Assembly (NCBI GenBank): GCA_014905635.1
Contig: JABVCE010000012.1
Span: 930,001-994,000 of the forward strand
DNA from: Scenedesmus sp. PABB004
Lineage: Eukaryota
DNA: 64,000 nucleotides
Direction: 5' to 3'
In this document: one piece after another, positions 1 through 64,000 of the stretch
How the letters are laid out: the number at the start of each line of letters is the position of its first letter
How positions within the stretch are numbered: position 1 is the first letter of the stretch
Made by a program: the position numbers and the translations under genes
Notes under the pieces: model-generated
Seen by the model: the letters and a program-made list of their open reading frames with translations, nothing else
The model's database searches: none
What the model was told of the DNA's origin: nothing

Positions 1-1186
1 CGGCGGCCGGCCTCTGGCCTGTGACGGGCTCCCAGCGGCTCACCCGTCGAGCGGCAGCAGCAGGCGCTCCATCTGCTCCGCGCTCTTGGGCCCCCACAGG
101 CTCGCGCCCGTGGCGCGTCCGCCGCGCCGCGCCGTGAAGCTGCCGCCGCTGGCGAGGCCGGCGGCCGCCGCGGGCGCCGCCGCGCTGGCGGGCGCGGGCG
201 CGCCCTCCTCGTCCGACAGCTCCGCCGCCTGCTCCGCGCCCGACGGCCAGCGCGGCCGCATCGCGACCGACAGCACGCGCCCGCCGCCGCCCTCCAGGCA
301 GGTCTCCCCCGCCTCGCCGGCGTCGCCCGCGCGCTGCGCCGCGGCCGCGGCCGCGCCAGCGGCGGCGCCGCCGGCGTCGGGCCAGGGTGTGTGGTCCGCC
401 GCGGGGCCGTGGTGGGGGCGGTGGTTGTGCAGCGCGGCCTCCTTGGCGCGCTGCGCCGCGATGACATGCTCCAACAGGACCGATTTCCACCTGATCAGCA
501 CGCGCACGGTCAGCCACACCGCCAGCACGGCCGTCAGCGGCACCAGCGCCGCGTCGACAGAATTTAGCGCCGCGACAAAGCAACCCGCCGCGCGCCGCGC
601 CGCGGGCTCCCACGCGGGCTCCGCCGACACCACAAACGCCTTGAGCAGGCCCGCCGCGCTGCGCAGCACCCTGCGGCGGCGCCCGGTGGGTGTGAGCCGC
701 GCGCTGCGTGCGCGGCCGCTTCGGCCAGGCGGCGCGAGGAGAACAAAAACATCCGCGGCCAGCTTGTGCGCCGCACCTCGTACTGACAAACAGGCTGATC
801 GCGACGCACGCCGGCGCCTCCAGCGCGACCGGGAGCAGCCCCAGCACCTCCACGCTGAGCGGCTGGTCAGGGTTGGCCTCGAGCCAGCGGCGCGCGCGGT
901 CGGCGACGGCGCTGAGCGATCGGATGGCCAGCCAGCCCGCCAGGGGCGGCAGCAGCAGCTCGTCCAGGCCCGGGACGTGCGCGGCGACCGCGCCGCGCAG
1001 CAGCCCGCTGCCGGCCGCCACGCTCCTGCTGGTGCACAGCCGGAGCTGCTGCAGCTGCCTGGCGGGCTGCGGGAGGCCGTGGCGCCGCGGCTCGCCGCCG
1101 CGGTGGAGCAGCAGCGGCGGTGCGGCGCGCGGGTGTGCCGCGAGCCCTGGGGCCCGCGCCCATGGCGCACAGCACGGCCGATCCAT
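1..1186 (-). CDS. MscS-like mechanosensitive channel (MSL1-like), 5' part; gene continues off the left edge
   Basis: ATG at 1186 (MDRPCCAPW...). Spliced exons give ...LLPVALEAPACVAISLF...VWLTVRVLIRWKSVLL...ERLLLPLDG, followed by a GTGAG donor near 42. The ALE.P, W...RWK and ER.L.LD motifs and their order resemble the N-terminal membrane part of plant MSL1, from memory. The channel domain itself is not in the window. Confidence 0.45.
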   Translation of the reverse strand, partial: MDRPCCAPWARAPGLAAHPRAAPPLLLHRGGEPRRHGLPQPARQLQQLRLCTSRSVAAGSGLLRGAVAAHVPGLDELLLPPLAGWLAIRSLSAVADRARRWLEANPDQPLSVEVLGLLPVALEAPACVAISLFVSTRCGAQAGRGCFCSPRAAWPKRPRTQRAAHTHRAPPQGAAQRGGPAQGVCGVGGARVGARGAARGGLLCRGAKFCRRGAGAADGRAGGVADRARADQVEIGPVGACHRGAARQGGRAAQPPPPPRPRGGPHTLARRRRRRRWRGRGRGAARGRRRRGGGDLPGGRRRARAVGRDAAALAVGRGAGGGAVGRGGRARARQRGGARGGRRPRQRRQLHGAARRTRHGREPVGAQERGADGAPAAAARRVSRWEPVTGQRPAA

Positions 1187-1648
1187 CAAGCCGCGTCTCG
1201 CGAGCGCCGCCGGCTGCGCGCCAACAAAAGCGTCGTGCGGGGGCCGCGCTGCTCCGAACGGCGCGGCGCGGCGGGCTGTGCTGATGGCCTTGCGCCCAGC
1301 TGCTGCGCGGGGAGCGGCTGAGCCGGTCGACGCGGACGGGCTGGAGCCGGGTTACAGCACAGGCGCGCACCGCGCAGGGCTCACCGGCCGCGGCACACCG
1401 CTCCGCGCTGTGCCGCCGCCGCCGGTGCACGGAGGGCGCGCTGCTCGCACCAGGCGCACGCAGCTGCCACGCGCGCCCTGTGGGCAGAGGCGGCAGCGTG
1501 AGCATCAGGCCGAACCCAGAACGCCTGTGCCGCAGCTGCACGCCCGCGCGGCCGCGCGCGCACCCGCCGCGCACCGGCTCGCCGGGCTGTCGCCGGCATG
1601 GTGCCACCCGGTTGTGTTCATGTTGACTGCGCTCGACCCCTTCAGCGC

Positions 1649-2663
1649 TCAGTCGCCGCCGCCGCCGCCGTCGACCACTGCGGCGCCGGCGGCCCGCACC
1701 GCGTCCAGCGCCGCCTCGTCGGTGAAGGGCTGCAGCTCCCACAGCTGCGCAAACGCCTCCAGGTGCTCCGCCGGGGTGTCCAGGCGGATGCTGGCCGCCG
1801 CGAGCTCCTGCGGCAGCGGCGTCAGCGGGTCAGCGGCGCGCGCCGCCGCGCGGGCGGGGCGGGCGAGCGCGCACGTGCGCACAGGGGCGCGCACCATCCA
1901 CTGCAGGTCGCGCTGCAGCCCGGCGACGGCCGCGCCCAGCAGCAGCGCAAGCTCCTCGGCGCTCGCCGGCGGCTGAGGCGGGTCCGGGCTCTGCTCTGCC
2001 GCGTCGCCGCCGTGCTCCGCCGCTGCTCCGTCGCCGTCGGCGACGCCCGGCGCGGCCAGGCCGTCGACCGCACCGGCGCCAGCAGCCGCCGCGCCCTGCT
2101 CGCCGACCGGCGCCCGCGCCAGCGCCGCGTCAGCGCACTCCGCCGCGCGCGCCTGCATGCCGCGCAGGCCCGCCGCCGCGGCCGCGAGCGCCGCCTGCAG
2201 CGACGCGAACGCCGCGTGGCTGGCCGCGGGCAGCTCAGGGTCCGGCTTGGGCACGGGGCGCTGCAGCTGCTCCAGGTAGGCCGACAGCTGGAAGGAGGGC
2301 GCCTGCGGCGGCGCGTGCACCGGCAGCGGCGGCGGCGCGCGGCGTCGCGCGTGCGCCGCTGCTGCCACGCGCTAGCCGGCGCCGCTGCTGTTCGCCGCGG
2401 CCCGCCCTTCTCGCACCAGCTCCTCCAGGCGCTGCAGAACCTTGGGCAGCGCCGGGACGCCCTGCGGCGGCTGCAGCTGCGCGAGCGCGCCCGCGAGGCC
2501 CGCCAGCGCCGCGCCGCCCGCCGCCACCGCGTCCTCCCACTCCTGCGGCCGCGGCGCGAGCGTGAGGGGCACGGGAGGCTGGGGCCGCGATCAGCCAGCG
2601 CCGCACGCGCGCCTGCAGGTGCTCGCAGAAGCGGGTCACGGCCAGCGCTGCGCCGCCGCACAT
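1649..2663 (-). CDS. hypothetical protein (about 4 exons)
   Basis: Exons MCGGAALAVTRFCEHLQ / EWEDAVAAGG...LQRLEEL / APSFQLSAYLEQL...LQRDLQWM / ELAAASIRLD...LWELQPFTDE join in frame. TGTAA poly(A) signal downstream at 1352-1356 (minus strand). Confidence 0.6.
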
Positions 2664-2902
2664 CGACCGAGCGTTCACGCGCGCAGCGGCGGCGGCGGCG
2701 CAGCTGCGGAACAAGTGCGGGGAGCTGCCTCTGACAGCAGGACAGCTGGTGCAGACAGCCGGTGGCGCGGCGATATCGCCGCGCTGAATCGATTGAGCAG
2801 GTGCGGCGGTTCGGGGTGAGTTAAAGTGTGGCCAACGCGCCGCCCGCCGCCGCACGCGCCGCCTGCCACCGCACGCACCGCCCGCCGCCACACTCCCGGC
2901 CC

Positions 2903-4932
2903 TCACCGCCCCGGGCCGCGCGCGATCGGCCAGACGCCGAACACACGCCCGCACCGCGCCGCAACAACCTCGTCGTATAAATTGACCGTCGGGTCGCAGT
3001 GGCCCGGGAGCAGCAGCAGCTTTGCCCCCAGCCCCGGCAGCGCCGGCGGCGGCGCCTGGTGCAGGCCGCGCGGCCAGAGCAGCACGGCGTGCTCGTCGCC
3101 GCCGTTGGCCACCTCGACCCCCTCGGCCGCGAGCTCGCGCAGCAGGCCCGCGGCCACGCTCGGGGCCTCGAGCAGCAGGGGGGCACCGCTGTCGTACGAG
3201 ACCGCCTTCTGCCCGGCGTCGCAGACCACGGCGCCGCGCGCCTCACTCACGCTCATCACCTGGGCCAGCACCCACAGCGCCTGCTCCCACTCGGCGCCGC
3301 CGCCGCCGGCCTGCCGGTTGCGCGCGTAGTCGGCATCGCCGAGCGCGAACGAGCCCGGCTGCACCTCGGTGAAAACGCCGCTGCCCGCCTCGAGCCTGCG
3401 CGCGCGGCGCGGGGCGGCGGGACGACGGGGCGCGGCGGGCTGGGCCGGGCCGCGCGCGCCGCGGCGCGCGGCGCCGCCGTCCGCCGCCGGCGCACCGGTA
3501 CGTGCCCGTGCCGCCGCCGGTCACGGTGCCGCACGCGAGGCCCGGCCCCGCCGCGATGGCCTCAACCGCCGCTGCCGCGCGCGCCGCGACGCGGGCCACC
3601 GCGGCGGCGCGCTCGCCGGGGTCGCGCACGTGCTGTATGCCGCCGTGGTAGGCCTGGACGCCTGGCGGCGCGCGGGACAGGGTTACGGGCCAAGGGAACC
3701 CTCGCCCCAAGGGTTCAGGGTTCAGGGTCAGGGGGCGCAGGGCTTGGCGGTGCTGTTCGGGGCTGCGCGCCGCGACGAGCGCGCGCCGCCGCACCCTGGA
3801 AGGTCACCGCGCCGCGCGTCTGCTCCGCGAGCTCCGCGACGAGGCCGGCGAGCGCGGCGGCCTCGGCGGGCGTGTCGACGCCGCACCTGTCCTGGCCGGC
3901 GTTGACCTCCACCAGCACGCCGACGCTCGTCTCCCACGCGCGCGCGGCGGCCGCGAGCGCCTGCAGCGGCGCGCGCGCGTCCACGACCACCGACACGCGC
4001 GCGCCTACGTCCGCGCAGCACGGCGCGGCTCGGCTTGGAGTCGTGCACTCCCTCCGCGGCGTGCCCGCCCCCATCCCTCCCCTCCCCGCCCCTCCCCCGC
4101 AGCCGCGCCACGCGGGGCGCCCCAGCTGGCCAGCGCTCGCACCCTGCGCCGCGAGCGCGGCGAGGCGGTCGAGCTTGGCCAGGTCCACCACCTCATTGCT
4201 GACGAGGACGTCGGCGATGCCGCCCGCGACGAGCGCCTCCGCCTCGGACACCTTTTGCGCGCACACGCCGCCCGCGCCCACGTCGCCGAGCAGGCGCAGC
4301 TGCAGCGCCGCGAGGTGCGGGCACTTGTGGGCCTTAGCGTGCGGCCGCACCGCGACGCCCGGGTGGTCGGCCGCCATGACGCGCCGCAGCTTCAGGCAGT
4401 TGGCCTCAAACGCTGCGCGCGGCGCCGGCGGGAGGCGCTGCTGGCCGGACGCGGCGGGGCGGCGCGGGAGGGTGCTCCCGGACGCGCCGCACACCACCCA
4501 GTGCCAGGGCCACCCAGGGCCAGGGCCCTAACGCCCTGGCCCAGTGCGGGCGCGGGAGGGGCACTCACCGTCAAGGTCGACGACGAGCGCCGGCGTGTCC
4601 ACCTCCGCCAGCGGCGCGCCGAGGCGGGCGCCCGCGCTCGCCGAGGCGGCGGCGCGCCGCGCGGCCGGCGCCTGCACGAGTGCCCCCGGCCTGCTGGGCG
4701 CGGGTAAGGTGGTTGGCGGGGCCAGGCGGCGGCGGGCGGCGGCGGGCGGCGGCGCGGCGGTGGGCGGCAGCGGCGGTGCGTGCAGCCAGCAGCGGGTCGG
4801 CCGTGCGCCCCGCAGGCGACCGTGTTGGTCTACGGCGCCGGCCGCGCCGCACCAACTGCAGCCGCGAGCCTGCAGCAGCCCAGGCCGCGCCGCCGCTGCT
4901 GCTGCTGCCATCTGCCGCCCCAGCGCGAGCAT
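2903..4932 (-). CDS. D-threonine aldolase-like PLP enzyme (alanine-racemase-type fold, DSD1 family)
   Basis: Motifs VDTPALVVDLD, RPHAKAHKC (PLP lysine), GVCAQKVSEAE, VEVNAGQDRCGV, QAYHG, VTGGGTGT, EVQPGSF, DAGQKAVSYDSG, GDEH and PGHCDPTVNLYD. Four GT-AG introns. N-terminus looks like a transit peptide. Confidence 0.9.
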
Positions 4933-5190
4933 CCGCGCTGGGCTCTGAGCACTCGGCGCTGCCAGCCTGCCTGGGCCTGACTTTGCAGGGAGCAAGGCGC
5001 AGCCTGGCTGGGCGTCAGCTGCGGTGTGCGCGACGTGAGGCAGCAATAACCGCTGCTGACTGCTGCTCCCGAACTGACGCTCGCTCCGTTCGCTCATTGG
5101 GCGCCTTCCGAGTCGGTGAGACCTCCGGGAAGCCGAACGCGCCGATCGGCAGCCTTTCCTGACCCCGCTGGGCAGCGCAGCGCGGCCTCG

Positions 5191-6296
5191 ATGCGCGCGA
5201 ACGCCCTGCAGCCGCGCTCGGCGCAGGGCGCCTGCGCTCGGCCATGGTCACCGGCGCGCGTGGCCTCGGCGGTGGCGCCCGCGCCGCGGCTCGCCGCGGC
5301 GCGGCGCCGGCGGGCGGCGGCGGCGCCACGAGCGGTGCCGGCCACAGCCGCTCCGCCTGACCGGGCGGAGGAGCCGCCGCTGCCCGCTGGCGCGCTTGAC
5401 CGGGACCGGTCGCACGAGACCGACTACGTGGTCGTCGGCAGCGGCATCGGCGGTGAGCGCGGCCGGCCGCCGCGGGACGCGCCGCCGCCGCTGTCAAGCC
5501 TGCGCCACCGCTGCCCCGCGCGCCAGGCCTGTGCTGCGGCGCGCTGCTGGCGCGCTACGGCCACAAGGTCACGGTGGTGGAGAGCCACTACCTCGCGGGT
5601 GCGCACCCGCGCCCGTGCTGCCGCGCCGGGGACTGGGCGGCGGCAGCGCTCGGCGGAGCGCAGCGGGCTGGGCTTGAGGCGGGGCGCCGTGGCGGCTGCG
5701 TCGTCACCGCGCGCAGGCGGCGCGGCGCACAGCTTCAAGGTCGGGGGCTTCACCTTTGACGCGGGGCCTAGTTTCCACATGGGCCTGAGTGATCCGCCCG
5801 GCGCGAGCAGGTGCGCGCCCCGCGGCGCGGCGCGCCTGGCGGCGGCCAGGGCCGCGCGGCGCGCGGGAGCCAGCGCGCGCGCACGGCCGCCGCCGCCGAG
5901 CGCGCGCCGCCGGCCGGCGCCGCAGGAACCCGCTGAAGCAGGTGCTGGACCTGCTGGGCGAGCGCGTCGAGTGCAAGCGCTACGACCAGGCGCGCCGCGT
6001 CGCTCGGCGCGCGCCGCGCGCGGCCGGCCAGGCAGCGGGGCCCGCGCGCTGCCCGCCTCCACAGCCATTGACTGCCGCCGGCCGTGACGCCGTGACGCCC
6101 CGCCGCGCCGCCCCGGGGCGCAGTGGGTTGTCTACGACCCGCAGGGCCGCACCTTCCCCGTCGTCGCGGACGGCGCCGAGTATGCCGGTGCGGCGCGCGG
6201 CACACGGCGCGCGGCGCGCCGGCAGGGACGGCGGCGACGTCCAGGACGGCAGGGACAGCAGGGCCAGCGCCCCGCGCCCACCCGCCTGACTGCCGC

Positions 6297-6346
<50 letters not shown>

Positions 6347-8485
6347 GCCGCCGCCGCCGCCGCGGCCAGACATGATCCGCCGCGTCGGCGGCCCCGACGC
6401 GCTGGCGCAGTGGCGCCGCCTCGAGGCCGCGATGGCCCCGCTGCAGCGCGGCGCGGCGCTCTTCCCCGCCGCCGCGATCCGGGGCGACCTCGGCGTGCTG
6501 CTCACCGCCGCGCGCTTCTTCGGCCCCCAGCTCGCGCTCACCGGCCTCGTCGCCGGCACGCTCACCGTGCGGCGCGCCGCGCCGGCGGGGCGCGGCTGCG
6601 CGCTGCGCGCCGCGCACCGCGGCCCTGGAGCGGGCCGCCGACCTCGCCGCCGCGCCGCGCCACCCCCGGCCAACCGTCCGCGCAGGGCCCGTTCAGCGCG
6701 GTGGTGGACCGCCACGTGACTGACCCCTGGCTGCGGTCACTGATCGACCTCGAGTGCTTCGTCCTCAGCGGCATGCTCGCCAAGGACACGCTCACAGCGG
6801 AGATGGCGAGCGCGCCTGCGCGGCGCGCGGCGCGGCGCGCTGCCGGCGGGCCCGGGCCGGCCCGGGCCGCCGCGCCGCGCCGCCGCCGCCGCCGAATGAC
6901 AGCATGATGCCAGCTGACCGCCCGCCCCGCCTCTGCCCTCGATCCCCTCCTCACTCTCATCCTTCACACGCAGGCCTTTATGTTCATGGAGCGCAGCCAG
7001 GGCAAGGGCCGCATCGACTACCCGGTGGGTCCGGCAGCCCGTCGGGGGCTGCTGGAGGGCTCAGGCGGGCATGGGTTTAGGGCCGAACCCCGCAGCGCGC
7101 CGCCGCCGCGCGGCCGCCCAGGGGCAGCAGCGGCGGCGCCCCGCCGCCTGCCCACCCTGCCGCCACCTCTCCGCCGCGGCGCGCAGATGGGCGGCAGCGA
7201 GGCGATCGTGGCTGCGCTCGTGCGCGGCCTGCAGGCGCACGGCGGCCGCCTGCTGCTGCGGAGCCACGTCGAGCAGATCGTGATGCAGGGCGGCCGCGCC
7301 GCGGGCGTCGCGCTGCGGCCGCGCGCGCCCGGCGGCGGCGCCGCCGGCGGCCGCGAGGTCATCCGCGCGCGGCGCGGCGTCATCAGCAACGCGAGCGTGT
7401 GGGACACGCAGCGCCTGCTGCCGCACGGCGCGGCGCCGCCCGAGTGGCGCCGCCGCGCCGAGGCCACGCCCACGGTGCGGCGCGCGCGCGAGCCGCCGGC
7501 TGACGGGCGGGACACCGTCTGTCCCAGCCCCCTTGCCCTCTCTGCGCTCCGCCCAACCGGCCCGCCCACGGGCCCAACCGGCCCGCCCACGCCCATCCAC
7601 CCCTCCGCCCGCCAGTGCGGGTCGTTCATGCACCTCCACCTGGGCATCGACGCCACGGGGCTGCCGCCGGGGCTGGACTGCCACCACCTTTTTGTCAACG
7701 ACTGGGCCGACATCGAGGCGCCGCAGAACGTGTGCATCGCGAGCATACCCACGCAGTTCGACCCCGACCTCGCGCCGCCGGGCAAGGCGGTCGTGCACGC
7801 GTGAGCGCGCGCAGCGCGCCCGGCGCCGCGCCGCGCGCGCCCCGCGCCCCGCGCCTTGCCGCGCCCCCCGAGCCGCGCCTGAGCCGCGCCCGACTGCCTG
7901 ACTGCCCCCGCGTCGCCGCAGCTACACGGCCGGCAATGAGCCTTACGCGCCGTGGGAGGGGCTGGACCGGCGCAGCCCCGAGTACGAGGCGCTGAAGAAC
8001 GAGCGCTCGCAAGTGCTGTGGCGGGTGCGGGGGCCGCCGCGCAGCCGCGCGGGGCTGGGGGAGCGGCGCGTGCGCCACGCCGCGCGCGCGTGGGCGCGCG
8101 CCCCACGCGCCTGCCCGGCTCCTCTGCCGCCGCCGCCGCCTGACCCGCCCGCAATCCCCTCCCGCTGCCGCCCCCGCCGGCTCAGGCGCTGGAGCGGGTC
8201 ATCCCGGACGTGCGCGAACGCGCGGAGCTCACGCTCGTGGGCACGCCGCTCACGCACGAGCGCTTCCTGCGCCGCCACCGCGGCACGTATGGGCCCGCGA
8301 TCTCGGCGGCCGGCGGCGCCGGCTGGCCGAGCAACGCGACGCCCGTGCCGGGGCTGACCGTCGTCGGCGACAGCACGATGCCGGGGATCGGCATCCCCGC
8401 TGCCGCGGCGAGCGGCATGATCGCCGCCAACGGCCTCGCCCCGGTCTGGGACCACCTGCGCACGCTCGGCGAGCTGGCGCTGTAA
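5191..8485 (+). CDS. carotenoid isomerase (CRTISO)-like FAD-dependent oxidoreductase, phytoene dehydrogenase family
   Basis: DYVVVGSGIGGLCC (FAD-binding), ESHYLAGGAAHSF, FDAGPSF, DYPMGGSEAIV, SFMHLHLG, GTPLTHERFLRR..GTYGP, GDSTMPGIGIPAAAASG. 12 exons, transit-peptide-like N-terminus, TAA at 8483-8485. Confidence 0.9.
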
Positions 8486-8845
8486 GCGGCGGCGGCGCAA
8501 TGTTTGAACCCTCGCGCGCGGCGAGGGTTCAAGCTCACGGCAGTCGACAGGCACGCACCGGAGACGGCGCCAGCCCGGAGACCTGCAGGCCTGTCAATGA
8601 CCTGCGTCCGCACGCCAGGCCGCCCGCCGGCGCCGCCCCACGGCAACCGCTGCTGCTCCGCCGCCGCTGCTGCCGCGCATGCTCGAGCGCCGCCGCCGCC
8701 GCCGGCTCATCCTCCGCGACTGGGCAGCGAGCCTGCCATGTGACGCCGCAGCTTAGCCGGGGCCCGCGCGCCTCACCAGCCCGCCGCAGTCCGCCGCAGC
8801 AGCAGCGGCAGCGATCGAACGCCCCCGCGAGGGGCGCCCACAGCG

Positions 8846-11457
8846 ATGGCGAGCGCGGAGGAGCTGCAGCGCAAGCTCAAGGACGCGTGAGACTGCGCCG
8901 TCGCGCTGCGGCGGCAGCAGCACGCGACCCAGGCGTCGCGCCGCTGCCGCTGTCGGGTGCCGACCGCGCGCGCTCGCCGCCCGCAGCGTCAAACAGTACG
9001 AGGGCAAGCTCGCGGCGCTCAGCGCGCTCAACAGCGCGCTGCAGAAGGAAAATGAGGAGCTCCGGGCGGACCTGGAGGAGGCGTCGGCGCCCAAGACGGA
9101 CGAGGGTGCGCGCACGCGGCGCGCCGCGCCGCTGAGCCCGCCAGCGCGGCCGCCCGGTCACGCGACGCTCGCGCCGTCGCGCCGCAGAGCTGGACGCGCT
9201 GGAGCTCAAGGAGGAGTTTGCGCGCCGCCTGGGCGAGCAGCAGCGCACGATCGACATACTCAAGGCGCGCGGCGCCGCCGCCGCACGGGGCGTGCCGCAG
9301 CGGCCGCGTGCCGACGCGGCGGCGGCGGCCGACGCGAGCCCCCCCCCCCTCCCTCGCGCCGACGCGCCCCGCCGCAGGACACCAACGCGCGGCTGCAGGC
9401 CAAGGTGCGCGACGCCGCGGCTGGCAGCACCGCGACCGAGGCGCAGGTGTCGGCCCTGCAGGAGAAGCTCGCAAAGCAGCAGTGAGCGCGCCGCGCCACC
9501 GCGCCGCCGCTTGCCGCCGGGCGGCACCCCTGCGCGCAGCTCGCGCGCAGCTCGCACGCGCCGCGACACGCGTGCACGCCCGCGCCCGCGCAGGCAGGAC
9601 GGCGCGGCGCTCGCGGCCAAGGTGGCCGAGCTGGAGAAGGGCGCGCGGCGGCTGGGCCACCGCGTGAAGGAGGTTGAGAACGAGCGCGACCGCGCGGCCA
9701 GCCGCGCCGAGGTGCTGGCCATTCAGCTCGAGGAGGCGCGTGGCGAGCTCGCCGCGGCGGCGGCGTCCGCCGCGCGCGCGCTCGCCGCGGCGCAGGCGGA
9801 GCACGCCGACGCGGCCGAGGCGGCGCGCGCCGCCGCGGCGGGCGAGCGCGCCGCGCTCGAGGCCGCGCTCGCCGACGCGCGCGCCGCGGCGGCGGTCGGC
9901 AGCGAGGCCGCCGCGGCGGCGGCGGCGGCGCGCGAGGCGGCGCTCGAGGCGGCGCTGGGCGACGCGCGCGGCGCGGCGGCGGCGCTGCAGGAGGCGCAGG
10001 GCGCGGCGGAGGCGCGGCACGCGCGCGCGCTCGGCGCGCTGCAGGAGCAGGTGCGCGCGCTGGAGCGCGAAAAGCAGGAGCTGCTGGCCGACTCGGGGCA
10101 GGCGAGCGGGTCGCTGATGCGGCAGATACAGAGCCTCGCGGCGGAGGCCGCCGCGGGCGCGGCGCGCGCCGCGGACGCGGAGGCGGCGCTGCTGTCGCGG
10201 CTGCGCGCCGCCGAGGTGGCGGCGGCCGAGGCGGCCGCCGCGGAGCGCGACGCGGCGGGGCGCGCGGCGTCGGCGGAGGCGGCGGTCGAAGCTGCCAAGG
10301 AGGCGGCGGCCGCGGCGGTGCAGGTGGGCTGCGAGGGGCGCTGGGCGCGGGGCTGCGCGGGCGGCGGGCGGCGGCGGGCGGGCGATGCCGCACGCTGCGC
10401 CCCGCGCGCCGCCCACGCGTGCGCCTCCGCCGCCGTGCCCGCGCCGCCCGTGCCGCGCCGCAGGAGTCCGCGGGCCTGCGGCTGCGTCTCGATTCGGCGC
10501 AGCGGCACAGCCGCGCGCTCGAGGCCGAGCGCAACGGCGCGCAGGACCGGCTCGCCGCGGCGCAGGCGCGGGAGCAGGCGCTGCAGCAGGAGCTGCAGCA
10601 GCAGCAGCGGCAGCAGCAGGAGGCGCTGTGGGAGGCGGCGCAAAAGGCGCAGCTGCTGGCGCGGGAGCGCGAGGAGCTGCAGCGGCAGCTGGCCAGCGCG
10701 ACAGCGGCGGCTGCCGCGGCGGCGGAGCGCGCGAGCGCGGCCGCGGCGGGCGCGGCAGCAGCAGCGGATGAGCGCGGCGCCCCCGTGGGCGGCGGCGTTG
10801 CCGAGCGGCGGCAAGGCTCGGGCGCGTACACGCTGCAGGGCCTGGCGGGCCTGGGCCTTGACGACGGCAACGGCAACGGTGTTGGCGGCGCGCCCGCCGA
10901 CGCTGACGCCGGCGGCGGCGCAGACGGGCTGCCGCGCGCCGCCTCGGCTGGCGGCAGCAGCAGCGGCGCGCTCGCCGGCGCCGGCGCGAGCGCGGACGCG
11001 CTCGCGCGCGCGCTCGGCCGGCTGCAGGCGGAGCTCGCGGCCGCGACGCGGCAGCGCGATGCCGCGGGGAGCAGCTGTTCGAGGCGGTCACGCGCGCCGA
11101 CGCGGCGGCCGCCGACGCGGCCGCCGCGCGCGCGGAGCACCGCGCGCTCGAGGACAAGGTGCGCCGCGGCGCGTGGCGGCGCGCCCCGCCCGCGCCCCGC
11201 CCAGCGCCGGCAGCGCGCCCGCACCTGACCGCGCCTCCCCCGCTGCGCCGCAGCTGGGCGTGGCGCTGGAGATCATCGGCGAGCGCGCGCTGCGCATCGA
11301 GGAGCTGCAGGCGGACGTGGCAGAGATGAAGGAGATCTTCAGGGCGCAGCTGCAGGAGGCGGCCGCGCAGCTGGAGGCCGCGCAGCGCGCGACAGATGCC
11401 GGCGCCGCGGCGGGCGGCGGCGGCGGCGGCGCGGAGGGGCACCGCCACGGCGACTGA
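8846..11457 (+). CDS. TMF1/golgin-candidate-5-like coiled-coil protein
   Basis: Long A/E/L-rich coiled coil. The C-terminal exon LGVALEIIGERALRIEELQADVAEMKEIFRAQL matches the TMF C-terminal (TATA-binding) domain consensus. N-terminal ELKEEFARRLGE. Confidence 0.8.
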
Positions 11458-11633
11458 CCGGCCGCGGCGCACGGCCCCGCGCCGCAGCTGAGACACGCTG
11501 CGGCGCGGCGCGCGCGGAGCATCTGTCTGGGCCTGGCGCTGCGTTGCACGCGCGCGCGCTGCAACTCTCGACTCTCAACTGCGGCCTCGCTGCGCGCTCA
11601 ACTCGCCGCGCCTCTCGCCTCGCCGGCCGTGCC

Positions 11634-14600
11634 TCACGCAGTGCCGCCCGCGAGCAGCCCGCCCCGCGGCGGGGCCATCGCCGCCGCATAGTCCGTCATC
11701 AGCCGCCGCCGCTCGCCCGCGCCCATGCTGCGCAGCGCCTCGCACAGGTCAGCCACGTGCTGCCCGCGCCACAGCGCGAGCGACGCGACGATCGCGCCGC
11801 CCTGCTCCGCGACGGTCGCGGCGGCCTCGAGCACGGCGGGCGGCGCGGCCGCGGCCGCCGCCTCGCGCGGGTCGGCCGGCGCCGCGTCGGCCGGCGCCGC
11901 GTCGGCCGGCGCCGGCGCGGGCTGCCGGCGCTGCGCAGCGCCGGACGGGCTGCGAGGCTCAGCCTTCAGCGCCGCGCGCCGCGCGCCCGGCGTGCCGCTA
12001 CCTGCCGCTGGCGCGGCCGCCGGCGTGAGCGGCGGCAGCGCGGGCGAGCGCCCCAGGCCGGCCGCGAGCATCTCCTGGAAGCCGCCCTGCAGCTCCGCGG
12101 CGCCCTCGTCGTCCGAGTCGGACTCGACCGTCGTGCGCGTGATGGCACGCAGCCGCCCCTGGTCGAGCGGCGCCAGGAACTGCGGGTGCAGAGCGGGCAG
12201 AGGGGAGGGGGACGGCTGGTTGGGCGGGCAGGCGGCTGCGGTCGCGCGTCCGCGGCAGCGCCGGCCGGGGCGCGCCGCGCGGCGCAAGCGCGCGGCGCTG
12301 GGTGCACCCGCGGCCCGCGGCCCGCAGCCCGGGCCCCGGCCACGCTGGCGCGCGCGCCTTGTCGTGGCGGTGCATGTGCATGATCAGCCCCTCGTCCTCC
12401 AGCGCCGCCATGGTCGGGTCGTCCAGCGCCAGCGTCGGCGGCGCCGCCAGCGCCGCCGCGGCGGCAGGGTCCGCCGCCGACGCGGCAGGCGGCGCATCGT
12501 CGTCGCCGTCGCTGCTGCTGAGCATGGCGTCGCTGCCGGGGTGGGCGCCGGCGCCGCCCGGCGCTGCCACGCCTGCCGCGGCCGCGTCCGCGTCCGCCTC
12601 CGAACCGCCGCCCGCGAGCCCCGGCACGGCGGCGAGCGCGTCGGCGCTCAGCGGCAGCGTCTCGGCGGCCAGCGCGGCCGCGCGCGCCGCGCTGTCGTCG
12701 CCGCGGGCTGCAGCCGCCGCGGCCGCCGCTCCCGGGTCGCTGATGTCGTCGTCGTCCAGCACCTGCCGCCGCCGCTTGCCGCGGCCCGAGCCGGGCCCCG
12801 CCGCCGGGCTGCCGTCCTCCGACGCACCGCCCTCGTCACCGTCGCCGCTGGGCCCGTCCGGCGTGCCGCCGCCGCCGCCGGCTCGGCCGAGCCGGCGCTT
12901 GGCGCGGCCAGTGGCGGCGGCGCCGGGGCTGCCGATGCCGCCGCGCGGCTCGTCGCCGCCGTCCTGTATGGCCGCGCCGACCGCGCCCTCCAGCTCCGCC
13001 ATGAGGCTCTGCGGCTCCGCCTCGAGCTCGCCCACGTCCACCAGCTCAAACGCGCGCCCCGCGGCCGCCGCGGCCGCCGCGCCCGCCGCCTCTTCGGCCT
13101 CACGTGCCTGCTCGGCCTCGTGCTCCCGCGCGCGCGCCGCGAGCTCCGCCGCCAGGCGCGCGTGCTCGCGGCTGCCCTCCTTGTAGGCCTGCGCGCGGGC
13201 GGCGCGCGGGCGCCGGCGCGCGCGCTCGCGCGGGCGCGGGCGCGGGCGCGGGTGCGCCCCGCTTGCCGCCTCCGATCGGGCCAACACCGCGCCTGCCCGG
13301 CGGCGGCCGCCGCGCGCCGCGCACCGCCAGGATGTTGCGCGTCACGACGGTGCGCCCGCTGAAGCGCAGGAGGTTGGAGAGGCCCCACAGCTCGCCCCGC
13401 TTGGTGGGGTCGCCCTGCGGCCCCGCGCACGCGCGCGGCGCCAAGGCGTCTCAGCCCCGTGCCGCCGCCCCGCGCCCCGCCCCGCGCCCCGCGCCCCGCC
13501 CCGCCGCGCCGCAGCGCCTCGCGCCACGCCGCCGGCGCGCCGGCGCCGCGGCCACGCACCTGCACGCCCACCCAGTAGCGCGCCTCCTGCCGGCCCTCCA
13601 GCACCATGTTGGTCTGCTGCTGCTTGTAGATCTGCCGCCGATACACCACCTCCTCAAGCGTGCCTGAACCGCCGCCGCCGGAGGGGCGCGGAGGGGCGCG
13701 GAGGGGCGCGGAGCGTCGGAGGGTCAGAGGGCCGGAGGCGAGGCCGCGGCGCGCCGGCAGCGAGCCCGTGCGAGGGCAAGCGCGCCCCCCGCACCCGTGG
13801 CCACGAGGCGGTACACCTCAACGTCGCGCGTCTGGCCCATGCGGTACGCGCGGTCCTGCGCCTGCAGGTCGCTCGCGGGGTTCCAGCTCGGGTCAAACAC
13901 GACCTGTCGCGCGACGCGCGCGTGGCGTGGCGGGGCGCTCGGCAACGCCGCCGCGCCGCGCCTCCGACGCAGCTCGCGCCGCGGGGCTGCCAAGCACAGC
14001 GCCGCGCCGCGCCGCGCGGCGGCCGGCCGCACCACTTTGTTGGCGGCCTGCGCGTTGATGCCCACGCCGCCTGCCTCGGTGGACATGAGGCAGAGGAAGA
14101 TGCTCGGCCGGCTGTTGAACGCGTCCACGACCGCCTGGCGGCGCTTCGCGGGCGTGCTGCCGTCGAGGCGCACGTAGTCGTACCCCGACCGCCCGACCGC
14201 GGCCTGCGGCGGTCGCGGGCGCCGCGGGGCTTGGGCGTTGCGCGGCGGGCCGCGGAGCTGGGGCGCCGCAGCGTGCGCAGCGCGCCGCGCCGCGCCGTGA
14301 CTGGCGCCGCGCGCGAGCGATCGCTCGCAAGCCATGCGAGCGTGTGTGCAAGGCTCCCCGGGCGTCGCCTCACCTCTATGAGGTTGAGGCAGCGCGTGCT
14401 GCGGCTGAACACAAGCACCTTGTTCTGCGCGCCGGGCTCGTCCGACCAGCGCTTGAGCAGCGTCTGCGCGGCGGCGGCGGCGACGGCGGCGGGGCTCGGG
14501 CGCGCGGCCGCCCGCCGAGCTCCGAGGCCCAGCGCCCGGGCCCGGCGAGCGCCGACCTGCAGCGCGGCCATCTTGCCGCAGTGGGTGTCGTCGCTCTTTT

Positions 14601-17600
14601 GCAGCCAGCCGCCGTCGTTGGCGACGGGGCCGCCCAGCGCGGCCGCGTCGTCGCCGAGGACGAGGCGTGACAGCGCCAGCTCGTACTCAAACTGTGGCGC
14701 GGCGGCAAGGGCGGCAAGGGCGGCGGGCGCTGAGGCGCCCGCGGCGTCGCTGCTCGCGCGGCCGCGTGTGCACGGGGCTGAAGCCCCATCCCCGCCGCGC
14801 GCGCGCCGCGCGCGCGCCGCGCGCGCGCCGCGCGCCGCGCCGCGCCTGGCCCTCGTCCGTCTCCTGCAGGCCCGCGTCGGGCCTGATGAGATCCAGGTGG
14901 TTGCTGCGTGTGCGTGTGTGCAGGGGGAGGCACGCAAGGCACGGGGCGCGGCGGGCGCAGCAAGCAGGGTTTTGGAGTCAGCGTGGGGCACCCCGCGCGC
15001 GCCGCCGGCGCGGCGCGTTGCCCGCTCGCCCGCTCGCGCGCCGCCGTCCGCTGAACCCTGAGCCCTGAACCCACCTGATCTTCTGCAGCACGTTGATGGC
15101 GGGCAGCATGATGCAGTAGGGGCAGATGAGCCTGCGCCCGAGGCAGGGGGCGCGCGAGGGCGCAGGGGGCGCGCGGCGGCGTCGGGCGGGGACGCGGCGG
15201 CGGCGGCGGCGGCCCTGCGTCGCGCCGCGCGGCGCTCCGCCATGCCCGCGCCCGCGCCCGCGCCGCACGGGGGGTTGCGGCCAAGGCTCATGTAGTACTC
15301 GATGCAGCCGTACGGGCGGTGATACTTGCAGTCCTCGTCGTCGCAGTCGCACATGTGGTAGCGCGGCCACAGCACGCCGCCCGCGTCCGGCGGGACCATG
15401 CCCTCCGACCTGTTGGGAGGCGATGTGGCGGCGGGGCGGGCGCGCGCGGGGCGGGGTGGGGAGGGGGGGGCGTTGACGCGGCGACGCGGCGCGCGGGCGC
15501 GGCCGGGCGGCGGGCCGGGACCTGGCGCTGGCGCGGCGGGGCCTCTGCCCCGCGCCCCTGCGCGCACTGGTAGCAGCAGGCGATGCGCTTTGAGCCCGAC
15601 CCGCAGTCGCAGAGGCGCCCCGCGCGGACGAGCGCCTGGAAGTCGGGGCTCGCGAGCGTGCGGTCGTACGCCCTGCGCGGCCGGGCGCGCGCGCGGGCGG
15701 GTCAGTCAGTCTGCTCGGGGCCGCGCCGCCGCGCCGCCCGCCGCGGTGACTGGCTGACGCTGCTGACACTGCTCGCGGCCGCCCTGCGGCGCGCCTGTAC
15801 TGCAGGGGCTTGAGCGCGGTGAAGACTATGACGTCGCGCTTGCGGGGCAGCTGGTCGGCGATGATGGCCTTGGTGCGGCGCAGGTACACCTGGCGAGCAG
15901 GTCCAGGGAGGGCCGCCGGCAGTCAGGGAGAGGGCGGAGGGCGGCGCGGCGTCAGCGAGATGGCGGAGGCGGAGGGGGGCGGGCCGATGGCGGCGGCGGC
16001 GGCGGGCGCCGCGGCCGCGCCTTGCTCAGCGCGGTCTGCAGCTTCACCAGCCGCTCCGCGCCCTTCTGCTGCTGCCACGCCGCCGCGGTGCTGCTCTGGC
16101 CGACGCGGATCGGGTTGCTGTAGTACCTGCGGTGGCGCGGCGCGGCGCGGCGGAGGCGCGGCGGCGTCGGCGCGCGCTGGACGCGCGCGGTGGCGCAGCC
16201 CCGCGCCCCCGAGCTTCGCACGCGCGCGCGCGCTCCCCGCCCGCTCACTCCTTGAAGGCGTCGCGGTCGCCGAGGCAGCCGGGGGAGAGGAGGTTGAGGA
16301 TGCCCCAGAGCTCCTCGTGCTTGTTGGGCATGATCGTGCCTGCCGGCAACGCACGGCAACCACAGCACGGCGAAGGGGTTTGAAACGCGTCTCGCGGCCT
16401 CGCCCCGACCGCCGGGCGCCGCGGCACGCACGCGCGGCGCGCGGCTGGCGGCGGCGGGCGCGGCTGGGCGCGCGGCGCGCACCAGACAGGCCGTAGCGCA
16501 GCCCCGGGAGGCGCGCCGCGGCCTTGTAGGTGGCGCTCTTGGGGTTCTTGAGCTTGTGCACCTGCCAGGCATGTGCGTGCACGCACGGCGGCAGCGGCAG
16601 CAGCGGCATCATCAGCGGCAGGGGGCGGCCGGCGGTGGGCGGCGCGGGGGTCAGCGCAGGCGGCGGGCACGGGCGCGGGCAATGCGGGGCGCTGGGCGGG
16701 CGATGCGGGGCGCGGCGGGCGTGCCTCGTCAAAGATGGCCATGTAGGGGCGCATCGCTGCGGCAGCGCAAGGCGGCACGGGGCGGCGCGGGGCGGGGCGG
16801 CGTGGCGCCCTAAGGCGCGCTCCAAGCGGCGCGCGCGGGGCACGCACTCGGGCGCAGCGTGCGCAGCGCGCAGCACGCGCAGCACGCGCAGCACGCGCAG
16901 CACGCGCAGCGCGTGCAGCGCGCGCACCCAGGATGTCCTCAATCTTGTTGCGCAGCGCGTCGTAGCTGCACAGCACGACCTCGAGGCTGCCCAGCTGCGC
17001 GGCCTCGGCGACGCCGGGCGCGCCGGGGCCCTGGAACTTGCCGACCTGCGCGGCGGCAGTAGTGGCGGCGAGGGCGGCCAGCGGGGCGGGTCTGCGTGGC
17101 GGCGGCCGCGGCGCGCGCGAGCGGCGCGCGCAAGCGGCGCGCGCGGGGCGCGGCGTGGCGGCCCGCGCGCCCGCGCCTGGAAGTGGCCCCACTGGCTCAG
17201 CTCGCGCGCCCAGTTGTCGAGCACCGACGTGGGGGCCACCACGAGGATGGGCCAGCGAATGCTCGCCTCAAAGCGCCGCTGCTGCTGGCTGCCGCCGCCG
17301 CTGGCGCCGCCGCTGGCGTCGCCGCCGCCCTCGCCCTGCGAGCCCGGCTGCGACCCGCGCGCGCCGCCCGCCGCGGCCTCGGCGGCCGCGCGCTCCGCCT
17401 GCTGGCGCCTGAAGGTCGCGTGGCTGCGCGGCACCGCGTCGGCGAGCGTGCCCGTCTTGCACAGCAGCGCGGCAATGAACGAGACGGCCTGCGCGCCGGG
17501 CGGGCCGGCAGGGCGGGCGTGGCGGCGCGCGCGGGGGCTCGGCCGGCCGGCGCGCAGCGCAGGGACCGAGCGGCGGCGCGCGGGGCCGCGCGTGAGCCGC

Positions 17601-19426
17601 GCCGCGCTGCCGCGCCGACGCGGGCGCGCATGGGCGCCCAGGGCGCGCGCCGGGCCGCGCCGCCGCGCCTGCACGGTCTTGCCGAGGCCCATGTCGTCGC
17701 ACAGCACGCCGCCTTGCTCCTTGGCAAAGAGGCCGAACAGGAAGCGCACGCCCTCGCGCTGGTAGTCCCTGAGGTGGCGGTTGATCGACGCGGGGACCTG
17801 CGCGGCCGCGGCCGGGCGGCGGGGTGCGCCGGCGTCGGCGTGCGGCGGCGCTCGTTGCGCGGGCGCGCGGGTGGGGGCGCGGCGAGCGGCCGCGGGCGGG
17901 CGGCGCGGCACGCGCCTCGAGGCGCAGGCCGCGCCGCGGCGCCTCCAGCACGAGCGGCGCCGGCGGCGGCTCGCCCGGCGCGACCGGCAGCGTCGTGAGC
18001 AGCGGCGGCGCGCTGGGCGCGGAGGGGTCAAAGCCGGCCGCAGGGTCGGCGGCCTCCGGCCCGCCCGCGCGCGCGGCGCGGCCGCCACGCGCGCTGCGGT
18101 CCCCGCCGGCGCGCGGCCGGCCGGCGGCGCTGCTGGCGCGCGCGGCGCCGCGCCGGCCGCGGCCCGTGCCCGAGCCCGCGGCCGCGTCCGGGTCAACGCC
18201 GCCCGGGTCGGCCTCCTCCTCCAGCGCCGCGCCCTCCTCCCAGTCGCTGCTGGGCGCGGCGTCGCCGCCGCCCGACGGCGCCTCGTGCTGCTCGGCCTCC
18301 CACTCCTGCTGCGCCGCCGCCGCGGACAGGCGGCGGCGCCGCTTCCTGCGCGGCTGCTGCGCCTCCTGCTCCGCCGCCTGCTCGGGCCGGCCCTCCTCCT
18401 CATCATCGTCGTCATCGTCGTCCCAGAGCAGGTCAGCCGCGCGGTCTGCGTCGGCCTTGTCCCACTACGAGCGCGGGCGGCGGGCCGGCGCGCGTCGGCA
18501 GGCAGCGGGGCGCGCGTGCGCTCGCAGCGGCGCGCAAGCGCGCCCGCAACGCGCGCACTCACGCGCGCGCCGACGTCGCCGCCGGCCGAGTCGCCGCCGC
18601 CGAGGGCCGCGCCGCCGCTGGGCGCCGCCGAGGGCGGCGACAGCCCGAACCAGCTGCGGCTGCCCGACGAGATGTGCCAGTCGGCGTGGTGCGCCTGGTG
18701 GTGCGCGCCCGTCAGCTGGTGCGGCGAGTGGGGGTGGGTCTGGTCGTGCGGCGAGAGGGGGTGCGCCTGGCTTTGCGCGCCCGCCGGCCGGTGCGGCGCC
18801 GGCGTCTGGCCGGGAGCGGGCGGCGGCGCGTGCGCCACCGCGTCCGCCGCCGCCAGCACAGAGGGCTGCTGGGTGGCGCCGTCGGCCGGCTGCGTGGCCG
18901 CGCCGCCGCCGCCGCCGCCGCAGCTGCCTGGCAGGCGCCGGCGCGGCTGCGGCGCGCCGGGCGCGCGCGCCGCCGGCGGCGCTAGCGCGGGTGGCGCGTG
19001 CTGGAACGGCAGCAGAGCGGACGCCTGGCTGCTGCCGGCGCCATCACCGCCTGCGTGCGGAGCGGAGCGGGCGGGCGGGGTCGCCGCCGCTGCTGCTGCT
19101 CCGCGCGCGCCGCACGCGCCCCAGCCGCGACCGCGCGCCGCGCGCGCCCAGGCACGGAGCGGCCGCGCCATGGGCTCACCCGGGAGCGGCGGCAGGCGGC
19201 GCTTGGGGCGCTCCGGCAGCGGCGCCGGCGCCGGCGCCGCGGCGGGCGGCGCGGGCTGCGCGGGCGGCGCGGGCTGCAAGGAGGAGGCCGCCCGGTTGCG
19301 CTCGCGCTCCAGGAGTGCCTTGAGCGAGACCTGCGCGCGCGGTCGGAGCGGTGGGCCTTCGCAATGCTGGGGCGTGCTGCGCTCGACGGGCCGCCCGACC
19401 TTGGGGCGGTCCTCCCCGGTGCTCAT
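11634..19426 (-). CDS. ERCC6L2: SNF2-family helicase, ERCC6L2 / plant Switch 2 type (DNA repair)
   Basis: [52 protein letters not shown], the subfamily Cys insert (CDCGS..CC..CPYC), [64 protein letters not shown]. Acidic low-complexity C-terminus. Confidence 0.9.
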
Positions 19427-19617
19427 CGCATGGCCTCCCCGAAGCTCAGCGCGGCGCGGAGGCGCGCCAGCCGCGCTCGCGGAGGAGCTGTGAGCGGCGG
19501 CGCGGTGCGGAGCAGCGGAGGCGCGCGGACGCTGCTGGCAACGCTTGAGCGCGGTCCGACGCCGTGTGGTAGCTCTACGCGGGCGCGGGCGCCGGGCTCA
19601 GCGCAGCGTGCAGAGCA

Positions 19618-19750
19618 CGCGTCACGTCACGACGCCACGACGTCCGCTCGCCAAAACAGAGCGCTTACAGGCACGCCGCGCGCCGCGTCCAATGCGACGG
19701 GCCCCGCGGCGGCGCTTTTCCAATATGGACCGGACGCCCCGACGTCACGC
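19618..19750. promoter_or_regulatory. putative promoter of the SNF2 gene (E2F-like site, CCAAT boxes, ACGTCA motifs)
   Basis: CTCGCCAAAA at 19647-19656 (TTTTGGCG on minus strand), CCAAT at 19689 and 19720, and repeated ACGTCAC motifs 200-320 bp upstream of the ATG. Motif matches only. Confidence 0.3.
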
Positions 19751-20874
19751 AGCCGCGCCTGGCGACCCGCGCCGCCGCGGACGGCGGCGGCGGCCCCCCA
19801 AGCCCGACCCGTGCGAACCACTGTGCGGTGCGACCCGTCCTGCGCCCTCTGGGCGCGCATGCGTGTGGTGCCGGGCGGCGCGCGCCTGGCAACGCGGCCG
19901 CCCGGCGCAGCCAGCCACGCGTGGTGGTGGTGCTGCAATGCCTGCATTGCAGGTGCGTGCTGCCGTCAAAACCAACCCCAACGCCACGCACCCGCCCCGC
20001 GCACGTCGCCGGGGAGGGGAGGCTGCTGCTGAAGCCAGCCAACAGCGCGCGCCCAGAGGGCAGACGACGACGACCACGCCCGCGCCTGCTTCGCGGCGGC
20101 GGAGACGCGCCGCCCGCCCGTCCCTTGCGCCCGTGTGCCTTGATCCCGCGCCCGCCGCATCAAAGTCGGTGGTAGTAGGCGGCCGGCCGGCGGCGCATGC
20201 CACGATGCCGGGCCGCCGAAGCGAGGCCGAGATGAGAGGTTCAAGAGCTGTGTCGGCAGGAGCGAATGCGGCACTGATGGGCAAAAGCAACGAGAGAAAG
20301 AAGAAGTGGCCCACGCCCCGGCACCGCCAAAGGGAAGGCGGCGCGGCCGCGCCCGCGCCCGCCGCCCCGGTGCTCGCAGGGCGCGCGTGCGCGCCCCGGG
20401 CGCGGCGGCCGGCGGGCGCGCGCGCGGCCGCGTGGGGAGGGGGTGCGTGCGCGCGTCTGGGTCGGCCGGCGCCGCCCCCGCCGCGCCGCGCGCCTGCGCG
20501 CGGCGCGCCTGCTATACCTTCTCATACAGCGCGAATATACCCCCGCCGCTGCCAGGCATGCCAGCAGCGGCTCCCACGCGTTCACGCCCCCCGCCGGTGC
20601 TACTACTTGGCATGCTACTACGGACGCCCCGGCAGGCAAGCACGCCAGGCGGCGGCGCGCGGCGCGCGCGCGCGCGCGGCGCAGGGGTGGGGCCATGCCC
20701 TGCGCACGCGCCCCTGCTGCCCGCGCGCGCGCGCGCGGCCGCAGAGGAATGCACAGTACCAGCTGCTGCGGCGCCGCGCTGTTCACGCGCCGTTCGGAGA
20801 CCCCCTCCCTCCCTCCCCCTGCTCCCCCCGCGGCGCGCCGCACGGCGGCGGCGCTGCGCTCCCCAGCTGCGACC

Positions 20875-22927
20875 TCAGTAGCGTGCGATGGCCGCCGGCG
20901 CGGCGGCCGCATCCGTCAGTGCGAGGCAGTTGACCGACGCAGGCAGCGCCGCGAGCAGGCTCCAGCCGCCGTAGCCGCCGCCCGGCAGCGCCGCGCCGAG
21001 CAGCACGTGCCCGCTGCCGCAGCCGAGCAGCAGGCCGCCCGGCACGCACAGCGCGACGGGCGCGCGCGCAAACGCGGCGGCGCCGGCGCCGGCGGCCGCC
21101 GCCGCGTCGGCGACGTCGTCGGTGATGTTGGTCCACCGCCGGCCGCCGTCGACCGACTCGAACAAGCTGCACCCGATCTCGGGGGGCTTGTCCGCCGACA
21201 CGAGGACCAGGCGGCCCTTCTGGTAGGGACTCACGGCCATGCCGACAGAGTACCTGCGCGCGCGGGGCGCGGGGCGGGGCGGGGCAGTCAGCTGGCCGTC
21301 GCAGCGCACAGCGGCGGGCAGCCGCGGCCGGCGGCCGGCGGCCGCCGCGCGCCGCACCTGTAGCCGAACAGGCGCTTCCACTTCTGGCCGCGCCCGCGGC
21401 TGCGGTACAGCCCGCCCGGCAGGCTGCCGCTGCCGGCGACGGCGTAGAGCCGCCGCGTGCTGAAGGGGTCGGGCTGCAGCGCCTGCACGTCGCGGCACAG
21501 GCCCTCGCTGCTGTCGCTCCAGCGCGCGTCCGGCGGCGCGGCGGCGGTCGCCGCCGCCGCGAACGGCGACGCCCCCTGCGCGGCGGGCGGCGCCGGCTGC
21601 TGCTGCTGCTGCTGCTGCGCCTGCGCCTGCGCCGCCGCGTCGCCGCTGGGCCCGAAGAGCTGCACGCCGCCCACCTCGACGCCCACGAGCAGCTGCCCGG
21701 CGCCGCCGCACGCGGCGCAGCCGCCGGCGCCCGCGCCGCAGCCGCACGCGGCGCGGCGCTTGCTGCCGCCGCCGGGCGCGGCGCTGATCGCGCGCACGGA
21801 CGGCTCCTGGCACGTGCTGCGGCTGAACCACTGCCCCGCGTCCGGCACGCCCGCCAGGCCGCTGCTGGCCCAGCTCGCGCCGCCGTCGTCGCTCACGATC
21901 ACGTCCGCGGGCTGCGTGCCGACGTAGATGCGCCGGCTCGCGCCGCCGCGCCGCGCGGGCGCGCCGAGCGCCGCGCAGCGCGCGTCGCCCGACCAGAGCT
22001 GTGCCACGCTATGCGCCGCGCCGCCGCCCGGCAGCGCCGCGGCGGCGCCGCTGTCGCCGGAGCAGTCGGCGGCGGGCGGCGCCGCAGGCGCCGGTGCGGG
22101 CGCCGAGGCGCCGAGGCGCACCGCGTACACGCCCGCGGCCGCGGGCGCCGCCGCGCCGCCGCGCCGCGCGTCGCCGGGCGCGGGGCAGCACGCGAGCGCG
22201 ACGCCGTCGCCGCCGTACGCGAGGTGGCCGACGCTGGTGCCGGCGAGGCCGACCAGCTGCAGGTCGCGCGACGCGAGGTCCAGCAGGTACAGGCCGGCGC
22301 CCGTGCCGACGAGCAGCTGCGCCGCCGCCGCCGCGGCCGCGGGCTGCCGGGGCGGCGCGGGCGCGGCCGTCGCGGTCGGCTGCTCCACGCTCTCGTCGGC
22401 GGCGCCGCCGCAGGAGGGCGCGAGGCCGTTGAGCGCGGGGCTGAGCACGCTGCACGCGGCGCCGCCCCAGGCGTCCGCGGTGCTGCCGGCCGCGTCGCTG
22501 TCGTGGCCGGCCAGCAGGCCCGCGAGGCTGCTCGGCGCGCCCGGCACGGCCGCCGGGCCGGCGCCGAGCGCGGCCGCCGCCTTGCCGGCGCTGCGGCCCT
22601 CCCAGGCGCCGCTGCGTGAGGCGTAGGGGTGAACGCCCTCGTTGTTGGCGAAGCCGCTCGACGAGTTGCTGACGTTGCGCCGCAGCACGCGCGCACGCGG
22701 CGCCGACCTGCGCAGCGCGGCGGCCGGCGCGGCGGTGGCGTGAGGCCGTGGCGCGCGAGGCGCGTCCCCGGCGCGCGGGAGGCCCAGATCTCGGCCGCCC
22801 TAGACCGCACGGCGGCCGGGCGCCGTGCGACTGGGCTACTATGGCATCCCGCCGCCCGCCGCGCCCGCCGAGCGCCTCACATGTCGTCTGGTGGCGCCCA
22901 GGACGGGGAGCAGTTCGAACCGCACAT
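20875..22927 (-). CDS. BNR/Asp-box beta-propeller protein (bacterial glycosyl-hydrolase/sialidase-like fold)
   Basis: Asp-box-like SDDGGASW, SRGRGQKW and SVDGGRRW, plus IYVGTQPA, LLVGVEVGGV and DVQALQPDP...LYAVAG. The first exon MCGSNC...DD AT|gtgagg splices to G TCG GCG in frame. Confidence 0.7.
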
Positions 22928-23077
22928 GTCAAGAGCCGCGCGAGGACGCTGGAGCGCCACAGGCGGGCGTGGGCCGGCCGCAACGAGGCCGCACCACCAA
23001 CACCTTCCCTGCGACGTCGCGAGGTCCCGCTGGCTCAAAACGCCTCGCTCACGTTGCCAAGCGCGTGGGCGCGCCCG

Positions 23078-24231
23078 CGGCGACGCCGGCTGCGGCGCGG
23101 CGCGGGGCGCGGGGCGAGGCGCGCGGTGGCGGGCGCGGGGGCACGCGCGTGCGCGGGGCGCTGGGATGAACGCCACGGATCGGCGCGGGACGCTTGCGAG
23201 TGTGTGGAGCGGGGCGCGGGCGCGACAGGTGCTGGCCGCATATAGAGAACCACCGACCGCTCACAAATATCTCCGCTCCGCTACAACTCACACTCCGTCC
23301 ATGGACAAATGTGAGGGATGTCCGGCGCGCTGGGCACCTCCTGCAGCACGCTCGCGCGCCGCCGCGCGCGCGGGAGGCCTGCCGAGGGCCGGTCAATGTG
23401 GTCAGCGCGCCGGGCCCGCCGCCTCGCCACCGCCCCACAGGCCACCAGCGCGCCCGCCGTGGCTGGTGTTGCTGCGGGCGCGCGACGGCCGAAGCTGCCA
23501 GGCTGCTGCAGGCCTGCAGCGCGGCTCCCAGGAGCCGCGGCGGCGCGCCCACCACGGTGACTCGCGGCCGGCGGCCGCACGCGGCGCGCGGCCCGCCGTG
23601 CCGTGGCCTCTGGCGCGCGCCCGCGAGGATCAAGTTCTGTTTCCATGCTGCGCGGCCGGCAGCGACACAGGTCGGCACAGGCCGCCGCTCCCACAACTGC
23701 CGGCGCCCCCTGCCTCGCGGCAGGGGAGCGCGAGGCGTCCGCCCCAGACCACCCCATGCACGCCCCGGCGCGTCGGCCCCGTTTTGCACCCCATCAGCGA
23801 CCGCGCGCTGCGCGCGCGCGCGCGCCCCCCAATCGCTTGGCGCAAGTGTCGTGTGTTCCGCCAGGCCGCAAGCGTTGCGCCAGCTGCCCGCGCGGCGGCT
23901 GCTCGCCGCCGCAGAGCTCGCCGCCTCTGCACAGCCGCCGCAGCCTGCCGGCCGCGCGCGACAGCGTGCGGCCTCACGCAGCCGCGTGGCGGCGTTCCTC
24001 TAGGGTTTGGAGCTGCGCGCGCGCACTCTGAGCTGCGCAGCATGAAACGACAAAGAGAGAGGTGGGGAGACGGCTCTGTTCTCTTAGGCTCTACTGTCGC
24101 TGATCGCCGCCGCAGCGCGGCGCCAGCGCCCTGGCGGCTGCTCGCCGGGGGCCGCGCGCGGGCGCGGCCGTGTGCTGCGTGCACCACGTGGCCGGCCCGG
24201 GTTGGTTGATACATCAAGACTGCCGCTGACA
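23078..24231. repeat. tandem duplication, copy 1 (about 1.15 kb)
   Basis: Colinear with 24232-25460. Shared blocks include ATAGAGAACCACCGACCGCTCACAAATATCTCC...ATGGACAAATGTGAGG, GAGGATCAAGTTCTGTTTCCATG and CATGAAACGACAAAGAGAGAGG. Confidence 0.95.
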
Positions 24232-25460
24232 CGGCGGCGCCGGCTGCGGCGCGGCGCGGGGCGCAGGGCGAGGCGCGCGGTGGCGGGCGCGGGGGCACGC
24301 GCGTGCGCGGGGCGCTGGGATGAACGACACGGATCGGCGCGGGACGCTTGCGAGTGTGTGGAGCGGGGCGCGGGCGCGACAGGTGCTGGCCGCATCATAG
24401 AGAACCACCGACCGCTCACAAATATCTCCGCTCCGCTACAACTCACACTCCGTCCATGGACAAATGTGAGGGATGTCCGGCGCGCTGGGCACCTCCTGCA
24501 GCACGTGCGTGCACGCTCGCGCGCCGCCGCGCGCGCGGGAGGCCTGCCGAGGGCCGGTCAATGTGGTCAGCGCGCCGGGCCCGCCGCCTCGCCACCGCCC
24601 CACAGGCCACCAGCGCGCCCGCCGTGGCTGGTGTTGCTGCGGGCGCGCGACGGCGGAAGCTGCCACGCGGCTGCTGCAGGCCTGCAGTGCGGCTCCCAGG
24701 AGCCGCGGCGGCGGCGCGCCCACCACGGTGACTCGCGGCCGCCGGCCGCACGCGGCTGCGCGGCCCGCCGTGCCGTGGCCTCTGGCGCGCGCCCGCGAGG
24801 ATCAAGTTCTGTTTCCATGCTGCGCGGCCAGCAGCGACACAGGTCGGCCGCAGGCCGCCGCTCCAACAACTGACAGCCGGCGCCCCCTGCCTCGCGGCAG
24901 GGGAGCGCGAGGCGTCCGCCCCAGACCACCCCATGCACGCCCCGGCGGCGGCGCGTCGGCCCGTTTCGCGCCCCATCAGCGACCGCGCGCTGCGCGCGCG
25001 CCCGCCCCCCCCCCCCCCCAATCGCTTGGCGCAAGTGTCGTGCGTTCCACCGGGCCGCAAGCGTTGCGCCAGCTAGCTGGCGCGCGGGCAGCGCTGCCCG
25101 CGCGGCGGCTGCTCGCCGCCGCAGTGCTCGCCGCCTCTGCACAGCCGCCGCAGCCTGCCGGCCGCGCGCGACAGCGTGCGGCCTCACACACGCGTGGCGG
25201 CGTTCAAACCTCTAGGGTTTTAGAGCTGCGCGCGCGCACTCTGAGCTGCGCAGCTCCTGCATGAAACGACAAAGAGAGAGGTGGGAGACGGCTCTGGTCT
25301 CTCAGGCTCTATACAGTCGCTGATCGCCGCCACAGCGCAGCGCCAGCGCCGCCCTGGCGGCTGCTCGCGAACCGGCTGCTCGCCGGCGGCCGCGCGCGGG
25401 CGCGGCCGCCTGCTGCGTGGCCGGCCGGCCGAGGTTGGTTGACGCGTAGAGCGACTGCCG
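24232..25460. repeat. tandem duplication, copy 2 (about 1.23 kb)
   Basis: Same blocks as copy 1 with scattered substitutions and small insertions. Ends just before the GH1 stop codon. Confidence 0.95.
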
Positions 25461-25485
25461 CGCGCTGGCTCACTTGACCGCTTGA

Positions 25486-28400
25486 TCACTTGATCATGCT
25501 CGACTTGGTGAACACGTTGTCGCGCAGCCACAGCCCGCTGTCCTTGACGCGGCGCGGCAGGCCGGGCGTGCCAAAGTCGACGCGCACAATGCCAAAGCGC
25601 GTGCCAAAGCCCTCGCGCCACTCCCAGTTGTCGGTGAAGCTCCACGCGTAGTAATGCGTGAGCCGCACGCCCGCGTCCACCGCCCTGGCAACGGCCGCGG
25701 CCGCGCCGGCGGCGCCGGCGGCGGTCAGGCAGGTGCGCGGCAGGTGCGCGGCGGCCCGCGCGCGCGCGGCGGCTGGCGCTGGTGAGAGCTGCCCGGGCGG
25801 CGCCGCGCGTCGGTGGCGCGCCGCACTTGCAGGCCTCCCCGATGTAGCCCTTGAAGTAGTCGACGCGCAGCGGGTCGCGCAGCGCGGCGTCGCCCGTCCT
25901 GCAAGCACGGCCGCGCCGCGCCGCGCGCGTCGGCGCCGCGCGCCGCCCTCGTCGCCTCCCCGCCTCCCTCGCCCGCCCGCCCGCCGCCCCGCCGCCGTCG
26001 CGCGCGTGCGCGCGCGCGCGCGGTCGCGGCGCACCGGCCGGCCTCGCCCTTTTCGCTGATGCCGTTCTCCATGACCCAGATGTAGGGGTTGTCGTAGCGG
26101 GCCTTCATGTAGGCGAGCATGCGCTGCATGGACCAGGGCACGTTGTACAGCCAGTAGCTCTCAGCCTGCACGCCGACCACCCTGGGCGCGGCGGCGCGAG
26201 CCGAGCGGGGCGGCGCTGGGCGCGCGCGGCGCGAGCCGAGCGGGGTGCGGCGGCGGGCGTGCGCGCGCGGCGCGGGCGCGCGCGGCGCGGCGCAAAGGGC
26301 GGCGCGGGCGGGCGGGGCACTCACTTCCCGTTGACGTCCGTCGTGCGCACCCACCAGCCGTTGGGGTTGCCGGGCACCTCGCTCGCATACTTGGCGGTCT
26401 GCGGGCGCGCGGCGCGCGGGGGGTGTGTGGGCCGGCGCCCCGCAGTGGGCGCGCGGCGGGCGCCGTACGCGAGCGCCGGAAGCTCGCCGCGCTGCTGGAC
26501 TGCTGCGCTGCTGCGCTGCTGCACTGCTGCACGCGGCGCCGCGGCTCACATAGAGCGTGAAGCCCATGTAGTCGTACGAGCGGCGCAGCAGCGCCTTTTG
26601 CGCGTCGGTGAACGCCGGCAGGCCGTTCTGCGTCTGCGTGCGCTTGACCTGCTCGGGGTAGTCGCCAAAGTGGATCGCGTCGGCAAACCAGCCAAAGTCG
26701 ATGTCCATCTTGTTCTGCGCCGCGCGCTTGTCTGCGGCGCGCGCGCGCGGGCGGCGCCCGCGGGCGGGCGTCTGCGCGTGGGCGGGCGGGCGCGCGCACG
26801 CGCCGAGGCGGCGCGGCGCGGGCCGCGCGGCGCCGGTGCGGCTGCGGGGGCGCGCGCGGGCGGCGCGCCCACCCTCAAACTTGTCGGTCCAGGGCTCGCT
26901 CCACTCGCTCCATAGCGCCATGCCGATCTTGCCGCCCTGCTTGGGCTTGTGCACGGTGCGGTAGAGCTGCACCGCCGTTGCGTGCGCGAGCAGCAGGTTG
27001 TGCCCGCACTTCCACTTGCCGCTGTCGCCGTACGCAACGCCCGGCGCAAAGTCGCCGTTGCCGTACTGGTTGTTGCAGACGACCCAGGGCTCGTTGAAGG
27101 TCGTCCACTTCTTCACGCGGTCGCCAAACCTGACCGCGGGCGGCGCGGCGGCGCAGGGAAGCGGTCGGCGCGGCCGGCGCTGGGGCGGCCGCGTGCGAAA
27201 CAACGCCACTGCGGCGCACCGCTTGAACGCGACGTCCGCGTAGTACTTAAAGTCCTCAACGATCTCCTGGCTCAGCAGGCCCTGGTACTTGTCCTGCAGC
27301 ACCTGCGCGCCGCGCCCGCGGCGGCGGCGGCAGCGCGGCGCCGCGCTGAGGCGGGCCGGGGCGGGCCGCGCGGGCGCGCGTTGCCGCCGCATGCGGCGGC
27401 GCGGGCCGCGCTCGGCTGCCTGGGGCGTGCCGCCGCGCTGCGCGCCTGGGGCATGTCCCAGTGGTAGAGCGTGACGGCGGGCTCGATGCCGGCGGCCTTG
27501 AGCGCGTTGATGACGGCGTCGTAGAAGGCAGCGCCCTCAGCGCTCACCGCGCTGCCGCGCACGCCGCCGGGGACGAGCCGGCTCCAGCTGATTGACAGCC
27601 TGTGCCCCGGCGGCGGCGGCGCGCCGTGCGTCAGCCGCAGGGGGCCCGCTGCCCGCTGCCCGCTGCCGCCCCCGCGCCGCCCACCACCGCCGCCGCCCGC
27701 CCGCGCGCGGCCTGCCGCCGCTGCGCGTCATCATCCCCTGCCGCCGGCGCCGAGGGCGCCGCGCGCCTGAAGTTCTTCACGCCCAGGCTCTTCATGAGCG
27801 CGATGTCATCCTTGTACTTGTTATAAAAGTCTGTTGCGACGGCGGGGCTCGACCCGTCCGCGATCTTGCCCGGTATCTTGGCAAACACGTCCCACACGCT
27901 CGGCGACCGCCCGCCGACCGCCGCGGCGCCCTCGACCTGCAGCGGCGGCGCGCGGCCGCGGCGGGGCGTCGGTCGGCGGCCCGGCGGCCAGGCGTCACCG
28001 GCGCCGCGCTGCTGCTGCGACTCGGGTGCGTCTGCGCACCTGCGGCGCGGAGGAGCCGACGCCGAACGCGATCTTGTTCAGCGTGGTGGAGGAGCAGCCG
28101 GGCGGCTGCGCCAGCGCCTGCGGCGGGCGGCGGCGGCGGCGCGCGCGCGGCGGTTGGCGCGCAGCGCGGCCGCGCGGACGCGGCGTCCGCGCTGCTGCCG
28201 CCGGCCTGCTGCCCGGCCTGCTGCCCGGCGATCGGCTCCGGGTTGCTGCAGTTGACGGCGTGCTTCCCGCGGCGTCGTGCGGGGCTGTCCGCGCGCCGCT
28301 GCGCGAAGCCGGGGCCATCGGCAGCGCTCCCCGGCCCGCGCCGGGCGCTACGGCACCTCCGGCCCGGCACCACGCACGGCCACGCTGCGATGCGACTGCT

Positions 28401-28529
28401 GGCGGCCGCCTGGCGCGCATGGCCCGCCCAGGGCGCGGGGCGGGGCTGCGCGCGCCCACCCGCACTCACCGTCGACGCGAGCGTCAGCAGCGCCGCCCCC
28501 AGTGCTGCGAGCACGCGCGTAGGCGCCAT
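25486..28529 (-). CDS. glycoside hydrolase family 1 beta-glucosidase, secreted
   Basis: Signal peptide [23 protein letters not shown]. Motifs [46 protein letters not shown] (acid/base), VMENG (nucleophile) and [14 protein letters not shown]. Confidence 0.95.
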
Positions 28530-28929
28530 GCCGCTCTCGCCGCGGTCTGAGCGGCAGCGGCCACGCGTCACCGCGGAGGGGCTGCTGCTCGGGTGCGGCC
28601 CGAGCTGGAACTGAACGCAGCCAGCGCCCGCCCGCTGCCTGCGCGCTGCCAGACCGCCTGGTCGCGGTGCGCACGGGCCTCCGAGCTGCGCGGGGACGGC
28701 AGCAGCACCGGAATGAGCCGCGCGGGCTTACCGAGCTCGAGGGCTGCTGCCAGCTCTCGCCGTTTGCGCCCGAGCGCTGCTGGTGAGCCTGATGGGTCGT
28801 CTCAGGGCCCAGCCGTCGAGCGAGCGCCGCCAGCGCCGCCGCCGGCGGCGCCGCTGCGCGCGCTGCGCGGCACCGGTGGCGAGGCAGCCTGGCCGCGGAC
28901 CCTCTCGCTGCCACGCGCGGTCGGCCAGG

Positions 28930-28941
28930 TTACAGGTTACA
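28930..28941 (-). terminator. two TGTAA polyadenylation signals
   Basis: TTACAGGTTACA on the plus strand, about 270 bp downstream of the minus-strand stop at 29208. TGTAA is the chlorophycean poly(A) signal. Confidence 0.5.
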
Positions 28942-29207
28942 GGGCGCCGCAGCTCAGGGCTGAGCGTTCTTGTGTGTTGTACAGTGTACATTTGGGCGCA
29001 AAACCGTGGCGAGGAGGGGCCCGCGAGGCAAGCAAGCAAGGGGGGGGGGGGGGGGAGTTCGTACAGGCTAGTGGTTGCGCGTCTTGTCGAGCCGCCACAA
29101 GGCGCACAGCCTACATGTGTGTGCCGCGCGGCGGCGGCTCGACACGGCGCGGTGGTCTGGTGTACAAGCAGCCGCGAGCCGGGCTCGCCAGGGCGCCGGC
29201 CGCGGGC

Positions 29208-30829
29208 TCAGTGGCTGTCGGCGAGCATCGAGAAGCGCCTGCTCAGCGCCTGCACCGCCTCGCGCTGCTGCGCGCCGCGCTGCTCGTCGAGCTCGCCCGC
29301 GAGCGCCGCCGAGAGCACGCCCAGGCTCTCGAGCTGCTCCCCGATCTCGGCCAGCCGCGCGGCGATGGCCGCCGGCGTGAGCGCCGCGTCGCCGGGCGGC
29401 GCCGCGGGCGGCGCGGGCGCGCCGGCCCCCGCCGCCCCGCCCGCGCCGGCGGCGCCGACCCAGCTCCGCAGCAGGGCCCACGCGCCGCCGCCGCGCGCGG
29501 CCGCGGCCTGCTGCGGCCGCTGCCTCGCGAGCGCGGTGAGCATCGCGCGCTCCGCGCTCAGCATCTGTCGCTCCGCCTCAAACGCGGCGAGCTGCGCCGT
29601 GAGGCGCCCGACCATCCACTCGTGATACCCCGGCGCGTCGGCGTCCACCGCGGCGGCGCCGCTCGCGGGGCCCCGCGGCCCGGCAGCGGCGGCGGCGGCG
29701 GCGCCGGCCGCGCGGCGCGCGCGCGGGCACCGCCGCCACGGGCGGCCGCCGCGGCGGCCGCCGCCGCGGCGGCGTGCAGCTCGAGCGCGGACGCGGACGC
29801 GGACGCGGCGCTCACCCCCGCGCTGCCCGCCGGCGGGAGGTGCGTGCCGGGCGGCGCGTGCGCGTGCGTGGCCTCCTCGCGCCAGATGGCCGCCAGCGCC
29901 GCCGCGGCGGCCAGGCCCATGAGCGCAACGCCCACGCGGGCGAGCCGGAGCGACGCGGGCGCGAGCGCCGCGGCGCCGCCGGCCGCGGCGCCCGCGCGCA
30001 GCGGCAGCCGCGCCCCGCCCGCGCCGCCGCCGCCGCCGCCGGGCGGCGGCCGGGGCGCGCCGCGCGGCGGCGCGCCGTGCGCCGCGTCGTGCGGCGCCCA
30101 GCTCGCGCACGCGCTGGCCGCGAGCGCGCCGGGCCCCGCCGCGCCGCGCGGCACGGCGGGCGGCGCAAAGGGCGCGGCGCCCGGCGCGCACGCGGGCGGT
30201 GGCGGCGGGCCCGCCCAGCCCGCTGGCGCGGCCGCCGGCGCGCGCGGCGCGAGGCCGCCCGCCGGCGCGCGCGGCACCAGCCCGGTGGCATCCCAGCCGC
30301 CGCCGGCGCCCACCACGAGCAGCTGGCCGCGGCTCGCCGCCGCCACGCGCTGCAGCAGGCCGGGCTGGCGCGGCGCGCGCTGCTGCAGGGCGCCGCCGCC
30401 GGGCGCGCCCCGGGGCGCGAGCGCCGCCTGCCGCGCCGCGGCCAGCGGCAGCAGGCCCTCGCCACCGCCGCCGCCGCCGCCGCCGCTGGGGCTGCAGTCG
30501 GTGCGGCGGGGCGCGCCGCCCGGGGGCAGCGCGATGCGCGTGGTGCGGCCGTCTGGCAGGTGGATCACCACGCCGGCGCCGCGCTGCCGCACGGCGGTGT
30601 TGAGCGTCAGCGGCCGCAGCAGGCGGCCGAGCACGCCCGCCGCCGTCGCCCGCCGCGCCGCGGCGCCGCTCGGCACCGCCGTCGCCGCGTCGTCACCGCC
30701 GCGGCCCGCGGCGCTGCCGTGCCCGCGCGCGCCGCCGCGCGCCGGGCCGAGCGCCGGGGCGAGCGGCGCCGGCGCGGGGCGCCGCAGGCCCGGCGGCGGC
30801 ACGGCCTGCACCACCTGGACCAGGTACAT
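29208..30829 (-). CDS. hypothetical protein with one hydrophobic segment and C-terminal coiled coil; 5' exons upstream unresolved
   Basis: Coding-like stretches [10 protein letters not shown]..., [35 protein letters not shown] and [24 protein letters not shown]...[12 protein letters not shown]. An acceptor AG lies immediately upstream of 30830. Confidence 0.55.
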
Positions 30830-31404
30830 CCTGGCTGCGCGCGGCGGGCAGCAGCGAGCAGCAGCGGTTGGCGCCGCGCCGCCGTGGGGCGCCGCCGCGG
30901 CCCTGGCGCCGCGCCCGCTGCGCCGGTGCTGCGGCCCGGGGCCGCCGGGCAGGCCCGCCGCCCACGCGGCGCACCTCGAGGGCCGGCCGAGGCGCAGACG
31001 GGTCGCGCGCCCGCCGGCGCTGCGCAGGCTCCCTGGGGCTGCAGGTGTCGGGGATCGGCTGTCGGGAGGGCGGGCGGGGCGAGCGGGCACGCGAAGCGCG
31101 CGGGAGGCGCAGGGCCACTGTTGCGAGGATTCGCTGCGCCTCTCTCGCTGCTCCAGGGCGCCAGCGGGGGCGTCCCCGCGCCCATTGCCACCGCGCCGCA
31201 CCAGCAAGAGACGCCGCACCACCGCGCCGTGCCGTCGCCCGCATAAGCCCGCCGCCGCTGCTGCTGCTGCGCCGCCGCCGCTCGCCGCCGTCGCGGCGCC
31301 GCTCGGCGCGCCCGGCCCCGCCCCCAGGCGGCCGCCCGCGCGCCCAGCCCCCCTCCGCACCGCCCGGGCGCAGCCGCGGCGCGCGCGCGCCGGCGGACGG
31401 CAGC

Positions 31405-31698
31405 ATGATCGCGCCGAAGCGCGGCGCCGGCGCCGCCGCCAACCCGAGCCAGCTGCTGCCGAGCGAGCTCATCGACCGCTGCATCGGGTCCCAGATCTGG
31501 GTCATCATGAAGGGCGACAAGGAGATCGTGGGCACGCTGCGCGGGTTTGACGTGTACGTCAACATGGTGCTCGAGGACGTGCGCGAGATCGAGGCCACGC
31601 CCGAGGGCACGCGCGTCACGCAGCTCGACCAGATCCTGCTCAACGGCAACAACATCGCCGTGCTCGTCCCGGGGGGCAAGCCCGACGACGTGCCGTGA
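31405..31698 (+). CDS. LSM5: U6 snRNA-associated Sm-like protein LSm5
   Basis: [47 protein letters not shown]...[18 protein letters not shown]. Single exon, 97 aa. Confidence 0.97.
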
Positions 31699-31916
31699 CG
31701 CCGCGGCGCGCCCGCGGGCCGGCAAACGGGCGCGCGGCGGCGAGCGGGCGCGGATGCGCGGCGCGCGGCGCGGGGGCGGCTGCGCTGCGAGACGCGCACC
31801 CCACCGCGCCGCGCGCGGGGCTCTGCGCGCACGCGGGGCCGACCGCTGTACAGACGGGCGCGCGGCGGGGCGCGCCGGTAACCACTGGTTACCCGCTCTC
31901 GCTCGGGCGCCGCGGC

Positions 31917-32437
31917 TCAGGCGCCGCCGCCGCCGCCGCCGAGGCCCTCGATCACGGACCGCAGGCGCTCAATCTCCTCGTTTTTGAGCAGCAACTCGCT
32001 AAAGTGCAGGCCGAAGACCGCCGCGTTGTTTTCGAGCTCGCCCTGCAGCTCGGCGATGCGCGCCTCGGCCGCGCGCGTCGCGGCGCGCGCCTCGCCGAGC
32101 GCGGCGGCCTGGCGCTCCGCCTCGGCGCGCAGCGCGTCGCCCTCGGCCTCGAGCTGCCGCACGCGGCGCTGCGCGGCGGCGAGGCGCGAGGCGTAGAGCT
32201 GCAGCGCCGAGGCGTTGCTGAACGCCTCCTCGTCCAGGAACACAGCGTCCGCGACCAGGCCCCGCAGCGCCTCCAGCGCGAGCGCCGCGGTCGCGAGGTT
32301 GCCCGTCGCGGGGCCCCAGTCGCGGCCGTGCGCCGGCGGCGCCGGCGGCGGCAGCGGCGCCATCGCGAGCGCGTGCGGCTGCGCCTGCTGCTTGTGCGGG
32401 CCCGTCGGCTGCTGCTGCAGCTGCTGCTGCTGGTGGA

Positions 32438-32495
<58 letters not shown>

Positions 32496-32582
32496 GAACT
32501 GCTGCTGCTGCTGCTCGTACAGGAAGCGCCGCGCCGCCGGGTCCGCGCCCTGCTGCTGCGCCGCCGCCGCGGCGTCGGCCAT
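31917..32582 (-). CDS. hypothetical poly-Q coiled-coil protein
   Basis: Single 221-aa ORF with a CAG poly-Q tract and the coiled-coil C-terminus ELENNAAVFGLHFSELLLKNEEIERLRSVIEGL. Confidence 0.7.
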
Positions 32583-33011
32583 GCGCGCGCGCGGCGCCGG
32601 CCGGCGCTGCTGCCTGTGGCGCTGCTGGGCGGGCGGGAGGGCCGGGGCGCCGTGCGGGGGCGTGCGTGCGGGCGGCGGTTGCCGCGCGGCGGCGCACGAG
32701 CAGCGGCGATCGCGCGGGAGCAGGCACGACAGGTGTTCGCTGCCCGGCGACGCCTATTTGCGTGTGTGTCGGCGGTGGTGTGCTGCCCGGGGCCCCGACG
32801 GATGAGAGGCGCCGGCGGCGGAGCAGCGGCAACTCACCGGACGCCCGCGGGTCTCAAGCGGCCGGGTCGTTGAGCGCGTGCCGCTGGCCCCGGTCCCCCG
32901 CATTCCAGAGCTGCGGCAGGGCTCGACAGCCGCGGCCTGTGACGACACGCACCGCCGGCGGGCGCGGCAGCAGCGGCGGCGGCACCGGCGCCGCGCGGCG
33001 CGGCGATCAAA

Positions 33012-36000
33012 ATGGCCCCGCGCTACGTCATTGGCGTGGACGGCGGCACAGAGAGCCTGCGCGCCGGCGTGTTTGACGCGAGCGGTGCGGTGTCGCGCGC
33101 GGCGCGGGGTGGCGCCGCGCCGCGCGACCCCCCGCGCAGCTGCCGCGCGCTCACCGCCCCCCCCCCCCACGTGCGCGCAGGCCGGCCGCTGGCCTTTGCG
33201 GCGGCGCCATATGCCACCACCTTCCCGCACCCGGGCTGGGCCGAGCAGGCGCCGGCGGACTGGTGGGCCGCGCTCGGCACCGCCGTGCGCGCAGCGGTCG
33301 CCGAGGCGAAGGTGGCGCCGGGGGACATCGCCGCGCTGTGCGTCGACACCACCAACTGCACCGTCGTCGCGCTCGATGCGGGTGAGTGGCGTTCACTTGG
33401 GGCACTGCGCCGCTGCCCGCGCGCCCGCCCGCGCGCCCGCCCGCGCGCCCGCCCGCGCGCCCGCCCACGTGCCCGCGCCGCCGCCGCCGCCGCCGCGTGG
33501 CAGGCGGGCAGGCGCTGCGCCCGGCGCTGCTGTGGATGGACATGCGCTCCGCGGCGCAGGCGGACCAGGTCGCGGCCACGCGCGACGCCGCGCTGCGCGT
33601 GAACAGCGGCGGCGCAGGCCCCGTGAGCGCCGAGTGGATGATCCCCAAGGCCCTCTGGCTCGCGCAGCAGGAGCCGGCCACGTACGAGGTGCGCGCGCGC
33701 GGCCCGCGCGCCACCGCGGCGCACCGGCACGTCGCCGGCTGCTCGCGGGACACCTGGCCACGCAGCGCTGGTTCATTGACATCTCCCAGATGTTCTCTCT
33801 TGACCTTTCCTTGCCTCACTTAGTCTTTCTTGCTCGGCCTGACTCTGCGTGTCCCCCACGCTCCCGCCGCGCAGGCCGCCGCGACCATCTGCGAGTACCA
33901 GGACTTCCTCAACTACCACCTCACAGGCGCGGCAGGGTTTAGGGGCGAGGCAGGGTTCAGGGGCGAGGCAGGGTTGTGGGGCGAGGCGCCCCGCACGGCA
34001 GCCGGCAGGCAGGCAGGCAGGCAGGCAGCCAGCCGGGCAGCCAGGCAGGGGCGTGGCGCGCCGCGCGAGGTGACCGCCGCCGCCGCCGCCGCCGCCACCG
34101 CGACGCAGGCCGCATGTGCGCGAGCATCTCCAACGCCTCGGTCCGGTGGCACTACAACAGCGCCACGGGTGCGTGTGTGCGCGCTCGCACGGGCGCGGCC
34201 CGCACGGCGGCCGGCCGCCACGCGCCGCCGCCGCCCGTGCAAACGTGCCGCCGCCCGCACAAACGCACGGCGCCGTGCGAGCAGGCTGGCCGCTGTCGCT
34301 GCTGGACAAGCTCGGCCTGTCCTCGCTCGCGTCCAAGTGGCCGGCCGAGGTGCTGCCCCTCGGCGCGCCCGTGGGCGGCCTCACCGCCAGGCGCGCGCGC
34401 TGCGCACCGCCGCCGGGACCGCGCGCGGGCGTGCACGCGCCCACGCCCGCCTGACCGCGCCCGCCCGACCGCGCCCGCGCCCGCGCAGCGCGGCGTCGCA
34501 CCTGGGCCTGCCGGAGGGGCTGCTCGTCGCGCAGGGCGGGTCTGACGCCTTCATCGGAATGCTCGGCCTCGGCGTGGTCGCGCCGGGCCAGATGGCGATG
34601 CTCACGGGTGCGCCGCTCCCCCGCACGCCCGCCCGGGCCCGCTCCGCGGCGCGCCGCCGCGCCGCCGCCGCGCGCACCCCGACCCCGGCCACCTCCCCGT
34701 CCTCCCCACGCCGCCGCGCGCGCGCCGCCCCCGCCGCAGGCTCGTCGCACCTGCAGCTCGGCCTCTGCGCGTCGCCGCTGCACGGGCGGGGCATTTTCGG
34801 GACGTACCCCGACGCCGTCATCCCCGGCCTGCACGTTATAGAGGGCGGCCAGACCAGCACCGGCAGCGTCGTGCGCTGGCTCGCGGGCAGCCTCGCCGGC
34901 GACGGGTGGCCGGGATACGAGGCAGCGAACGCGGCCGCCGCGCGCGTGCCGCCCGGCGCGGAGGGCCTGCTCTGCTGCGAGCACTTCCAGGTCGGTGCCG
35001 GCGCGGGGGCACCGGCACGGGCGCGCGCGCGCGCGCGCGCGCCGCGCCGGCCGCGCAGCCCCCCGACGCCGCGCGCGCCGCGCGCCGCGTGCCGCGGCGC
35101 AGGGCAACCGCACGCCGCACACCGACGCGGCGGCACGCGGCGCGCTCGTGGGGCTTACGCTCAAGCACGGCCTGGGGCACGTGCTGCGCGCGGTGATGGA
35201 GGGCGTGGCGTTTGGGACGGAGCTGGTGCTGGAGAGCATGCGGGCGGGCGGCTACTCGCCCGACTCGCTCACGCTCGCGGGTGAGAGACCGGGCGCTGCG
35301 CGGCGCGGCGCGGCGCGGCGGCGCGCGCACCGACGATGCTGGCGCCCCGCCGCCCGGCGCGGCGCAGGCGGCGCGACCAAGAGCGAGCTGTGGCTGCAGA
35401 TCCACGCCGACGTTTCAAACCTGCCGCTGCGCCTGACCGAGTGCGCTTTGGGAGAGGGGGGAGGAGGCGAGGGGGCTGCTTGGCCGGCGCGCCGCGCCGC
35501 GTCCCCGGGCGCGCCCTCGCCACCCGTCCGCCGCGCGCGCCAGGGTGTCGGACGCGCCCGCGCTGGGCTGCGCGATGCTCGCGGCGGTCGCGGCGGGGCT
35601 GCACGCCGACATCCCCGCCGCCGCGGCGGCGATGGTCAAGGTCTCGCGCGTGGTGCAGCCCGACCCCGCCCGCCACGCGGCGTACGCGCGGTGCGGCGCG
35701 GCGCCGCCGCCCCTGGGCTCGGCTGTGCGCGCATGCGCGCGCTCGCCCTCGGCCCGCGCCCCGCTCTTGTCGCCAGCGCGCTCAGGCCACACCCCGCGCC
35801 GCAGGTTTTATCGCGCCTACAAAACCCTCTACCCCAGCCTGAAGACGGTGCGCCACGCGCTGGACGACGAGCACCCGCCGGCAGCGGCGGCGGCGCCGGC
35901 AGGGGAGCCGGCGGCGGGCGGGCGGGCGGCGGCGGGCGCCGCCAGCGGGGCGGCGGCCGGCGGCGGCGCGCTGCCCGCGATCATCAGCCCCTCGATCCTG

Positions 36001-37259
36001 GCGGCAGGTGCGGGCGCGGCGCGCCGCTGGCCGCGCGCTGCGCCGCGGCGCCGGCGGCGGCCAGTCCCGCGGTCGGGCACGGGGCTGAGCACGCGGCTGC
36101 TCTCCCTCCCGCCGCGTGCCCCTCTCTCGCTCCGCCCAGACTTTGCAAACCTTGCGTCTGAGGTCGCCACGATCGAGGCGGCGGGCGCGCAGTGGGTGCA
36201 CGTCGACATGTTTGACGGTGCGGCGCGCGCGCCGCGGCCGCCGGCGCACGTGCCGGCCCGGCCCTTCACGAGATCGCGCGCGCCGCTGACGCGCCGCGTG
36301 CGGCGCATTTTGCAGGAACGTTTGCGCCCAACTTCACGCTCGGCCCGCCCGTGGTCGCGTCGCTGCGCAAGGCGACGCGGCTCTACCTGGACTGCCACCT
36401 CGCGGTCTCGGTGGGTGTTTTCGCCGCCCCATGCGGCCGTCAAACCCGTCACACCACGCGGGCGCCGCGCGTGCGTGGCTCACACCAATCGCGCGCCCTC
36501 CATGGTGCACACACCAGCCGCACGCACGCGCCGCCGCCGCCGGCAGGACCCGGCCAAGTATGTGCCCGCGCTCGCGGCGGCGGGCGCGGACGGCGTCACG
36601 TTTCAAATCGAGCCCTTCCTGGAGGCCGCCGCTGGCGCCGGCGCCGCGGGCGCGCCGACGGCGCGCGGCCTCGCGGCGGCGCTCGCGGCCGACGTGCGCG
36701 CGCGCGGCATGCGCGCCGGCGTCGCGCTCGCGGTCGGCACGGGCGTCGAGGCGGTGCTGCCGCTCGTCGCGGCGGGGCAGGTCGACATGGTGCGGCGGCG
36801 CTGCGGCGCGGCGCGGCGCGGCGCGCGCGCGCGCACCCCGGCTCGCCGCGACTGCTGCAGCGCGCCCCTGCGGCCGCCGCGCCGGCATGCACACACCTAC
36901 ACACCACCCACACGCTCACGCGCGCGTACGCACAGGTGCTGTGCATGACCGTTGAGTGCGGCTTTGGCGGCCAGGCGTTCCAGGCCCACGTGCTCGACAA
37001 GGTTCGCGCCCTGCGCGCCGCGTTCCCGGCGCTGACCATCCAGGTCGACGGCGGCATCAACGCCGACACCGCGCGCGCCGCGGCCGCGGCGGGCGCAAAC
37101 GCGCTCGTCGCCGGCACCGCGGTGTTTGGCGCCCCCGACCGCGCCGCGGCGGTGGCCGCGCTGCGCTCGGCGCTGCTGCAGGAGGGCCTGGCGGCCGCGG
37201 CGGCGGCGGGGGCGGCGGCGGCGGCGGCCGGCACGGCGCCTGCCGCGCGGGCGCGCTGA
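33012..37259 (+). CDS. FGGY pentulose (ribulokinase-like) kinase fused to ribulose-phosphate 3-epimerase
   Basis: FGGY motifs: YVIGVDGGTESLRAGVFD, WAEQ, LWMDMR, GGSDA, TGSSH, EGGQTSTGS, QGNRTP, AGGATKSELWLQIHADV. RPE motifs: ISPSILAADFANL, HVDMFDG.FAPNFTLG, DCHL, LCMTVECGFGGQ, IQVDGGI, VAGTAVF. 16 exons, no stop between the domains. Confidence 0.9.
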
Positions 37260-37678
37260 GCGGCGGCGCCGCCGCGTGCGTGTGACTGCCCCGCCGCCTG
37301 CGCTGCGACCTCGCCCGCGCGTCGCCCCGCGGTCCAGGGCTCAGCGGCGCTCGCTCGCGCGCCGGCGCCACGCGCCGCCCACCCCAGGGCCCCAGCCCGC
37401 CAGGCACGCAGATCGCCAGGCACGCAGCTCCCGCGACCCACGCGCCACGCACGCGCAGCGCCGTGCGCCGGTGCCGAGCGTCGCGCCGCCGCCGCCGCCG
37501 CCGCCGAGCGCCCCTGCGGCCCCGCCCCGCTGCCTGGCGGGAGGCCGGGAACCGCACCGTGGCCGCGCGAGCCCGGCCCCATCGTGAGGCGGCCGGTGAG
37601 GGCGCTGCGAGGCGGCGCGCCGCTGCTGCCGCCGCCGCCGCCGCCGCCGATCCCTGCGACCCGCTGGGCGCGCGGGCG
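37234..37678. repeat. dispersed repeat copy A (inverted relative to 61479-61938)
   Basis: GTCGCCCCGCGGTCCAGGGCTCAGC, CCAGGCACGCAGATCGCCAGGCACGCAGCTCCCGCGACCC and CCGATCCCTGCGACCCGCTGGGCG all occur reverse-complemented at 61.5-61.9 kb. Confidence 0.95.
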
Positions 37679-37707
37679 ACGTGGGATGGCGCTGCCCGCA
37701 GGCGGCC

Positions 37708-39080
37708 ATGTCTGCTCCACCAGCAAGCAAGCGCCACGCCGGGCCGGGCGCTGGCGCCGCGCCGGCGCCGGCGGGCGCGGAGGACGCGGCGGGCGGCGAG
37801 GCTGGCGACGTCGGGTGCGGCCCCGCTGCCTCGAGGCCGCCCGGCAGCACGGTGCCGCGCCAGCCGTGCCCGCTGACCGCGCCGCCGCCGCCGCTGTGTC
37901 GCGCGCGCTGTGCCGCGCGCGCTGCACCAGCCCGCCGGAGCTGCCGCTGCCGCTGGCGCTCAACATCCTCGCGCTGTGGCCCGGCGAGCTGCGCGGCTGG
38001 TGCGCGGCGCGCGTGTGCACGGCGGCGCGTGCGCTCTTCTCCAGCGCCGACGCCACCGGCAGCATCTCGGTGCGCATGCCGGAGCTCTCGCTGGCGGCGG
38101 TGCAGGAGGCCTTCAGCGCAGCAGGCGGCCCGGCGCAGCAGGCGCGGCTGTCGGAGGCGCGCGCGGCGTGCGGCGACCTCGCCGCGCTGGCGTGGCTGCG
38201 CGGCGCCGGCTGCGACATGGGCGACGTGTGCAGGGCGGCGGCTGGCGGCGGGCACGTGCAGGTGCTCGCCTGGGCGCGCGGCCTGTCGCCGCCGCTGGGC
38301 AAGTGGAGCCCGACCACCTGCGCCGCCGCGGCCGCCGGCGGGCAGCTCGCCGCGCTGCAGTGGCTGCGCTCGCGCTCGCCCCGCTGCCCCTGGGGCGCAG
38401 CGGCGTGCTTGGCGGCCGCCGCGCGTGGCGACGTGGAGATGGTGCAGTGGATGCGCGCGCAGTCGCCGCCGTGCCCCTGGGAGGCTGACCTGCCGGCGGA
38501 CAGCATGTGCAGCGCGGCGGCGGGCGCGCCGGACTGGCGCGACGGCCTGGCCCTCATGACGTGGGCGGCCGCGCAGTCGCCGCCCTGCCCCGTGGTGCCG
38601 GAGACCTTTTACGCGCGTGCCGCGGGCGCCGGGCACGTGCAGCTCATGGACTGGGCGGCCGCGCGCGCGGGGTTCAACGCCAAGCGGATCTTGCCGGATG
38701 CGAGCTGCGCCGCAGCCAAGGGCGGCCACGCCGCCGCACTCGACTGGCTTGTGGCGCACGGCGCGCCAATCTCGCCAGAGGCGTGGGCCCTGGGCGGGGC
38801 TGGCGGGCACGTGGGCGTGCTGGAGTGCCTGCACGCACGGTTTGGCAACGTGCCGCACACGTCGCGCCACCACAACGACGACAGCAAAGCTGTTTCGGGG
38901 GCGGCCCGCGCCGGGCAGCTTGCTGCGCTTCAGTGGATGCGGCAGGCCGGCTGGGGAAAGTGGGCGTCCAAGTCCTGGCTGACCGAGACCGCGCGCCGCT
39001 GCGGCCACGGCGCCGTTGTCGCCTGGCTGGAGGCGCTGCCAGGTTATTACTTCCACGCACCACCGCCGCCGGCAGGCTGA
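37708..39080 (+). CDS. F-box-like / ankyrin-repeat protein
   Basis: ATG at 37708 with one intron (37815-37930). F-box-like PELPLPLALNILALWP...ARVC is followed by repeats CRAAAGGGHVQVLAWAR, AAAAGGQLAALQWLR, AAARGDVEMVQWMR and AAAKGGHAAALDWL. Confidence 0.85.
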
Positions 39081-39362
39081 GGCTATGGCTGGCGAGCGCT
39101 GGCCTGCCGGGTGTGTGTGTGTGTGTGTGTGTTGGGGGAGGGCGGCGGCAGCTGCCACGAGCTGTCGGCAGCGCGCGCCTGCGCAGGCGCCGTGTCGCGC
39201 GCGGTCGAATGTCGGTGTCGGGTCCGGGGCACCGAGTTGCAAGCCTGAATGTTGCCAGGTTGCAGGGCCCGACCGCGCCCCGCTGCCAGCACCGCGCGCA
39301 CGGCTCAGGCGCCGGCGGGGGCTGCCGCGGCCTCTGCGCCACCTCCCGCCGCCCGCGCCCGC

Positions 39363-41724
39363 TCAGTCCAGCTCCTCCTCCACCGCCTCCTCGTCCGGCG
39401 CGAGCACGTCGTCCAGGTACGACGCGCCGAGCTCGCTCGCCGCCGCGCCGGGCAGCACGCCCGCGATGAGCGCGTCGAGGCCGAGCCCCGCCGCGGGCCC
39501 GCCCGGCCCGTCGCCGTCCTCGGCGCCGCCGCCGGGCCCGCCGCCCGGCGCGCTGGGGTCATCAGCCATGAGGAAGACGTCATCCATGAGGTCAAAGTCC
39601 TCCTCCTGGTCAGCCTGCGCAGCAGCAGCGGACCGCGCGGCGCACGGCGGCATTAAGGCGCCGCGGCGCGGGGGCGCGTGAGCGCGCGCGCGCGACCGGC
39701 GCTGCGCGGCGCGGCGCGGCACGGTGGGGCGCCCCCCTACGCGCGCCGCGTTCTGCGAGGAGCCCCCCCCCCCCCCCCGCGCGCGCGCAGCTGTCGGGCG
39801 GGCGTTTGAACGCGCGTTCAGTTCACGTTCAAGCGCTCACCCCGGGCGCGTACTTCATGGTCATGGCGCCGATGTTCTCCTTGACGTACGCGTTGAAGCG
39901 CGCGAAGCGCCCGCTCGGGTACCACCGGTGCTCCGCGCGCGCCCACACGGGGTAGTAGTTGTCCCACCTGCACGCCGCACGCCGCAGCGGCAGCGGTCGG
40001 CGGCCGGCGGCCGGCGGCGGCGGCCGGCGGGCGGCGGCGGCGGCCGGCGGGCGGCAGCGGCGGCGGCGGCGGCCGGCGGCGGCCGCGCGGGGCGAGGCGG
40101 GCGGCGCGGCGGCGCGCGCGGGGGGCGCGCCTGTTGCCGGTCTCGTGGTCCTCGAGCTCCACCTCGGCCGTGACGATCGCCATCGCCTTGGCGGTCAGGT
40201 AGCTGCGGCGGCGGTCAGGGGGCGGCGGCGGCGGCGCGTCAGCCCGGCCCGCCGCCCGCGGGCGGGCGCCGCGCTGCCCGCGGCGCCGGCGAGGGCCCCC
40301 CGCGCTGCTCGCGGGCGCCGGGCGCGCGCGGCGCCTCACATGTTTTCGCTCTCCTTGTTCTGCGCGCACAGGAAGCGCCGCGCGTTGCTCTCATACTCCT
40401 CCTGCCGCCAGTCGCGCTCAAACGTGGTCACCCAGTTGGTGTAGCGCAGCCAGTAGTCGGCGGCCGCCCTGCGCAGCGGGCGGCGGTACGAGCGCGGCGC
40501 GGCGGCGGCGGTGCCGTAAGCGCGCGCGTCGGGCGGGCGGGCGGTCTGCGGGCGGGCGGGCCTGGCAGGTGCGCCGCCGCCGCCGCCGCGCCTGCTGCGC
40601 GGCCGCCACTCGGGCGGCATGAACTGCTGCTTCTGCTCCGGCTCCACGATCGTCGTCGCCCACGGCAGCCCTGGCGGCGGCGGCGGCGGCGGCAGCGGGC
40701 GCGCGCGGATCCTCGTGAGCGCGTGCGCGCGCCCGCCTCTGCCGCCGCTGCCTGCGCCTGCCGCCCTTGCCGCCCGCCCGCGGGGCGCACCCGCTTCGTA
40801 GTCGTACACGCCCGGCGGCTCGTCCCCCAGCTCGAGCTCCTCGTCGTCCGCCTCCTCCGGCAGCAGCACCCCGCCGGCGCCGGGCGGCGGCGCCGCCTCG
40901 AGCAGCGCGCCGCCGGCGCCGGCCGCGCCGGGGCGCTGCTGCTGCTGCAGCTGCGGCCGCAGCTGCTGCTGCTGCTGCCCGGCGGGGCCGGCCAGGTCGT
41001 CGAGGGCCTCGTCGCTGACAAAGCCCGGCGCGCCGAGGCCGGCAATGAAGCTGTCGAGCGGCGGCTGGTCAGTCAGCTCGTGCCCCTGCGCCTGGTGCGT
41101 GTAGCTCGGCACGACGAGCGCCGTGTTGTCTGCGGCGGCGGCGGCGCGGCGCGGGCGGGCGTGGGCGGCGGTCGTGGCGGCGGCGGCGGCCGCGCGCCGC
41201 GGGGGCGCCTGCCGGGACGGGGCGCCAGCCGCACCGGTGTAGTCGAGCTCCACGGAGCTGGTGATGTCCATCTCGTAGCTGATCACCCGTTCGTGGTGCG
41301 CCGCCGCATCCTGCGAGCGCGCGGCGCGCGGGACGGCCAGCCGTCGGCGCCCGCTGGCGGTCGCGGCGCCGCTCGCGCCGCGGCGTGCCGCCGCCACGCT
41401 GTCCGCAGCCGGCGGCCGAGCACACGGCCCCTGCAGGCGCGCGCCCAGCCCCGCCCGCTGCCCGCCGCGCCCCCGCACCGCCGCCGCCGCTGCTGCGCCG
41501 CCGGCGGGCTGCTCCGCTGCGGCCTCGGTCTTGCGCGGCCGGCCCCTGCGCTTGGGCTCGGCAGCTGCCGGCTGGCCGGCCGACGGCGCATCGAGGCCGC
41601 CCTCAGAGGTCTTGCGCGGCCGGCCCCGGCCTGCCGCGCGGCAGGCCTGCTGCCGCGCCGCCTGCTGCGCCGGCCAGGGCGCGGGCCGGGCCGCCGCAGC
41701 GGGCCCCCGGCAGCGTAGGAGCAT
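39363..41724 (-). CDS. hypothetical acidic protein, probable plastid transit peptide and two AT-hook-like motifs
   Basis: MLLRCRGPAAAARP...ACRAA is followed by GRGRPRK and KRRGRPRK. Spliced exons HHERVISYEMDITSSVELDY, GLPWATTIVEPE, DYWLRYTNWVTTFERDW and WDNYYPVWAR...VKENIGAMTMKYAP; acidic end ...EEELD*. Confidence 0.7.
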
Positions 41725-41995
41725 GGGGACCTCGTTCGCCACGAGAGCGGGGCGGCAGCGTGGCGCCAGGCGCGGGCGGTGCGCGAGGCCGGCGCTCGGC
41801 TCGACGGGAGCGCGCTCGATGCGGCCGACGCGTGCGGCGTGGTGCGTTACACGCGTGGTGCTCGAGGCGAGCGGAGGCCGCCCGCCGGCTGCGGTGCGGG
41901 CTGAGCCGCCGCGGTTTTCGACGCCGACCGGCCGCTCGGCGTCGGCGCAGCGCGCACGCAAGGACCATCAACGCTGCCCGCGCTGGGGTCGAGCC

Positions 41996-42550
41996 TCACT
42001 CCTTGTAGTCCACCACGCCGTCCTCGCTGATCACGTAGCTCGCCTCGCCCTCGGCTGCGCGCACGGCAGTGGGGCCGATCAGACGCGCGCGCGTGCGAGT
42101 GCACGGGCTGGCGGCGGCAGGCTGCTCCCCCTCCCGCGCGCGCGCGCGCGCGCGCGCCGCACCGAGGGAGGGCGAGTCGACGACCTTGGCGACGCGCTGC
42201 TCGGCCTTGCCCTTGCGCAGGTAGATGCGCTGCGTCACTGCGCAGGCAGACGCGCGGCGCGGGCGGGCGCGCGGAGCGTTGGGCGCCCCCGCGCGCGCAG
42301 GGCACGCCGCGGCGCACCGCCCTCCCCCGCTCCCACGGCCGCCGCCCGCGCGCACCCGCGTGGGCGAGCACGTGGCCGCCGACGGGCTTCTTGGGGTCGA
42401 CCACAAACGTCATGCCGCCGCCGGGGTCGCTCATCACCTGGTTGGTCACCACCTGGTCGGGCCGGGTGCAGCCGGCGCGGCGGCGGCGGGCCGGCGCCGT
42501 CAGCAGCCGCGGGCATAGTGCCTAGTGCGGCGGCGGCGCTGAGCACAAGC

Positions 42551-42614
<64 letters not shown>

Positions 42615-44945
42615 ACCACCGCGAGGTTGAACTCCTCGGCCATGCGCTTGAGGCCCGCCAGGAACTGGCCGAGCCGCTGCTGCCGCTCCGCGAGCTCGCC
42701 GCGGCCCGTGAAGTCCGTCCTGCGGGCCGCCGCCGGCGCCGCGGCGCGCTCAGCGCTGTGCGCCCCGGCGGGCCGCGCCCCGCGCGCCGCCGGGCGGCAC
42801 GCGCCGCCCGTGCACGTGCGCGGCGCGCCGCGAGCGCGCGCGACGGCGTGCACAGCGTGCTGCCAGGGTCAGCAGCAGCACAGGGGCGGCTGCGCGCCTG
42901 AAGAGGGCCATGACTGAGTCGACGATGAGCAGCTTGAACGGGTCCTGCATCAGCTGCGCGCCCAGCTGCGCGCGCCGCGGCGCCGTGCGGCGCCGAGCGG
43001 CGCGCCCGGGCTCGGCGGCCTGCGGGCCGGCGGCCGCGCGAGCGCGCGCGCGCGCGTGCCGGCGGCGCGCCGCACCATGGAGAGCAGGGCCTCCTGGTTC
43101 TCCACGTTGTGCGCGCGCGCCCAGATGACCTGCGGGGCGGCAGCAGCACCCCCGCGCAGTGAGCCGCGGCGGGCGCGGCGCGGGCGCGCGGGCTGGGCGG
43201 CGGGCGCTCGTGCGCAGGCGGGCGCGCGCACGTTGTCGAGCACCGCCTGGGGGTCCAGGTTGTAGCGCGCCGCGATCGCCTGCGCGCGACGGCGGCGGCG
43301 GCGGGTGCGGCGGGTGCGGCGGCGGCGGCACCGTCAGGGCGCATGCGCCCAGCGCCCCGGCCCGCGCAGCGGCGGCGGCGGCGGCGCGTGCGCGCGCGCG
43401 GCGTTGACTGGGTGCCAGCCGGCACACGCGCCATGATGCGCTCCGGGCGGAAGGTCCCCTGGGTGTCGATGTCAGGCGGGCACGGCGCGCGGCGGCGGCG
43501 GCGGCGGCGGTCGGGCGGGCGGCCGGGGGGCAAGGAGCTCGCGCCGGCCGAGTGGGACAGCACAACCCAAACCCTAAACCCCAACCAGCGCAGCGCGGCG
43601 CTGGCGGCGCGCGCCCGCGGGGGCAGGCGGCCGCAGCTGGGGCAGGCCGGGCACGTGCGCTCGCGCGCGCCCTGCTCGAGCTCGAGCGGCGCTGCGCTGC
43701 CGAGGCGGGCGGCAGCCGGGGGCTGCCGCCCGCCCCCACCTCGGTGTCGATGTACGCCGCCTTGGCCGCGCCGCCGCCCTGGCTGATGGGGAGCTGCACC
43801 GTGACGCACATCGTGTGGCAGAGCTGCGTCTTGCCCGTCCTGCGTGACGCGCGCACGTGCAGGCGTGCGCGCGGCGGCGGCGCGTCGCGGGCGCGCCGGC
43901 GCCAAGCCAGGCGCCGCGGCTGCACCAACAGCACCCCCTCCTCTCACACACACGCACACCGCGCCGCGCACCTGAACTCGCCGTAGAGCTCGGTGATGCT
44001 CTTGCTCTCCATGCCGCCGCCCAGCAGCGTGTCCAGCGCGGCCGCGCCCGTGCTCACGCGCACAATCTCGCGCTGCCGCTGCGCGGCGCGGCGCGGCGGG
44101 GCGGCGGCTGGGGCCCCCAGCGCCGCGGCTGCGGCGGCGGCTGCGGCGGCGGCTGCATCGCGCGAGCAGGCGCGGCGCAGGCCGCGCCTTTTGCAGCGCC
44201 TCCGTGCCGGTCATCCAGCTGCCCACGCTGGTGAGCTTGCGCGCCGCCTCGATCATCTGCCGGCGGCGGCGGCGGCGGCGGCGGCGGTCAGCCGCGCGGC
44301 GGCCTGCCGGCGCGCCGGCAGGCGGCGGCCAGCCACCCCACAGACGGCGCGCACCTTGTCGGCCTTGGCCTCGGACAGGCCCTTCACCGCAAACAGCTTC
44401 TGCGCGCCGGCGGCGGGCGGCCGGCGGCGGGCGGGGCGGCGCGCGCTCGGCCGCTGCTGCTGCCGGGCGCGTGCCGGCGCGGCCAGGCCCCTGCGCCGCG
44501 GCGGCGGCGCGCCTTCTTGCTGGTCATTATGAGCGACTGCACGGTGTAGAAGCCGCCCTCCCGCGCCTTGCGCAGGTCGGCTGCGCGGCGGGCGGCGGCG
44601 CTCGCGCGCGGCCGCGCGCAAGGAAACCGTGGCGCGCCGCCGCGGCCGGGCGCGCCGCGCCGCACCCGCGCCGATGCCCATGTCGGTGAGGCACTCGATC
44701 TCCTGGAAGTCGTCCACCGCCACCTCCTCCTCGGCAGCGCTGCGACGGCGGCGGCGCGCGGCGAGCAGCGTGGGGCGGCGCGGCGCGCGAGCAGCGGCGG
44801 GGCGGCGGCGGCGGTAGGCGGCGCGCTGGCGCTCCCAGGGCGCGGGAGAGGCAGCGGGGGGTGGTTCTGGGGCGGCGCGAGCGCCGGCGCACCCGTCCAC
44901 GGCGAGCTGGCCCTCGACGGCGACCTGCTCGACCGCCGCCGCCAT
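41996..44945 (-). CDS. DMC1: meiotic recombinase DMC1
   Basis: [13 protein letters not shown] (Walker A), [19 protein letters not shown], and DMC1-type [34 protein letters not shown] and RKGKAEQR. About 14 introns. TGTAA at 41847-41851. Confidence 0.93.
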
Positions 44946-45884
44946 CGTGCCGGCGCTGCGGGGCGGGGCGGGGCCTGGGCGCACGGGTGCGGGTCCGTTG
45001 AGTCGACCTCAGGCGCGGGGCGGGCGCGCGCGAGCTCGGGGAGGGCGAGCGCGCCGGGGCGCGGCGGGGCGATTCGGACGGCGGGCCGGCGTCGGACGCT
45101 TGGGGCGAGGGACTCGTCGGCGGGGCTCGAAGGCGCTCTGGGCGGGCGGGCAGTCGCTGGGTGAGCCACACGGAGCGCAGGCGGCACGAGCGGTGTGGCG
45201 CTGAACCGCGGCAGTTCGAGTTGCGTGACGCGCAACGCGTGACCGGTCGATTACCAGGCCGATCGCCGCGTTTTGCGTGGCTGCTTACGCAGCAGCCACC
45301 AGCGCGCGCGTCGCGCCACACAAGGCGGCGCCCGCTCGCCCGCCGACGCCGCGCCCGCGCGTCGCAGCCGCAGTGCGGAGTGCGGCGCACGGCCGCCGCA
45401 CGCCGGCTTGGGCACACTACTCTGCGGAGCAGGCAGCAGCGGCACGCGCGCCCAGGGCGCGCCACCTACCTACCTGCGCTGCTGCTGCGTGCGCGGCGGC
45501 CGCCCGCCGGCCGGCAGCGGCCGAGGCGCCCAGCTGGCAGGCGTGCAGGGCGACCAGCGAGCACAGGGGGGGGAGAGCAGAGGGCGTGGCGGGCGACACG
45601 AGCAGTGAAGCAGTCCGAGGGCGTCAACAGACCGCGTGGCGGGGCATCAGCAGGCAGGCGAGGACGGGCACGGCAGCAGGGGGCGGGGCAGGGGCAGCAG
45701 CAGGGGCGGAGCAGGGGCGGGGCGGCGGCGGGGGCGGCGGCGCGCGGCATCAACACCGGCGGGCGTCAGCGCGCGGCGGCGCGGCGCCGCAGCGGGGGGC
45801 CGGGCTGCCCGGCCGCGCCCCGCCCCCCCGACTAACCTACACCCCCGCAAGCCGCGAACCGCGCGCCCGCGCGCGGGGCGCGGC

Positions 45885-49721
<3,837 letters not shown>

Positions 49722-50044
49722 GCCGCCCCGCTGCGCTGCCGGGCGCGGGGGGCGCGGCGCCGCACGCGCGCGGGCGGGCCCAGCGGCGTCGTGGCGCGTG
49801 ACGGTCGCGGTGGGGCGTGTGATTGGCGAGCGGGCGGCGCGTGGGAGGGAGTAGGCTGGGCGGATTTGCTCACCGGTCGATTTCGACCGCGGCTCCTGCG
49901 CCCGCTGGATGATCCCGGCGCGCGCGCACGCCGCGCTCCACTCTCCCCGTGACCCTTGCTCGTCGGCAGCGCCGCAGCTGCCACGGGCCGGCGTTGCGGC
50001 TGTGGGTGCTCTCCGACGTTGGTGCTGCTGGCGCCGCCGCCGCC

Positions 50045-50565
50045 ATGCCGCTCCTGCACCGCCACGGCGGCGCGCTCGGCGAGGACCCTCTGGATGCTCC
50101 GGGCATCGCGCCCGCTCCGGCGCGGCCCCAGGGCCGCGCCAGCCTGGAGCTCAGCGAGCAGCAGGTCGAGCGGGCGCCGTCCTCGTCGTCGGACGAGGAG
50201 GACGAGGCCTTCGCGGCGCGGCGGGGCTGCTGCGCGCGCTGCTGCATCGGCTACAACAGGCTCGCCTTCGCGCCAAAGACCACGGCAGAGAAGTGCGTGA
50301 TGGGCGGCGCCGCAGGCCGGGGCGCCGCGCCGCCGCGCGCCGCGCGCCGCGCGCGACCCGCGCCCAAACGGCGCCGCGCCGCCCGCTGCAGGGTGTGGTG
50401 CGCCCTCATCTGGATCGCGACCGGTGCCGTCGGCATAACGATCTTTGCGGTCGTGCTCCCCCGCTTCGTCCAGAGTGCGCGCCGCCGCGCGCCGCCCGCC
50501 GCGCGCCAGCAGCGCCCCGCGCCGCTGGCCGCGCAGGCGCCCACCGGTGCCCGCAGCGCTCACCG

Positions 50566-50599
<34 letters not shown>

Positions 50600-52237
50600 G
50601 CTCGCGCGCCGCGCAGGCGCGCTGACGCCCTTCATCGCCGCGCTGCGCGCGCGGCTCACGCCGGCCCAGATCGGCGGCGTCATCTTCACCGCGATGGTGG
50701 TCCTGCCCTGCACGCTGTTCATCACCGTGCTGCCCTTTGTGTGGATCAGCGGCGCGATCTTCCCCTTCTGGGTTGCCTTTGGCATCATCATGGCCGGCAG
50801 CGCTGTCGGCATGAGCATTCAGTACTGGGCGGCCCGCTACTTCCTCCACGACCGGTGGGCGCGCCTGCGCCTGCTGCTGCTGCTGCTGCTGCTGCTGAGT
50901 CCGGTGGCTCCAAAGCCACGCCGGGGGCGCCGCCGCGCGGGGACGGGAGGGGAGGGAAGGGGAGCGCCCGCGCAGCGGCGGCGGCCCCGCGCGCCCCGAC
51001 GCCCGCACGCCCGCGCCCGCCGCGCAGCGTGCAGCGCTTCCTGGCGCGCCGCGAGAACCGACGGCACGGCCTGGGCGTCGTGCTGCGCGCGGTGGACCTG
51101 GCGGGGCCGCTCAAGGTCGTCGCGCTGCTGCGCCTCGGGCCGGCGCCGTACCCGTGGATCAACTACGCCATGGTGCGGCGCGGCTGCGCAGGGCGGCCGC
51201 CGGCGCGGAGCGCGCGCGGCCCTCCGCCGCCGGGCTGCGGCCGCGCCCGCGCCGCCGTCTCGCGGAACCGACCGCCCGCCCCGCCCTGCTGCCGCGCGCG
51301 GTGCGCGCCGTCCAGGGCGTCGCGCCGAGCATCAAGTACCCGCTCTACATCTCTGTCTCGTGGGTCTGCGAGCTCCTGCCGCGCGGGTGCGCGCCGCAGC
51401 CGCCGCACCGCCGGCGGCTGGCTGCGCCGGCCGCCGGGCGCGCCCGCGAGGCGCGACAAATGCGCGGCGCCGAGCGCGGCGCCGAGCGCCGCGCGCGCCA
51501 CCTCCGCCGCCGCCGCCGGCGCAGGCTGCAGGTGTTCTTCGGCCGGAGCCTGCAGACGCTGGCGGACATCTTCCGCGGCAAAGTCAACAACGGTGCGCAC
51601 ACACGCACACACACGCGCCGCGCGCACCTCGCTCCGTGCGCCGGACGGCCCGAGCTCGCGCGCGCGTGCGCCCCGGCTCACTCCCTGCTCCGCTGCGCCT
51701 CGCGCCCCGCCCTGCCCCGCCCTGCCCCGTCCCGCCCCGCCCCGCGGCGCGCCAGTTGGCGTTGCCGTGTACAACGTGGTTGTTCTGGTCATCGGCCTCC
51801 TGCTCGTCGCGCTGACCGTCGTGTGGTCCAAGCGCGTGCTGCGCGCGCTCGAGGCGGAGGAGCTCGCGCGCGAGGCCGCCGAGGCCGCCGCCGCCGCGCC
51901 CCCGGCCGACGCCGAGGCGGGCGAGGCAGGCGCGGCGGGCGCCGGCAAGGCGCTGCCGCTCGCGGTCGCTGGCAAGCTCGGCGCGGGCGGCGCCGCGGGC
52001 GCCAGCGCGCGCGCCGGCGACGCGGCGGCGCCGGCGGGCGACCTGGAGGTGCTGGTGGACGACGGCGCGAGCCGCTGCAGCGCCGCCGCGGCCGGCAGCG
52101 ACAGCTGGATCGCCGCCGGCGCCGACGAGCCCGCCAGCGCCACGCCGAGCCTGGCCGGCCGCCTGAGCAGCACCCTGTCGGTGTTGAGCATGCGCGAGCT
52201 GCTGGGCGGCAGGGGCCCCGCCTCTGCGCCGCGCTGA
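50045..52237 (+). CDS. TVP38/TMEM64 (VTT/DedA, SNARE-associated Golgi) membrane protein
   Basis: Several hydrophobic helices; [13 protein letters not shown]...[15 protein letters not shown] and [19 protein letters not shown] (VTT LRL.P motif). Confidence 0.85.
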
Positions 52238-52838
52238 GGCCGAGGGCGGGCTCGAACTCCACTTTGAGGGCTCGCGGCGCGTGCGCTCTCTCCAAGAGCG
52301 GAACTCGATTTTTGCCGCCGCCGCTGCGGCCGGGGTCGAACGAGTGCTGCCACTGTTGTGTATTATTCGATGTATTCACTCAGACTCGCCCGGTGTGAGA
52401 CGAACCCGGTCGTTGTATGTGCAGGGAGCGTGGAGCGGTCGGCGTCGGTGCGCGGCGCGCGTGCGCCCGGGCGAGCGGGTTTGCTGAGCTGGCAAGTGTG
52501 CCTGGGAGGGGTCTGGGAACGGAGAGCCTAACGCCTGGCAACCACACCGTGCCTCTGCGAGCCCGGACCGAGAGCGACGCGGCGGCGGCTTTGCGCCGGG
52601 GCCTGCGTCAGCTGCGGCGGCGCTTCGCGGCGCCGGCGCCGACGCGTGCACCGCCGCCCTCACGATTGCCGCCACACAGCCCGGGTGCGCCCGCCAACCC
52701 TCGCGTCGCCCGCCGCTGGCAGCGAAGCATCACAACCATCACGCGCCCCTGTCGTCTCGCGCCGTGCCCGTGCGCCCACGCCGCCCCTCCCCGATGGAGA
52801 GCGCAAGCTGAGGGCCAAGTTTGACCGCGAGCGGCGCC

Positions 52839-55835
52839 ATGTCTGGCGAGGAGGAGGAGGCAGAGGTGCGGCAGCAGTCGGCTCTGCACGCGCAGGCGCC
52901 CGCGCGCCCCCGCGCCCGCTGCGCGCGGGTGAACGTTGCCCTCTCACGCCATGCGCGTCCGCGCAGGAGGTCCTGTCGCTGGGCACGTCGCAGGAGGACG
53001 ACGGCGGCGACGGCGGCGATGAGTCCGCCTCGGGCCACGCGGTGCGGCGGCGGGCTGCAGGGCGTCGGTGGAGCCGCGCACGGCGACGCCCGCGGCAGCA
53101 GCGCCTGCGGTCGGCGGTCGGCGGCGGTTGGCGGCGGCAACGGCGCGATCGCGCTGCGCGTCAAGCAGCGGCGGTCGGGCCTGCTGCCAGAGGGTGCACT
53201 GCGCGGCGCGCCCGGCGCGCCAAGCGCGCGCTCACCGCCCACGCCGCCGCCGCAGGGCGAGGAGGAGGCGCGCGCGGCTGAGGACAGCGGCGGCGAGCAT
53301 GGGCCGGCAGGGGCACGCCGCGCGCCTGACGAGCACGCGGGGCGGCCAGCGAATGGCTCCGACGGCGAGAGGCGGGGCCAACGCGGGGAGCGGCCGCAGC
53401 ACCACCCCGACGGCTTCGCGCAGCGGCCGCAGCAGGGGCCCGGCGGGCAGGGCACGTGGCAGCGGCAGCACCCGCCCGGCGCTGGGCCCGGCGGCGGCAT
53501 GGGCCCGCACGGCGATGCCCGGGGGGCCCGGGGCAGCCGGCGGCCGGACGGCCGCGGCGGCGCGGGCGTCCGCGGCATGGGCGGGGACATGCGCGGCGGC
53601 ATGGGCGCCGGCGGCGGCATGGGCCCCGGCGGCATGGGCCCTGGCGGCATGGGCGGCCCCGGCGGCATGGCTGGGATGGGGCTGCAGCAGCAGCCCCACG
53701 CGGCCATGCAGCACCTGCTGATGCAGCAGCAGGCGATGCTGCAGCAGCAGCCGTGGGCGGGCGCGGCGGGGCAGCAGCTCGCGGCGCAGCAGGGCCCGCC
53801 GGGGCGCCGCGGCCGGGGCGGCCGGGACGCCTTTGCGGAGCAGCAGCATTGGCTGCAGCAGCAGCAACAGCAGCAGCAGATGCTGCAGATGCAGCAGCAG
53901 ATGCAGATGCAGCAGCTGGCGCCGCAGGAGCGCTGGCAGGAACCGCAGTGGCAGGCCGCGGCGGCGGCGGGCGGCTGGCCGGGCCCGGGCGCGGGCGCAG
54001 CGTTTCCGCGCGCCGACCACCCGGCGCCCTTTGCGGCAGGGGGCGCGCCGGCGTTTGGCGCCGCGGGCGGGCTGCCACCGCCGCCGGTCGGCGGGCCGGG
54101 CCAGGCTGCCTTTTACGGCGACGACGACGAGGAGTGGGGCCTGCTGAGCGCGCAGGACGCCGGTGGCCCCGGCCCGGGCCTCGGCCCGGGCCCAGGGCCG
54201 CCCGGCGGTGCGGGCGGCCACCACGCGCCGGGCGGGCCGCCCGGGCGCGGCGCCGGCAGGCGCGGCGCCGCGGCCGCGCCGGGCGGGCCGGCCCCCGTGA
54301 GGCTGGGCAGCAACAAGTGGGTCCGGCCGGGACTGCAGTCGCAGCTCAGCGGCGGCGGCAAGCCCACACCGGCCAAGGCCGCGCCCGGCGAGGGCGAGGC
54401 GGCGGCGCCGGCCGCCGAGGGCGCGGCCGCCGCCGCCGAGGGCGCCGCGCCGGCGGAGGGCGAGGCCGCCGCGGCGGCAGCGGCCGAGGACGCGGCGCCG
54501 CCGGGCGACGGCGCGGCCGACGGCGGCGAGGCGCCGGCGCCTGCGACGGCCGCCGCCGCCCCTGGCGAGCAGGAGCCCGCCGCGATCACGCGCGCGCCCT
54601 CGGGCGGCCAGCCCACGCCCCGCGCCAGGTCGGCCGCCGGCGGCGGCGGCGCCGCCGCCGCGCCCGGCGCGCCGCGGGCGCGGCCCGCGCCCACGCCCGA
54701 CGCTGCGGCCAAGGCCAAGCTGCTGGAGACGCAGCGGGAGGCGATTGAGCAGGTCAAGCGAATGATCGAGCTCATGGAGGCAAAGAAGCAGCGCAAGGGC
54801 GGCGCGCAGGCCGCCGCCAAGAAGGGCGGCGGCGGCCCGGGCGGCGGCGGCAGCGCGGGCGGCAGCGCGCGCGGCAGCCCCGCGCCCGGCGGCGCTGCGC
54901 AGGCGGCCGGCAACGGCGCGGCGGGCCCCGCCGGGGACGCGCCGGGCGGCCGCGCGGCGAAGCGGCCGCGCGAGGGCTCGGCCGGCGGCGGCGGCAACGA
55001 GGCAGGGAGCGGTGGCCACGCGCCAGCGGCAGGCTCCGGCGGCCAGCAGGCGCCGCGCCAGGAGGCTGCCGCGTCGCCGAGGGCGGCGGCCGCTGCTCGG
55101 CGGGGGCCGCTGCAGGTCGCTGTTGCGGCGGCGGGCGCGGCCGCGGCCTCGGTGCGGGCACGGGGCTCGGGCGGCGGCAGCGGCGACGGCGCCGCCCCCG
55201 GACGCCCCAAGCTGCGCAGCGTCGTCACGGCGGCGAGCACGCCGTCCCCGGCGGCGGCGGCGGCAAACGGCAGCGCCGCCGCGGCAACGGACGGCGCGAC
55301 GCCCGCGCCCGTGCGCAGGCCGGCGAGTGCGGGGCCGCCGCCTGCGACGCCGCCTGACTTTGAGCAGCTGCTGCAGCCCGAGCTTGACGGCGACTGGCTC
55401 GAGCCAGCTGCCGGCACGCCAGCGCGGCACGGCAGCCTGCAGCGCAACGGCTCCGCCGGCGGCGGCCCGGCCGACGGCGAGCGCCCGTGCGGCGGCGACG
55501 CCAGGCGGCGGGGCAGCGGCGAGCTGCGGGCGGAGCGCCGGGACTCGGGCCACCGCAGCGCGCACGGCGGCAGCCCCGCCCGGCGGGCGCGCTCTTCGGA
55601 GCGCGGTGCCAGCCGGGAGGGGCGCAGGAGCGGCAGCCGGCGCAGCCGGAGCAGCAGCCGCAGCCGCAGCCGCAGCCGCAGCCGCGACGGCGGCGAGCGA
55701 CGGCGGCGCAGCCGAAGCCGGAGCCGGAGCCGGAGCCGGCGCGCGAGCAAGCACAAGCACAGCCACAAGCGCCGGCGCAGCCGCAGCCGCAGCGGCGGCA
55801 GGAGGCACCGGCGGCGCAGCAGCAGCAGGGGCTGA
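52839..55835 (+). CDS. low-complexity G/Q/A-rich protein with C-terminal RS domain
   Basis: Two short 5' exons (MSGEEEEAE / EVLSLGTSQEDD) and a long exon with GM repeats, poly-Q, LGSNKWVRPG, a coiled coil and an RSRSRSRS/KHKH tail. Confidence 0.7.
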   Translation: MSGEEEEAEVRQQSALHAQAPARPRARCARVNVALSRHARPRRRSCRWARRRRTTAATAAMSPPRATRCGGGLQGVGGAAHGDARGSSACGRRSAAVGGGNGAIALRVKQRRSGLLPEGALRGAPGAPSARSPPTPPPQGEEEARAAEDSGGEHGPAGARRAPDEHAGRPANGSDGERRGQRGERPQHHPDGFAQRPQQGPGGQGTWQRQHPPGAGPGGGMGPHGDARGARGSRRPDGRGGAGVRGMGGDMRGGMGAGGGMGPGGMGPGGMGGPGGMAGMGLQQQPHAAMQHLLMQQQAMLQQQPWAGAAGQQLAAQQGPPGRRGRGGRDAFAEQQHWLQQQQQQQQMLQMQQQMQMQQLAPQERWQEPQWQAAAAAGGWPGPGAGAAFPRADHPAPFAAGGAPAFGAAGGLPPPPVGGPGQAAFYGDDDEEWGLLSAQDAGGPGPGLGPGPGPPGGAGGHHAPGGPPGRGAGRRGAAAAPGGPAPVRLGSNKWVRPGLQSQLSGGGKPTPAKAAPGEGEAAAPAAEGAAAAAEGAAPAEGEAAAAAAAEDAAPPGDGAADGGEAPAPATAAAAPGEQEPAAITRAPSGGQPTPRARSAAGGGGAAAAPGAPRARPAPTPDAAAKAKLLETQREAIEQVKRMIELMEAKKQRKGGAQAAAKKGGGGPGGGGSAGGSARGSPAPGGAAQAAGNGAAGPAGDAPGGRAAKRPREGSAGGGGNEAGSGGHAPAAGSGGQQAPRQEAAASPRAAAAARRGPLQVAVAAAGAAAASVRARGSGGGSGDGAAPGRPKLRSVVTAASTPSPAAAAANGSAAAATDGATPAPVRRPASAGPPPATPPDFEQLLQPELDGDWLEPAAGTPARHGSLQRNGSAGGGPADGERPCGGDARRRGSGELRAERRDSGHRSAHGGSPARRARSSERGASREGRRSGSRRSRSSSRSRSRSRSRDGGERRRRSRSRSRSRSRRASKHKHSHKRRRSRSRSGGRRHRRRSSSRG

Positions 55836-56029
55836 TGCAGCGGCCCTTCGAGCGGCGGCTGTGCGAGGCGAGCTGCCGCGGCTGTGCTGTGCGGCGGCGG
55901 CTCAGCGCGCTGGCAGCTTGGGGTCGGCCGCGCGGTGGTGCAAATGCCGCGTCACATGTTCCAGTTTGCTCAAACAAACAAACGATCAAAACAACCCAAA
56001 GTCACAACGTCGCCAGCACGCGCGCCTGC

Positions 56030-59000
56030 TCAGCGCACCCCTGCCTCGCGCAGCCGGCGCTGCACCTCCGCCGCCTCGTCCAGCAGCGGCTGCAGCGACT
56101 GGCGGCCCAGCAGCATCGCGGGCGAGAGGTAGAGCCGCGCGAGCTCGTCCTGCCGGCAGCGGCGGCGGCGACGGCGGCGGCGGTCTCGCCGCGCGCCCCG
56201 CGCGCCGCGGCCCTGCAAGCCCCCCCCCCCGGCGCCGCGCGCGCGCCGCTTGCCCCCGCACCTCGTCGACCGCCCCCTGCGCCTGGCTGGGCAGCCCCGC
56301 CGCGGCGGGCGCGTCGCCGCCGCCGCCGCCGGCGGCGCCGGCGGCGGCGCCGTCGCTGCCGCTGCGCGCCGCGTGCTGCGAGACGAACGCGTCCATCGCC
56401 GCGGCCTCGCGGCTCGACGGCAGCGTGAGCGGCCGCTCCAGCAGGCGCCCCGCCTGCGGGCGGCGGCGGCGGCGCCGCGGTTCGCGCGCCGGCCCGGCTG
56501 CCCGCGCCGCGGCCGGCGCGCGCGCCGCGCACGCCGCGCCGACGCCGCCGCTCCGCCGCGCGCGGCGCGGCGGCGGTGGCGCACCAGGACGTGGAACGCG
56601 AGCACCGCGACCGCGAGCGGCAGCAGGAGCAGCGCGGCCTCAAACTTTTTGATGCCCAGCAGGCAGCCCATCACCGCAACAAAGAAGTACACCCCCACCA
56701 GCACCTGCGGCGCGCCGCGGCGCGGAGCGGTGCGCGCTTGGCTCGACGCGCGCCGCCGCGCCGCGCAGCCCCCCCCCCCCCCACACACACACGCACACGC
56801 GTACGCGCACGCATGCACACGCGCGCGGTCACACGCCCACCTGCGTGAAGACCTGGCGCCAGAGCGTGCCGGCGCCCTCGTAGGGGTGGCGGTAGACGTA
56901 GAGCCACTGGTAGCGCGTTATGACGCTCGCGACCGAAAAGTAGAGCAGCGTCACGGGCGCGATGAGCGGGCTGGCGACGCAGAAGACCTGCGGGCGGCGG
57001 CGGCGCGGCGGGCGCGGCGGCGGCGGAGCCGGTGCGAGGGCGGGGGCATGTGCGTGTGGGTGTGTGAGGTGTGCGAGGGCGGCGATAGGGGGCGCACAAC
57101 GTCAGGGGGGGGGGGATGAGAGCGCGGGCGCACCAGGCCGAGCAGCAGCACGAGCGTGTGCAGCGGCAGCGACACGCCGAGCCACTGCAGCTGCGACGCC
57201 CACGCGCGCCGCGCCGCGCGCGGGCTGTCGGCGAGCTGGCGGCGCAGCAGGAACACGCCGAGCGCGGGCAGGCGCAGCAGCTCCAGCGGGGCGCGCGTGA
57301 GGCCCTGCGGGCGCGCGCGGCGCGGGCGCGAGTCAGCTCCGGCGGCGGCGGCGCGGCGGTGCGGCGGCGGCGGCGGCGTGCGCGCACGCGTGCGCCGGGC
57401 GTGCGCGGGCGCTCAAGGTCCCCCGGCCACGGGCGCCAGCGCGGGCCGCCTCCCTAGGGACCCTAAACCCTAGAACCTGTGCCCTAAACCCTTAACCCTG
57501 AACCGCGCGGGGCGCAGTTCCCCCCTGCGCACCAGGAGGAGGATGTAGGTCGAAAAGAAGCTCGCCTGCTGCGGCGCGCTCACGCCGAGCAGCGCGACGA
57601 GGCGGTGCGGGTCGTCCAGCAGCGCCTGCAGCTGGCTCAGCGCCGTGCCGCTCACAAAGCTGGCGGACGCAGGTGCGGGTGCGGACGGCGCGGCGGGGTG
57701 GGGCGGGGGCGCGCGGGGGCAGGACGCGGCGGCGCAGCTCGCGGGCCGAGCGCGCGCCGCGCCGCCCACGCTGGCCGCCCCTCACCTGAATATGAACACC
57801 TGCCAGGCGGGCGGGCGGCGGCGGGCGGCAGCTCAGCGGCAGCTCAGCGGCGGTGCGTGGCGCGGCGCGTGCGAGCGCACGTGGCACGGCGCGGCGGCGC
57901 GGCGGCGCGGCGGGTCACCACGAAGAGCAGGACGACGTAGTGCATGCCGATGAGCGTGGCGTCCGCGGCGGCGAGCCCCGTCGCGCCGCTGCGCCGGATG
58001 AGCCAGTGCAGCACGGTGGGCAGCAGGGCGAGGAACACGAGCAGCGCGAGCGACGGCAGGAAGCCCTGGAGCAGGTTGGACACGACCGGCAGCTCCAGCA
58101 GCGGCGCGAGGAACGTGATCTGCGCCGCGGCGCCGCGGCGGCGCGCGGGCGGCGCGCGGGCGGCGACGTGACGCGGGGCGACGTGGTCGGCGGCCGCGCG
58201 CGCCTCGCGGGGCGCGCCGCGCGCGCCGGCGGCGCGCCCTGGCCCTGCCCGCGGCGGCCGGCGCCCGCCGCGCGCCCGCCGCGCGCCCTGGGCCCCACGC
58301 GCCTTGCGCAGGTTGTCCATGTTGACCGGCGCCTGCACGAGCGCGACGACAGGCGCGTAGAACAGCACGAGCGCGGTGAACGCAGCGTACACGCACAGCC
58401 AGCGCAGCGACACCTCCCATGCGCGCAGCCCGAGCGCGGGCCACACGAGCTCGCGCGGCGCCGGCGCGGGCGCGATCGCCCACGCGGTCTCGTCGTACGA
58501 GTGCAGCGACGCGGCCGCGAGCGTCGCGACGAGCTGGCTCCTGCGGCGCGGCGGCGGGCGTTTGCCGCGGCGGCGGCGCGGCCGTTCAGGCGCCGGCGTG
58601 CGGGCGGCGCGCAGCGGCGTTCAGCGCCGCGCGGCGGGGCCGCGAGCTCGGCGGCGCGCCTGAAGGTCACGATCGCGGCGGGGCGTGGCAGCGTGTCGCG
58701 CGCGACCGCCTGCAGCGCGAGGACCTCGTCCAGCTTCACGGTCAGCGCCGCGGGGTAAAACTCCAGCGGGTCGACCTGGCGCGCGCGTGTGGTGCGCGCG
58801 GTGCGCGTGTGGTGCGTGCGCGGCGAGGCTGCTCGGCGGGGGCGCGCCGTGAGGCCCGCGCGGCGGGCGGGGCCGGGGCCGGGCGCGGCCGCGGCCGCGG
58901 CGGCGCGCCGCGCACCATGCGGGGCGCGACGCCGTAGCGCTCGACCGCCCACGCGCCCCAGCGCGGCGGCACGACCAGCACCTGCGGCGCGGCGGTCCCC

Positions 59001-61224
59001 GGGGCCGGGTCGGCCGCGGTGCCTGGGCGGGCGGCGGTGCGCGCGCGAGCGCGCTGCGCGCGCGAGCGCACCGTCTTGCGCTGGAGCCGCGCGCGCCGCT
59101 TGGCGGCGCCGCCCTTGACCCAGCCGGGCGCGCCGAGCAGCGGCGCGTCGACAGCCGGCGCGGCGCTGGCGCCGAGCTCCCGCCCCGCCTGCGCCTGCTC
59201 GCCGAGCGGCGGCAGGCGGCAGGCGTACCAGTCCAGTACGTCCCCAAAGGCCTCGACCAGCGCGTTGAACGCCGCCGCCGCGGCGTCGAGGGCGCTCGTC
59301 TCGATGACCAGCGCCACGGCCGCCACGCTGCCCGCGCCGTACACTCGCTGCATCTCCTGCAGCACCAGCGCCTGGCGCGCAGAGGCGGCGGCGGCGGCGG
59401 CAGCGGCGGCGGCGGGGAGGGGTCGTGCCCGCCCGCCCGGAGGCGGCAGCCGCGGGGGAGGGCGCGCGCGCCCCGCGCCGCACACACACACACGCACACA
59501 CCTTGACGTCGCCGCCGCTGGCCTGCAGCGCGTCCAGCGCCTCCGCCCACACGTCCCGCACGACCGGCGGGCCCGCCGGCGCGGCGCCGGCGCCGTCGGC
59601 CGCGACCTCCAGCGCCCGCTCGGACGGCTCCGCGGCGGCCGCGCGCCGCGCGGCCGCGCCGAGCAGCGGCTCGCGCTGGCCCTGCGCGCTGCGCCCCGCC
59701 CGGCTGGGCGGCCGGCTGCGCAGGGGGTGATACCCGCGGCGGAAGAGGACCGGCGGCAGCAGCCACTTGACCCACGACAGGTTGAGCTGCGCGCGCGGCG
59801 GCGGCGGCGCGCAGGGGCGGCGGCGGCGCGTCGGCGGCGGCGGGGCGAGCCGGCCGCAGGCGCAGCAACGCCTAGCGCGCCGGCAGCCCCGTGGCGGCAG
59901 CGCGGCGGCTCACCCGCGCGAGGGGCGTGCCCCACTCCAGCCCCGGCACGTCCGACACGAGCACGCTGCGGCCGGGCCCGCCGCCCTGCGCCGCGAGGAA
60001 CGCGGCGCGTTTGAACGCGACGTCGCGGCTCAGCCCCCAGAGCAGCTGCGGGCGCGGCGGAGCGGCGGCGGCGGCGGCGCGTTGCAGCGCGGCACGCGGT
60101 GGCGGCGCGTCGTGGCACGGCGTGCAGCGCGCGTGCGGCGGCAGCGCGCGCGGCGCGCGCGCGCGCGGCGGCGGCGGCAGCGGCGGCGGCAGCGTCGGCG
60201 GCGCGTCGCACGCGCAGCGTGACGAGGACGATGAGGTACGTGGACGCGAGGTGGGCCCACATCTTGTCGCTGCCGGGCGGGACGTTGCCGAGCGTGGTGA
60301 GGTCGAGGTTGGTGGAGATGATGCCGCTGAAGTTGGTCGGCAGCGGCAGGCCCCCAGACAGCAGCGGGAGGCCGGCGCCGGGGCCGAGCTCGCCGCCGAG
60401 GCCGGGCGGCGGCGGGCCGCGCGGCGGGCTGCGGTGGCGCTCGAGGTAGCCGCCCTGCGAGGGGGCGGCGCGGTGGGCGCGGGGCGCGTCGGCCGCGCCG
60501 CGCCGCCGCGCCCGCCGCTGGCTGGCCGCGGGTGCCGGCGCGCGGCGCCGCGCGCCCGCCGGGCGCTGCTGCTGCTGCTGCGTCGTGCTCACGCTGAGGT
60601 TGATGGGCATGATCACCAGCAGGCACCAGATGCTCACAAAGGAGAAGAGCCGCACGCCTGCAGGTGTGTGTGTGGGGGGCCCGCGGCGGCGACGGTTGGC
60701 TCTTCCCGCGCGCTCGGCGCGGCGCCCGCCGCAGCGCGTCGAGCGAGCGGCGCCGCCGGCGGCGCCGTCGCGGCCGCCTCGCCCGCTCCGCCCGCCCGCC
60801 CCGCCGCCAGCGCAGAGGCCCCGCGCGCGCACCCAGGTGGAGGAGGCGGAAGTAGACCATGACATCGAGGCCGCAGAGGTCAATCACAGCGGCCTCGTCG
60901 TAGCGCCACACCGGCGCGACCCAGCTCAGCAGCCCCGCCGGCAGCTTGGCCGGCACGCGCGCCGGCGCCGCGCCGGCGGGGTCGTCGGCGCCGGCAAAGC
61001 TGCGCGCGGGCGCGCGCGGCGCGGCGGCGGCGCCGCCGGCGGCGTCGGCGCGCGGGTTGGCGGGGTGGAGCCCGCCAGCGGGCGCCGCGCGCGCACCGCT
61101 TGGGCTTGTAGAATCGAGCAGTCACGTGCCAGTTGCGCAGCAGGGCGAACGCGGAGAAGCAGGCGAAGCCGATGCCGCCGTTGACGCAGAGCGAAGCCAC
61201 AAACGCGCCCGCCGTCACCGGCAT
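56030..61224 (-). CDS. CSC1: CSC1/OSCA/TMEM63 (ERD4-like) stress-gated cation channel
   Basis: ARFYKPK, LLSWVAPVW...CGLDVMVYFR, LDLTTLGNVPPGSDKMWAHL, SVLVSDVP, AAIVTFR, PAPAPRELVWP, QGFLPSL, APQQASFFSTYIL, YEGAGTLW. Confidence 0.92.
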
Positions 61225-61478
61225 GGCTCACGCTGCGGCGGCGCGCGGCGCCGCGTGCTGCGCGTGCCCTGGCGGTCGGCGGCGGCGCCCTGACGGCGGA
61301 GCCCTGGAGCCCGGCGGCGGCGCTCAGGGCGTCACCATCGCGGCTGCGGCGGGCGGCGCCGGGTGAGGCAGGGCGGCAGCGGCAGCGGCGGCAGCGACGG
61401 CAAAAGCCCTTGCGCGGGGCGACGCGGCCTGGCGCGGCCCCAGGAGCAGCGCTGGAACGCGGTTGCGGTGTGGCGCGC

Positions 61479-61647
61479 CGCCCGCGCGCCCAGCGGGTCG
61501 CAGGGATCGGCGGCGGCGGCGGCAGCGGCAGCAGCGGCGCGCCGCGAGCGCCCTCACCGGCCGCCTCACGATCCTGGCCGGCCTCGCGCGGCCACGGTGC
61601 GGTTTCCGGCCTCCCGCCAGGCAGCGGGGCGGGGCCGCAGGGGCGCT

Positions 61648-61686
<39 letters not shown>

Positions 61687-61938
61687 GACGCTCGGCACCG
61701 GCGCGCGGCGCTGCGCGTGCGTGGCGCGCGCGGGGGGGGGGGGGGGTCGCGGGAGCTGCGTGCCTGGCGATCTGCGTGCCTGGCGGGCTGGGGCCCTGGT
61801 GTGGGGGCCCGCGTGGCGCCGGCGCGCGAGCGAGCGCCGCTGCTGAGCCCTGGACCGCGGGGCGACGCGCGGGCGGGCGGCGGCCGCCGTCACACGCAGG
61901 TGGCGCCGCCGCTCAGCGCGCCCGCGCGGCAGGCGCCG
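61479..61938. repeat. dispersed repeat copy B (inverted copy of 37234-37678)
   Basis: Reverse complement is colinear with copy A, with small indels and a longer G run and GGC run. Confidence 0.95.
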
Positions 61939-62109
61939 CGCCAGCACGCGGTGCACACGCGGCTCGTGCAAAACTCATTTATTGACAGCAATGTGCACTT
62001 GCTGTCAATAAATGAGTGTCGCACGAGCCGCGTGTGCACCGACAGCAATGTGCACTTGCTGTCAATAAATGAGTGTCGCACGAGCCGCGTGTGCACCGCG
62101 TGCTGGCGC
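61938..62109. repeat. AT-rich-core foldback palindrome with exact 57-bp tandem duplication (miRNA-precursor or MITE candidate)
   Basis: Left arm GCGCCAGCACGCGGTGCACACGCGGCTCGTGC-AAA-ACTCATTTATTGACAGCAA, loop TGTGCAC, right arm TTGCTGTCAATAAATGAGT-GTC-GCACGAGCCGCGTGTGCACCG(CGTGCTGGCGC). 61984-62040 is identical to 62041-62097. Confidence 0.9.
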
Positions 62110-62695
62110 CACCCGCCGCCCAAGGGCATGCCCGCGTTCGGCATGCGCGTGCCAGGCACGTGCACGAGGGTCAGCAGCACCTGCTGGCGGCGGCGTTCCA
62201 GCAGCAGCAGCAGCAGTAACGCGCGCTGCTGTACGGCCGCCGCCGTGGCGCAGCCGCAGCGCCGACGACGCCCCGCCTCCTCGCCCAAAGCCGCTTGCTT
62301 CCAAAGTCACACCCCCGGCCACACACCGGCCGCACAGTCTCTCGTGACCTTTTGACGCCGCTCCCGGCAACGCGGGGCCACGATGCTGCAGCCCACCAGC
62401 GGCCCGCCGCACCTGGAGCGTAGCGCTCCGCGAAGGGGTGTGGCGTGGTGCGGGAGTGCCGCCACCGCGGCGCCGGCGCGCGGCGAGGAGCCGCGGGCGC
62501 GCCGCGCCGCCGCCGCGCGGCGCGCTCGCCGAGCCGCCTGGCCGCCCGGGGGCCCCGCCAGGCCGCGCTCCTCCCACCGGGGGTGAACGCTCCTCCTTGC
62601 CCTCCGTCCGCAGGCGAGCCGGCGCTCGCCGGGGACTGGGGCGCGCGGTGCGCGCCGCAGCAGCAGGCGGCGCCCGCCGACGCGGCGCGGCTCAC

Positions 62696-64000
62696 TCAGC
62701 GCACGTGCTCGTGGGGCTGCAATCCCTGCTGTTGTTGCTCCAGCGGCTGCTGCTGCTGCTGCTCCTGCTGCGCTCCCGGCGGCGCGGGCAGCGCCGCCAC
62801 CGGCTGCCGCCGCGCCGCGAGCGCGGCCGCGAGGCGGCGCCGCGCCGCAGCGCCGCGCGCGAGCACGGCACGCACCGCGACCGCGAGCAGGCGGTAACCC
62901 CGCGCCGAGCACGCCTCCGCGGCGAACAGGCGCCACGCGCAGCGCCGCAGCAGCGCGGCGCAGTGCGCCGCCGCCGCGAGCCGGCCCGCGCCGAGCAGCG
63001 GCAGGAACACGGCCTGCGCGGCGGCCGCGGCAGGCGGCGGCGGCGCTCGCGCGTCAGAGCGCGCGCAGCAGCAGCGGCGCGCAGCAGCAGCGCGCCGCCC
63101 GCCCGCCGCGGCCCGCGCCGTCCCGTGCCTGCGCAATCACGCCGCCGACCGTCGCGCCGAGGGCCATGCCCGCAAACGCGTCCGCGTTGGGCGGCGCGGG
63201 CGTGAGGGCCATGAGGCTCGTGTACCACCACACCTGCACCATCGTCGCGCTGTCAAAGCGCTCGCGAATGGCGGCGAGGACCTCGGGGCTGGGCGGCTGC
63301 GCGCGGGGGGTGCGGTCGGCGGCCGGTGGGTCGCGGCGCGCCGCAGAGCGCGCAGAGCACGCGCGCGCCGCGCCCACCTGCCGCGCGCCGCCCAGCGGCA
63401 GCGTCACCGACAGGTGCCGCAGCGACTGCGCCGCCGGCGGGCGCTGCGGCGCGGCCGGCGGCGCCGGCGGCCGGCGCTGCGGCGGCGCCAGCAGCCGCGG
63501 CGGCGGCGCCAGCAGCCGCGGCGGCGGCGGCGGCGGCGCGGCGCTCTGTACCGCAGCTATGCTGCGGTACGTCGCCAGCGCCCTCAGCAGGCCGCTGGCC
63601 GCCACGTAGGCCCGCCACGCGCCGTGCAGGAGCGCAGCGATGGTGTACGGGTCGGCGAGCAGCGCCGGGACGAGCACCAGCGCGCCGCCCTCGCCCGGGC
63701 CGCCGCCGCCGGACGCGGCGAGGCCGGCCGTGTCGTAGCGCGCCTGGCAGACCTCGCAGCGAATCGCGCGCCGCGGGCGGCCCTGCTCGCGCGTGACCTG
63801 CAGCCAGTGCTGCGCGGGCGCGGCGGCCGCGGCGGGCGCGTCGGCGGGCCGTCAGTGTCCCATGCGTGCGGGCCGCTGCGCCGCCGCCGCTGTCGCCGCG
63901 CGGGCTGGCAGCGCGCCGGTGGTGGGCGCCGGGCAGCCTGGTGGCGGCGCCGGACCTGCAGGCACGCGACATGGATGTACGCCATGCTCCCCTTGCACTT
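62696..64000 (-). CDS. RING-CH (RING-variant, MARCH-like) membrane E3 ligase, 3' part; 5' end beyond the window
   Basis: KCKGSMAYIHVACLQ|HWLQ...CEVCQARY followed by hydrophobic segments and a Q-rich end. Confidence 0.8.

Follow-up and report, generated by a model that had tools for sequence, protein, structure and literature searches.

The window (the whole 64 kb stretch of DNA that was analysed) is eukaryotic and intron-rich, with a G+C content of 75–81% in 4 kb steps and a GC3 of ∼95%. GC makes up ∼22% of all dinucleotides, and the interiors of the introns reach 87% G+C with a C:T ratio of 7.1, T contributing only 6.5% of the bases. The genes include CRTISO-like, TMF-like coiled-coil and FGGY-RPE genes on the plus strand, SNF2/ERCC6L2-like, GH1 β-glucosidase, DMC1, poly(A) polymerase and OSCA/CSC1-like channel genes on the minus strand, and minus-strand genes to which no family could be assigned. 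Green-algal or plant proteins are the best homologs of the window genes; for the SNF2 gene these come from Closterium, Micractinium, Monoraphidium, Chlorella, Elliptochloris and land plants. The first-pass annotation had listed 22 introns in these genes with a GC donor. G|GC is present at all 22 coordinates on the strands given. The GC is preceded by an exon-terminal AG at 20 of the 22 (6806 and 43431 follow TG), and the donor reads GCGCG at 20 of the 22, the exceptions being 6806 (GCGAG) and 16724 (GCACG).

Introns were placed by spliced protein-to-genome alignment scored with BLOSUM62; each intron cost 20 and each GC donor a further 10, an AG acceptor was required and no splice-site matrix was applied. 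The homologs came from independent sources: algal, plant and fungal proteins, cyanobacterial genes and bacterial genes. A composition-only HMM called coding segments without any splice-site knowledge, and an ab initio parse was run with a donor matrix trained on GT donors alone and GC priors of 0.3, 1 and 10%; this parse recovered 19 of the 22 curated GC donors and 34 of the 36 curated GT donors. Coding ends called by the HMM fall within 2 nt of 9265, 12357, 15794, 16020, 17176, 17668, 27445, 27766, 48750 and 58302; for 6806 the distance is at most 3 nt.

The SNF2/ERCC6L2-like gene holds six sites that were placed by homology. The introns at 17489..17668 (CAG/GCGCGG), just past the helicase motif I GLGKTVQ, and at 15673..15794 (CAG/GCGCGC) were obtained with all four homologs and in three of three runs in which the donor was left free. 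GT alternatives exist at both sites but lose conserved residues (the GT 6 nt upstream of 17668 would remove VQ) and were rejected by all four homologs. The introns at 17046..17176 (CAG/GCGCGG) and 15890..16020 (AAG/GCGCGG) were also placed with four of four homologs, the latter with an HMM boundary at 16020. The intron that splits the DExH box, at 16562..16724 (GAG/GCACGC), was placed with two of the four; it is preceded by a 32-nt micro-exon that is skipped in the alignments with the other two. Three of four homologs support the intron at 14686..14845 (CAG/GCGCGG), the acceptor of which may be 14691 rather than 14685. Further towards the C-terminus, where the gene is not conserved and homology is uninformative, the intron at 12180..12357 (AAG/GCGCGC) is indicated by the HMM boundary and by the ab initio parse, in which it survived a lowering of the GC prior to 0.3%. 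No frame-compatible GT is present within 45 nt of 17176, 16724, 14845 or 12357. Outside the original list, the parse called a further candidate in the N-terminal region at 17798..17915 (GAG/GCGCGT) under both priors; here the homologs conflict with one another.

The other homology-placed sites lie in the DMC1 gene (four), the GH1 gene (two) and the CRTISO-like gene (two). In the DMC1 gene (minus strand), the introns at 44400..44512 (AAG/GCGCGC), 44079..44187 (AAG/GCGCGG) and 42720..42897 (CAG/GCGCGC) hold at a GC cost of 18. The first two were placed with P0121, a transcript-derived DMC1 protein from another organism, which aligns gaplessly across all three junctions; the third, which joins ..VMALFR to TDFTGRGEL, was placed with all three homologs. 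The fourth DMC1 intron, 43280..43431 (ATG/GCGCGT), has a tandem in-frame GT 6 nt downstream. It was placed with P0121 at a GC cost of 0, the alignment being gapless with the GC junction and having two residues inserted with the GT; at a GC cost of 10 the GC was picked with only one of three homologs (P0130). In the GH1 gene (minus strand), the intron at 27600..27766 (CAG/GCGCGC) was supported by three of three homologs and two of two free-donor runs and lacks a frame-compatible GT within 45 nt. The intron at 27303..27445 (CAG/GCGCGC), which joins ..HWDMPQ to VLQD.., was supported by two of three bacterial homologs and an HMM boundary, the third homolog preferring another GC 12 nt away. In the CRTISO-like gene (plus strand), spliced alignment placed the intron at 6806..6973 (ATG/GCGAGC) with five of five homologs, still at a GC cost of 18, and there is no GT alternative closer than −45 nt. 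The intron at 5990..6123 (CAG/GCGCGC) was picked with four of five cyanobacterial homologs at a cost of 10 and lost at 18; the in-frame GT 9 nt downstream has a poor consensus (GTCGCT).

Solved structures were used for the OSCA/CSC1-like gene (minus strand). At 58120..58302 (AAG/GCGCGT), residue 79 of the upstream exon maps onto residue 395 of 5z1f_A, and residue 1 of the downstream exon onto residue 397, so that the structure coordinates are continuous to within one residue (5z1f_A and 6oce_A), and use of the GT 4 nt downstream would shift the frame; this is a 15th verified site. Six more sites are consistent with a GC donor without being independently pinned. The second OSCA intron, 58541..58659 (CAG/GCGCGC), was retained ab initio at a GC prior of 0.3%; alignment to the solved structures fixes the frame of its downstream exon, no GT uses the same acceptor, and its upstream exon, searched alone among solved structures, gave no match. 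In the poly(A) polymerase gene (minus strand), the exons flanking 48621..48750 (CAG/GCGCGC; HMM boundary at 48750) match adjacent parts of solved poly(A) polymerases, the linker in the GC model being four residues longer; a GT lies in frame 9 nt upstream, but its sequence, GTCGAG, lacks the usual G at +3 and +5. In the FGGY kinase part of the FGGY-RPE gene (plus strand), the intron at 33927..34108 (CAG/GCGCGG) was called in a hand model and, with the prior set to 1%, ab initio; the three small exons between two xylulokinase-profile anchors (145 to 219) add up to roughly the length expected. That at 34391..34488 (CAG/GCGCGC) was placed with one of six distant bacterial homologs; the exon after it matches solved FGGY kinases from its second residue, and its acceptor is not shared by any GT in a compatible frame. 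The intron at 9265..9377 (AAG/GCGCGC) of the TMF-like gene (plus strand) has an HMM boundary at 9265 and was retained ab initio at a prior of 0.3%; the remaining member of the six is 12357. A new candidate GC-AG intron, 39968..40130 (CAG/GCGCGC), lies on the minus strand in a gene without an assigned family: the HMM boundary is at 40132, the parse retained it at a prior of 0.3% and no GT shares its acceptor. The one claimed site that we regard as doubtful is 2543..2612 (minus strand), in a gene without a recognisable family, because a canonical in-frame GTGCGG lies 6 nt downstream; the ab initio parse passed over the GC, and a GT donor seems the better explanation.

The claim that GC-AG introns are frequent in unrelated genes is thus borne out, 14 of the 22 listed sites having been placed at the exact base by homolog-guided spliced alignment. 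The stronger statement, that the reading frames can be joined only through GC donors, has to be narrowed. An in-frame GT lies within 9 nt at six of the 23 GC sites considered (2612, 43431, 5990, 15794, 17668 and 48750); judged by homology, this GT is rejected at 15794 and 17668, and is slightly the poorer choice at 5990 and 43431. Such sites are what would be expected if most of the GC calls were modelling artefacts, with nearby GT donors in use and the proteins slightly longer or shorter: the GTGCGG at 2612 is perfect, the GT model at 48750 gives a linker closer in length to those of the solved poly(A) polymerases, and at 43431, 5990 and 48750 homology excludes the GT weakly or not at all. 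For the set as a whole we nevertheless consider this very unlikely. At five sites a frame-compatible GT is lacking within 45 nt, at four others there is none with the same acceptor, and at 17668 and 15794 the GT would delete conserved residues. In each of the four homology-annotated genes, GT-only alignments scored below GC-allowed alignments in every homolog run tested (583 versus 710; 373/474/464 versus 429/500/492; 1057–1137 versus 1111–1173; and, for SNF2 with homolog P0047, 893 versus 960), a loss of 26–127 units per gene despite the charge of 10 per GC. Of six alternative dinucleotides, GC added the most over GT alone in all four genes, and in nine free-donor runs, in which any dinucleotide was permitted, GC accounted for 24 of the 38 non-GT donors, 22 of these 24 being at claimed sites. 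The junctions at the 14 homology-tested sites restore both the reading frame and the protein alignment. The presence in the window of a real subclass of GC-AG introns, as predicted from homology or composition, is therefore confirmed.

The same 14 sites also bear on sequencing error. That the C at +2 is a T misread in base calling or polishing is conceivable only in that extreme G+C is hard to sequence; no support for it was found. Such errors would not favour sites that follow AG, and they would affect other constrained T positions, whereas the exons flanking the 14 homology-tested GC donors carry no frameshifts. We regard this as the least credible of the explanations. Introner elements, which are mobile and known in some algae, could in principle have spread a GC donor of their own, and the GC donors are very uniform. 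An all-against-all comparison of the 58 curated introns, however, showed only (GCC)n-type simple repeats above shuffled controls, and these are common to GT and GC introns alike; the two classes are also similar in length (median of 147.5 in one and 130 in the other) and in G+C content (87.9 and 86.6%). An origin of the GC introns as copies of such a family is thus highly improbable.

The frequency of GC donors depends on how the introns are counted. With a GC prior of 1% the ab initio parse gave 22 GC donors in 132 introns of the window (16.7%) and with a prior of 10% it gave 28 in 134. In the four homology-annotated genes 14 of 46 introns have a GC donor, and the 15 verified sites alone, over ∼140 introns, correspond to 10.7% (Wilson interval 6.6–16.9%). 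At least one well supported GC donor occurs in nine of the 18 gene spans. GC-AG introns thus make up roughly 15–30% of the introns in the window, compared with the usual ∼1%. Scaling the usual 1% by the C:T ratio of the introns, a rough calculation with assumed typical values, predicts 5–9%, which is the right order of magnitude for GC pressure; as the observed fraction is 2–4 times this simple scaling, something beyond mutation bias may contribute.

The flanking sequence distinguishes the two donor classes at the exon end. AG occupies −2/−1 in 21 of 23 GC donors but in only eight of 38 verified GT donors (Fisher p = 1e-7), and the difference persists when only the verified GC sites are counted (13 of 15; p = 1.7e-5). 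Inside the intron, positions +3 to +5 are GCG in 21 of 23 GC donors and 26 of 38 GT donors. The GC donors have G at +1 and +5 in 23 of 23 and at +3 in 22 of 23, and the GT donors, in which a GTGCG core is dominant, have G at +3 in 37 of 38 and at +5 in 38 of 38. No consistent GC donor lacking AG was seen in the four homology-annotated genes beyond the listed TG exceptions (6806 and 43431); as AG-less GC donors would be harder to recognize in non-conserved genes, the AG rule could be partly a matter of ascertainment. All 58 curated introns end in AG, 36 of them in CGCAG; since the aligner requires an AG acceptor, the most that can be concluded is that gapless alignments are obtainable with AG acceptors alone. 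CTGAC occurs in only nine of the 58. None of the 23 listed GC donors resembles the U12-type donor box [AG]TATCCTT, and minor introns and minor snRNAs have been reported to be absent from Chlorophyta (PMC11347168).

These are probably ordinary U2-type GC-AG introns that have become frequent through an extreme G+C drive, the C at +2 being buffered by pairing of the exonic AG with U1. Mutation bias or biased gene conversion would keep turning the T at +2 into C; the C would be tolerated, and so persist, mainly where the exon ends in AG, with the A–U and G–C pairs to an unchanged U1 snRNA 5′ end offsetting the lost U–A pair at +2. Elsewhere in the donor, the G at +1, +3 and +5 is retained, matching the GTGCG donor that dominates. 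The junctions, their frequency in the window, the AG at the exon end and the composition of the introns are results of the analysis; from them we infer the T-to-C direction, the pairing with U1 and the role of selection. The earlier proposal that GC pressure has relaxed +2, with exonic U1 pairing compensating, fits both the intron composition and the AG at −2/−1, but the relaxation is not free: T is kept at +2 in roughly five-sixths of the introns although it makes up only 6.5% of intron bases.

This retention of T also counts against a changed spliceosome, in which the U1 5′ end, U6 or protein partners accept C at +2 and GC is a co-equal donor. A U1 that pairs with C should abolish the need for AG, and the need seen here (21 of 23 GC donors versus eight of 38 GT donors) would be expected if an unchanged U1 is mismatched at +2; altered U1/U6 recognition, the other option raised in the first-pass annotation, is disfavoured because the GC donors need this extra exon pairing. 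In its favour, GC donors are commoner (16.7% by the ab initio parse, and 14 of 46 introns in the four annotated genes) than the 5–9% that simple scaling from composition predicts, and GC is the majority donor in Emiliania huxleyi (PMC4028052). Overall, we think a changed spliceosome unlikely. No Rfam family reached its gathering score within the 64 kb window, and no snRNA gene was seen there. A bolder version is about equally doubtful: that, in a green-lineage alga with ∼80% G+C, GC-AG is a second regular donor class with an obligatory exon-terminal AG, perhaps reaching ∼30% in conserved repair and meiosis genes (SNF2 and DMC1) whose expression is probably weak, and perhaps with adaptation of U1 or its partners, and would represent a third independent origin of GC-dominant splicing, besides those in haptophytes and pelagophytes. 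With ordinary U2-type introns under G+C drive as the preferred reading, the exon-end AG rule suggests a simple, testable way in which pairing with U1 may buffer a change at +2. Gene finders that expect GT will mis-model about one-sixth of the introns here, touching about half of the multi-intron genes in the window, so that GC donors have to be permitted in any annotation of this genome, preferably restricted to positions that follow AG.

GC-AG introns in animals and plants make up ∼1% of introns and are U2-type, with other donor positions that match U1 better than average. Their donor core is GCAAGT, compared with GCGCG in the window, where the frequency is 10–30 times higher. The figure of ∼1% that had been given for most eukaryotes is fair, but it omits published exceptions in GC-rich algae. 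In E. huxleyi, GC donors form 56% of 241 curated junctions, nine GC junctions having been confirmed by RT-PCR, and the authors ascribe the donor shift to high G+C (65%) (PMC4028052). As in the window, GC-AG introns are a major class in the GC-rich nuclear genome of this alga, and the acceptor is still AG. E. huxleyi differs in having a GC majority at 65% G+C, whereas GC is a minority (∼15–30%) in the window at ∼80% G+C; it is also a haptophyte with RT-PCR-backed junctions, whereas the window is green-algal or plant-like and its junctions are predicted from sequence. In the pelagophytes Aureococcus anophagefferens and Pelagomonas calceolata, ∼14–17% of introns are predicted to be GC-AG, again ascribed to high G+C (bioRxiv 10.1101/2024.10.30.620910). 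This is near the 16.7% found ab initio in the window. The pelagophytes belong to another lineage and have 0.1–0.9 introns per gene, compared with 10–20 in the window genes, and the passage on their GC-AG introns gives no exon-end AG rule. The idea of GC-driven GC-AG abundance is thus already in print for haptophytes and pelagophytes, and these exceptions make the abundance in the window less surprising. In the literature searched we found no report of high GC-AG use in Chlorophyta, which is no proof that none exists. Because the best homologs of the window genes are green-algal or plant rather than haptophyte or pelagophyte, the homolog hit lists suggest an independent, green-lineage case of GC-AG abundance. 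The window would be a further, apparently independent, example of extreme GC pressure pushing a nearly invariant splice base towards C.

All 22 coordinates at which the first-pass annotation had placed GC donors read G|GC on the strand given, with AG before the donor in 20 of 22 and GCGCG as the donor in 20 of 22. The string AGGCGCG occurs 81 times on the two strands of the window, so the motif by itself is uninformative and its coincidence with exon ends is what counts. GC dinucleotides (13,901 of ∼64,000, or 22%) are everywhere, and for this reason ranking donor/acceptor pairs on coding score only gave no discrimination. The G+C content is 75-81% in every 4-kb step; within Pfam-matched stretches it is ∼95% at third and ∼52% at second codon positions, and intron interiors (A 6.4%, C 46.8%, G 40.2%, T 6.5%) have 87% G+C. 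The window is thus extreme for intron-rich nuclear eukaryotic DNA, with introns above exons in G+C. Owing to the scarcity of stop codons, every one of the six frames has long ORFs (57 of at least 25 aa within 4.5 kb in six frames, and 524 of at least 70 aa across the window), and exons are therefore not definable by open frames. Some introns, 7475-7615(+), 27130-27219(-) and 4005-4142(-), have a length that is a multiple of three and no in-frame stop, so that the frame stays open if they are read through. Plain tblastn with algal homologs was drowned in low-complexity matches.

A composition-only HMM with three codon positions per strand and a non-coding state, which is blind to splice sites, gave 100 coding segments in the window. 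It partly fused the stop-free introns into exons; ten of the claimed sites have a segment end within 2 nt, and one more has a segment end within 3 nt. Pfam matches to these segments identified a D-serine-dehydratase-like protein, a CRTISO-like FAD oxidoreductase, a TMF-like coiled-coil protein, an SNF2 helicase (the top homologs of which are ERCC6L2/'Switch 2'-type proteins from green algae and plants), a GH1 beta-glucosidase, an LSM protein, an FGGY kinase fused to a ribulose-phosphate 3-epimerase, an ankyrin protein, a Rad51/DMC1 recombinase, a poly(A) polymerase, a VTT-domain protein and an OSCA/CSC1-like channel. The FGGY-family sugar kinase and the epimerase are apparently one gene (32974-37250, plus strand), in which case pentulose phosphorylation and epimerisation would be coupled in a single protein. 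The last exon of the CRTISO-like gene (5400-8485, plus strand) is 60-70% identical to cyanobacterial proteins. Its relatives comprise 52 cyanobacterial loci, chiefly from Nostoc, Microcoleus and their relatives, and this sequence similarity suggests an origin from the plastid ancestor. One exon of this gene found no relative among genome contigs, while a second exon gave matches.

To place the junctions we used our own protein-to-genome aligner (BLOSUM62, affine gaps, an intron cost of 20, a mandatory AG acceptor and a GT or GC donor, with a surcharge on GC). It has no splice-site matrix and is therefore blind to the AG|GCGCG context. For DMC1 the closest homolog, P0121, is a protein derived from a transcript and is ∼75% identical. 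The GC donors at 44512(-), 44187(-) and 42897(-) were picked even when GC was charged 18, the alignment to P0121 is gapless across all three, and the score rose from 583 with GT only to 710 with GC allowed. The GC junction at 43431(-) is also gapless; an in-frame GT 6 nt downstream would add two residues, and the advantage of GC is 9 units, so that with P0121 GC was preferred at cost 0, and a cost of 10 was withstood only with P0130, another homologous guide protein. For the SNF2 gene, 17668(-), 17176(-), 16020(-) and 15794(-) were picked with all four homologs (P0047, P0011, P0001 and P0020), 14845(-) with three of the four and 16724(-) with two, the remaining two omitting a 32-nt micro-exon. 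The peptide junctions quoted as examples in the first-pass annotation belong to these tests: GKTVQ|AVSF is 17668, IFDE|VHKLKN is 16724, within the DExH box of SNF2, and DMPQ|VLQD is 27445(-) in the GH1 gene. A single SNF2 exon used as a query (lengths 'longer') gave no match. With three bacterial GH1 homologs, 27766(-) was picked in three of three and 27445 in two of three, with scores of 373/474/464 for GT only versus 429/500/492 with GC. Five cyanobacterial homologs were used for the CRTISO-like gene: 6806(+) was picked with all five and withstands a GC cost of 18, and 5990(+), which has an in-frame GTCGCT 9 nt downstream, was picked with four of five at a cost of 10 and lost at 18. We found 11 introns in this gene with GC donors at 5990 and 6806, which reproduces the 2/11 originally counted. 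The SNF2 micro-exon (16725-16756, minus strand) lies just before the DExH box, and there is another of 27 nt in DMC1 (43432-43458, minus strand); a GC donor follows each of them, and neither was detected by the composition HMM or the ab initio parse.

Two controls bear on whether any relaxed donor would serve as well as GC. When other dinucleotides were swapped in at the same cost, the gain over GT only was largest for GC in all four genes (127, 67, 26 and 36, versus 102, 42, 19 and 20 for the best non-GC dinucleotide); the partial gains of CG and others come from positions that lie, within the GCGCG context, a single codon away from the true junction. When the donor was left free, with a cost of 10 for any non-GT donor, nine runs gave 38 non-GT donors, of which 24 were GC, 22 of them at claimed sites. 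In the runs with close homologs (DMC1 and CRTISO-like) the claimed GC sites made up nine of ten non-GT donors.

Outside these four genes, solved structures decided one site. The exons flanking 58302(-) are continuous to within one residue on solved OSCA/ERD4 structures: on 5z1f_A the last aligned positions are 395 for exon A (its residue 79) and 397 for the start of exon B (its residue 1), and the same holds for 6oce_A; a GT located 4 nt downstream would not keep the reading frame. We count this site with the 14 placed by homologs as verified, giving 15. At 58659(-) the downstream frame is set by the structure alignment and no GT is compatible with the same acceptor; the exon upstream, as the sole query against solved structures, had no match. 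The exons flanking 48750(-) fall on neighbouring parts of solved poly(A) polymerases, with a linker longer by four residues in the GC model. With an in-frame GT located 9 nt upstream the excess would be one residue; this GT reads GTCGAG and has no G at +3 or +5, where 37 and 38, respectively, of the 38 verified GT donors carry it. We regard the site as a likely, though not pinned, GC donor. For 33927(+) and 34391(+), a hand model with three small exons gives about the right number of residues between the xylulokinase-profile anchors (145 to 219), and the exon downstream of 34391 can be aligned with FGGY kinases starting at its second residue. Only one of six bacterial FGGY homologs picked 34391, and these homologs are too distant to place either site; the exon before 34391 had no match among solved structures, and an FGGY query found no relative in five cyanobacterial genomes. 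The evidence for 9265(+) and 12357(-) consists of composition and the ab initio parse, the latter site being beyond the reach of homology because the SNF2 C-terminal region is unconserved. A GC donor at 2612(-) is doubtful: an in-frame GTGCGG lies 6 nt downstream, and the gene fits no recognisable family. Tandem in-frame donors 6 nt apart, GC and then GT, occur at 43425-43431(-) (G|GCGCGT|GTGC) and at 2606-2612(-) (G|GCGCGC|GTGCGG); such pairs might function as alternative 5' splice sites, with two residues gained or lost. There are two new candidate GC donors: 40130(-), CAG|GCGCGC, which is an HMM boundary and is retained at a GC prior of 0.3%, and 17915(-), GAG|GCGCGT, which was called ab initio only.

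The four homology-annotated genes, which were chosen partly because they held claimed sites, have 14 GC and 32 GT donors, or 30% GC (Wilson interval 19-45%). An exon-chaining gene finder run within 18 gene spans, with a donor matrix trained only on 36 curated GT donors, recovered 34 of these 36 along with 19 of the 22 GC donors that had been curated. It called 22 GC donors among 132 introns (16.7%) at a GC prior of 1% and 28 among 134 (20.9%) at a prior of 10%. AG precedes 19 of the 22 GC calls at the 1% prior; the calls lacking it are probably false, namely 5254, 10966 and, with the prior at 10%, several others. In an earlier version that parsed whole strands, ten of 56 introns had GC donors at the 1% prior, and the score was 3257 for GT only versus 3504. 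Taken conservatively, 15 verified sites among ∼140 introns amount to 10.7% (6.6-16.9%). The GC-AG fraction within this 64-kb window is far above 1-2%, and the original observation that such introns are frequent was right, beyond what chance would give.

The verified GT donors (n = 38) follow G|GTG[C/A]G, with G at -1 in 79%, G at +3 in 97%, C (68%) or A (18%) at +4 and G at +5 in 100%. The GC donors (n = 23, 15 verified and eight others) have G at +1 and +5 in 23 of 23, and G at +3 and C at +4 in 22 of 23 each. The two classes differ in the exon end: AG occupies -2/-1 in 21 of 23 GC donors versus 8 of 38 GT donors (Fisher p = 1e-7), and in 13 of 15 when only verified GC donors are counted (p = 1.7e-5). 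In the U1 pairing register, A at -2 and G at -1 contribute an A-U and a G-C pair, and these could stand in for the lost U-A pair at +2. The enrichment of AG is the signature expected of an unchanged U1 with a C mismatch at +2, which argues against altered U1/U6 recognition, the second of the two causes proposed at first; no snRNA or other Rfam family was found in the window. The preferred cause, GC pressure with compensation by U1 pairing, is supported indirectly by the AG context and the intron composition. An unconstrained site would have C ∼7 times as often as T, yet about five introns in six retain T at +2, so that this position is pressured rather than freed. Scaling a typical fraction of 1% by the C:T ratio leads to an expectation of 5-9%, and the observed values are within a factor of 2-4 of this rough figure, which assumes typical values. 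In other respects GC and GT introns are alike or nearly so: the median lengths are 147.5 and 130, the G+C contents 87.9% and 86.6%, a branch-like CTGAC is present in 4 of 22 versus 5 of 36 (no difference), and a CGCAG acceptor in 16 of 22 versus 20 of 36 (the difference is not clear). None of the donors resembles a U12 box. An introner family was considered and rejected, as the introns share only (GCC)n-type repeats above shuffled controls. Such (GCC)n/(CGC)n tracts, in introns 42453-42616(-), 6188-6369(+) and 39968-40130(-), are near-identical across unrelated genes, with matches reaching 62 nt (98% identity).

Metagenomic loci with DMC1/RAD51-like genes offer a comparison. L079, L082, L115 and L116 (65-68% G+C) have two DMC1 intron positions in common with the window gene, 44581-44665(-), after P0121 residue 39 in phase 1, and 43130-43231(-), after residue 193 in phase 0, with GT in both organisms. 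Introns at the four DMC1 GC positions are absent from all of these relatives, which makes the T-to-C history unreadable. A more distant locus, L111:1381-2265 (67% G+C, 41% identical to P0121), has GC donors (GCGAGT/GCGGGT) in three of four predicted introns; it has the look of a further GC-rich eukaryote in which GC-AG introns are frequent.

The literature searched held no report of raised GC-AG in Chlorophyta. GC-AG fractions of 0.3-2% in plants and metazoans and of 4% in Cyanidioschyzon are given in a preprint (bioRxiv 10.1101/2024.10.30.620910). In E. huxleyi, 56% of 241 manually mapped junctions are of the GC-AG type, with nine confirmed by RT-PCR, and the authors ascribe the excess to a G+C content of 65% (PMC4028052). 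The window, which is from what is probably a green-lineage alga, is a new instance of a phenomenon known from other GC-rich algae.
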